A stretch of 46,110 bases of DNA from Catajapyx aquilonaris. Its lineage: Eukaryota. The notes under the pieces were generated by a model. The model saw nothing but the letters and a program-made list of their open reading frames with translations. It made no database searches and was not told the origin of the DNA. This document shows, one piece after another, positions 1 through 46,110 of the stretch. Where the stretch lies: contig JYFJ02003126.1 of assembly GCA_000934665.2 (NCBI GenBank), positions 1-46,110 on the forward strand, in the 5' to 3' direction. Position 1 is the stretch's first letter. Every line of letters begins with the position of its first letter. A program made the translations under genes and the position numbers.

Positions 1-204
1 GGCTCTTTAGAGAGTGAACAGACAATATGACATAACGTAACATAACAAAAATGCGTGTGACATGAATTGTGACATACAACAAATGCGTATGACTGTTAGC
101 TCTTGGTGTGACATGAGAATGTGACATCCAAAAAATGGGTATGACATATCGCAACGTACAAAAATTCGCTTGACATAAAAAAGTGACATTTGCGGTACAC
201 CCTG
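1..204. mobile_element. Terminus of a Tc1/mariner-type non-autonomous element with TGACAT subterminal repeats
   Basis: Ends ...GCGGTACACCCTG|TA (reverse complement TA|CAGGGTGTACCGC, a Tc1/mariner-like TIR start); repeated (G)TGACAT motifs across 1-190. Confidence 0.55.
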
Positions 205-294
205 TATCGCGGATGCTTGGAAATGTCATTCTCCCACCATGAAAACATCCAGCGGTGTTTCTGTCCTTCCCCCCCATTGCGTTGGTATGTTGTA

Positions 295-558
295 CCTAAC
301 CAAGCTCTGAACCCCTCCAAACCCGCTCCGGAACCGGGTTCAGCTCCGGTGCCATTGCCCCAACCAATCTCCGGAGCAAGCTGGCAAGCTCCCAACCAAA
401 CTCCGGACCCGCTCCGACCTTGGCACCACTCTGCTCCTGAACCGGCTTGAACCCAAACCAAACTCCGACACTCGCTCTGGACCCTGCTCTACTGCTCCAG
501 AGTGGCTTCGATGTTATCGGGTTTACAGAGCAAGGGTTCGGTTTGGTTCACAACCCTG
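295..558. mobile_element. Possible hAT-like MITE end with CTCCG/GAACC-type subterminal repeats
   Basis: Ends CAACCCTG at 551-558 (reverse complement CAGGGTTG...); short repeated motifs upstream. Partner TIR not seen. Confidence 0.35.
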
Positions 559-3500
559 ATTAGAAGGGTTTTCCAGACATGGTGGAATACATGAGGGGCT
601 GTATAAGTGGCCGATATTTAGTTCCTTTATTAGAAACTATTTTCAGCATTCGTAAAATTCAGGCAGTCACTCTTAAGGTCGAGGATAGACGTCAAGCATC
701 AGAGCCATGTGTTAAACTTTTCTTACGTACTTGGTGAGACATTTACTGATGTGTGGCATCTTAAGGTAATGAAAACCAGAACATCCTATCTTTAATAGTA
801 ACCACACATGAGCATTTTTTCAAAACCATTTCAAGCACACTTTTTTTGCTTGATGTGGTGAAGAAAAATGAGTGTAAATCCAAGATGGCAACAGTTTTAA
901 AGATTACGAAAGGAGTTTCGAGTAAGTCAGTATTAAGGCCACCTATGATGAAAATATTAAAAATTAACAAAATAGTCGAGCAACCACTTAGTATAAAATT
1001 GGGCAATTTCACATGGAATACCTTAGTGAATTCCCCAGGGTGGTTAATGCAACTGAAATTGCACCCAAGACAGATCCGGAAATGACCCAACTCCGCACGA
1101 GATGGAAGGGGGGAAAGCCCGCACTTGGGGTCATGCCTTGCAGTATGAGTTTTTATTATGCAAACTTCCGGTGTTAGTCAAGAGCATACATTATTCCTTA
1201 CAATCATCGTGAGGGAAAGCAGTGAACTGTGACTGTAATGGGTCCCAGATTCCCCAGAAATTTCACCATAATGGCATTTTGCTTGGTCATGATGACACTT
1301 TTAAAGTTGTTGTTGTTGTCATGTGTATTAGAAACCTGTGGTGCATGAAATTTTTTTGCATAACGAAATTATTCTCGTACAGATTGATCTTGCTCCTTGT
1401 CGTAGGCGGAAATGTTTGGGCTCCACACAAATGGGTGTTATTAAATATCTTGCAAGTGATGTCAGTAATGGTCGATGATTTTTGTATGCCTTTGTGACTG
1501 TTGTGCAATAATGATATATTATGGGCAAATTAGTTGAATGTGAGAAGCATGTTCTACAGTGCAGACAATGGGTCCAAATATTTCAAATGCTGAGTTCTGA
1601 GCCATGGCAGATCATTTTTTGCACGTTCAGTTTCTAATAAATTAGCAAAATTTGCACTGATCACTCTTCTGGTGTACAGGCTCAAATGCAACCTCACAGG
1701 GTGAGTCAAAACTAGCTTGGAAAAAATGGGGTTGAACCATTGACCTTGGATAGAGTCAAAATGGGATGATCTTGAACTCAAAATTTAATTGTTACCTGGA
1801 GATTGAAGGGATGCCTCTGTAAAATTGGGAAGAAATAAGTACTCGTTAAGCAGTGCACTGTAAAAGAACATTGCTGAGGGAAAAAGGGAATAATGTTGAT
1901 TGTTGTGTCCGATTAAGAATGCTGGTGCTTAATTATTGACAGTGTGACTTACTGATATTTTCAGACAAAAGCATCACAGACGGCTACCACAAAATGGTGG
2001 GACACCTTGGAGGAACCTCACTTACCACCTCTCAACAATTCAACAAGATGGGCGCTGGCAAAGGTGTTGCTTCCTAATGGGACTGCAATGAGTGTGTCGC
2101 AGCTGAGTGAGGCGACATGAGTGGGACTACTGGTCTCCGTCGAATGGAACTGGCCATTACCTGTGACATGAAACTTCAGCTTGGGGTGACAATGGTGATT
2201 AGCATCATCCATCAATGCACAGGTACGGTGTCTTAGCGTGTCAATGTTTCTTTCAGGTGAAAGTTGCTGTAATTTACTGTAGCAATATCATTACCATGTG
2301 CTAAGGAATTGACGGCTAGGGACTTATTAACTGCAACAATCAGTCAGGGGTACAATGGACTAGTGCTTATTCCACAGGCCAGCCAATTGGGAGGACTTGG
2401 ATTTTGGTAGTGTAGTGGAAGATTTTGAAGTGTGGTACTTGCTGGGCACTCGACAGCTGTTACAGGGTGGTATTCAGCCACAGTGGATGATGTGACGAGG
2501 GAGGGAGGGAGACAGTTGATGATGTAATCACGCCTTAGCTTTAGTTCTGACTAGGCCATTTTTTGAAGTTTCAACATCTGATTGATGCTCTTTTTTTTCT
2601 GAAGTATTTCTTGCCTGAGTGCTGCATGTGCACAGGAAGTTGACTTTTATCACATTACACCATCTACCACTAATTTTCTTTCCACTTTTTGAGACGTATG
2701 CAGCTGCACTTTCATGTAAAGTTAATTAATCCCTGTTGCATGATGGCCACAGGGATTGAGGCTTTACGAGACCAATTCAGCTGCTAGTTTTGGCAATTTA
2801 TAGTACATAGATAATTACGGAAAATGCTCATTGTTCATGTTTCACAGGCAAGTAAAATTTGGTGCACAATAGAGGAGGCAAATACTGAAAATGCATTGAG
2901 ATGAGACTGTATTGCATATACTGATGAGACTGTATTGCATATACCATTGCATTAACTTGCCCCATTATTCCTGCATGGGCTGTCAACTTTGGCAGGGCTT
3001 GACTGTGCATGCAGGGCTTTATTACTTACAACAAACAGCAAAGGCTGGTAGGAGTGGTCCAAGAGTAACAACTTTAGTAAAGGGATCAGTATCATTATTA
3101 TTTTCATTAGAGTGCTTCATACGTAGGTGCTGCAAAAAACCTGTACTGGTAGATTGTCCTCATGTCCATGCCAACCAAGGGCCTGACTGGTGGAGTTAGG
3201 TTGTTGCCTGCATGCAGTGTTGTGAAGCATACCTTGGATTTTTCCAAGGTCAAATGAGCCAGGGGCCATAGGGTTCATGCGTAGGATGTTTGTGACGTAC
3301 AAAATTTCTGGAACGAAATGAACACAGTTTGGGCTACATTTTTTAAGCAAGGAAACTGTCATGATAATAATTATTATTGTAATTTATATTTATAATTTTT
3401 GGAATAGGGTTTTATTGGCACTTTTTCTGTTGTGGTGAATATGTGAAGACTGAAAATTAATGCAGCCTCTCTTCTTTTCAGATTTCCAAGGACTGACCAA

Positions 3501-3712
3501 CATGTCATCACATCTGGGTCCATTGAACCATTTTTTCCCCTATGGTGAGCCGGCAGACATGCCATGCCCTGCCGGCTTCACCTCACGGACAAATGTCCCC
3601 TGACTCGCATCGGCCTCCAAACCTATCCTGTCCCCTGCTCTTTTCCCTCCAAAAACCTTCAAGGCCAGAGTCGGCCAACTCTGGCTCGACCTCCACAAGG
3701 TCCGCGCCTTGG

Positions 3713-3722
3713 CTATAAAAAA
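3713..3722 (+). promoter_or_regulatory. TATA-box-like CTATAAAAAA inside the loop of an 11-bp GC-rich inverted repeat
   Basis: CCGCGCCTTGG (3702-3712) / CCAAGGCGCGG (3729-3739) flank CTATAAAAAAGCAGCA; pyrimidine-rich Inr-like CACTCTCACTTC about 30 nt downstream. Confidence 0.4.
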
Positions 3723-3821
3723 GCAGCACCAAGGCGCGGGCACTCTCACTTCATCTGCAGCCTTCAACCAGGAACGACCAACCACCGAGCTCCGTAGCAG
3801 GCAGCAGCACTTCAGACAACC

Positions 3822-3837
3822 GGTCCTTTTCAGGACC
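3822..3837 (+). terminator. Histone mRNA 3' stem-loop consensus, copy 1
   Basis: GGTCCT-TTTC-AGGACC, 6-bp stem and 4-nt loop, with A/C-rich flanks (ACAACC...AACC); matches the metazoan replication-dependent histone stem-loop. Confidence 0.8.
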
Positions 3838-3849
3838 AACCTTACAAAC

Positions 3850-3865
3850 GGCCCTTTTCAGGGCC
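3850..3865 (+). terminator. Histone mRNA 3' stem-loop consensus, copy 2
   Basis: GGCCCT-TTTC-AGGGCC with ACAAAC...AACA flanks; purine-rich AGTAAAGGG about 13 nt downstream (possible histone downstream element). Confidence 0.8.
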
Positions 3866-4299
3866 AACACGAGCATCAGTAAAGGGTCACCAAACCCCTA
3901 CTTTTTTTTGGGTGCTTTATTACAATAAGTTGCAAGCAATCTCACCAGCATATTGACTACTGCCAGTATGCTTGCCCTATTCAATATAGTAATATTTGCT
4001 TGGAAACAAAGCGAGGGGTTCGTAAAAAAAAAAGCACACAAGTATCATGGAGCAGCATACCAACCTTGCTCCATGACTCACATGTGACTATTGACAAAGC
4101 CAACGTTCCCGCCCTTGACTTGTATGGAAGGACCTGGTGGACGGCATGAGGAGGAGGCCTGTGGGAAAGAGGGAAGTGAAGGGCATCAATCCCCCAACCA
4201 TCAAGAGATCCCTTGCGGGGTACTGGCGGGGACAACGTGAGGGTGGCAGTTGGGAAGGACACCCATGGGCTTGGTTGCCGCCATCATTTGAGATGACTA

Positions 4300-4480
4300 G
4301 AAGTCCTCTTTTCTGTCTGTGTGAGGATACAAAATTATCCAAGAACAAGTCATGTGGGAATTTCACTTGGGCTGGTTGGTTGTGTTGTTTCCTTTGCTGG
4401 GCAAAATTCTCACAGGAATTATTTTGTGTGCGCTGGTGCAGAAAAACAAGTTGAATGAGATTTGGACATGACCTTTGCAT
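4300..4480 (-). mobile_element. Possible errantivirus/F-type envelope fragment ending at a furin site
   Basis: ...LDNFVSSHRQKRGLL: an RxKR-GL motif like gypsy env and baculovirus F cleavage sites; only the motif supports the call. Confidence 0.3.
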
Positions 4481-4778
4481 GTCAGGCTCGTTGGTTGTGT
4501 TGTTTACTTTTTATCTCGCTAGACGACCAAACTTTTTTCTATAGTTGCAAGACTAGTAACTGCATTAAGTGCAACACATGTAATAAGCAGACTTGATAAT
4601 TTACTCCAGCCCAGTAGTAGTCATTTCACATGAAGGTGATCCTTCGCATCACATTTCGACAGGTGCTATTGTATTAAGTTGGGGGTTACATTGTTGCAAC
4701 CTCACGAACAAGTGTCATCCAAAATGGTGTCCAAAGCAAAACAGGTGTCCTACAGTTTCCTCTGGTAATTTGCTAATA

Positions 4779-5326
4779 CAGTAGATTCCCGATACCTCGA
4801 AATTCTCGATAAGTCGAAGAAAATCTTGGACGTGGACGATTCTCCATATACTGTAATGCAAATTGCATTCCGATAACTTGAGTGTGTATAACTCGTTTTT
4901 CTCGATAAGTCGAATACATTTTGTGAACTCTGCAGCACTTTCGCTGTTAATAAGTCGAATTCTGTCAGCACCAGGGAATTTCCAAGTTGAGAAAGGCAGT
5001 TGAGCCATCTTTTTCGTGCCATCCGCGCGGAGCAGCTCCCAGCCACCCAACCTCCACCCCACCACCCAAAATTCCCCCTCCGGAGTGGTCACAAATGCCC
5101 TAGGATCGCTGTGGCTTCACCTGGCACGGGAGGGTGTACTCAAAACGGCTACCTTTTTCTTTACGAAGATTGCACGTCTAGCGGTCACTTGCAATCGTGG
5201 CCCAATAGCGCGATGCATACTGTAGGTGTTTAATTTGTGTGGGTGCTGTTTTCCCCACCATATTCGATAAGTCGAATTTTTTTTTTGGTCGGTCCCATGG
5301 TGGTTCGAGTTATCGGGATTCGACTG
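4779..5326. mobile_element. pogo/Tigger-type (Tc1/mariner) MITE
   Basis: Imperfect TIRs TA|CAGTAGATTCCCGATACCTCGAA and TTCGAGTTATCGGGATTCGACTG; internal repeats of (TCG)ATAAGTCGAA near 4806, 4902, 4950 and 5264; right-hand TA not preserved. Confidence 0.75.
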
Positions 5327-5329
5327 CCA

Positions 5330-5491
5330 CATCTCCACCACTGTTGATGGCCCACTTGGATGTGGTGGCCCCTGGTCTGCAGCCAAGCGTCAAGTTCAGT
5401 GTCTCGTATAATGGTGCCATGTTGCGGCCCATGCCACTCACTGGGTTGGCTGTCCTGGCCTTTGAATAGGCAGCTTTGAGTGCCATCCACC
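5330..5491 (-). mobile_element. Myb/SANT-like (trihelix) exon typical of PIF/Harbinger ORF2
   Basis: WMALKAAYSKARTANPVSGMGRNMAPLYETLNLTLGCRP, preceded by the splice acceptor TATTTTAG|G. Confidence 0.7.
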
Positions 5492-5944
5492 TAAAATATA
5501 GAACAAGAATCACTGAATGAAACTACTTGAAAATTTCCCATTGAGACGTTGGGTTCATTAAGCATGAGTAATAAAATCATGTACTGCTCCCCCTGACAGG
5601 TAGTTTGCCCTTGGAAGCTATTGTTGTACTGTTGGGCTTACAAGACTGTTAGCTGCATGTGCATTATGCTAGTGTATCACATACCATTTGAAGCATTTCT
5701 CACGACAGTGCCCAACCACAGTAGGGACGGCCTTTCTCTTATTCTGCAGAGCTTCCTCCAAGTCTTGGCTGGGTCTACTACGTTTCCTCGTAACTGATTT
5801 GTTTGCCTTGCACAGGCCCTCGGCTACACGTGACTTGAAAACAAACAAGGGCAAGTTGGCTACTTTCGGCGCATTGTTTTGCTGCTGGACCCTCCCTAAA
5901 CAAAAACCATGCATTGACCACTGATAAATCCACCAAATGAGTGA

Positions 5945-6600
5945 TACCTTTTTCCTCTGTTCAATCAGTGCGAAGTCTCTGTCTAAGCTGTGCCCCGTAG
6001 TCATGAACTTCTGTTCTATGCTTGTAAAGAAGCGCTTCTGCTCAAGTAGAACGAAGACACACAGCATCCTCCAGTTGTTGTTTTGGCCAACACACCTGTC
6101 TGACCACACGATCAGTTTTCTTTCCTCATGTGGTTGTAGCGGGCAGTACTTGTTCGTGATGTACTTCAGCAAGCAAGATGCAATTTCAGCTGGCCTTCCA
6201 TTCGTCTCGTGCCAAACACAAATTGTACTAGTGTCGTTCCACAATCACGTATTCCATAGTTGTACGTACTATACAACCTCTGATAGAATACCCTAGAATG
6301 TGTAAGTTGTGGACAGAGAAGTACCTGCTGCATGTCTACGCAAAGTACAATGACATTGTCATTATCTCTAGTAATATCGATATCAGCAGCCAGTTGATGG
6401 TACGCTTTCTCTGCTTTTCTGTGATGTAGTTCCGATTGCTGAAGGATTGCAGGTCATGCGGGTCCGTCTTTATTCTGCAGTTGCATGAAAAGTTTGTCGC
6501 ATGTGGAACAAGTGTCGGTCCTGGGTTGACCAAATCGCTACTTGAATTCAGAATTGAAGATATCTCGGTAGATGCAAAACTTTTGGTAACGCATGCACTT
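5945..6600 (-). mobile_element. Sola1-type transposase core fragment (frameshifted)
   Basis: Motifs FGQPRTDTCSTCD, VDMQQVLLCP, WSDRCVGQNNN and GHS..DRDFALIE in the expected order. Confidence 0.8.
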
Positions 6601-7139
6601 GCTGCAGATCAAACTGTCATTGTCATATCTGCGAAGTGCAGGCCATCGATAAGACGCTGTTGACATTGTGCTGCCAAATTCTGGCCCAGCAGGAAATGGC
6701 ACATATTTATCTGCACAACCTACCTTGCTTTTTTCGCCTCTTATCGTCTTCCTTTTTCGGGTCATTTAGGGGCAGTGATGGCATGGCCATCCTACACCTC
6801 TTTCCCATGGCGCTTTCGAGTAGGGGAAACCCAACAAGCACTGCAGCCTGTGGGTCCCTGCAAAACCACAAAATGAAATTGCTGGTTGCTTTATAGGCAA
6901 AGAGAGTTCCTGTGGCATCTACAAAATTATTGGGCACAATCACACAATCATATCATGCAATGCTTCAACATGGCATAAAGAGTAAATAATACAATATTAC
7001 ATGCAGTACAGCAAGACGTATTTAAGTTACATCAGAGCTGAAATTCTTCACGACAGCCAGCCATGAAGATTATGTATCAACGACTCATCCCAGTATATAT
7101 GAATTCATCCTGTCTCAGAAGCAAGGGTCACCTTACCTG

Positions 7140-7438
7140 GCACCCTCCTCGTCGAAAATCGTTCTTAACGACTTTGCTGGCTCATTCTCCGCTCGTCTCT
7201 TGCAAGAGGCGAGGAAAGCCCGCTTACTTGCCTCAGTTGGAACCGAATCGAGATTGTGGCCGGTTTGGCCTGCTGGCACGAAAGTGCCATCTAAAAGGAG
7301 ATGTGCCGCCCCTCCACAATCACGATTTATGCACCTCAAGTAAGTTGTGCCATTCGTAAGGGACACCTTGTTCTTTCTGTAAAGGAACCCTTCAAAAACG
7401 TATTGGTGCGAACCACGTCGCAGGCCTTCCTGTTTCAT
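7140..7438 (-). mobile_element. FLYWCH-type zinc finger fragment (MULE-associated)
   Basis: RRGSHQYVFEGFLYRKNK...TYLRCINRDCGG...GHN. Confidence 0.75.
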
Positions 7439-7579
7439 ATCGAAGCTGAAAGAGAGGGAGCAGAAAATCAGATCAGTATGTGTTCGCCTGACATTGTGAA
7501 ATAACGGTGAAAAATTGTTGAGGTGACGGGTAAGTCAGGCTAGTGTGGAATGTCGCTTACTATACTTACTTTGATTACT

Positions 7580-7880
7580 ATATTTCATGTCCTTCATAAC
7601 TCCCCTGTACACCTCATAACTGCATTTGACCTCTGCGCCTTCATCTGTGTCCTTAAAATCATTGTACATGGACCCTATGCTTAGTTCAGGTAGCAGATAA
7701 CGCCGACACGGGGCATGTTCGCGGCGATAATGGGATACAGCCGGTTTGTACTTCATGATATGGCTTCTAATGGCATCTTTGTTGATTAGTGCACCACCTC
7801 TGAAGCGTCCTCGTTGGTCTCGACCTGGCGCGCCAGTGTGAGGGTCAACAGTTTTGAAGGTTTCCATTATGATGCTTGTA
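7580..7880 (-). mobile_element. Sola1-type transposase fragment
   Basis: DQRG...IRSHI....SHYRR....RYLLPELSIGSMY. Confidence 0.75.
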
Positions 7881-7884
7881 TTTC

Positions 7885-8641
7885 CGTAGCCAATAGTTCC
7901 TCCGGGGCGTCGGACAGTGATGAGTCGAGGTGAAATTGTTTCGACTATAACTTTCGTGCCGTTCACCAAGCGGTCACCGAAATTGAGGTTGCGAATGATG
8001 AGCGCAACGCAGCCCTTCTTCATTGTCAGCACGTGATCAGGGACACCTTTTCCCGTGGCCAGGTGAAGGGTTTCCACTTGTATGTCGAAAGCCTCTGCAT
8101 CCTCTGTTTCGTCCATGTATTCGGCGCTGTACAGCCGATGAGCGTCTCCATCCAGCATATTCAGAACACGCTCGTTGACATCTCTCACATTGCAGTTATG
8201 AGTGCAGAGAACAACCCTCTTTGCAACTTCGTTGGGATCCATCAGCACGTGAGGTGGAAACACGAAACCGATGAGATCGCCAACTGACGTGCAAGTCTTG
8301 AGACCTTCGAGGGGAATTAACGATTGCGTGTCCCTTCCCTCGCCAAAAAGACGTTCAGACACCTTCCCCTCCCCGACCCGAAGCAGGAACGACGAGTAGG
8401 CCCCATCTCCTCTCGTTCGCTGTGCTGACGTCAACCGGAAGACCTTCATTGTTGGCCACAAGAAGGAAGCCCTGAAGGACACCGCAATGACATCGGAAGG
8501 GGTCCTGGCGTCAGGAACGACAGGCGGGATCTGCCTGAAGTCACCGGCGAAAATGACAATTTTGCCGCCGAAAGGTTCTCTAGACTGCATGAGATCCCTT
8601 AGTGACCTGTCCAGAATCTCCAGTAGAAACCTGTGCGCCAT
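7885..8641 (-). mobile_element. Helitron PIF1-family helicase fragment
   Basis: LDRSLRDLM..PFGGKIVIFAGDFRQIPPVV and PDHVLTMKKGCVALIIRNLNFGDRLVNGT. Confidence 0.9.
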
Positions 8642-9229
8642 CGGGCTTCATCGAAGATTATCAATGAATCCTCGCGGACAAGTTCAGCACGCTGCGAGCC
8701 GTTGGAGAGGCTCCCAAAAACCCGAACCATCACCTAGTTTTGTATGGGGCTCGTCTCAGCTCTCCCTTCTGCTACTTGTAGGTCAACCCATGCAGACTGT
8801 CGTCGTTAGGTGGCTGACAACGGCAGCATCTGCACAATGACCAAAATGGTCCCTTGAGCCTTTGCTGATCGGGATGAGGCCCCTCCTCATGACTCTTCGT
8901 CGTCTTATTATCAGCCGACGATGCCTTGACGGCCTGTTTCTCACTTTGGTCCATATCCGAAGAAGAAGGACACACTACCGGGTCGTCAGGGGTCCGAAAA
9001 TCTTAAAAAGATGAAGAAGAAAAAATCGACAGATGTTGGTTCCTGACAAAAAGGTTTATTACATATTCATACAATATCAACTCTATACTTTAAAACAACA
9101 TGTTGCATTTTCCTGATCTGATAAATGCTGAGGGGCAGAAAATGCTGTAATTTAGCAGAACATCAGCTTATGCCTACACACTGTTCGCTCAAAACAAAAG
9201 AGTGCGTAAGATTGTCAAATAAACCCTCA

Positions 9230-9540
9230 TAGTCGTACAGAATGAATTAGGTTCAGCGTCTGCCATGACAATCTTGTGAATGACTCCAAATACATAAACA
9301 CCATTTTTTGCTTGCATTATAATAATTGCAGTACCCTTCCAGTATGTGGTGCCTTTCACATTAACAGATTTCACACATGACATCATGGTAACATTAGCAC
9401 AATTTGGTACCAACTTCAAGAAATTCTCATTCCTTGTTTTGACTGGCACACTTTTTGATGCTAATACCTTATCACGGAAGTCTCCTTTGCTAATATGCAA
9501 GTAGCTTTGTCGAATATTATGTTTCTTAGCCAATGTTTCA
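9230..9540 (-). mobile_element. EnSpm/CACTA-like transposase C-terminal fragment
   Basis: TLAKKHNIRQSY followed by VNVKGTTY..G....FGVIHKI. Confidence 0.55.
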
Positions 9541-9989
9541 GAGTTATTATTACTCACCTGTGATCTTCTTTAACAGCAAGTCCTGGAGGTTCAAATTTAG
9601 GTCTCTATGTGCTGTACATTCTTGGTTTTGTAGTCTATATGCTGACAAGTAAGTGAACATTGCGGGGCTTATTAAGACAAATTCTAAACGATTGCTCATG
9701 GTATGAGTATATCATATGCAAAATCTTCGTGTGGCCCGTAACACACCGTGTTTGAAAATTAAGTTCACATCCGCATCTGCAAAAATTTCACTGACGCTAT
9801 TTTCCCCCATGCTCTCACCTGTACAAGTGAGAAAAATTACACAATTTGAAAGCTAATTTAATGGGCTGCCCAGTTTCCCCACCATGCTATTGCATAACTA
9901 TGTTTCAAATATTAAAACGAGATGACTGAGGCAAATGTCCACCAAATAATCACAGTAATGGCTGTGAGCTACAATTTCATGGCCACGTG

Positions 9990-10270
9990 ATCTGGAGTAC
10001 TGATTCTCGTACTGTGGGTATGTGTGCCCGAATTAGTTCCTTTGCATCACTTGTTACTGCTCTCGGACGATTCTTGTGCTTGCCGCGCATGTCAGTTGGT
10101 GACGTGTCCCCAGCTTTTAATCTTAAGTTGTAGGCACCGCTGGCTCTTGTGGTAGCAGTGACATTGCAGAGTGTCTTCTGGCATACAGGTTTCCTTTCCT
10201 CTGATATTAGCATGCTGTATTGAAAGGTTTTCTGACGTCGCGTGGTTTCTTTGCCAGGAGTACGGCGGGC
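9990..10270 (-). mobile_element. Sola1-type transposase N-terminal fragment
   Basis: PVCQKTLC...DMRGKHKNRP...LIRAHI. Confidence 0.7.
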
Positions 10271-11008
10271 CGGTTCATTTCAAGGCATGTGTGTAGGTAT
10301 CTAGTTTGTCCATTACCGTCAAGGGCATAGATATCTTGGAAAATCTTCTCGCGTTCTTTTGAGAACAGTTACGTAGATTAATAATGAGTCGTTTTGTTGG
10401 TAGTGACAGAGGTGAGAGGAGATAGAGCACCAAGTGAAAATCATATTTAATTTGTTTATGTAGCACGTGTGTTAGATTTTGCTAGACTCTGTCTGTCTTT
10501 TTCCATAGTTGCGTGTATTATCTTCTGAACTAAATCGTTTATTAAGCCAGCCTCAATTGGAGTGGTGTAAGTTTTTTTCCCAAGATTTAGGGCATAATTC
10601 TTGCACCAAACTCAATAATAACACTGCGTCCTACCTTCTGAACCCTCAGTGTGGCTTTGCATGTAATCTTTGTCGTTAGTGTAGCTAGAGTCACTTCCGA
10701 TATCGGTCTCACTGGCGCTTGGCGTGGTCTGACTCATTGTCCGCCATCTTAGAAGTGGGTTAGGCAACTGTGACATGCAGAAAATGGCCGCAAGGGGGCA
10801 TTGCCTAACACCTTTTGAGGATGGTAATGGGCCTGGAAAAATATTCCGCATAGAGAAAAAATATTGCAACTTTTTTTTGCGATGCGTGCAGAAATTTTGC
10901 TATCTGAAGTATTACTCCATTTCAAGGGAAAAATTAACTATAAATAAAAATAGGTTAGTCGATACATTTAATGACCTTATAATTACATGTTAAATGTAAC
11001 AAATGGCT

Positions 11009-11428
11009 TTAACTTACTGTCTGTCTCAATTGCTGTAAAATTCTTCGAAGCAATTTGGCTCTTTTTGAAAACACGAAAATGTCTTGGCACTTTTTACAGG
11101 ATACATAAGACTTGCCTGGGCAATTCTTGCACCTGTTGCGGTTCGAGTTCCATACCGGCATATGTCCCACGCCATCAGTTCTGATGTCCTTGTTTGCGAT
11201 CGAAGACGTCCTTTTCTTATTTACTGGCCTGGTGATGGGACTTCCTGCACGCTTCGGCTTTCCCCCTGGAACTCCCTCAGGGCCATCACTTTTGTGACAT
11301 TTAGCTGGGGCATTTACTATGGAAACAGTGATGGTATGCCACCAAATGTATAAGTACCACCTCCTGGAGCGGATGGGGTACTTGTACAGTGAGGTGAGCA
11401 TGTCTAGAAGGTCAATCCCCCCATGAAC
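11009..11428 (-). mobile_element. piggyBac transposase C-terminal fragment (internally deleted)
   Basis: MG(fs)IDLLDMLTSLY....RRWY...VNA joined to the Cys-rich tail DIRTDGVGHMP...RCKNC...SCKKC. Confidence 0.85.
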
Positions 11429-11559
11429 GTATTATACTCTTGTGACCGGTTTGATGGCGCATACGATAGTGGGTAATGTCCAAGCAGATTTATTGCCGTT
11501 AGGGTTCGGGAGGAAGGGAAAAAGGGATAGGTGTATGATAAGCGTGCCACGGTGACTGA

Positions 11560-12750
11560 AAAGCCTCCAGCTCTTCATCACTGGTGTCCTCAGTGAATAC
11601 CAGTGGCTGTACTCGCTCCTCACATGCAACCTCGCTGCTCCAGTCCTCTTCAAACACCCTATTTACATGCTCCACATACTTCCTCCAGTCTTCTGGCTTC
11701 ACACAGGCGATAGCTTCCTCCTATACCGCCCTGGCGTTGGCCTCCCCAAAATTGCTCTGACATGCCACATGACCATTGTACTACCACTTCAACTTGGACC
11801 ATACATTCTCAATTGGATAATAATGGCAGTGGTAAGGGGGAAGCCGCACTACTTCATGGCCTTCCCTCGCCAGCAATTCATCGATTACATATTTCCGGTA
11901 GTGAGGCATGTGGGGGACAGCCAAGGAGTACAGCTCTTTCTTCAGGTGATTACCAGGGGGCAGCAGGTTCTTCTCCTCCAGCCACTTCCGGATCCTCTCC
12001 TTTCGCCACTTCTGGGTGGTCAACTCCTCTTCCTGCGTGGAATGGTAAGCAGCATTGTCCATGACAATAAGGCATCTTGATTTTGGTAGGTTTGGGATGA
12101 GCTGCTCCTTAACCCACCGAAGGAAAGTGTGTCCATTCATGTCCCCATGGTAATCACCTGTAGACCTGCTGGATTGAAAAATCAAGGATGCCCCTTTCAC
12201 AAACCCCTTGCCTCCACCGGCCTCACAGGTGCTTCAGTGTGCTCTCCTTCTTCCCGTCAAACCATGAGCGCCCCGTTTGGCATCCCCGTGAGAACACCCA
12301 CGTCTCATCCAGGTATATCACAGGAAGAGGCAGAGTCAAACTTGCATTCTCATGTATTCGGCGCAGGAAGTTGATCGTCATTGTCACTACGTGCGATTGT
12401 TCCAGCAGGTGGAGTCTTGTGTCCCCCTTCTTCCACCTGAACCCCAACTGTCGAAGGACTATGCGAAGAGACTTCTCACCACCTTTGAAGCCAACATCTT
12501 TTACCAGCGTGAGGATTGACCTCCCAGTTAGTAGAAGTCCCTTCGCATACTCCCCGTAGACGTTCCGCCGGATGGTCCCCCTGGTGAAATTATCTGGAGA
12601 GGTGTTAGGAAAAGAGCGTTTCCTTTTTTTCTCTGGTGTGGACACCTTCTCCCCCTTCCTCACAGTGCCCAAGATGCGGTAAATAGTGCTCACTGCTGTC
12701 CCTGTTGCTGAACGAACCCTATCCTTCATACTGAGACTCATCGCCCGATT
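11560..12750 (-). mobile_element. IS630/Tc1/mariner transposase, near complete, frameshifted
   Basis: YLDETWV, DYHGDMN...IVMDNAAYHS and LPPYHC..PIENVWS spread over ORFs 12223-12900, 11781-12200 and 11499-11702. Confidence 0.9.
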
Positions 12751-12829
12751 ACGACGCGACTTTCGATCAAGACGGGTAGATTCGACAGTTAATACGGTCC
12801 AAATGTCCAATAGACAAAACAAACCGATT

Positions 12830-13010
12830 GATGATATTAGCGAACTTGTACGTCTTGGTGCGAATGTTAATTTCAAGGGAACCGACGGTAAATACACCAT
12901 TACAAGCGGCCATACGTAAATGAAACCGTGGAGTTGTCGCCAAATTAATTAGCTCGGGAGCAGACGCAACAGTAAAAAATCACAAGGGGTACACTGCTAT
13001 GGACCTTGTA
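12830..13010 (+). pseudogene. Ankyrin-repeat gene fragment
   Basis: DDISELVRLGANVNFKGTDG(fs)NTPLQAAIRK*NRGVVAKLISSGADATVKNHKGYTAMDL; one frameshift and one stop. Confidence 0.8.
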
Positions 13011-13099
13011 AAAATGATAAGTGGGGATGACGAGGTGACAGCAAGTCAGCTTTCTTGGCGCTTGTTATTGCCAGTTGCTTGCTGTACAAATGCTGCAGT

Positions 13100-13600
13100 C
13101 CACTGAAACGTCTGGAAACTCCCTGATCGAGCCGTGCGCTTCTGCAAGTCAAGTTGTCTTCCGATTCCAACCTTGTTTGTAAAAGATTTATCGTTGCATC
13201 GACCACAGAAAAGTACTGAATCCTAAAAGGGAAAGCATTTAAGCGTTTTAATATGTTTATTTTTCATGAGTAATGCCATCTACATGTATCGCTTTTGGTT
13301 AATGCTACTGTTAGAGGTCAGATGATCTGATGCATGTTAGTCAAATGGGTGGCTGTGTGGCGTGTGCTGCAGCCTACCTTACCTGAAGAATTCTTCCGTG
13401 GTGGTGGGACTTTCTATGAGCAGCCCTGTTTTCTCATAAATCCGATGAAATTCCTCTTCTGTACGTAGCAGCTTTAATGGGCTCAAAACTGTGCGTACAG
13501 CACTCTTCGCTCCTGGTACTGTTTTAGTACAGCATTGCAGTGCTTTGCTCATATTGTCAAGCAATTCCATTACTTCTGACACAATTAAGCCCAAAATAAT
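13100..13600 (-). mobile_element. hAT (ZMYM/Tip100-like) transposase fragment retaining an intron
   Basis: LDNMSKALQ...AVRTVLSPLKLLRTEEEF...EEFFR, then CAG|GTAAG donor (~13382) and CTTTTAG|G acceptor (~13223), then IQYFSVVDATINLLQTR. Confidence 0.7.
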
Positions 13601-13779
13601 TTCGTCGCTTCTCATGCGGGAAACAATACGTGTCGTCCTCCCCGGAGTCATCATCCACAGGAGGTACGCCAACCACCTTCCCCTGCTCCTGCTGATGAAG
13701 TTGGGCGACGGGCTGTTAGGCTGGTGGTACCTCCGCCACCGGTTGTTGAGGTCCCTCCTCCAGAGAGTCCTCACCATCC

Positions 13780-14900
13780 ACAGGAGGGAGGCCAACCGCA
13801 TCCTTCACTGGTTGTCGAGGTTATGGACGCCCACATCTTTGGTCTTCTTTCGGGTGGCAAGTATCCTAGTCACCACCGTCACCAAACCCAGGATTCCCAA
13901 CACGACTCTGACGATAATCTGCAATACCCACACCTTTACAAAAGCTAGAATTTTATTCCTCTTGAATCCAGCGAGGGCGAACCGAGGACGCAGATACGAA
14001 TTTCATTCACTTCCAAAGTTTCCATCTCCTACATCAAATGTATGTGCTGCACGAGCACTTTCAATTACCGGAACATACTTATTGTATTACTTGTTTAGGT
14101 CATAATCGTTGCACTTGAACTCGTGACTGACACACTGACCGAATCCCTCCAGAGCCAGGTCAACCTGATTGCCGTACTGTGCCAGTTTGCTTAGATCATA
14201 GCGAGATTTGAGTTGGAATGTCCACCTGGTGTATGTGCTCAGCAGATAGTCCCCACGACCCAGTTTTGAATACACTCCATTAGTGATCACTGGTGGTCCG
14301 ATGTCATTCTTTTCTTGACTGTATTCGATCTATTGATTCTCGCTAGTTGTTATTATGTAAAATGACTCGTCGCATCTGAAGTATGAATTCCCATGGTGAG
14401 TCATGCTGACTTCCACTCTCGCCTCAATTAGCCCAAGGCTTATGTGATCCACCACCCACTGGTTTTTGGAGTAAAATTTAAGTCCAACCGCATCCAACTT
14501 TTCTGAATGGATGCCCAAAAACCCACATATTTGCAATGTACATGACAAGATGGTCAGAAATGATGCCCATATGTCATAGATGCCGAAACATGAATGTAAC
14601 CTCAGCAAAGTTGGCTCTGCTGTTTTCTTCCGACTCTTCACTCTTTTAATTGCTACAATCGATGCCTTTGCATTTTATGTGTTTGCTATGCAAAGTATTG
14701 AAGGTTAATTCGTCTGGTTTTGGTCCTCTCTTTCCTGCAGTCGTATTCTTAGATTCGGCCGTCTCTTTACACTGCAGGTCTAGGTTGGCCTGCATCTGTG
14801 CTAGGTTCGTGCCCATGTTGTGCAAAAACATTGGTTATACGTCCTTGTATTCAGTCAAGTGTCATTGGTTTCTTTGGGTACATTGTTCAGAAGCCTGCAA
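13780..14900 (-). pseudogene. Endogenous rhabdovirus-like glycoprotein G1, copy A (internally deleted)
   Basis: TNVFAQH...YDCRK fusion-loop-like region, Cys-rich body, C-terminal TM segment VKVWVLQIIVRVVLGILGLVTVV followed by RKK; stops and frameshifts. Confidence 0.6.
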
Positions 14901-15639
14901 CAACTGATGTATCTCTTCGAAGGGACTATAATATCCTAGTGTAGTATGTAATGGTAGGAGAAACAAATATTATTCGTTTATGTATTTTCTTACCATGTCA
15001 TGCACCAGGAAAGAGGAAAGTTCTGCAAAAATTCGCACGCAATTTTTCCAAAATGTGAGGGGCAGTATATTGTACAGGGTCTCAATGACAAAGTATCCTT
15101 CCTATAATATGAAGATGTGTTGTATTTGACCAGTAAATTAATGCATATTACATGCAGGCAGTGTTAGTTACTGCTAGGAATTTGATTCTCAATTCCTGAA
15201 TGTAATGACACAAGGTTTCCATTATTATTAATAAATAATACGTAATACTACATGCTTGTGAGAAGAATGGCCTATCAATGGGCTGGCTCACCCACTGCTG
15301 TTCAATCCAGGGCCTACTGCCGATGATGTGGTTGTCGATGATGGACTTATTTATTGATGAGATTGGACCACAAGTTTGTGTTACGTGGTCTTAGAGCCAA
15401 GGGCCCTCCTTGTGTATTACTCTGCGGGACAACACGTATTCGATGTCCGTAGAGTGAGACGACACCAAAATGAGGCCAGGCCACTCCTTGTCCTGACTCT
15501 TCTCTAAGGGAAAAGCAGTCCTAAGCTCTGGGTTCAGAGCAAAATCCTGGTTGTACGACAATGGTGTTGGTGTGAGAGGCAGATAGTATGGAGATGAACC
15601 CCCTGCACTTGGACACCGTGACACCACCTGAAGTGTTGT

Positions 15640-16130
15640 AATTCGGGTTTGTCCTATTGTTATGAATTCACACATGGCAGGAATAGTGACTTGCTTTGTC
15701 CACAACACAGCATAGGTTTTTCTCTGATCCCCTGATTTCTCTTCCCTCAAAAATGGCACCTTTTCACCATCTGGCATCACTATGGCCCTATCCGTAAGAG
15801 AAATGTTCAGGTCAAAACTCTGCATGAGTTCAAGTCCTATTAGACCAACACATGGCAAACCCATACTTTCCCTGGGCACCCATATTTCAGCAGACCTGAC
15901 CTTATTCCCTATACGAAAGTTGACAACTGCTTTCCCCGCCATTTTTATGGCCTTTCTAGTCACGCCGACTAAATTGAGAGTGTCATCCGGTGTCAAGGTT
16001 GGAACACTATCCAATTGTTTCCAAGCCTCAATGTCTATCAAAGTGCACCTAGATCCCGTGTCACAAAGCATCTTCTGCCTAATCCCATTTATCTCCACCG
16101 CTACAATATTTTGAAACAACGACAGCATTT
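15640..16130 (-). mobile_element. Gypsy aspartic protease fragment
   Basis: VEINGIRQKMLCDTGSRCTLI...GLIGLELM within ORF 15391-16287. Confidence 0.85.
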
Positions 16131-18043
16131 CAAGAGGCCTTGACTCAACTTTCTCCAAACCATTGTTCCTCACATCTTCCGAGTGATGTTCCCTACTTTG
16201 ACATGGCCTCGGAGCCATAGGAGGAGGGTGCGTATACTCAAAACTAGGAACCTGCACATGTGTTTGTGTCAGTTTTGTCATTCCCACAACTGGAGAAACT
16301 TGAGGTGATGGTGTGTTAGGTGTATCGATCGGTGTTTCTTGCCTGTGATTGTCCGGTATCTTAGCCCTACTCCCCTTTAATCCCCGGTTGAATAAGGAGG
16401 GCAGTCCTCGTTTCCGATCTAGACACTACTGCCATCACTTGTCCAGAAGAGCAGTGCCCACTGTACCTAGGACGTCCTCCCTGTTGAAACCGAAGCTGAG
16501 GCACGTAACTCGTACCAATAGCTTTCGCCCCTACCTTGAGCTGTCACATCGCTCATTTCTGTCATGTTTCCTGGTGGTCCAGCAGAGTATACCTGCCTAA
16601 TGGGTGACTTTACATATGCTTCGTCTTACTCTTCCCTCCCTTCTTTTCTTGTGTACGTTTAGCTTGGCTCTGGCTGCCGCCGTCTCCGGTCACAGCCTTC
16701 TGCTTGCGTGGGCATACCAGCTGGTAGGTCCTGTGTCTCCTAACCCCATAGCGTATTATACGACGGTCTCTTCCCCTTGCATTCTTCACAGCGGTTATTG
16801 CGGAGCTCCTTTCTTCCTCTCTGGTCCTCCCGGAGTCCCTATGGCAACCGACGCAGTAGCCTATTAAGAACTCGTATGTGCAGCTTCACTTTGTAGTCAC
16901 CGTCAAACTCTGCACGAATGGCGTCGATGCACGTGGGTATGTCCCTTGAGGGAACTTTCCTGATTGGTGTTTGATTACCACCCTTGATGGTACTTTTCGG
17001 CTCGTAAGTGGTGTAGACCGGAATGCCAGCGGGGATTCCCTTCTTCCCGGTGCTCGCATTGTTACGTCGTTTTTTTTTTTTTACTATTAGTTTTACTAGC
17101 GGTATTTTTTTACTAATTCGCCCCCTTTAATATCACATGTGGAATAGTTGAAGCACCCAGAAGTGATTAAGTCAGTTTTTCTCCAAATTGCGTTTCTGGC
17201 TTTTTTTGTGGTCCTATTGTATGGAACTATTTTACAGGAGGGAGGCCAGCTGCCTCCTTCACTGGTTGTCGAGGTTATGGACGCCCACATCTTTGGCCTT
17301 CTTTCGGGTGGCAAGTATCCTAGTCACCACCGTCACCAAACCCAGGATTCCCAACACGACTCTGACGATAATCTGCAGTACCCACACCTTTACAAAAGCT
17401 AGAATTTCATTCCTCTTGAATCCAGCGAGGGCGAACCGAGGACGCAGATACGAATTTCATTCACTTCCAAAGTTTCCATTTCCTACATCAAATGTATGTG
17501 CTGCACCAGCACTTTCAATTACCGGAACATACTTATTGTAGTACTTGTTTAGGTCATAATCGTTGCACTTGAACTCGTGACTGACACACTGACCGAATCC
17601 CTCCAGAGCCAGGTCAACCTGATTGCCGTACTGTGCCAGTTTGCTTAGATCATAGCGAGATTTGAGTTGGAATGTCCACCTGGTGCATGTGCTCAGCAGA
17701 TAGTCCCCACGACCCAGTTTTGAATACACTCCATTAGTGATCACTGGTGGTCCGTTGTCATTCTTTTCGTGACTGTATTCGATCTATTGATTCTCGCTAG
17801 TTATTATGTAAAATGACTCGTCGCATCTGAAGTATGAATTCCCGTGGTGAGTCATGCTGACTTCCACTCTCGCCTCAATTAGCCCAAGGCTTGTGAGCCA
17901 CCACCGACTGGTTTTTGGAGTAAAATTTAAGTCCAACTGCATCTAACTTATCTTAATGGATGCCCAAAAACCCACATGTTTGCAATGTACATGACAAGAT
18001 AGTCAGAAATGATGCCCATATGCCATAGATGCTGAAACATTAA

Positions 18044-19055
18044 AGGGACACTCCACTCAAAATGCAAGTTGGGCTCTAAAAATCGGGCAAAAAATCCTGA
18101 TTCCGAAGGTGCAATCGGTTTTTTTCTACGCGGAACAGAAAAGCCAGGACGAGGCGTTAAAGACTCAGAATTTGCGACGTCTGCTAATGAGCTGCCCCGC
18201 CAGCCCAGTCCGCCACCGCCGTGAGCGCCGCCACCGGGCACTAGGCGAAAGTGATACAGTGCTGAAAGTCGGGTCGGGTCAAGAGGTGGCGGGATAAACC
18301 TGTGGGACGGACCAAAGATGGCGCGGACCATGGCGTGGATCAAGATCATCATCATCATCATTTACTTCACGGCAAAATAATCCCATGGAGGGGTAGCCAG
18401 CGGAGTACAGGTTGCCCCTGTCCCCCTCGTATGACCTACAAAATGACACTGGGAGACTGCTGTCAACAACACCGCCCGTCAGTGACCAGCTGCCCGTCTG
18501 AACAGTCGCAAGTTCTGGGTGTTCCTGCTCCATCATGGCCAATACACCGTCGCCTGGGAGACTGCTGTCAACAACACCGCCCGGTGAGATAGAGTCTGCC
18601 TGGGGGATTGGTTGTTTACGTCGCCCCTGTCAACACTCCTGTCAGTGACCAGCTGCCCGTCTGAACAGTCGCAAGTTCTGGGTGTTCCTGCTCCATCATG
18701 GCCAATACACCGTCGCCTCCGTTCAGCTCACTAGTTGTTTACATTGTATGAGTGTACGTTTTGTGTATATGTGTTCATATCATTTATATCATATTCATCC
18801 TTTTCATTAACCCTCTGCGTGGCCTGACCATCCACCAGAGTGGATCAAGATGGCGCAAGAATATCCAAATTTCTGCCCAGTCCCGGGCAGTCCCGGAGGA
18901 GGCGCTGCTGTTTTGCGCCAGATTCGAATTGCCTAACTTTGACGGCTCGCTCTGGCCTTACCGTTCGTCTCTCAGAAAAACTGCTGATACACTCGGAATC
19001 AGGATTTCTTGCCCGATTTTTAGAGCCCAACTTGCATTTTGAGTGGAGTGTCCCT
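18044..19055. mobile_element. Non-autonomous Kolobok-type element (TTAA TSD)
   Basis: TTAA|AGGGACACTCCACTCAAAATGC...GTGTCCCT|TTAA; about 63-bp TIRs with one mismatch; the homologous site in G1 copy A (~14591) is empty. Confidence 0.85.
18449..18718. repeat. Internal tandem duplication (~107-bp unit) in the Kolobok element
   Basis: CTGGGAGACTGCTGTCAACAACACCGCCC and GTCAGTGACCAGCTG...ACACCGTCGCC each occur twice. Confidence 0.85.
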
Positions 19056-19499
19056 TTAATGTAACCTCAGCAAAGTTGGCTGTGCTGTTTTCTTCCGACT
19101 CTTCACTCTTTTAATTGCTACAATCGATGCCTTTGCAATTAAGGCAGATCGCCGAGCATGGCATACCAGCACGTTTGCAGCCGCAATTTCTAATGCAACC
19201 TCTCGTACGACTCTCACTTCACCAGACGTAATTATGTCATTGATTGTAAATACGACATTGTCAATAACTACATTATTTACCACCAGGCCTGTTTCTCCCA
19301 TGAGCTCCTCACTTATGCCTGCGAGAGTTACCGTTGAAATCCTATCCCGTAGGTGCTGGATGGGTCTTTACACCACACACATTGTTCTTGATGATTCACA
19401 TAAAAAGTCTCCTCATCCACGAAACAGACCTGCCGTAGGAGAGTTTCATTTGTTCGGCGTGCCCAGTGTGCGAAGTCTTTAATGGGAAGTTTCGCTATG

Positions 19500-19620
19500 C
19501 CCCTCCAGAAGCCGTTTCTCCCTCCCTCTGATGCCGCTTATGCAAGTGGAACCTCTCAACAATTGCCGACGGCTTCGGCACATAGTGCTTGTTGAGCGCT
19601 GCTATCATCGTATTTCCGCC
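19500..19620 (-). mobile_element. Gypsy gag fragment
   Basis: ALNKHYVPKPSAIVERFHLHKRHQREGET. Confidence 0.75.
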
Positions 19621-19860
19621 TACTGGAACTTGCATAATATCTGCAGGAGACTCACTGGTTTGAGGCGCATTCTGGATACCAGATGGCCCAGCTACAGGTC
19701 CTGCTAAGTGCGCCAATGAAGCTCCGTGATGTAGAGCTAGTAGGATTGTCGAGTGAGCAATTCAGTTGTGGTTCGGGCAATTGCCTTTCTCTTGTGCAGA
19801 CGCTATGAACTCATGTTCCGGGAAAATATTTGGATTGCAGGAATTGAAATAGGAATTGCA

Positions 19861-20452
19861 ACTTAAAATTTACTCCAAAAACCAGTCGGTGGTGGCTCAC
19901 ATAAGCCTTGGGTTAATTGAGGCGAGAGTGGAAGTCAGCATGACTCACCATGGGAATTCATACTTCAGATGCGACGAGTCATTTTACATAATAACAACTA
20001 GCGAGAATCAATAGATCGAATACAGTCAAGAAAAGGATGACAACGGACCACCAGTGATCACTAATGGAATGTATTCAAAACTGGGTCGTGGGGACTATCT
20101 GCTGAGCACATACACCAGGTGGACATTCCAACTCAAATCTCGCTATGATCTAAGCAAATTGGCACAGTACAGCAATCAGGTTGACCTGGCTCTGGAGGGA
20201 TTCGGTCAGTGTGTCAGTAACGAGTTCAAGTGCAACGATTATCACCTAAACAAGTACTACAATAAGTATGTTCCGGTAAATTGAACGTGCTCGTGCAGCA
20301 CATACATTTGATGTAGGAGATGGAAACTTTGGACGTGAATGAAATTCGTATCTGCGTCCTCGGTTCGCCCTCGCTGGATTCATGAGGATAAAATTCTAGC
20401 TTTTGTAAAGGTGTGGGTACTGCATATTATCGTCAGAGGCGTGTTGGGATCC
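19861..20452 (+). repeat. Inverted duplicate of the G1 C-terminal region (copy C)
   Basis: Reverse complement of ~13891-14483 and ~17345-17933; ORF 20054-20284 matches ORFs 14087-14290 and 17457-17744. Confidence 0.95.
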
Positions 20453-21339
20453 CTTACTTCGTTGTTACCACCAAAAAGAAATCACCCATGTTCATATTGG
20501 GGCTGTCACTGGAAAAATACATGTCGAGGTATTTGATGATGCGCCAGTGTTTTTTAATTCTTGGGCGCAATTAATGGGTGTCTCGAGGTGCAAATTACTT
20601 TGCTACTGGCATGTAGATTGTGCCTGGCAGGGAGCACCAATTTCCACTCGCAATTTAGCCACTTATAAGTTCATGGCCGGAGAATGCTCCTCGTGAAACC
20701 TTTTATCGTGCAGACCGATTAGTCGACGTAGCGATCAACAAAAGAGTTGCTCTTTCCTTGAAAAGTCAAAAGCTGTGTCCATTGATACGCTGAACAAATT
20801 CATTCCTTCAGGCCCTTCTGAATTTCATCCTTATAGTAACACGAGCCACAGCATGAAGCAACTGGTTTTGCCTTTTTCATGTCAGGAAATTGCATTTTAT
20901 GTGTTTGCTATGCGAAGTGTGAGTGGCTCACTGAACAAACAACTTGGCAGGTTGGAAGTCCAGGAGTGGCCTCCACTCTTAGTTGTGCTGAAGTGGCAAG
21001 ATTGAAATAAAATGTGTGGTTGATTCAAAACAAACTCTAATTATTATTCAGTTCCTTGTTACATTTGAACTTAGTACAATGGTCAATGGGTGTAATTCTC
21101 TTCACACTCTTACGCTCGCTCTTCCTTCCTCACGGAAGCGCCACCTTGAGTTGAGGGTCGCCATCTTGAAACTTGGGTCTCGACGCAACTAATTATTTGG
21201 GTGGGGCATTACATCTGTTTGTATTAAGGTGACTGGATCACCATCGCAGCCTACCCAATGCCACTTCGGCACACCCCTGAAGTTTCCTACCCTGCCTCTT
21301 GGCGGAGATGAGCGATTTTGAAATAAAAAGAGGGTCAAG

Positions 21340-21772
21340 ATGTCGTACATGCTCCCTCACCTCCACAACGGATGGCAGGTCGACCAGGCCATCCTGTCTG
21401 AGGAGGACAGGGTCGTGGTGATCCGGTATGGACACGACTGGGATCCAACCTGCATGAAGATGGACGAGGTGCTGTACTCCATCGCTGAGAAGGTGAAGGA
21501 GTTTGCCGTCATCTTCCTGGTGGACATCACAGAAGTGCCGGACTTCAACAAAATGTACGAGCTGTACGACCCATGCACGGTCATGTTCTCCTTCCGCAAC
21601 AAGCACATCATGATCGATCTTGGCACTGGAAACAACAATAAGATCAACTGGCCCTTGGAGGACAAGCAGGAAATGATCGACATTGTCGAGACCGTCTATC
21701 GAGGAGCGAGAAAAGGTCGAGGTCTGGTCGTGTCCCCGAAAGACTACTCCACAAAGTACAGACTACAGATAC
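21340..21772 (+). pseudogene. TXNL4A: Intronless Dim1/TXNL4A (U5 snRNP 15-kDa) copy, probable retrocopy, stop codon lost
   Basis: MSYMLPHLHNGWQVDQAIL...SPKDYSTKYR at full length; substitutions at normally invariant sites (IRYG, KEFAVIF, MFSF); a TACAGA-C-TACAGA duplication shifts the end so the ORF runs on to 21945. Confidence 0.9.
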
Positions 21773-22209
21773 TGGGCGTGTGCAAGCATGACCTCACCTC
21801 CGCCATGGGTTGGCGTGGCATTGCAGTACCGCCAGGATCGGCCCACCTCTACTTCCAGGAGGAGAGGACACAAACAAATCAAAAAACAATCGAAAAACCA
21901 CCCTCCCAGCATCCCAGGGAATGGTTTAATCCGAATTCGGATTAAAATGACTCCTTTCTCGGCCAAATTGTCTCAAATAAATCCGGGCCTGATTTACAAG
22001 TTATTTCCTCTGGTTTGGTCCTCCATTTCCTGCAGTCGTATTCTGAGATTCGGCCGTCTCTGTACACTGCAGGTCTAGGTTCGCCTGCATCTGTGCTAGG
22101 TTCGTGCCGATGTTGTGCAAAAACATTGGTTAGGCTGGCAGTACTCCTGTTGACATGAGAGGCCCTCGTTCCACACACTTCAAAATGGCCGCCTTGGCGC
22201 CCACTATCT

Positions 22210-23540
22210 GACCTTCAAAATCCGTATATGAGGAGCTTGCCAGCAAATCCAGATAAATCCTATATAGGGAATTTTTCAGGAGTGGCAAATAAGTGATTAA
22301 TCAATTCTGGTTGCAAAAGTGGCGGTGAAGTTATCATGTACAGCATGCTATCGGGATTGCCATTGTGTACACACAATTGTTTTTACTTCAATATGATTGT
22401 CATTGTTGGGTAGGGCATTGTTAAAAATGGATATATCTGATTTTGCATGGAAATGTATCAAAGTCCCGGATGTTTTTTTTACTGTACATTCTATGAGTTG
22501 TGTTAAACCACGTTAATTTTAAACTTTTAATGCCAGAAGAATCTATGGAACTTGAGCTCTCGGTTATTTTGTTGTTGACCATGATCACAGTTTGATAGAT
22601 CAGTTCTAGCATTTTTCCATCAACTTTGGCCATATTCATAAATACGTAATTTTGTTGTTCTAGGTTTCCAAAAGGATCTTCGTATTTGAGCTTATCTTTG
22701 TCGAAGCACCCGGTTTCACTTATGGGTATCTTAAAGGAGGAGAGGAAGCATCCTTTCATCGAGATAAATGAAAGTACTTTGCCTTCCATGGAAGTCCAGA
22801 GATTCTGCTTGATTGACTGCTTGTTTAAATCGCAAAGTAGTTGCTTGGATGTTAGATTGACCCTAAACATGGAATCATACGTGGGGCATATTATTGTGGC
22901 AAACAGTGTCTTTTGATAGGCTTGCATGACACGTTAGTAGATCATCCATTTTGTGGTTACACTTATCCTTATCCCAGGCTGGATCTGGAATTTTATCCCA
23001 CACAATTACCCCATGATCAGCGGTGTAGCAAAATGTCTGGTTGTACAAACAATGTCCAGAGAGTGGAATCAATGTCTTGATACTATAATCCCAGTGATCC
23101 ATGCTGACAGTGAGGTTTGATACAGAGATAATTCTGGATATGGCAGTTGATGTCCCTGTCCGCCCATGTGAGGCATGAACAATCTCTCCTAGCTGATTTC
23201 CGTTGTAACCTGATTGTCTCTTTTCATCTAACTCGCGTATATATTTTCTGCAATCAACTGGATCAACTGTTATCGGTTTCGGTTTGATGGTCTCAGTTTT
23301 TGCCCCGAAGAACCAGAACTTATACTTTGAGGTGTATTCCACTCCGTGACAATATGTAACATTTGATGTTCCAAGCTGAGGTATCTAATGACCAAATTCC
23401 AACCTGCACCTGGCAAGCGTTCAGAGATGATGTCAATTGGTCCTTATACCCTCCAATTAACTTCATCCACGGTTGTTGTAGGATTGGACTGGTTGCACCT
23501 ATTTTCCCACTACAGTTGTATATGGGGTGCAGATATTGGT
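22210..23540 (-). pseudogene. Second rhabdovirus-like class III glycoprotein G2 (frameshifted)
   Basis: HPIYNCS...(fs)VTYCHGVEYTSKYKFWFFGAKT...VDCRKY, CLYNQTFCYTADHGVIVWD, LWTSMEG and a helix-like EQQNYVFMNMAK...; about 400 codons. Confidence 0.7.
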
Positions 23541-23679
23541 TTTATTGCTGGTTCTTGCATTTGAATAAGTCGTCTACGTTGATTGCGGATTTTTCCAAAG
23601 ATGTCCCTGAACAATGGGTGTTAAGAATAGGGGAAAAAATTCATGTTGATGATATGAGGATGTTTGGTTTGTTGATTGG

Positions 23680-23920
23680 GCTGATGTTCTTTTCACTCAT
23701 TTCCGCGTCTAGCGCTAACTTCAGTGCCTCATTCAAATCTTTTGGCTTCAAAATGCTTAGCGTGTGCTTCGTCCTATCTGAAGCGAATCAACACATTTAC
23801 CGTTTCAACTTCTGCGGGAGCATCAGAAGATGCTTGCAGGTCCATTTGCATGCGGCGCAAAGTGGTCACAAGCTCATTAACCGACTGACCCGGATCCTGT
23901 CGGATCCCCTTAACTGGCTT
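23680..23920 (-). mobile_element. Gypsy gag capsid C-terminal fragment
   Basis: IRQDPGQSVNELVTTLRRM and LKPKDLNEALKLALDAE (own translation). Confidence 0.65.
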
Positions 23921-24079
23921 AACAGAACTGCCTTATTATAGGGAATATTCTGTCTGCGCAGTAGTAGCCAGTCACAATCCTAACAATTTCTGCAGCGGTG
24001 GTAGGCGTTGGCGCTTTTTGGTATCCCACTGTGCTCAGCACATCCTAACAGCATAGGATCCTCTTAATATCGCCTATCA

Positions 24080-24404
24080 AATCAGTAAATCTGGCTGGGC
24101 TAAATCTGTCCATAAACAGCTTTTTGAACACTGTCCAATCTGCTGCTTCCTTTGCTTCCGGTGTGAACATTACATAATCGGCTGCGGCGCCCGCTAACTT
24201 GAGCCTTACGCATCGTATCTTGTCCTGCTCTGTCCAGTTACTCAACCCACCGACAATGTCTATCTGTTCCAGAAATGCGCGGGCTGATTCGGAGGGCCTT
24301 CCTTCAAACGTATGCAAGGACATCAACATCCCCGTATTTATCCGGGCGACTGGTGGGGGCGGATCGGTAATTGTCGCCGTACTGGTACCGCCTGCTGCGA
24401 CCAA
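24080..24404 (-). mobile_element. Gypsy gag N-terminal fragment
   Basis: TFEGRPSESARAFLEQID...NWTEQDKIRCVRLKLAGAA...WTVFKKLFMDRF. Confidence 0.85.
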
Positions 24405-24527
24405 GTTACGTACTTAGGTCCGCATCGAACGGATTGTACGAGACATGTTCATAACCTGACCTGGGACCAGGAGTTCAGATCATTGGGACCAGTGGTCATC
24501 ACAGCCAATACAAAGTTTGAACAGACA

Positions 24528-24530
24528 AAA

Positions 24531-24577
<47 letters not shown>

Positions 24578-24578
24578 A
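24528..24578. repeat. (AAAT)n microsatellite
   Basis: About 12 tandem TAAA units. Confidence 0.95.
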
Positions 24579-25235
24579 AACAATAATAATATATTAATAA
24601 TAATAACAATAAATTCATAATATATAGATCTCTGCTGTGTGTCGCGCACTCGTAAAAGGACATGTATAGAGTCATACATCCCAGAGAAGACACTTAGAGT
24701 ATCTCTCATCTTGGCCTATGGAGAAAGTATAAAGAAGCCCCAACAAACAAACAACAAAATGTATAATGAAAGAAAAAAATAGGATATCCCTAAGAACATG
24801 TAGACGTCTGAGTTCACACACTTCGGCACTTGAGCCAACCCTACTAGTTAGTTAACTGGTCTCAAGGTATTATGTCAAGGTCATTTGCGGATTTGTAAAC
24901 TTGAGCTCTCCAATTGTCAGATTCTATATTTTCGCGCACTGTCCAGCACTGGAAGTCATCAAGTAATATGATATGAGGTACTCATTTGCAGAAGGAAAAT
25001 AAAATGTATTTAAAATTCCAAGTCACTGCCTTTATTACATACCGGTATGGTGTTCAAACAGACCTCATTACAGCTGTGGGTAAGTATTGAACGCAACATA
25101 CAAAAGATTTCAATTATTATTTTCAGTGTAATATAACCCATGTCATGAAACTTCAAAGTTCCACGAACAAATGTAAAAATAAATACAGTAACTTTTACAG
25201 TTAAATCTCGTTGGGTATGGCTTTCTTAAGCACAC

Positions 25236-25500
25236 CTATTTGCACAAAAATGGCAGTACGTGCTGAAAATAAACTTCAGTTAGCTTTTTCAATAGACTCG
25301 CAATAAACGCTTTATCTGCATGCACTGGTACAACCAGAATGCTTTTATCAGTGCTACATAATATAACAAAGTGACAGAATCCCAAATTCATCAGGGCCAT
25401 TCCTAACTGCACCTGTCCATAATACTGGTGTCTCTTCTTCAATGCTACATTCTCTCCCCCATAATCTAGATAACTTAAACATTTTTGTGAAATGTAGTGT
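25236..25500 (-). mobile_element. YqaJ/lambda-exonuclease-like domain fragment (ISL2EU/Kolobok-associated)
   Basis: LKKRHQYYGQVQLGMALMNLGFCHFVI. Confidence 0.75.
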
Positions 25501-27329
25501 TCAGGTAAACATCCTGGACTTGTGTGATTCTGCTTTTATCGCCCTTAAGAGGAAAAGGAAAACTAGCCTGCTGTGCTTTTTCATTCACTAGGGCTTTATT
25601 TATATTCTCACATTATTTCCCCTCATAGTAAAGGGTATATGAATCTGTCTGAGTCTGTCGCCATTCCATCCATTTTTTCATCTGATTTCTTATCTTCAGT
25701 TTCGTCACTCGTCGTGCTTGTCATGATCCTTTTTATTCCTCTGGGATGACAGGAAGAAGCTTCTTTAAGTCTGCTGGCTTCATTGGATTTAACTTCCTCT
25801 TTTCAGGATATCCCAGTGAAGCATTTTGCACTGCCAGGGACCTTGCTCTTAGTAAGGTTGAACCTTGCCTGTTGCATCCTTGAGATGAGTGGTGACGGTT
25901 ACAAAATCTGATCCCTCGTTATGTTCAAATATTTTGTAGCATCATCATCACCATCATCACACCTGTGTTGTTATCCTCTGAAAAACGCATTGACTCGTGT
26001 ACGGGTGTCAAAAACCAGATTTTTTTTTTGAACGTGTGTCGCTGTGCATCCTCTTCGGGCAGTTCCTGCTGTTAGGCGGCTTGGCAGGGGCCATAGATGC
26101 CTTATTCAATATTGTATTGTATTGAGTGGAATAAACTGGGACTAGGGTTGCAGGGCTACGCGAAGGCTAGATCAGTCCATAATAATTGGTTCCATATTAG
26201 TGCTCAACAACAGTTGATTAGTTACTGAAATAATCTTTCCCTGCATCAGTACTTTTACATTTCCTGGAATAAGTGAAACCAGAAATGCGAGAGTCAAGCT
26301 GGCAGGGCACCTCACAGACCAGCGTTGAAGTATGGGACGACTATTGTGGGGTTGCAGCTGGGGCCATTTTCTCTTGCATATAATTTTTTACACGGCGGAG
26401 TGCCTTCTCATAAGTATTGCTATGAGGACCACTAACTCCTCATTATGGTATAGAGTGGTACCGGCAGGAAGCCCATGCTTTGCACTGCCTGATATAATTA
26501 TGTCCTGAATCATTATAAATTATATGCTGGCTTCAAAATAAATTTAGCCAGTGTGCCTAATAATCCATCGCACACTCAATATTCTCAGGCATACCTCTTC
26601 TTTGCAGCCCAGTTGATGACTCCAAATATCCCAATTTCATGGAGAAGCCGGGCCACGTTATCATATATCTTGTTCATGAAGAAAATGAGTTCTTCAAAAT
26701 ATTTAGCTCCGCTCAACACCAACAGGAGGAGAAACATTCAGTGTAACATTCTGCCCCGTACCGTACCCTCGTTGTCTCTGCGCCTCTCAGTTGATCTTGT
26801 ATTGTCATGTCTCCAGCATGTCCTAGGGTTTCCCTCGCGACAGAAAACTCGCCCGACACTACTTACCTCTAATCGTGGTTAACTGAACTCACTAAACACA
26901 TGTACATTTCGGCGTTTTGAGTATGTCAGTATGGTGACTGAGACCATGTGTGCACACTGCACACCCTTGCGCAAGTTAATAGTAGCCTCGCAGAGAATAT
27001 CGTCCTCTTATGTACTGATGTTTCTTCCATTTTTTCTTGATTAGTGATAATATTATGCGGCAAAATGTTTTGTAACACCATCTTCCTCTTCCTCCACTAC
27101 TTGCAATCGCAGTACTTGAGTAACTACTGTTAGGCTGATGGCAGTTATTGCTTAACTCTGAGCTGTACTTATCATACTGAAAGATTGTTTATTCCAGTAC
27201 TACTTGCCACACTTTTCGCACAACTTGGATACATGGAAGTACTAATTTTTGAACATGTATTATTTTTTATGTGCTTTGTGAAATAACCATTATTCTGATA
27301 TTGCCTGTGACAATTTCCACACACCTTTT

Positions 27330-27700
27330 GATAGCTGCAGATGAGACCTTTTAATGTAGGAGTCAAGTACCAAATGGATGAACAGCATACTTTCGCAGAG
27401 GCATGAAGCTGATGTAATGATGGCATCGATGACCATACCCAGATTAGGGAATTATTCTAGTGGCATTTGTCGCCTGCCACTACATGTGTGACAAAGAGTC
27501 GACTTCTGACTTCGATTGGTGATGTTAAGTCTAGGCTCAATTTCCCCAGCAGGAAGATCACCATCGAAAAGTGGAGATGATGAGAGCATATTGTAAGTAC
27601 ATTCCTGAGGACCATGCCCGTCCCTTGTAGCATCAACAGTCCCTTTCCCTCTGTCCTTGGATGAGAGGTGGTTCTTCTCATCAGTGTGGTTCATGGTGTC
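27330..27700 (-). mobile_element. Academ-like transposase fragment
   Basis: SSPLFDGDLP...VV followed by IHLVLDSYIK; heavily decayed. Confidence 0.5.
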
Positions 27701-29899
27701 TTGAGGTTGGTCAATGAACTTTTGACTTTCATATTGTCATGCTTATTTCATTTTTTTCTCAACTAGTCACTCCCTTTTGCATGAACAATCTTTGTCACAT
27801 TCTCATGAAAGGCCCTACTTGCTCTGTTTGCATTTGCAATCCCATTCTCAATGCTCATGAACAGTTAGTCGTGTGTGTTTCCATCATCCTCGGCGTCCTG
27901 TCTTTTAGCACCTTGTTAAATTGGCCGATGGTGTCAATCTCGTTGCCTCGCAACCAGACGTAAGAGGTGGCACTCGATACTTGGCTATTGATAATGATTA
28001 ACAAAAGTCAGCAGTAAAGTCGCAAGCACCGTACACCGGTGTTGTCTCCGTCATCTTCCTCCTGTTTTTTTAAATGGAGTTGGCGGGGTGTAATTCCATA
28101 TCTTCTCTGGTGGAAAGTGAGCTCTGTCGCCCTTGATTTGGAGTAAATTTTGCCGAGGGAAACTATAGAATGAGCAGAATCTTAGGTCACAGGAAAGATA
28201 ACAGTCGCCAAGGTTGTTTGAGCTTGTTATGAACAATAGTACCAGATAGACACCAATTTGTAGTGTCACTCGGAGCACCGTGCCAACACCACAAGGGAAT
28301 AAGGAGGATTATCGGGGTGAAATGATTGTTAAGTGATTATTTTTCCTTCCATCTGCGGCACCTTGTGCCCTGTCTGATGGGGATATTTCTGCTAATCAGA
28401 CCCGCGGACCTCTTATGTGGTACACAATCCACGTTGCCATATGAAGACTACTTGGCAAACATAATTTTACATCCAGTTTAAACATAGGAGATAATGGAAT
28501 GAAGTATACACGAATTGTCGGAGGACATATTTCAGGAACACATTCTTGGGCGACTTCCACGATGTTCTTCTAGGTCGCAACCCTTACTGTCGATATGAAC
28601 TTCCTTCCAGGGCTGTATTATTATTATCTTTCTTCTCATGCCATCGGCCGCAATTCCCACCACCTTTGACCTGCCTTTAGTTTGGGCATGAAGGTGGATC
28701 ACCTATTTTGCCCCAGGAGTGCTCGCCCCCCCCTGTGGGCATCTGATTATTTTTGTAATTACATTATTATACATTGTGCACTAATACGATTGGTGAAAAA
28801 AATATATATTTTCGCCCTAGTCATGAATCAAACATGGAGATCTTGCATGTGATCAGAGGTGACCACTTTGTGTGTTTTGTTGGCAGATACTGTCGAGGCG
28901 ATACTTGGCTCTTTATGCCAATCAGTTTGCTGGTTTAGGCTGATTTTCTGCCCTGGAGAGTAATAATAATAAAGTATGTAGAACAATGAGGATTCTACCA
29001 TTAGATTACAAAGGGTTTCTCCTCCTTCTTGGAATCTAATACCATCTCCTGGTATATATAATACATTTGATCCATTTCTTAAATTTATTGGCATCCGTAC
29101 TAGTTTCAAAGGCGACATTTGATGCAAATATACTTCCTGTACTGTACATACCCATTTGATATGTCATAATACTGCTTATAGGCTCTGGTATTTTCCAGCT
29201 CTTTCCTGTCTCTCTCAATTGATTGTCGACAAAAGTAGTGGCGACTATTTTGTTCATATCCAACGAGTCATAGTGCATCAACCAATAACTCCAGGTAAAT
29301 ACCTGCCTCCTTCAACAAAGTTTCCACGCCAGTGAACCAGTCCCGATTCTTTCTCTTTTTTTCCCCCTGCCACTTATTTGATACTCAAAACTTTGGTTGT
29401 GATATTCACCAGTTCCTTCATTATGTACCTCAAAAATATCAATAGTCTCTCTAAAGATAAAGAGCTTCCCTGGAGAGTAGTACAGTACTGTGGTAGGTTC
29501 TGGCTGATTGCCTGCAGTAGTGTCGTCACCTCTAAGAGTTTCTTTAAGGAAGGGGGTACGTCCAATTTATCATTTACATTTGATATTAGAATATGAAAGT
29601 AAAAGTGAATTTATTTATGCATTATTATTTCATTTTAAATATCGGTGATCACTGTAGGCCAATACATCGAGCCGAAATTGAACTTTGGTACGGCAAGGCA
29701 CAATGGAGAAGTGATTTGTGCCAAGGACTCTACACGCAGCACGTACTCGAACCATATACTCCTGCATTGGAAATACAGAATCCGTGACATGTGTCCTGGT
29801 ATCCCATTTTCGTGCAGGTATTTGATACATGGTCTTCCTCTGGGTCTGCCTTGCATTGGGCGTGGATTTTCGGTATTCCTGTCTTCGTCGTCCCTGCAG

Positions 29900-30223
29900 T
29901 CCCTGCTCTACATAGAGATCTCCAGAATGGAGCTTCCTTATGGTACGTGGTGTGATTGCAAGATCTTTGAGTTCCTTATTGATAAGGATGGGGTATATCT
30001 CCCCGAAAGATGTTAGCGAAGTGGAGTGTATGATCAGGTAGCGCGGGATCCGACGCTGCCTGATCGGTTGGTCCATTGTAATTGAACTATCGGTCTTCCT
30101 CCTCTTGTTAGAGGAGGCGATCTGAGACGATGTCTCCGGTGCGGTACCCATAAAAATTGTCGGTACTATTTGCTCCCCCGTTCCCCGCCCACCTTCACTA
30201 CCGGAGCACTTTTGGGACGCCAA
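29900..30223 (-). mobile_element. LINE (I/Nimb-group) ORF1 N-terminal fragment
   Basis: PRYLIIHS....PILINKEL....IRKLHSGDLYVE. Confidence 0.7.
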
Positions 30224-31269
30224 GGCTACGGGGAGATTATACGCAGGTCGCCACCCGCTTGACCGTTGGTCTAGGCGGTTAACCAGCTACACCCGCCTAC
30301 TGCTCTAGTTGGCCTCCCAGAGCGCCAGTTTCACGTGCCTCCGGGGCCACATGTAGACCTTGGAACTGCTCCATAAATTTGGCGACGGCAACAGGCTCAT
30401 TCAGGATTCTGTGAACGAGGACATCACTCTGTATTTTCTTCTTCTTGAGGATGTTTTTTGGCAAGTGGTGAGGCGCCACTTTGGTTCGATGGCTTATTTT
30501 GCCATGATTGGTCCATCTGACTTCGGCTTGTTCAGCATTTAATGCGTGCCTAATCCACAGACTGTCACTAATTAAATCTCCCATACAAGATTATACATTA
30601 TACCAAAAATATGCTCTAGTTCATGGTTCCGTTTGGCTTGGTCCCTGGAAGCCCTGCAGAATAGGCATGTATTAAATAGTGACCGGCATGATGGCACCTG
30701 GCGAAAGTCCAACCATGATGCATTAGGTGAGGTGGGCTGTTCAGATACAAAGGAAAAGCACATTATTGCATTGCTACGCTTGGTTTGTTTAAGTAATAAC
30801 TATTTTCTCACTCTGTTCTCACTTTAAACAGTAATTGCAGTGCTAATTTCATCATCCTGGTCAATCACATACGTAGGGTTTGGCCACAGTCCTTGCCCCT
30901 TGATTTTCTTGTTAAATAGGCCGACTTTCTCAGTAATCTTCTTTTTATTTTCAGAACGGTCGTTTATCGCGGCCTTGCATGAAGTTTGGTATATCGTATT
31001 TAAGTTGATTGCGGCAGAAAGGGGAGTAAGGGATCCCCTAGTTCAGCAGTAGGTAAAGTGCAATCAAGGGAATTTACATCTGGAACCGAGGTGCTGGGAT
31101 TCTGATCCCATAACATTAATTTTTTCCAGTGTATTCCATTCACAATTGGCAGGTTTTTTTTCGCTTGTACTAATTTCATTACCTTGGGAATAGCCAAGCT
31201 AACAATAATGGAGATTGTGGACTTTAGGTGGACCTTGTGGGGGGTGTTGGTGCGATGGGGGAAAGGTGA

Positions 31270-31600
31270 TGCCGGCTGATACTTTCTTAGTCGGTCTTGG
31301 TGTACCAATCGTGTTTTTCCACTCCCAGTTGTTTCAAAATGGGAAAGGACTGGTCCACTTCTCTTAGGAACTGTATGGTCCATCCCATTGGCAAAAGAAT
31401 TTTTGACGGAGACCCACGGGGCACTGAGGTATATACAGTATAATAAGACCATGTCGCCTTCTCTTATGTACTTGGGTCTGCATCTCTTGCCATGGTGTTT
31501 TTTCTGTTTGGCAAAGGCCTCCCTCAGACGTTCCTTTGCGATTTGATACGCCTTTTGTATGGTTTTTTACCAGATTCTGGTTTGTATCCGTAATAGGAAT
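31270..31600 (-). mobile_element. Gypsy integrase C-terminal (GPY/F) fragment
   Basis: IQKAYQIAKERLREAFAKQK...EGDMVLL, WDGPY and VHQDRLRKY. Confidence 0.8.
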
Positions 31601-31649
31601 GTGCCTCTCTTTCTTGAATATGTCGTCTTGAATAATTATGTTGTGATGG

Positions 31650-31835
31650 TAGGGCCTCAGTAATAGTGGGAATAAGTCAGCAACCTACAGTTAATGCACG
31701 ATTGATTCTCAACAAATATTTCAGTACAATCAAGAACCACTTGAGTATTGCGGTAATTTTCCAAGCACTAGGGCAGGTTTTTCATCATCTTCTTGGAAAG
31801 CTATGGTATCAGACTTCTCAAATACGTGAGACATG
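31650..31835 (-). mobile_element. Harbinger/ISL2EU DDE transposase fragment
   Basis: NLP*CLENYRNTQVVLDCTEIFVENQSCINCRLLTYSHY (own translation, not in ORF track). Confidence 0.8.
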
Positions 31836-31884
31836 GCTTTCCGTGTTCTAGATACAACAATAGCGTAGAGGATGAGATTGGGAA

Positions 31885-32075
31885 GTAGTCATATGAGGCG
31901 AGCATGACGCTGCCACGTAACGTACGCGGCGACAATACCGACGGAGAAGGTTTCCGGGAGGCCAAGGAAGGGTTTGTGGTCAATGTATAGGAGCACATGC
32001 CGTCCATAAATATACTGGTGGAAATGACGCACACCCGAGAAGATGGCCAACGCCTCCTTGTCCAACTGCGCCAAA
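31885..32075 (-). mobile_element. Gypsy RNase H fragment
   Basis: AQLDKEALAIFSGVRHFHQYIYGRHVLLYIDHKP. Confidence 0.9.
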
Positions 32076-34689
32076 TTCTACACCCAGACACAACATATGG
32101 TTCATAATGGCACAATTGGGAGCACCTTTTTCTATGATGTTCATCATCCAGGAATTTTTATTAGGATTTAGGATCTAGAAGTTATTATGGAAAGGTATGG
32201 AAGTTATCTATAAACACCTTCAAGTTAATTCCTTTATATGACTACTCCTTGATGAGATCACGTATAACCATTTTAGCCAGAAGTTACAGTGGGACTTGTG
32301 GCTTAAGTGTTGCATGCATCAGTTGAAATGGTAATACACTGTCTTATTCTCTAAGCAGGTCTCTTGCTTCGTGACATTTTTAATTGATCCTGCTGCTTGC
32401 TCAATGCACGTGTAATGCGGTGTTGTAGGTTGGTCGACGGATGATTCCTATGTTGTATGTTTCAAACTGGTGCCCTTCAAACGTCGGATTGTTTTTGCAT
32501 GAAGAAAATGAAAGCATACCTGGACAGTAACCGTCCTACTGAAGAGGCCAGTTGGGGCTACATGCATTGAAGTCGCTTAGGAGCCATCGTCGCTGGTAGT
32601 TGGCTTTCCTGTCACATGTGTAGTTGGATGGCGAAAGAAATGTTATTGCATCCATCTTCGAGTTCTCTCTGGTCGAGAGTGATTCGTTGCGTGCTCCTGG
32701 ACCTGTTCCCATGGCGGATGCTATATAAAAATGAGATAAATGACCATGATTATCCGGGGGTCAGTGTCTCGTATTGTCTTACTTATCCAGGTTGACGCGA
32801 TGGAGGCCTTGATCAAGTTTTTCGATCACAAGTTGCCAGAGATACATAATTACTCGGTTGGCGATACATGACATTGACTATTCTCTCATCTGGACGACGA
32901 TCAGCCTTCCAGAATTCATCCTATACGCCAAATGGGGTTGGTGTGAACGTCGCACGACGCTATTCCATGAGCTTATCGTCCTTCACCTGTCGTGCAGTAG
33001 CATGTGGCAGTGTTTTCACCTCTGACGTATGCAGTGATGACGGTTGAACGAGCACTGGCAGACTCTGCATCTGTTCTGTCGAAATTGGTGAGCAAGACGG
33101 TTTCGTAGTTTTCCCATGGCGTCGTGGTATCATAATGAACGGACTTGAAGCACTCTTTACCCCGCTGTACATGTGAGGCGACCTCATGGTTACATGGGTC
33201 AGCAATGGACGCCCTGGAATTTCGCCCTGGACTTCCATAACGAAACTGTCGCAATGGGTCCTGTCAGGTGAAAAGCCAGGGTGTGTCACGTCTGGATATT
33301 ATTGTGCTGGACTTTCTGTATAATATTGATTGCAAGTGGATGGTGGGCTTCAGTAATGTATGAACAGCAGATGGAATCAGGCTCAGGGCAGTAACAGAGC
33401 ATTGATTTCTTGTTGTATGGTTGCTAGAAGAATAGTTATTCTGGTGTTGCTTGTGCTTGCACTGATCAAAGGGTAGCACTTTGAATTTTGATGCGCTTAA
33501 ATGCTTCGATATGTATGAAATTGTTACAAGTCAAAATCTAAACGCAAGCAGGTAGAACAAACCATATTTTGTGTTAATTTGGGTTGAATTATGAGAAAGG
33601 GATTAAGTTCTCGCCATATACTATTGCTTGGAGTAGGCCGTATGTGTTGTAGGAACCTGAAAATAAGGAGTAGGGTTGTCTTTTACAAGACAACAGCCAG
33701 CATCAATTGGATTGACACAAACCCAATAGGGCTGTGGGTGTGCCTGCAGTTGTCTTGGCTTTCCTTGCCACTACTGGACTAGATTATAAAAATTCGCTGA
33801 GCTGCCAGCACACCATTGTGGTTCATTTTATGCGTCGTTGCCTGTCACTCTACATCCTTCCTCATTGTTTACAGGATTGTGTCCTCTGCGTCCAACTGTT
33901 TCTTTCACTTGCCCCTCAACCTCATCACTTGTCAGGTCGAGGCTAGCAGAGTGGGACGCTCTTCTGGGGAATAACATGGGTTCCAATTATTCCCCTTTCT
34001 ATGTCATGGGTGTCGTCAGTTTTCTTGTCGTTATGAGTATAACATCTGAGTCTTAGCCACTTTCCTTTTAACCTTTGCACTGTTTCAGGCATTGAGAATG
34101 TTTAGACATAGTGTTATTTTGAGTGTATAAGAATAGGTATTTGTACAGTTGCGGATGGAATGACATTCCAACAATTCAGTAAGTTCATGTGGTTGCTATG
34201 AACTCCAAATTAGTTGAGCGATATCCAAGCTTGTGCCATGTAGTATTTTTCAATGAGGAAAGGAACCAGAAACACTTACGGTTAATGTAATTATGAACAA
34301 CTAGTTCTCTGAGCTTGATAGGAGGAAGTCTGTCGCTGAAGACCTGAAAGTTAGGATTTGACTTCAGAAGAATTACTGGGCGGAGGAGATTTAAGTGTCA
34401 CTTATGTAAGCTGAAGGCAGGTGACCAGTAAGTGTCTGTGGCAAGCATTCTCAATAAATGTATACAACTTCACCAGTTACAGCATGACAGTTGGCAAAAT
34501 GGTGATAGTGAGAAGCCTGCATTTTTCAAGGCTCGTGTTCACAAATGTGCGAAAGGTGGCCTGTAGATGTTGAAGCAAACTGCTTAATCAGTCACTTTTA
34601 CACTTGATTTCATCTCGGCATATTTTCTAAGTATGGCCAAAATACTCCAGGTGCAAGCTTGTTTGTATTGCTGTGATATTGCTATCGTC

Positions 34690-35671
34690 AGAAGGTGAAA
34701 GGCATTATGTGCATTTTCAGCAACTTTACAGGAGAAATTATTTTCCTGTCGATCTCCGCCTTTCGATTAGTTACATAACCCCTTTTAAAGGGTTTCCCCA
34801 CATGCTTTATTTAATGCTGAATCCATTTCTGACATCAGATTCGAGGTGGAATGCATATTAACCCCCCCCCCCCCTCCCCAGAGTACAAAATGCCTTTCAC
34901 CATCGGGGGAAACTGTGTACGGTAACCGACCGAATGGTGAAAGGCATTATACACACCCCGTAGTCGTTACAAATCTTATGAGTGTATATGTCACTCAATG
35001 TATTACCTACGCAGTGCAGTGAAGTGAAAAGAAGTTCTAGGTTGCCCATATTTATTAAGGAACATTATATTACATGACCTGAATACAACTTTACCGATAT
35101 TCCAAATAAAAGTTAGTTATTGCTAAACGAGAATGAGTTTGATTATTTAGGAACTATCATTCATAATATTGCTACTAAAATTCCGATAGAGGATCAGCCC
35201 TTTCGTCGGACTCAGGCAGTCTCTCCCAAAATGCCTTCCTGGTTGCAGGCATGTGTTTGCAGAGGGTCTCGAGAATCCTTCTCGTTTCTTGATGCCATTT
35301 ACACCCCTCGGAGTGCCTGCAGGAGCCTGTGGAAGGTGATGTCGTGCTTTCTTTTTCATCACCTCACACCTTTGCAATACCGTGTACTCTGCATGTTGGA
35401 ATGCAGTCTTGTAGCGAAAGGCATAGGAGTGTCGCTGGAATTTAATTTCACAAATTGACGAAAGCAGAGGCATGTCGTCATTTTTGGGCTTCCTGGCTCG
35501 GAATGTGTTCTCGAATTTGTAGATATCATCATCCGCAGTGAGCATTACTGCATTGTTGGGTACTGCGGCCTCCTTGCACACCTGTGCAAAGTCGGTGAAG
35601 TCATAAGCATTACCTACTTTCCGCATCCGCTGCTCGATCTTCCCAGGTATGCCATCGGCTGCCATGAACAC
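34690..35671 (-). mobile_element. Sola-type transposase C-terminus with GGTGAAAGGCAT subterminal repeats
   Basis: FMAADGIPGKIEQRMRKVGNAYDFTDF; GGTGAAAGGCATT direct at ~34693 and ~34936 and inverted at ~34890. Confidence 0.65.
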
Positions 35672-35752
35672 AGGAAGGGCTTTCCAATGTCATGCATGGT
35701 GAGATGTCTAGCCAGCACCGCCTTCCGGTTGAATCGAAGGTCGCACACCTGT
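35668..35752 (-). pseudogene. C2H2 zinc-finger fragment
   Basis: GQVCDLRFNRKAVLARHLTMHDIGKPFLC: C..F.....L..H...H plus a GKPF.C linker; first Cys missing. Confidence 0.6.
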
Positions 35753-36649
35753 CCACCGTTTACCTCCGTTTTGACACCCTGCAACGTCTGCTAGCCTGTC
35801 CCATCACGTCCGTGGCCAACCTTGCTTGGTGGAGTTCTTCGTTGGCCTTGTGAATATGGAGCATTACACGCATTTTTCTGAACAAATTGTGAAAATTTCA
35901 TTTCTATTGCAAGATCTTTGAGGTTAGGGGTGAGTAAGTAAGTTTCTTCATTTTTCCCAGTGGGCCTGCGGCCCTTACAGGGAGACTGCTACTACTACAG
36001 GGTGATTCTCTCGAATGGAAACCCAAACATTCCTCAATAACTTTTTAACTATGGTATGGTTCCTGATGAAAATGGACATGTACTTACCTTGTATCATGCC
36101 AAACAAGGTCTGACTAAAGAATTTACCAAGCATCCAGCATCCAAGAATTTTTAAATCCGAGTCTGCATAGTGCCGAAGACTCCTGCACATTGGCGCCCCC
36201 GGCCAGCCTACTAGGCGGGCGGGTGTCTCAAGGAAACGGTTTTTAACTTATGCTCTTTTTCACGCGCATCCGAGAATATTATGGTGTACATTTACATAAA
36301 GCACAAAACTCCATACCCTCAAGCTTTGAGAATTGTATGGCATGAGCGTGGACTCTCCTTCCAAAGCAAGTACAGGCTTACCTTGCTCCACAGAGAATCC
36401 TTGTGGTCATTGTCGTCGTTGCTTTTGATGACAAACTCGCAATGACGGACAACCTGCAAGTTATGCCGTTCTTGTTCAGCTTTCAATAATTCCAGATACA
36501 CGGAGAGATTATCATTGCACTCTTCTGGATTAATAATCAATAGTCCTTGAGAAGTACTGAAGGGTCCGGAGAGCATGGGGTGCCCTGGGAGAGTGCTGTA
36601 GTTGGGCACACCCCATTCAAGATTTCGGTAAATTTTTATCCACTTCGTC

Positions 36650-37684
36650 ATTAGTTCTACTCCATTTCCTAAGCTTCTTGATTAGGCCCTCTTTACTGAT
36701 TTTTAGATTGGCATCAAACCATTTTGCACATGATGGAGTGGAATTAGGGTCTCTTTTTACTTTCTTGATCAATCCCCTTTCCCGTAAGGGTTTTTTCAGG
36801 GCGACCCTAAAGCTCAGAAATAATGCTGCTCAACATCCATTAATTCACCGTTATGTCCCTCCAGAGCTAGATCAATATCATCCTCAAGCAAATTTAGACC
36901 TTCCGTTGGTAGTATGAATCTATCAATATACGTATTATCTCGAGTATCTTTAGGGGTTTGTACATTATTGACAATTCTATTGATAAGTGGTGTGAACCCG
37001 GAATCTTTAATATCCTGAAATCTACGACCTTGCTTATGAAGAGGGAAGAGACTAGGGCATAATCAATAACACTCTGGCCCTGACCCGTTATAAATGGGGA
37101 ATGGCCTGCTTCGTCCGATGGACATACCCCATTTAAAATAAAACCGGCATTCTCCAAAAACGGGATAAATTGACTACCTCGATGATTTTTCTGCTCGTCT
37201 CTTACGTGATTTTATTCTTGTTAGTGGCGAAGCAAAGATTTCTCTCATGTCTCACTCGGCCCGGGATGAATCTCCCCATTCGATTGCTGCGTTCAATGGG
37301 TAAGTTGGGGTTGGGGAGTACCCCAAGGTCAGACAGGGTCTTCAGTACCTTGAACTCTGTCTCTCCCCACGTTTCTTGACCATCAGGAGCCTCCCCAAAT
37401 ATGACAATATTCTTTCTTCTACCTCGATCTTCCATGTCCACAATCTTGGATTCCAAGGCCAGGATCTTGTTGGTTGAAAACTCGAGTTGGTTGGCAAGGT
37501 CCGTCATTGTGGACTGGAGCTCGTTCACTTTCTCACTTTGTTCTTCCGCCCTCTTGTCACAGATCTTCGTGAGCTCAGACGTCACCCTCGTTGCCACCAG
37601 CTCAATTGCCCCCTGGATTTTGGAGTCCAACTTCTTCTCTAAGGCTTGTAGTAAGTCGGCCATCTCTTCCTTTGAAACCCCCAT
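36650..37684 (-). mobile_element. Deleted LINE (L2/CR1-group-like): ORF1 coiled-coil/RRM plus APE endonuclease end
   Basis: IVDMEDRGRRKNIVIFG...IERSNRMG; FILNG...GQSVIDYALVS...SHHL; downstream KWFD linker motif. Confidence 0.8.
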
Positions 37685-37835
37685 TTGGACGGATTCGAAC
37701 GGATTTGGCTGCCTATGTGTGGCCTTGTGAATGAGCGCCCCTCACACGTCCTATTGCTTTGCTGATGGCTGTGGAGCCCACGACGAGCATTCCAGAGGAC
37801 CCTCCTCCAGCCAAAGGAACAAGAAGTTGAGAAGT

Positions 37836-38410
37836 CAAGGTGCAGTACCTTACAGTATGTCAAAAATCGTAATTATGACTGCACTTATCGATCCATGTTC
37901 CCACTGCTGTCCAGGAAGACAGTGTCGCCACTGCTCTCTAAGGTGTGCACCCGGCGCATTAGAGGGGAACACATTGTGACCGCAAAGTCTTCTCCTCCCC
38001 CTAGACCATCTATGAATTCACAGCTGCCACCTGCTGTGCTCTTCTGATATTGCAGGACATGGTCCTTCAATGTATCCATCATCGCTGTTACAGTATAATT
38101 GATATGTTAGTTCTAGAAAAGAGAAAGGCATCTCTGCAGTGTACTCACATTCTGGTGTGCCAAACTGCCCTTCATAGTATGACTGCCTCAGTCGGAACAC
38201 CCACTTTATGTCGGGAACGTGGCGCCTGTCCTGGCTCAAGATAAGGTATTCCTCAGCGCTCATGTCTGCTTTTTCTCTGTAGTGCTGCTTTAATTGGCAC
38301 AGTGCCTTGCTTGGGCTTAGGCCAGTCTGAAAATACTGGAGCAGCATCTCCTTGAATTGGCCACAGATGAGGTGCTTTTTAGTAAGAGGTATTCCGTCAA
38401 TATTCATCAT
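37836..38410 (-). mobile_element. MULE-type transposase fragment
   Basis: YFQTGLSPSKAL and MCSPLMRRVH...VFLDSSGNMDR. Confidence 0.7.
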
Positions 38411-38899
38411 GACCTCTAGCTTGTAAAATGCAGAAACTACGTGACAATTGTCATACGCTTAGGTGTTACAATTCCATTGTGTAAGCCAGTGTTTGTAATG
38501 TCCTGTGTTAAGTACCAATGCATCATTCACAGAAACTTCCGATATATCTGGATAGTTGTGCTGTGGATCGTTGTAGTCGGAAGATATTGATAACGACGAA
38601 GTCCCATGCCCTGATTCTTCTTGAGAAGATGATGGCAGAGTTTGCAAATGATATCCCAGTTCCAAAGGGAATTCCTTTGGACATAGAAGGACGGCTCACA
38701 GGGCCTCGGTTAGAACCCGTTGAGTGGCACCTGGCTTGTGGACGAAGCGCCAGTCTGCAAATCTTGTGTAGCGACCGAAGGCCACGACTTCCCTTGGGCG
38801 GGGAGGCCATGCAGGCGAGCGTCCCTGGTCGTCTTCTTCCTGCACTGCGGGTGCACCTTGGCGCTTCCCATCGTGAGGGTGGGCAGGCCGTTGGTAAAT

Positions 38900-39745
38900 G
38901 CCCACCTCACCCCCAGTCTCCCAACTTGGTCTAGGAGCAGGGTTTTCGCTGTCCGAACCGCCCTCTCCACCTGGCCGTTGGATCGCGGATAGTTGGGGCT
39001 GGTGCGGATGTGCGAGAACGCCGAGAAATTTCACTCCTTGGCGAACGTCGTAAATTCCGCGCCGTTGAACGGTCGGTGGCCTTCCGTCCGATACGACCAC
39101 CACCGGTACGCCGTGGCGGGCAAATACCGTCTTCAGCGCCGGGATAGCCACCTCCGCCGCCAGGCTGTGGATCAGCTCCACGTATTTAGAGTAGAAGTCC
39201 ACCACTTCCATGTAGTGTGCGTTCTTGTAGTCCAGGAAGTCGACCGCAACCCTCCCATGGCGTGTACGGGGTGGGGGTGCGGCATGTATGGCTCCGGTCC
39301 GTTGATCGCCTGGAAAGAGTCTTTGCTCACAAAATTTTGACTAAAAACCCTCTGCAGGAAAAACCATAACACGTTTTTTTTACACAAAAAAAAGGAAAGA
39401 GACATTGGTCACAAAATTTTTACAAAAAAACAAAAAAAAAATGTGAGAGATGGTTGCTCGAGGCGGCAGAGGAACCACCTTGCAGCAAACTTGAAGGCGC
39501 AGGCGGGAGGGAGATCCAGAGCATTCTTGGCAGGTCCGCACCATTTCTTTGATCTGTGATTGCAGGCCTGGCCAGTAGATGCAGCTTCTCGCCCTCTCTC
39601 TCTCTCTGGTGTTTACTATCCCCTGATGCGCTGAATGCAGCCTCACCAGCATCTCCTCCTGGAACCCGCGCGGGATGACGATCAGGTCCTGGCGGAGAAC
39701 GAGGCCCTCCCACAGCTCCAGCTCGTCCCTGACCGGCCAGAAGCA
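38900..39745 (-). mobile_element. Gypsy integrase (zinc finger plus core), interrupted by an A-rich insert at ~39320-39490
   Basis: LHSAHQGI...IYWPGL...CQEC; VVDFYSKY...FARHGVP..VVSDG; NGQVERAVRTAK. Confidence 0.9.
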
Positions 39746-40179
39746 CCCAAAATGGTCTTGGTTTAGCGCTTTAACAGCCCTGACAATGGTTATTCGTTTA
39801 TTGCATTGTTTGAAACGATCACACTGACTTTTCCTAACAAGTCCCACTCAGCGACAATGCGTGGAAGTGCATTGAATTTTATTTAGGATTACTATCATAC
39901 ACATACAGTATACTGATACAACTTAGTCAGCTATTAACGGGGTTATTCCAGACACTGTCTCATCTGTCTCGTCTCCTTTATACAGAAGTTCCAAAACAAA
40001 GATATTTCCTTTGGAACAACACCTTCCAGAAGGACATGCATAGGATCAAATAGGAAGTATTTTGTTAAGGAAATGTAGGTGATATCATGTAAAAATGTCA
40101 TTCCTTTTAAACAGTACTCAACTGATTACTGGATCTTTTCTTTCTCATTGGTGCATGCTTCCAGCTTATGTGCTTGCTG

Positions 40180-40360
40180 CCATTGGATTCCTCGTCCAGC
40201 TCCAACTGTGTGTACGCCTCCGCCAGGTCCATTTTTGAGAAAATTGTAGCTCCCCCCAGGGTTGCCAGCAATTCCCCTACCGTTGGCAAGGTGTACTGGT
40301 CCACCACAAGGGCCTTGTTTACTGTGGCCTTGTGGTCACCGCAGATACGAATTCCCTTCA
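40180..40360 (-). mobile_element. Gypsy reverse transcriptase fragment
   Basis: IRICGDHKATVN...YTLP...FSKMDLAEAYTQL. Confidence 0.9.
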
Positions 40361-40799
40361 AGGTCACTCTGCAAGTTGGATTGCCCCTAGCATAGGGTGG
40401 GACTGTGTGTAACTTTGCACGATCTACGAACTAATTTGACTTTACGGCTGAAGCATTCCTTAAATCCCGAAATGTCGAAGCAGGCAAGGGTGTCCCCAAT
40501 GTTTTTATTTTTTTAAAATTTTGTAAATTTTTATTTTCATTGCCCCTGTGGGCTTTACATAGCCTTTGGGGGGAGACAAGCCGGTGGACAAAATTACAAG
40601 AGAAAGGGTATCCCCAATGTATGAATACGGGCATCATAAAAAATCTCTCCTCACCACTACTTGTTTGAAAGACTATTTCTTAAGAGCTTAGGGTCAACAC
40701 AGTTTGGAGGAAATTGGCCAAGAGTGTTTCTTTGGACTCATTGGTTTTTAGACTGGATGCTGCTCCAACTGCCAAAAGACGATTGTTTTGCAGCGTGGA

Positions 40800-40945
40800 C
40801 CGCAGGTGGGGTGGTACATTCCAAGTAGAAAAGCATGACTTTTCCCTTTCCACCTCTTTTCATACCTAGGGCATTACCTAACTCTACCTCATCATTGTAC
40901 AGTGATAGTGCCAGAGCAGTCTTGTCATGTTCACTCCAAATTTCA
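40800..40945 (-). mobile_element. EnSpm/CACTA-like transposase fragment
   Basis: LSLYNDEVELGNALG....K...FY. Confidence 0.65.
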
Positions 40946-40949
40946 TGGC

Positions 40950-41330
40950 ATTTCTCTTCATTCACCGTGAGGCCCGCTTCTTGGATACGTCTCAGTACAT
41001 CACTCAGTCGGCTGTCGTGTATCTCCTGAGTTTCCCCGTACATCAATAAGTCGTCCATATGACAGACTACACCGTGTAGGCCAGCCAGGATCGCTGACAA
41101 TTTTCTTTTGGGAATGCTCAGGTGTGCTGCATATCCGGAACGGAAGGCGTAAGAATTTCAACCTCCCGAAAGGGCTTATAAAAGTAGTTAACCTTGACGA
41201 TTCTTCTGACAAGGGCACTTGCCAAAAACCACTGTTGCAGTCGATTTTTGACAATACTTTAGCCCCCTTCAGCTGAGCCAACGTGTGCTCTACCGCTGGT
41301 AGTGGGTGATGCTCCCTCTTGGGTGACTCC
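40950..41330 (-). mobile_element. Gypsy reverse transcriptase fragment (second family)
   Basis: SKIDCNSGFWQV...TTFISPFG...RLPF and CHMDDLL. Confidence 0.9.
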
Positions 41331-42172
41331 TTGTACTGTTGGTACTCAAATGCTTCGGCCACACCTGCAATTACAGGTGACTCTTGTATACACAGGATGA
41401 TTGCTGGTTTGTCTCTGCGATCTGAATTGACTTGGATTCAATCTTTAAACTGGTATGGGACAGGTTATTACCACAACTAATGAAAATATGATACATAATT
41501 GGAATTATCCTCCCAGATATTTATTTTCTTTATGGCACCCTCTTCTTGTGGAATTCTGTTTCATTATCAATTTGAATTTTCCTGAGCTCCATATCATAGC
41601 ATGGCGCTCTTTGCTCTCCTCTATGGCCGCCTCTCACATCAACCTCCTCTTCTTCACCTGCATTTCATGGATGGCTTTTTCCTGTCTTGTTTGTTTGTTT
41701 GTTTGTTTGTTCGTAGTATGCAATTTTGGTTGCTGCCAGGGCGGAGAGGCGGTTGGCAGCCACAGCCCGAGGGGTTGGTCCAGGCTTGTCAGGATGACGG
41801 CGCCGAGTCCAGGGGTTCCTGCGGCTATTTCTCCCTGGTACTACTTTGCTGCCGAAAAAAAGCGTAGCTGCTGCTAGAAGGGGAAGCAGCTGGACGGAGG
41901 TGCTCCAAGAAAAGATTGGATTAGGAGTGGATGATGGCAGGAGACAAGGGTGAAAGTGNTGTGCAGAAACCATACATTTGGAACAGCTGCATTTCTCAAA
42001 TTAACCAGTGTGTTCTTTACGTTTAGCAAAACCATGCTATCTTCTCAAGTAATAACACAAAATGATTTCATTTTTGATGTTGATCGCATGTATGCTAATT
42101 TGCCTCAAGAGTCTGAGAACAATGAATTGCTAGTTAATTATGAGATGACTTCTCCTATACTTATCCCAGAAG

Positions 42173-43027
42173 TTACGTCGACACAGAACCCCTGTCAACC
42201 TCCTGGGTGCCCGCCCACGGGGGGCATACTCCGGAACAGGGATCCACAGCTCCCTTGAGATACGGTGTTTTTAGGTCTGTGATCAGGTTAGCACCCCACT
42301 TCATCTGATGAGACTTAGAATATCTTCTTAGGGGAACAGGGAAACCTTCGACAGGATAGTTCAATAAGGTGAAGTTGCAATGTTGTGTTTCTGATGTAGT
42401 GCGTCTGTTTTGTTTGGAAAACTGTATAATTGTGCACTGATTTCCGTTTTTGATCCATGTGAACGGGTACCAAGTTTCTTTGTTGAATTGTTGATTCACA
42501 TCGTCGATTTTCCTCATGTAATTACGAGGGGTCATTTTGTTATGATGGTAACAAAACTCATGTGCTTGGAAGTTGCAGCACCCATAAATGTCGCCAGGCG
42601 GGAACCATTGGGTGTCTCTGATGAAGGTTGCGTTACTCTCATGTAGATTTTCAAGATGCCTTATTTCTGTCTCGTTGCATGAATATGAATCTCCATCCCA
42701 ATATCCATGTATTGAAAAAGGTGTTCTGAGGAGAGACAACTGATTTGTTACCCACAGTAGTGAACAGGCCCAAACTACAGCAAATGCCATTTTTATCCGA
42801 GTCAACATTGATAATCTTGAGAGTCGGAGAGCATGGTATGTGACGAACCTATCAAAGTGTTCCTCTGCTTGATATAAAGAGTTCCCTTCTGCAGGTTTGG
42901 GTTCCAAAGAATGATGCGTGATTGGCGTCCGAATGTTTACTGTACACAAGTATGAAGGATGGGAAATAGAGAGGGTGTTGAACTTACTGATAGGGATACT
43001 TACAGACGGTTTGGCGTAGGCACTCAC
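42173..43027 (-). CDS. Uninterrupted 284-codon ORF, glycoprotein-like, unassigned
   Basis: Hydrophobic stretch MAFAVVWACSLLWV followed by a Cys/aromatic-rich region with NET, NAT and NFT sequons; no family recognised. Confidence 0.4.
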   Translation of the reverse strand: MSAYAKPSVSIPISKFNTLSISHPSYLCTVNIRTPITHHSLEPKPAEGNSLYQAEEHFDRFVTYHALRLSRLSMLTRIKMAFAVVWACSLLWVTNQLSLLRTPFSIHGYWDGDSYSCNETEIRHLENLHESNATFIRDTQWFPPGDIYGCCNFQAHEFCYHHNKMTPRNYMRKIDDVNQQFNKETWYPFTWIKNGNQCTIIQFSKQNRRTTSETQHCNFTLLNYPVEGFPVPLRRYSKSHQMKWGANLITDLKTPYLKGAVDPCSGVCPPWAGTQEVDRGSVST

Positions 43028-43169
43028 CCTTGATACACTTTAGGGAGGCTGGTGTCCGGTGCTCGCAGGGTGAGGTAGGGAGGTATACACAGGTTGGGGG
43101 AAGGGAAAAAAAGTGGTCGAGGGTCAGTTGGTCACCCCCCAGGAAAACTACCCCAGGAGTGGGGGGAAC

Positions 43170-43418
43170 AATTATGCGGACTCAAAGGACCTTATCTCTG
43201 AAACCCAAGCCGGATTTAGAACATGTAAATCCTGCACGAATTTAATTTTTATATTTAACGGACTAATTCATAAATACATAAACAAAAAGAAATCCTTCAA
43301 CTATCTATTTGTGTTACTCAGAGATCTAACAAGATTCGGTAACCACAATTTTCTAATTCAATCATTACTTAACATGGGAATCGGAAAGTTTTTAAAAATA
43401 GTGATTACGTCACTGTGA
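43170..43418 (+). mobile_element. LINE reverse transcriptase fragment (plus strand)
   Basis: LISETQAGFRTCKSCTNLIF. Confidence 0.8.
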
Positions 43419-43619
43419 CATAATACTGTGAAGGTAGCTGTACGAAATTGAGAGTGTCTTTCCTATTTTGCAACATACATTTTGGAAATAAAAATATCTA
43501 CGTGTATACTGTATCTATCAAGCTCCACATTTTTCTGATCATTTCAAGAATAAAGCAGGCGATGGGAATTATTACGCATTTCGGTGCATAAGCTATCCGA
43601 AATGATTCTAATGGATCTA

Positions 43620-44000
43620 CTGTATACATCTAATACACAATTAAAATGAACTATTGTCAAAATAAATGGCATAGTCTGCTTTTGGTACCCATGACGGGAG
43701 GTTTTCCAGCCAAGCATATCTTGTGCCATGAGTGGCGTAGGAACATGCTGTCGTATTTTCCAGTGAAGAGAATGCGTGTAACTCGGCTTGAGTCGCCCAG
43801 ACACTCAAGGTTTTCATATGAGCCCACATGCTTCTTAAAATCTGGCTATAACACGTAGCACTCCAATTTTTGTCTGATTATTGTCTAAATGATCCACAAC
43901 TCAGTTTCGAAGTTGCTCGTGGAAATTTTCGCTCCCAGTGATGATATCATTCCCATCACCTGCAATTGTCTGTATTTGTAGTGGGGTTCCTATTTGCTTT
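43620..44000 (-). mobile_element. OTU-like cysteine protease fragment (TE-associated), catalytic Cys deleted
   Basis: IAGDGN^IITGSENFHEQLR*VVDHL, WATQAELHAF and HFNCV. Confidence 0.65.
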
Positions 44001-44412
44001 ACTCGAGTCACACTACTCATTTTAACCGTGACTTGGACACTCACACCCAAATTACCAGCGATCGCGTCTTGTCACGTTCTGCTGGTAGATTTGAACAATC
44101 ACGATTCAGTTTGCCCCAAGGTGGTGACGACTTCTGCTGGCTTCCATTGTACACTTTGAGTGGCTTCCTGGTGGCTTCCTTGCACGGAAAAATGATGAGT
44201 CGCCAACCCCTTGGTTTGGCCTAGACACTTCTTTTTTAGAGTTTTGTGTGACGGAACGGATTTTCGTTTCTTCTGCCCACGCTTTTGCCACACTCTGTCA
44301 CCTGCTGATTTCACGACTCGCTTTTTACTAGGCCTACTCCACAGCAATAGCTGAGGTCAAGGACAGACTGACCAAGATGCAATGTTGTCCTGCCTTTTGT
44401 GTGAATAATGAC

Positions 44413-44800
44413 CAAGGTGCAGTACTTTATGTCAAAAATCGTAATTATGACAGCACTTACCGATCCATGTTCCCACTGCTGTCCAGGAAGACAGTGTCGC
44501 CACTGCTTTCTATGGTGTGCACCCGGCGCATTAGAGGGGAACACATTGTGACCGCAAAGTCTTCTCCTCCCCCTAGACCATCTATAAATTCACAGCTGCC
44601 ACCTGCTGTGCTCTTCTGATATTGCAGGACATGATCCTTCAATGTATCCATCATCTCTGTGAATTTTTATTTTCCCATCGATGCTGTTAATGAGATTTCT
44701 GAGAAATCTTCCTGGGGTTTTCCACAATTTCCTATTCAACAAGCGCTTCTTTATGTAATTAAAGTGGCCCTCGACTAATGAATTGCTGCTTCTTTTCATA
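44413..44800 (-). mobile_element. MULE fragments; 44413-44655 duplicates 37836-38083
   Basis: Near-identical DNA and ORF to 37885-38082; adjacent NSLVEGHFNYIKK motif. Confidence 0.75.
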
Positions 44801-45009
44801 CCTCTAAGAGATTTTTTTTAAATACATTATAACAGCACTCCGCAAGCACAAATAGGGCAAATAGTTCTTCAAAAGAATATCGACAGCATTTATACTCTGT
44901 AGTGGATTAGGTAGTAGGTTTTCCTTCTCATTACACTGATTTTGTGACATTGCTTTCTTTCCAGCCTCATTGGCAATGACTTGGAAGTGCCTATAAAATG
45001 GGGACTGCC

Positions 45010-45296
45010 CTCTCTATTTTTTTTTATAATTACCCCGTGATGGGGGGGGAGCCCTCTTAGGGGGGAAGAGGACGTTCCCAAGGGAGGGCGCTGACTATTA
45101 GTCATTTCTGACTCTGTGAAATACACCAGACCTTTTCTGCTGGCCCCGGGCAGAGTAGGGAGTGCAATTCTGCCCCGGCATGTCGGGTGAAAAGCGGAAA
45201 AAGACCCGGCGAAGCAGAGGTGACGGGGACGGGATTCGAACCCCGGCCTCCCGCTTGGCTGGCCAGCGGCGTAACCGATAGACCTCCATGCCTCCC
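45010..45296 (-). mobile_element. tRNA(Gly)-derived SINE
   Basis: Head ...GCCAAGCGGGAGGCCGGGGTTCGAATCCCG (B box; resembles the tRNA-Gly GCC 3' half), tRNA-unrelated body, A-run near 45017-45026. Confidence 0.7.
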
Positions 45297-45418
45297 TGGA
45301 TATAACTTATTTGTTGAATGACATTTAATTGTGTGGTGCCATTGCTACCTGAAATTCCCTCTAGCGAATCCTCCCAGGTTGCTACTATGTCCATAAATGT
45401 GTCCTTATGCTTGGCGCC

Positions 45419-45453
45419 ATGTCCCGGGCAAACTGGGACGGTTGGTCACGCTA
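45419..45453. mobile_element. hAT (Blackjack-like) terminus
   Basis: Reverse complement TAGCGTGACCAACCGTCCCAGTTTGCCCGGGACA resembles (T/C)AGGGTGACCA..GTCCC termini. Confidence 0.55.
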
Positions 45454-46110
45454 TTTGATGAGTAGGCTACTAATAACACTGGTCTGCAAGGTTTTTGTGG
45501 GAAGGAACATTGATGGGGATCCTAATTGAACTTTTTATTCTGAATTCTAATATGCAGTCTCTCTATCACCCAGAGTTTGTTTTGCGGCACACAAGTTATA
45601 TTAGAGGATATGAACACAGTAGTACATTTGCATGCATGATATTGGCTGCCAAAAAAATTTACTACATCGCACAGTGATTCAGATCGACGTAAAACATGGA
45701 CAAAATGTCCAAGATTGTTGTATTTACATGAAAATTGAGAAATTGGGGTTTGCAAGGTTGCTGAATCCGAATATGAAGTCAGGTGTATGAAATTCAAAAT
45801 GACTGGTCCAAGATGGCAGATATAAAATTGAAAACTTCTCTGATTTCTTAACAAGTGTTGTCCTAGGTTTATTAGGTTCCTAAATTTAAATCCATATAAG
45901 TTATATATATAGTTAAATGTTTAGAAAAGTTAATAGTTAAAAGTCATCTTTAAATATTTTAATCACTGATATCACTATGGCCACTATCACTGCTGATATT
46001 GTCTTCCACATCCGATTGCTCCAATCCAACTTCACTTCTCGGTGATTTTAGAAGCTGGCGCACTTCTGCTGGAATGCTGCTAGCCTTCCTCCTTGGCAGT
46101 GGTCTCATAG

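Follow-up and report, generated by a model that had tools for sequence, protein, structure and literature searches.

Background

Work in Drosophila located flam-like unistrand clusters from their strand bias and afterwards verified them by small-RNA data (van Lopik et al., 2023, PMC10643416). In the account given there, loci chosen by strand bias alone gave one-strand piRNAs in both species with data, and the bias and enrichment in the flam-like clusters were carried by Gypsy elements only. The 46,110-nucleotide stretch of DNA analysed here (the window) resembles flamenco and the flam-like clusters, as far as that account describes them, in forming a block, tens of kilobases long or longer, whose transposon remnants lie nearly all on one strand, although the direction of any precursor is putative. 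It differs from them in being known from its sequence alone, and in that a non-retroviral viral gene and DNA-transposon-type remnants (Helitron, Tc1-type, piggyBac-like and two DUF7869-type) share the bias. Neither Gypsy enrichment nor a bias of Gypsy elements alone was found in the window, where LTR-type pieces make up four of about 13.

In Aedes, 543 of 614 LTRs have the same polarity as the nearest EVE, and Ty3/gypsy elements are associated with Rhabdoviridae (Whitfield et al., 10.1101/127498). Unidirectional piRNA clusters are reported there with non-retroviral EVEs among LTR fragments (10.1101/127498; Qu et al., 10.1101/2022.08.22.504762; PMC7161354), and published work on the mosquito core clusters shows read-through from an upstream gene. 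That piRNA clusters mix EVE and TE fragments in one direction is nothing new in print. As in the Aedes clusters so described, the window holds a non-retroviral, rhabdovirus-type remnant amid TE fragments that share its polarity, adjoining a Ty3/gypsy-type LTR remnant. It differs in that only one EVE is supported within it, LTR density is modest and the host is apparently no mosquito.

For mammalian introns, too, an antisense bias of LTR elements and LINEs is described and attributed to purifying selection on host transcripts; the study says nothing on DNA transposons because it excluded them (Zhang et al., 2011, PMC3088655). The remnants in the window likewise oppose a presumed direction of transcription, whereas the mammalian case sits in host genes, none of which was identified in the window.

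Strand bias of the coding remnants

All 428 stop-to-stop ORFs of at least 50 aa in the 46-kb window (212 plus, 216 minus) were compared with Pfam at E ≤ 0.01, and 17 had any match. Ten of these were to transposon or virus families, and all ten lay on the minus strand (DUF7869, FLYWCH, PIF1 with Pif1_2B, DDE_3, Asp_protease_2, Rhabdo_glycop_FD, RT_RNaseH, Integrase_H2C2 and RVT_1 twice). The other seven were MATH_2, UPF0242, YbjM and NosD on the minus strand and DIM1, FhuF_C and Mago-bind on the plus strand, where the only strong match was DIM1, a host gene copy. A relaxed scan (E ≤ 1) of 141 ORFs of at least 82 aa (67 plus, 74 minus), leaving out 11 already matched, gave matches for 22 minus ORFs, six of them to transposon families (DDE_Tnp_1_7, Ty3_capsid, Exo_endo_phos_2, DUF4817, rve_3 and RVT_1), and for seven plus ORFs, none of them to a transposon family.

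Across both scans, about 13 separate transposon or virus pieces could be named on the minus strand and none on the plus strand (Table 1; two-sided sign test, 2 × 0.5^13 = 2.4e-4), with the reservation that their independence is uncertain: the gag-like piece at 24.0–24.4 kb and the protease at 15.4–16.4 kb could be one element split later. Restricting the count to matches above the curated Pfam cutoffs left six of six pieces on the minus strand (p = 0.03). The strong minus-strand polarity claimed in the original prediction was thus borne out, while its tally of about 35 of 39 fragments from more than 12 superfamilies was not reproduced, some six to eight element types being nameable among the roughly 13 independent pieces.

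Table 1. Features located in the window.
Feature	Positions	Strand	Evidence
DUF7869-type repeat-gene remnant, piece A	5672..6244	minus	Pfam DUF7869 E 6e-4, 19.9 bits, under cutoff 26
Helitron-type helicase remnant (PIF1 and 2B domains), then FLYWCH zinc finger	7136..8647	minus	Pfam PIF1 E 5e-21, Pif1_2B E 2e-6, FLYWCH E 8e-4
piggyBac-like transposase tail (weak)	11012..11431	minus	DDE_Tnp_1_7 E 0.12, last 39 profile positions (310-348 of 349)
Tc1/IS630-type (DDE_3) transposase remnant, frameshifted	11784..12948	minus	DDE_3 E 1.5e-9, 38.3 bits, above cutoff
Local duplicate copy A, uninterrupted	13780..14837		96% identical to 17234-18043 and, inverted, 19861-20449
Retropepsin-type protease remnant (LTR-retrotransposon type)	15394..16425	minus	Asp_protease_2 E 2e-5, 25.6 bits, above cutoff
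Local duplicate copy B, split by nested element	17234..19140		17234-18043 and 19058-19140 match stretches adjacent in copy A
Nested high-copy TIR element (MITE-like), ~1 kb, TA..TA flanks	18044..19057		126-nt arms, 83% complementary
Local duplicate copy C, inverted	19861..20454		96-97% identity to copies A and B, reverse complement
Inserted segment with intronless DIM1 (TXNL4A-type) copy	20919..21999	plus	CDS ~21340-21762; DIM1 E 3e-67, full profile 1-133 of 133
Rhabdovirus-glycoprotein-like endogenous viral remnant, two overlapping frames	22424..23384	minus	Rhabdo_glycop_FD at 22878-23384, E 4.5e-5, 24.6 bits, above cutoff 22
Ty3/gypsy capsid-like remnant (weak)	24048..24413	minus	Ty3_capsid E 0.019
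LTR-retrotransposon pol remnant	31003..32077	minus	RT_RNaseH E 3e-8 at 31892-32077
DUF7869-type remnant, piece B	35150..35689	minus	Atlas feature search, nearest DUF7869-bearing clusters; score 0.95, 204/256 shared features
Possible LINE remnant (weak): coiled-coil ORF, then endonuclease-like ORF	36897..37741	minus	Exo_endo_phos_2 E 0.2 at 36897-37211
HTH (DUF4817)-type ORF	38021..38458	minus	DUF4817 E 0.07
Gypsy-type pol remnant (RT, integrase zinc finger and core), broken over several frames	38699..41437	minus	E ≤ 0.01 scan: RVT_1 E 4e-7 and 9e-7, Integrase_H2C2 E 5e-10; relaxed scan: RVT_1 E 0.02, rve_3 E 0.057
Longest ORF without family match, 288 aa	42176..43039	minus	

A homology-free comparison of ORF asymmetry with 300 dinucleotide-preserving shuffles gave the same picture. 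There were 15 minus and four plus ORFs of at least 150 aa, against null expectations of 1.0 and 1.5 (z 14.7 and 2.0, respectively), and the difference between minus and plus was matched in none of the 300 shuffles for each of six measures. Two of the four plus ORFs lie opposite minus-strand matches and one is DIM1. Residues in ORFs of at least 100 aa were commoner on the minus strand in 10 of 12 4-kb bins, the first and last included, and the bins at 20–28 kb were without strand bias. The minus-strand bias of coding remnants is real, far beyond chance and present across nearly the whole window. The annotated pieces sum to about 12 kb of ORF spans, roughly a quarter of the window; beyond that quarter, the bias is a matter of ORF statistics.

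A bias of this kind could also arise in an ordinary long plus-strand transcription unit with no piRNA role, be it an intron of great length, a long non-coding transcript or a read-through tail, if sense insertions, with the poly(A) and splice signals they carry, were purged and antisense remnants stayed. That LTR elements and LINEs within genes tend to lie antisense is well established (PMC3088655). The plus strand of the window is, moreover, T-rich throughout (A 11,788, T 13,720), and its AT skew is negative in 20 of 23 2-kb bins. Against this, besides the weak, chance-type FhuF_C and Mago-bind, the plus strand yielded only DIM1 at E ≤ 0.01, in a scan that was confined to the window without its flanks and that short exons would escape. 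Poly(A)-signal hexamers number 43 on the plus and 60 on the minus strand (both z ~2.3), so that the plus strand is not specifically depleted of them beyond what composition predicts. Intronic antisense bias is usually moderate; among the named pieces of the window the strand bias is complete, and it includes DNA-transposon remnants. We consider a transcription unit of this ordinary kind unlikely.

A candidate piRNA source locus

The best reading, to which we give about an even chance, is that the window belongs to a uni-strand piRNA source locus read along the plus strand, or makes up the whole of one; transcription, its direction and any piRNA output are inferred. Uni-strand clusters of the flamenco type are defined by small RNAs of 24–31 nt with a 1U bias that come overwhelmingly from one genomic strand, and have a long single precursor that starts at a discrete promoter or arises by read-through from an upstream gene. 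In the window, plus-strand transcription of a graveyard of transposons and viruses would yield a long precursor antisense to the minus-oriented remnants, to be processed into piRNAs that can base-pair with the mRNAs of transposons and viruses. Elements would insert, duplicate and decay at random, and the bias would build up as insertions whose sense strand matches the precursor were lost, or never came to be useful. Counting against this reading are the unbiased bins at 20–28 kb, the plus strand's lack of any specific shortage of poly(A)-signal hexamers, and a mixed content unlike the Gypsy-carried bias of flam-like clusters. Because the bias reaches both ends of the window, any precursor start should lie outside it; the spread over the 4-kb bins likewise puts the locus at a minimum of about 46 kb, a size within the tens to hundreds of kilobases of uni-strand clusters.

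Structurally, the window is a well-supported candidate; it is no demonstrated system, and the underlying idea is already published for flies and mosquitoes. If small RNAs confirm it, the approach would offer a way to find piRNA source loci from sequence alone in an arthropod-type genome that has received little study, and orientation selection would be seen to act on DNA transposons too, besides retrovirus-like elements, which bears on the generality of the trap model of transposon immunity. A wider proposition is that the genome keeps many uni-strand small-RNA loci, their antisense archive consisting mostly of DNA transposons, other env-less elements and viral genes, with some pieces perhaps derived from sub-genomic TE-virus or TE-TE hybrid cDNAs. 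We hold this to be improbable; if many such loci did exist, flamenco-type logic would extend well beyond Gypsy elements.

Transposon and viral remnants

The Helitron-type remnant has its FLYWCH zinc finger in the same frame as the PIF1/2B helicase, with one stop between them, and is 5′-truncated, since the PIF1 match covers only profile positions 112–219 of 223. Downstream of the Tc1/IS630-type piece, whose upstream part (ORF 12226–12948) had no Pfam match, lies a Cys-rich tail that we take to be piggyBac-like; the gap between the two, read from the translation, is about 130 bp. Piece B of the DUF7869 type had no DUF7869 match in the relaxed Pfam scan (E ≤ 1), and its recognition score of 1797 is under the 2300 reached by 91 in 100 known-family proteins.

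The closest PDB match of the viral remnant is the rabies G ectodomain, at an E-value of only 0.74. The remnant lies about 0.7 kb downstream of the Ty3-capsid-like remnant in the same orientation, and a single contig (22425–24517) covers both at single-copy depth.

Among the LTR-type remnants, the stretch at 31003–31566 is a possible integrase tail after the RNase H, as judged by eye, and no LTR pair was found for the Gypsy-type pol remnant in a repeat comparison within the window. The ORF at 37205–37741 matched only coiled-coil families in the relaxed scan, and is presumably LINE ORF1-like. The 3′ end of the DUF4817-type ORF is repeated on the same strand at 44413–44660 as a 253-bp direct repeat of 95% identity; this was rejected as an LTR pair, the repeat starting inside the ORF. 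The ORF at 42176–43039 had no match in either Pfam scan or in the Atlas, nothing at E ≤ 1e-3 among 1.84 billion representatives and none in a word-index search of longer proteins; its AF2 model has a pLDDT of 32. Homology searches likewise detected no relatives of the long ORF at 29633–30286.

Insertion, duplication and word depth

The window grew by ordinary insertion and duplication. The termini of the nested TIR element were read directly, and the matching empty site is present in copy A. A segment of about 1.08 kb bearing the DIM1 copy is flanked by two stretches that are contiguous in copy A, and so splits another duplicate.

These structures bear on the proposal that the locus is an immune archive, compact and spacer-like, which takes up internal transposon and virus fragments of less than a kilobase by an active process and in fixed orientation, for instance by RT template switching or dedicated acquisition. 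Some pieces are indeed internal, without terminal repeats and close together, as at the Tc1-like end and the piggyBac-like tail, and the viral G beside the gag-like remnant in the same orientation is what a TE-virus hybrid cDNA would give. However, the window displays an ordinary insertion flanked by a target-site duplication, as well as local duplication and a host-gene copy that was itself inserted. Its pieces carry frameshifts and stops, as after long decay; those recognised reach 2.7 kb and are mostly separated by kilobase-scale gaps. Neither repeat-spacer regularity nor an acquisition signature was found in the repeat comparisons of the window. We regard such an archive as highly improbable. 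The original prediction had seen internal, abutting pieces without TIRs, LTRs or TSDs, arising by capture rather than ordinary nesting. Its account of the termini fits the Tc1-like piece, which has no bracketing inverted repeat and hence no flanking TIR, and fails for the TIR element with its TA duplication; the nested element in copy B and the DIM1 segment contradict the dismissal of nesting; and close spacing applies to some pieces and not to most. The bias that motivated its uni-strand piRNA-type reading is real, and the spacer-like part of that reading is unsupported.

Historical accident would need only a few large insertions, together with duplications and inversions of local sequence, in a repeat block of low recombination, and neither selection on orientation nor function; we judge it unlikely. 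Local duplication with inversion is seen directly in copies A, B and C, the LTR-type remnants perhaps derive from fewer elements than were counted, annotation is lacking for most of the window, and its remnants are old and decayed. Yet about 13 pieces on the same strand (p ~2e-4) are hard to reconcile with accident, and the unrelated types among them (Helitron, Tc1-type, DUF7869-type, LTR and viral G) each need an insertion of their own.

The depth of DNA words in the animal's own reads, which is no copy number, speaks on the same point. Most pieces compared with these reads showed single-copy word depth, among them piece A, inside contigs spanning 5291–6826, and the Tc1/IS630-type piece, covered by contigs 11591–12210 and 12181–13949. 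Single-copy depth holds for most of the 5–25 kb region, and the window is therefore no copy of a single composite element. The Helitron-type remnant, at a word depth of 140–234, and the TIR element, at 4,900–14,400, stand above the ~30 of single-copy parts. For a candidate piRNA source locus, the single-copy depth of most pieces would point to a long-dead graveyard more than to an active defence, as there are no near-identical copies elsewhere to silence.

The DIM1 copy is unbroken from Met to ..KYR and then runs without a stop until 21942. This sole host-gene copy lies in the opposite, harmless orientation, a single case.

Strand polarity of the coding remnants

A Pfam scan (E ≤ 0.01) of all 428 stop-to-stop open reading frames (ORFs) of at least 50 aa in the window (212 plus, 216 minus) gave matches for 17, and all ten matches to transposon or virus families lie on the minus strand (Table). 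The other seven were MATH_2, UPF0242, YbjM and NosD on the minus strand and DIM1, FhuF_C and Mago-bind on the plus strand, with DIM1 the sole strong match among them (E 3e-67, full profile). When the threshold was relaxed to E ≤ 1 for 141 ORFs of at least 82 aa (67 plus, 74 minus; 11 already-matched ORFs left out), matches were obtained for 22 minus-strand and seven plus-strand ORFs; transposon families accounted for six of the former, each in a sensible context, and for none of the latter. Among the shorter ORFs (50-81 aa), a relaxed scan of 138 of the 276, up to position 25225, gave just noise, including a plus-strand Rhabdo_M2 match (E 0.18), and stop-spanning frames of the minus strand at 1-12000 added nothing when compared with Pfam.

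Features of the window, with the basis of each assignment
Feature	Position	Strand	Basis
DUF7869	5672-6244	minus	Pfam, E 6e-4
FLYWCH	7136-7534	minus	Pfam, E 8e-4
PIF1 + Pif1_2B (Helitron-type helicase)	7538-8647	minus	Pfam, E 5e-21
DDE_Tnp_1_7	11012-11431	minus	Relaxed Pfam scan, extreme end of profile
DDE_3	11784-12233	minus	Pfam, E 1.5e-9
Copy A	13780-14837		~1-kb local duplicate
Asp_protease_2	15394-16425	minus	Pfam, E 2e-5
Copy B	17234-18043 + 19058-19140		Same orientation as copy A
MITE-like element	18044-19057		Inverted ends, TA both sides
Copy C	19861-20454		Inverted
DIM1/TXNL4A-type copy	21322-21942 (CDS about 21340-21762)	plus	Pfam
Rhabdo_glycop_FD	22878-23384	minus	Pfam, E 4.5e-5
Ty3_capsid	24048-24413	minus	Relaxed Pfam scan
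RT_RNaseH	31892-32077	minus	Pfam, E 3e-8
DUF7869-like	35150-35689	minus	Nearest protein Atlas clusters DUF7869-bearing (score 0.95); recognition score 1797, short of the 2300 usual for known families
Exo_endo_phos_2	36897-37211	minus	Relaxed Pfam scan
DUF4817	38021-38458	minus	Relaxed Pfam scan
rve_3	38713-39030	minus	Relaxed Pfam scan, within Gypsy-type pol stretch
Integrase_H2C2	39383-39847	minus	Pfam, E 5e-10
RVT_1	40110-40430	minus	Relaxed Pfam scan, within Gypsy-type pol stretch
RVT_1	40741-41157	minus	Pfam, E 4e-7
RVT_1	41003-41437	minus	Pfam, E 9e-7
288-aa ORF	42176-43039	minus	Longest ORF without a family match

Grouping neighbouring domains leaves about 13 separate pieces on the minus strand and none on the plus (two-sided sign test, 2.4e-4), the independence of the pieces being uncertain because LTR-type pieces lying far apart may come from a single element that was split. 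Matches above the Pfam curated cutoffs alone are six of six on the minus strand (p = 0.03). The Helitron-type helicase and FLYWCH zinc-finger ORFs (7136-8647, minus) share a frame with one stop codon between them, and may be what is left of a single protein, not two fragments that happen to abut.

The bias was also evident without recourse to homology. Against 300 dinucleotide-preserving shuffles of the window in 2-kb blocks, 15 ORFs of at least 150 aa were found on the minus strand (null 1.0, z 14.7) and four on the plus (null 1.5, z 2.0); at 100 aa or more, the counts were 51 and 33 (null 13.0 and 16.7). The difference between minus and plus was matched in none of the 300 shuffles on any of six measures, and composition alone predicts slightly fewer long ORFs on the minus strand than on the plus. 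Of the four long plus-strand ORFs, DIM1 is one, two lie opposite the minus-strand DDE_3 and G-like regions, and the last falls inside a local duplicate without any match. The minus-strand excess holds in ten of twelve 4-kb bins, both ends of the window included, and is absent at 20-28 kb. Over the 46,110 bases (G+C 40-50%), the plus strand is T-rich (A 11,788 vs T 13,720), with a negative AT skew in 20 of 23 bins. Taken together, the Pfam matches, the ORF excess and the AT skew establish that the strand polarity is real.

The original prediction of coding remnants biased to the minus strand is thus upheld by the ten of ten Pfam matches, the six of six in the relaxed scan, the sign test and the shuffles. 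Its inventory of some 39 fragments from more than 12 superfamilies was not reached: about 13 pieces could be named, summing to ~12 kb, or roughly a quarter of the window.

Assembly integrity

Contigs assembled independently from the reads of one sample (four DNA runs), itself a possible source of the assembly, contain 84-89% of sampled words of 5001-15000, and those from three of the runs cover 30 of 30 bins over 5001-25000. DNA contigs span 5291-6826, 8573-10386, 10507-11295, 11591-12210, 12181-13949, 15466-16835, 20395-21373 and 22425-24517 at single-copy depth, which speaks against local chimeras in these stretches. They fall short of proof for the long-range order, especially through the 17-20 kb repeats.

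In all three of these runs, contigs join across 5046-5309, skipping 262 bases with six other letters instead, and across 16638-16797, skipping 158 bases, where the shorter side of the joint is just 25 letters. Deletion alleles or paralogues may underlie these joins. The one N in the window (41959), which falls in the interval from the Gypsy-type RT remnant to the 288-aa ORF, may mark an assembly join.

A candidate uni-strand piRNA source locus

The window has the layout of a uni-strand piRNA source locus, whose precursor would run along the plus strand. We give this reading about even odds. This kind of locus is already known. Drosophila flam-like loci were recognised by this same one-strand signature and borne out in the cases with small-RNA data; there, however, Gypsy elements alone carry the bias (PMC10643416), whereas here DNA transposons carry it too. 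In Aedes, unidirectional piRNA clusters are described as holding endogenous viral elements (EVEs) and TE fragments intermingled in a single orientation; most of these EVEs neighbour an LTR element of like polarity, and Ty3/gypsy is associated with Rhabdoviridae (10.1101/127498). The rhabdovirus-G remnant in the window, ~0.7 kb downstream of the Ty3-capsid-like remnant on the same strand, fits this picture. For mosquito core clusters, transcription running on from a gene upstream is reported as a frequent source (10.1101/2022.08.22.504762). Most predicted clusters of the crustacean Parhyale are reported to be bidirectional (10.1101/2025.05.30.656998), so that uni-strand loci are no given outside insects.

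The main rival, which we hold less probable, is that the window belongs to an ordinary long transcription unit of the plus strand, from which sense insertions have been purged (PMC3088655). Such a unit accounts for the direction of the bias, but is a poorer fit to its completeness and to the inclusion of DNA transposons. Poly(A) hexamers on the plus strand show no depletion beyond that expected from composition. Weighing against a piRNA source locus, 31-mers are unique over most of 5-25 kb in DNA from this animal, and most pieces there hence have no near-identical targets.

Insertion, duplication and decay

The original prediction further proposed spacer-like capture of fragments, for which we found no positive evidence; several observations favour ordinary insertion, duplication and decay instead. 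No repeat-spacer array was found, and the tandem repeats are small microsatellites only. A ~1-kb sequence is present in three copies (A, B and C; identity 93-98%). Copy B is interrupted by an element with inverted ends of ~126 nt and TA on both sides, whose empty site is seen in copy A. Word depth within this element is 4,900-14,400 in contigs of the animal's own DNA, vs ~30 in unique parts; at several hundred times the depth of unique sequence, it belongs to a family very abundant in this genome. It is thus a high-copy, MITE-like element inserted in the ordinary way. It also carries an internal 81-nt direct repeat.

The claim that the window holds mostly internal fragments without terminal structures therefore stands in part. 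It suits the Tc1-type piece, for which no flanking inverted repeat was found and which ends ~130 bp from a piggyBac-like tail read from translation, and the Gypsy-type pol stretch, for which no LTRs were found in the window. It does not suit the TIR element with its TA flanks, the local duplication or the inserted DIM1. A 253-bp direct repeat (37836-38088 and 44413-44660) was considered as the possible LTRs of the Gypsy-type piece and rejected: it begins inside the DUF4817 ORF and consists of two same-strand pieces of one family.

Orphan ORFs, run X5 and the DIM1 copy

Viral glycoproteins were predicted in the plural; one rhabdovirus-G-like remnant is supported, itself without a match among longer proteins, and no second viral remnant is. 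The 288-aa ORF, which has a hydrophobic stretch, several Cys and N-x-T/S sites, was probably another of those intended. It has no relative in Pfam, and nothing was returned by the Atlas, by phmmer run on 1.84 billion representatives or by a word-index search among longer proteins; its AF2 single-sequence model (pLDDT 32) was unusable. The ORF at 29633-30286 likewise has no relatives among proteins of similar length. PDB sequence searches with four ORFs gave chance-level matches at most, and Rfam and tRNA scans of the window found nothing.

Of the five sequencing runs found, four are the DNA runs of one sample and the fifth, X5, is of unrecorded kind. X5 yields short contigs over 5001-25000 at 6524-6761 (one difference) and 23638-23883 (none), both single-copy in DNA, as well as in the DIM1 copy and the high-copy element. 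By relative depth the run seems nearer to RNA than to DNA; as its kind is unrecorded, it is no evidence of expression. Were it an RNA run, it would indicate low-level transcription from the locus, on either strand.

The DIM1-bearing segment (~1.08 kb) parts two stretches that lie side by side in copy A. The gene copy has no intron and stays open from Met to ..KYR, after which the usual end is missing and the frame continues as far as a stop at 21942. An X5 contig of 301 nt over 21447-21747 differs from it at eight positions (depth 50), and some of these alternative letters also occur in DNA contigs of the same animal, showing that a second DIM1 copy exists, which is probably the parental one. 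This host-gene copy, a single case, is opposite in orientation to the remnants, and under plus-strand reading would give sense RNAs only, harmless to its parent gene.

What the first reader, a model, noticed from the sequence alone, without database searches (positions are those of the whole stretch)
3544..3890. Two tandem histone 3' stem-loops with no histone gene, capping a five-hairpin GC-rich block with a TATA-in-loop
Seen: canonical stem-loops at 3822-3837 and 3850-3865, 28 nt apart. They differ by a compensatory pair (T-A versus C-G), which indicates the structure was maintained. Upstream hairpins are AGCCGGCAG/CTGCCGGCT (3548-3577), GCCAGAGT/ACTCTGGC (3664-3685) and an 11-bp stem around CTATAAAAAA (3702-3739). 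No frame I translated encodes a histone; a basic 77-aa ORF (3564-3797) stops 24 nt before the first loop. Known: this structure binds SLBP and directs U7-dependent, poly(A)-independent 3' ends. Inference: this could be a mobile element or virus co-opting histone mRNA processing, a ~100-nt SLBP-binding ncRNA, or a processing signal on the predicted cluster strand.
Basis: partly seen in the sequence, partly recalled or inferred. Interest (0 to 1): 0.75.

Follow-up and report, generated by a model that had tools for sequence, protein, structure and literature searches.

The report
Mobile repeat carrying histone-type stem-loops
This short stretch is one copy of a much-repeated, gene-less mobile element that carries its own promoter-like box and two RNA-end hairpins of the kind animals use for histone messages, which suggests that jumping DNA can borrow the histone message pathway.

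Summary
Two canonical histone-type stem-loops lie at 3822-3837 and 3850-3865. They differ by one compensatory pair, and three hairpins lie upstream. I found no histone gene among the window's ORFs.

It is not the tail of a decayed histone gene. Public DNA contigs of the same species show that 3541-3894 (354 bp) is a high-copy dispersed repeat with sharp ends. It has 9/11 inverted termini and a 4-6 bp target duplication (CCCC[TA]). Related copies of the flanking DNA lack the insertion.

The unit has a TATA box, an ATG-less leader, two stem-loops and a purine box (AAAGGG) 15 nt after the second stem. It has no AATAAA. I read it as the gene-less shell of a mobile element whose transcript is ended by the histone (SLBP/U7) pathway. 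Whether it is an inverted-repeat element or a solo LTR is unresolved.

A generic scan found at least 120 metagenome loci with tandem histone stem-loops. Ninety of them lie just after the end of a Tc1/mariner-type transposase, one after an IS1595-type transposase, and none tested after a histone. My literature searches found no description of this.

No RNA data were available, so processing is inferred.

The parts
3537..3540 (.). Left copy of the target-site duplication CCCC (or CCCCTA, 3537-3542, if the element starts at 3543)
   Evidence: Read from the sequence. Three paralogous contigs without the insertion carry this site once (joints 3524>3926, 3528>3923, 3541>3923).
3541..3894 (+). One copy of a 354-bp high-copy, non-coding interspersed repeat
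   Evidence: summed contig depth is 1,130-7,980 in the bins from 3570 to 3902 of X1-X3, and 679-1,579 in the edge bin 3533-3569. The zero-mismatch single-copy contigs have depth 20-42. Pieces start at 3539-3543. One contig's loose end starts at the letters of 3541. At 3894, 9 (X1) and 6 (X3) contigs run on into unlike DNA (agreement 0.44-0.49). No second copy lies in the window.
3541..3551 (+). Left terminal inverted repeat TATGGTGAGCC
   Evidence: Matches the reverse complement of 3884-3894 at 9 of 11 positions (sequence). Inference.
3544..3583 (+). Terminal hairpin 1 (core arms 3548-3556 / 3569-3577)
3664..3685 (+). Hairpin 2 (arms 3664-3674 / 3675-3685)
   Evidence: In other copies the paired positions 3671 T>C and 3678 A>G both vary.
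3702..3739 (+). Hairpin 3: a perfect 11-bp palindrome enclosing the TATA box TATAAAAA (3714-3721)
   Evidence: In other copies the paired positions 3705 C>T and 3736 G>A both vary, in 3-5 contigs each.
3745..3821 (+). Predicted ATG-less leader. The start about 30 nt after the TATA box is inferred. 3775-3816 varies in length between copies.
   Evidence: The only ATGs in the element are at 3542, 3559, 3564 and 3593. Loose ends, a 40-nt insertion and small deletions cluster at 3775-3816.
3822..3837 (+). Histone-type stem-loop 1 (GGTCCT / TTTC / AGGACC)
3850..3865 (+). Histone-type stem-loop 2 (GGCCCT / TTTC / AGGGCC). The predicted cleavage 4-5 nt after it (about 3869-3870) is inferred.
   Evidence: (30.4 bits).
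3881..3886 (+). Purine box AAAGGG, candidate histone downstream element (U7 pairing site)
   Evidence: Lies 15 nt after stem 2. Best 8-nt window has 7 of 8 purines. The role is inferred.
3884..3894 (+). Right terminal inverted repeat GGGTCACCAAA
   Evidence: See the left terminus.
3895..3898 (.). Right copy of the target-site duplication CCCC (or CCCCTA, 3895-3900)
   Evidence: Sequence.

Best explanation
Positions 3541-3894 are one insertion of a high-copy, non-coding mobile element. In one orientation the element holds a Pol II-type TATA box, then an ATG-less leader of about 75 nt that varies between copies. After the leader come two canonical histone-type stem-loops, and a purine box lies at the distance where U7 snRNP pairs on histone pre-mRNAs. 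There is no poly(A) signal.

I read it as the gene-less shell of a mobile element whose transcript ends by the histone pathway. SLBP would bind the stem-loops, U7 would pair with AAAGGG, and the cut would fall 4-5 nt after stem-loop 2. That would tie the element's expression to S phase.

Most likely it is an internally deleted derivative of an inverted-repeat transposon, keeping the promoter and leader from the left end and the 3' UTR from the right end. A solo LTR is nearly as likely. Each copy would then make only a short, capped, non-polyadenylated RNA of about 125 nt carrying two SLBP sites.

Shown here: it is a repeat, its ends, the target duplication, the empty sites and the sequence signals. 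Inferred: transcription, SLBP/U7 processing, S-phase coupling and the class of element.
For: Mobility:
- Depth jumps 40- to 250-fold between about 3541 and 3894.
- At the right end, 9 (X1) and 6 (X3) contigs run on into flanks unlike the window and with little agreement among themselves.
- Three contigs from paralogs of the flanking repeat join 3524>3926, 3528>3923 and 3541>3923 without the element and carry a single CCCCT site.
- The termini match 9/11 when inverted, and CCCC (or CCCCTA) is duplicated at the ends.

Signals:
- Both stem-loops have GG at the base, a 6-bp stem, a TTTC loop, an A-rich 5' flank and an AAC 3' flank.
- Rfam Histone3 scores stem-loop 2 at 30.4 bits, E 1.2e-6.
- TATA is at 3714. 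There is no ATG from 3596 to 3894 and no AATAAA or ATTAAA on either strand.
- AAAGGG lies 15 nt after stem 2.

Constraint: of the 27 best-supported variant sites listed inside the element, 26 lie at 3589-3795 and 1 at 3841. None lies in either stem-loop or in 3866-3894, and none of the 12 listed indels does. The binomial P of 1 or fewer in 78/354 of the length is 0.010.

Non-coding: 1-nt indels vary between copies inside the 77-aa ORF, and its stop is absent from most of the depth (3795 T>C). The ORF has no Pfam hit and no homologue.

Precedent found here:
- 90 of the 120 have a same-strand match to the C-terminus of a ~356-aa DDE_3 transposase. In 88 of them the match ends between -1 and 105 nt before stem-loop 1; in the other 2 it ends 346 and 491 nt before.
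- One locus, L072, has a near full-length gene between 34-nt inverted repeats.
- One locus follows an IS1595-type transposase (28.0 bits, cut-off 27).
- 10 of 20 loci tested pass Rfam's Histone3 gathering score.
- 105 of 119 scored units (118 loci plus the window's own) have a window of 7 or more purines in 8 after stem-loop 2.
- Family A there consists of deletion derivatives that keep the stem-loops.
Against: - No RNA evidence of any kind. No genome was held, so neither an autonomous partner nor paired LTR copies could be sought.
- Both stem-loops score below Rfam's gathering threshold.
- The window element shows no transposase remnant (best tblastn E 0.22, elsewhere in the window). It also lacks the TA duplication of Tc1/mariner elements, so the metagenome transposons are analogues, not relatives.
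- Only the best-supported 40 of 141 variant sites and 12 of 55 indels were listed, so the conservation count is partial.
- One multi-copy variant (contig depth 422 in X3) leaves the window sequence inside stem-loop 1 and continues with letters like 3866-3890 without an intact 3' arm. Copies with a broken stem-loop therefore exist in numbers, though they may be passengers in a larger repeat.
- At least one copy has a single stem-loop (joint 3800>3845).
- Paired positions in hairpins 2 and 3, upstream of the presumed start site, vary together. If these act as RNA, the TATA box may not be the promoter.
- The metagenome set was chosen by a pattern that demands two stem-loops, so it says nothing about how usual two are.
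Confidence: 0.5

Rival explanations
1. It is a solo LTR. U3 would be 3541-3744 with the TATA box. R would run from about 3745 to the cleavage site after stem-loop 2. U5 would be the last ~25 nt with the purine box. The parent LTR retrotransposon would then end its genomic RNA by histone-type processing instead of polyadenylation.
For: It is a compact unit of about 350 bp with a promoter and an RNA-end signal in the same orientation. It has TG...CA two bases in from each end (TGGTGA...TCACCA) and a 4-6 bp target duplication. Hairpins upstream of the TATA box have paired positions that vary together, as expected if U3 is part of a 3' UTR. A high-depth contig continues about 100 nt beyond 3894, as an internal region would. 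The window and genome are rich in LTR elements.
Against: Integrated LTRs normally end exactly at TG and CA, but here TA and AA lie outside them and are shared by other copies. No second copy lies in 46 kb and there is no likeness to the window's own LTR pairs. R plus U5 of a 5' LTR would hold both stem-loops and the purine box, so the RNA would risk being cut about 125 nt from its start. All the analogues found here are DNA transposons.
Confidence: 0.3
2. The hairpins serve the element's own copying, as protein-binding or single-strand DNA or RNA signals for its transposition machinery. Their likeness to histone stem-loops is convergence or a relic, and SLBP and U7 play no part.
For: The element carries five hairpins along its length, not only the two histone-like ones. 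Paired positions vary together in hairpins 2 and 3. Both stem-loops score below Rfam's gathering score. Multi-copy variants with a broken or single stem-loop exist.
Against: Both hairpins match every specified position of the 16-nt histone consensus, plus the flanks, and a purine box lies at the usual distance. Chance expectation is 0.09 per window for one hit. The same full signal set recurs behind unrelated transposase genes elsewhere, with 10 of 20 passing Rfam's threshold. There it lies in the 3' UTR, 130-400 nt from the element end, not at a terminus where a transposase would act.
Confidence: 0.15
3. It is a dispersed host gene family for a small non-coding RNA that binds SLBP, for example a regulator or sponge of histone mRNA metabolism, rather than a selfish element.
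For: It has a TATA box, an ATG-less transcript of about 125 nt and two SLBP-type sites. The 3' part is highly conserved among copies.
Against: It has target duplications, inverted termini, insertion into another repeat, empty paralogous sites and unlike flanks at the right end of up to 9 contigs. The leader varies in length between copies. There is no Rfam family match. Small-RNA gene families do not normally carry their promoter with them when they spread.
Confidence: 0.05
4. It is the 3' tail of a decayed histone gene in which the stem-loop was duplicated locally.
For: The stem-loops are canonical, and the TATA box and short UTR-like distances resemble a histone gene.
Against: The unit is present at 40-250 times single-copy depth with sharp ends and unrelated flanks. 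No frame gives a histone. The 77-aa ORF has no homologue. Both stem-loops are shared by the family, so the duplication is not local.
Confidence: 0.02

Closest known systems
Animal replication-dependent histone mRNA 3' end: stem-loop (Rfam RF00032) plus histone downstream element, processed by SLBP and U7 snRNP
   Same: 6-bp stem starting GG, UUUC loop, A-rich 5' flank, A/C 3' flank, purine box about 15 nt after the stem, no poly(A) signal, TATA-driven intronless unit.
   Different: No histone or any other coding sequence. There are two stem-loops 12 nt apart. The unit is a dispersed, high-copy mobile repeat. Rfam scores (30.4 and 18.4) are below the gathering score of 34. PMC4604434's abstract (search listing only) calls histone mRNAs the only known non-polyadenylated cellular mRNAs.
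Tc1/mariner-superfamily (Pfam DDE_3) transposon copies with tandem histone stem-loops after the transposase stop, found here in unnamed metagenome contigs (e.g. L072, L071, L002, L019, L051)
   Same: A mobile element carrying two canonical histone stem-loops and a purine box in the sense orientation. Many copies are deletion derivatives that keep the stem-loops.
   Different: They hold transposase sequence, long inverted repeats and a 3' UTR position 130-400 nt from the end. There is no sequence likeness to the window element. They are unpublished as far as my searches show, so they are an analogue rather than a known family.
[quoted passage not shown] 2016, as described in the review PMC13541005; passages read)
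   Same: Mobile elements, both LTR elements and a hAT DNA transposon, that equip the 3' end of their transcripts with a special RNA-stability structure borrowed from or parallel to cellular and viral RNAs.
   Different: ENEs clamp a poly(A) tail. Here the signal would replace polyadenylation and bring cell-cycle control.
HDE-like motifs in human HERV1/LTR12 elements bound by U7 snRNA (PMC11417402; abstract read)
   Same: A link between a mobile-element sequence and the histone 3'-end machinery through complementarity to the U7 5' end.
   Different: There U7 represses LTR12 transcription through NF-Y. The abstract names no stem-loop or SLBP-dependent cleavage.
Non-autonomous deletion derivatives of DNA transposons (MITE-like elements) and solo LTRs
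   Same: Size of about 350 bp, short inverted termini, 4-6 bp target duplication, high copy number, no coding capacity, promoter and RNA-end signal retained.
   Different: No autonomous partner or paired copy could be sought. No known superfamily was matched by termini or duplication length.

Membership tests
Histone 3' UTR stem-loop (Rfam RF00032) | Score at or above the curated gathering threshold (34 bits) | tested here: not met
   30.4 bits (3845-3889) and 18.4 bits (3817-3842). No match at gathering threshold.
Histone 3' UTR stem-loop (Rfam RF00032) | 6-bp stem beginning GG, 4-nt U-rich loop, A-rich 5' flank, A/C-rich 3' flank | tested here: met
   Both hairpins match GGYYCTTTTMAGRRCC exactly. 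Flanks are CAACC/AACCT and CAAAC/AACAC.
Histone 3' UTR stem-loop (Rfam RF00032) | Lies in the 3' UTR of a replication-dependent histone gene | tested here: not met
   No histone family among the 48 ORFs tested. No ATG between 3596 and 3894.
Histone 3' UTR stem-loop (Rfam RF00032) | Purine-rich downstream element complementary to the U7 snRNA 5' end | tested here: inconclusive
   AAAGGG lies 15 nt after stem 2. The core motif AAAGAG is recalled, not from a call.
Histone 3' UTR stem-loop (Rfam RF00032) | Bound by SLBP and cleaved 4-5 nt after the stem without polyadenylation | not testable with these tools
   No RNA run was listed. Needs 3'-end mapping, CLIP or EMSA.
Interspersed mobile element | Many copies with the same ends in unrelated flanks | tested here: met
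   depth 40-250 times single copy, left ends at 3539-3543, right end at 3894 in 9 and 6 contigs with flank agreement 0.44-0.49.
Interspersed mobile element | Target-site duplication and an empty site | tested here: met
   CCCC or CCCCTA lies at both ends. Three paralogous contigs lack the element and have the site once. They are diverged paralogs, not alleles.
LTR retrotransposon LTR | Ends exactly with TG...CA | tested here: not met
   TG and CA lie 2 nt inside the shared boundaries (TA-TG...CA-AA).
LTR retrotransposon LTR | Occurs as direct pairs around gag-pol with a primer-binding site and polypurine tract | not testable with these tools
   No genome held. No second copy in the window.
Inverted-repeat DNA transposon, non-autonomous derivative | Terminal inverted repeats at the exact ends | tested here: inconclusive
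   9 of 11 match (TATGGTGAGCC versus the reverse complement of GGGTCACCAAA). This is short, and chance is not excluded.
Inverted-repeat DNA transposon, non-autonomous derivative | An autonomous relative with the same ends and a transposase gene | not testable with these tools
   No genome held. Family-specific 44-mer: 0 hits in metagenome and viral contigs.
Tc1/mariner superfamily | TA target duplication and a DDE_3 transposase or its remnant | tested here: not met
   The right flank is CC, not TA. tblastn with 5 transposases gave no hit in 3541-3894 better than E 7.

The most novel reading that the evidence does not exclude
Mobile elements of several unrelated kinds have taken over the complete histone mRNA 3'-end signal, often as two stem-loops plus a U7-pairing box. 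The cases found here are this genome's 354-bp family, and Tc1/mariner-type and IS1595-type DNA transposons in other animal-like DNA. Their messages would be made and destroyed with S phase, when cut-and-paste transposition gains copies. That would make transposon transcripts the first large class of non-histone RNAs ended by SLBP/U7. The thousands of gene-less copies would be a dispersed source of SLBP-binding RNA.
Probability: 0.35. Interest if true: 0.85.

Novelty: new variant of a known kind. Interest (0 to 1): 0.72.

Why it matters
Histone messages are taught as the one class of animal mRNA that ends in a stem-loop instead of a poly(A) tail, and this ending gives them their tight coupling to DNA replication. 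If transposons carry and use the same signal, two things follow. The pathway has other clients. And mobile DNA has found a simple way to restrict its expression to S phase, when a cut-and-paste element can gain a copy and the sister chromatid is available for repair.

It would also mean that genomes such as this one hold on the order of a hundred extra SLBP and U7 sites outside the histone locus. That bears on how the limiting factors of histone mRNA processing are shared out. The idea can be tested directly with 3'-end mapping and SLBP CLIP.

Tried and rejected
- Whole-genome search: no genome is held for this window.
- RNA evidence: no RNA holder listed. The kind of run X5 is unknown, and its contigs cross the element's ends, so it says nothing on expression.
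- Other copies in the window: blastn with word size 7 found none. The window's own LTR pairs and repeats are unrelated.
- Family-specific 44-mer across both stem-loops: 0 hits in metagenome contigs and 0 in viral contigs.
- Generic tandem stem-loop pattern in viral contigs: 0 hits.
- Transposase P0003 in viral contigs: no relative found.
- 77-aa ORF: no Pfam family and no homologue among proteins of 42-135 aa. Longer and shorter proteins were not searched.
- Transposases against the window: nothing significant. L071's protein against the window's DDE_3 ORF: E 0.28.
- Pfam on 34 frames upstream of metagenome stem-loops was weak: DDE_3 at 21.1 and 18.6 bits, below the cut-off. The transposase identity rests.
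- Gene-less TATA-to-stem-loop cassettes among the 120 metagenome loci: only three incidental TATA hits (L062, L074, L089) and no convincing analogue.
- Earlier notes of this scan, searched by sequence, by relatives and by transposase wording: nothing.
- Literature: no paper describing a transposable element with a histone stem-loop. One search was badly framed and returned only generic transposon papers. The 2026 preprint on the evolution of the pathway holds 0 occurrences of 'transpos', 'non-histone' or 'tandem'. The library lacks most subscription journals and Repbase Reports, and no supplements were consulted.
- Pol III small-RNA gene (TATA plus the T-run at 3902-3909): set aside. The T-run lies outside the shared repeat and no Rfam family matched.
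- Helitron end: set aside. There is no TC...CTRR and there is a target duplication.
Full report
**1. The observation**

The sequence at 3544-3890 is as described. GGTCCTTTTCAGGACC lies at 3822-3837 and GGCCCTTTTCAGGGCC at 3850-3865. Each has a 6-bp stem and a TTTC loop, and 12 nt separate them. They differ only at the third stem pair (T-A versus C-G).

The degenerate histone pattern hits these two places and nowhere else in the window, against 0.09 expected. A looser hairpin scan adds only one unlike hit at 23892.

Rfam's Histone3 model scores the second hairpin with its downstream sequence at 30.4 bits (E 1.2e-6) and the first at 18.4 bits. Both are under the gathering score of 34, so the whole-window scan at gathering threshold is empty.

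The three upstream hairpins are real. The 5' half of the block folds far better than shuffles (z = -4.27), and both stem-loops appear in the MFE and centroid folds of the 3' half.

I found no histone gene among the window's ORFs. Of the 50 ATG-started ORFs of 90 aa or more, 47 were scanned together with the 77-aa ORF, and none of these 48 hits a histone family. The window is instead full of mobile-element debris: a PIF1 helicase, DDE_3, RVT_1, an integrase zinc domain and an aspartyl protease.

**2. It is a dispersed high-copy repeat**

No genome is held for this window. I therefore laid public contigs of the same species on 3200-4300. X1-X3 come from one DNA sample, which may be the source of the assembly. 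X5 comes from another sample.

Zero-mismatch contigs of the flanks have depth 20-42. The summed depth in the bins from 3570 to 3902 is 1,130-7,980 in X1-X3, and 679-1,579 in the edge bin 3533-3569. It falls back to 52-65 in the next bin. The tool warns that this is not a copy number. I take it as roughly a hundred copies at 80% likeness or more.

Pieces of other copies begin at 3539-3543. One contig's loose end starts with the letters of 3541. At 3894, 9 contigs (X1) and 6 contigs (X3) run on into sequence that agrees only 0.44-0.49 among them, which means different flanks.

The DNA on both sides (3388-3540 and 3923 onward) is itself a low-copy repeat. Three of its paralogs join 3524>3926, 3528>3923 and 3541>3923 without the element, and they have the CCCCT site once.

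The ends read TATGGTGAGCC ... GGGTCACCAAA, which match 9 of 11 when inverted. CCCC (or CCCCTA, if the element starts at 3543) lies at both sides. So 3541-3894 is an insertion of a mobile element with a 4-6 bp target duplication. There is no second copy in the window.

**3. Anatomy**

From left to right the element holds:
- a terminal hairpin (3544-3583);
- a second hairpin (3664-3685);
- a perfect 11-bp palindrome around TATAAAAA (3714-3721);
- a leader with no ATG, since the last ATG of the element is at 3593;
- two stem-loops;
- AAAGGG at 3881-3886, 15 nt after stem 2;
- the right terminus.

There is no AATAAA or ATTAAA on either strand.

The 77-aa ORF starts upstream of the TATA box. It has no Pfam hit or homologue. 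Other copies carry 1-nt indels inside it, and its stop is absent from most of the depth. It is not a gene.

Between copies the leader at 3775-3816 is the most variable part. It has a 40-nt insertion, small deletions and many loose ends.

Of the 27 best-supported variant sites listed in the element, 26 lie at 3589-3795 and one at 3841. None lies in either stem-loop or in the last 29 nt (binomial P = 0.010). Only 40 of 141 sites were listed, so this is a partial count.

Paired positions in hairpin 3 (3705 and 3736) and hairpin 2 (3671 and 3678) vary together. The palindromes therefore seem to be maintained, whether as DNA or as RNA.

Not all copies are intact. One lacks stem-loop 1 (joint 3800>3845). 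A multi-copy variant (depth 422) has a broken stem-loop and runs on beyond 3894.

**4. Analogues found elsewhere**

A family-specific 44-mer found nothing in metagenome or viral contigs.

None of the 76 upstream frames I scanned is a histone. Instead:
- ORFs ending 4-40 nt before stem-loop 1 look like transposase C-termini.
- The 249-aa ORF of L071 has 3,224 relatives. Most of those listed are about 356 aa, many carry Pfam DDE_3 and some also HTH domains, and some are named transposase.
- Five of these natural proteins, searched against the 120 loci, give a same-strand hit in 90 loci. In 88 of them the hit ends between -1 and 105 nt before stem-loop 1; in the other two it ends 346 and 491 nt before.
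- By nucleotide clustering, 108 loci fall into two large groups that hold 89 of the 90 hits.
- L072 holds a near full-length gene, its stop, the two stem-loops and 34-nt inverted repeats.
- Family A consists of deletion derivatives with long inverted repeats that keep the last ~45 codons and the stem-loops.
- L011 follows an IS1595-type transposase, which is above the Pfam cut-off.
- L056 and L100 follow a P2RX7_C-domain ORF. L014, L007 and L118 follow ORFs with no family.
- Ten of 20 loci tested pass Rfam's Histone3 gathering score.
- Of 119 units scored (118 loci plus the window's own), 105 have a window of 7 or more purines in 8 within 5-35 nt after stem-loop 2. Fifty-eight are all-purine, against 8 of 115 in a control region.

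These loci were chosen for having two stem-loops, so they cannot show that two is the rule. They are not relatives of the window element. They do show that complete histone-type end signals sit behind transposon genes in other DNA.

**5. Explanation**

The unit is best read as the gene-less shell of a mobile element that ends its transcript by the histone pathway.

I prefer an internally deleted inverted-repeat element, for four reasons:
- the inverted match lies at the exact shared ends;
- TA and AA lie outside TG and CA;
- the hyper-variable zone sits where a coding region would have been;
- the analogues are DNA transposons with many deletion derivatives.

A solo LTR (U3-R-U5) is nearly as good and cannot be excluded without the genome.

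From established knowledge of the pathway (recalled, not from a call), SLBP needs the GG base, the loop uridines and the 5' adenines. U7 pairs with a purine core (AAAGAG in many animals) a fixed 11-12 nt beyond the cut. AAAGGG at 3881 fits a cut at about 3869-3870.

Only stem-loop 2 is followed by such a box. The mature RNA would therefore end with both hairpins. Two SLBP sites might compensate for lying outside the histone locus body. That last point is speculation.

**6. Novelty**

Six literature searches found no paper on a transposable element with a histone stem-loop. The 2026 preprint on the evolution of the pathway does not mention transposons.

The nearest published ideas are two:
- ENE triple helices in plant and fungal transposon RNAs (review PMC13541005, passages);
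- U7 acting on HDE-like motifs in human LTR12 (PMC11417402, abstract).

My read-laying test agrees with that. Another note (e1-7506636) reports a RING gene with a histone-type end in the same genome. I did not test it.

**7. Verdict**

Use of SLBP/U7 is plausible but unproven. The interest is high for RNA-processing and transposon biology, and it is limited by the lack of any RNA evidence.

Noticed in passing
L001-L120 (metagenome loci; e.g. L072:358-1701, L071, L002, L019, L051): Tc1/mariner-type (DDE_3) transposon copies whose transposase reading frame is followed within a few to about 100 nt by two canonical histone stem-loops and a purine box. This holds for 90 of 120 loci by tblastn, and 10 of 20 tested pass Rfam Histone3.
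   Followed up: partly
L011:1869-2172 (-) and its stem-loops: An IS1595/ISXO2-type transposase C-terminus (PF12762, 28.0 bits) is followed by two histone stem-loops only 8 nt apart. This is a second transposon superfamily with the same ending.
   Followed up: partly
L014, L007/L033, L056/L100, L118: Intronless non-transposase ORFs end 10-70 nt before tandem histone stem-loops: 266 aa with a TATA box and a Cys/His-rich tail, 310 aa, 222 aa with a P2RX7_C domain, and 94 aa and basic. None is a histone by Pfam.
   Followed up: partly
window 4088-4290: A second, unrelated high-copy repeat lies 200 nt downstream. Summed contig depth reaches 8,715 in X1, and it overlaps ORFs 4088-4480(-) and 4146-4454(+), which have no Pfam family.
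   Followed up: no
window 3388-3540 and 3923-4087: The DNA into which the element inserted is itself a low-copy repeat (depth 50-280). Its paralogs lack a 13-nt stretch (GGGTGCTTTATTA) and have a shorter T-run than the window copy.
   Followed up: partly
window 7133-8641 (-): A 368-aa ORF has PIF1 helicase and Pif1 2B domains (Helitron-like). It lies next to a 101-aa ORF with a weak FLYWCH zinc-finger hit.
   Followed up: no
window 37851-44660: Direct repeats of 238 nt (96% alike, 6,572 nt apart) bracket integrase zinc-domain and reverse-transcriptase fragments on the minus strand. This is probably an LTR retrotransposon, and its LTRs are unlike the element studied.
   Followed up: no
window 13780-20454: A nest of long direct and inverted repeats (arms up to 419 nt, 97% alike) surrounds a 296-aa ORF with an aspartyl-protease domain.
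   Followed up: no
window 21340-21945 (+): An uninterrupted 201-aa ORF has a full DIM1 domain (E 2.8e-67) and a ~65-aa C-terminal extension. It may be an intronless gene or a retrocopy.
   Followed up: no
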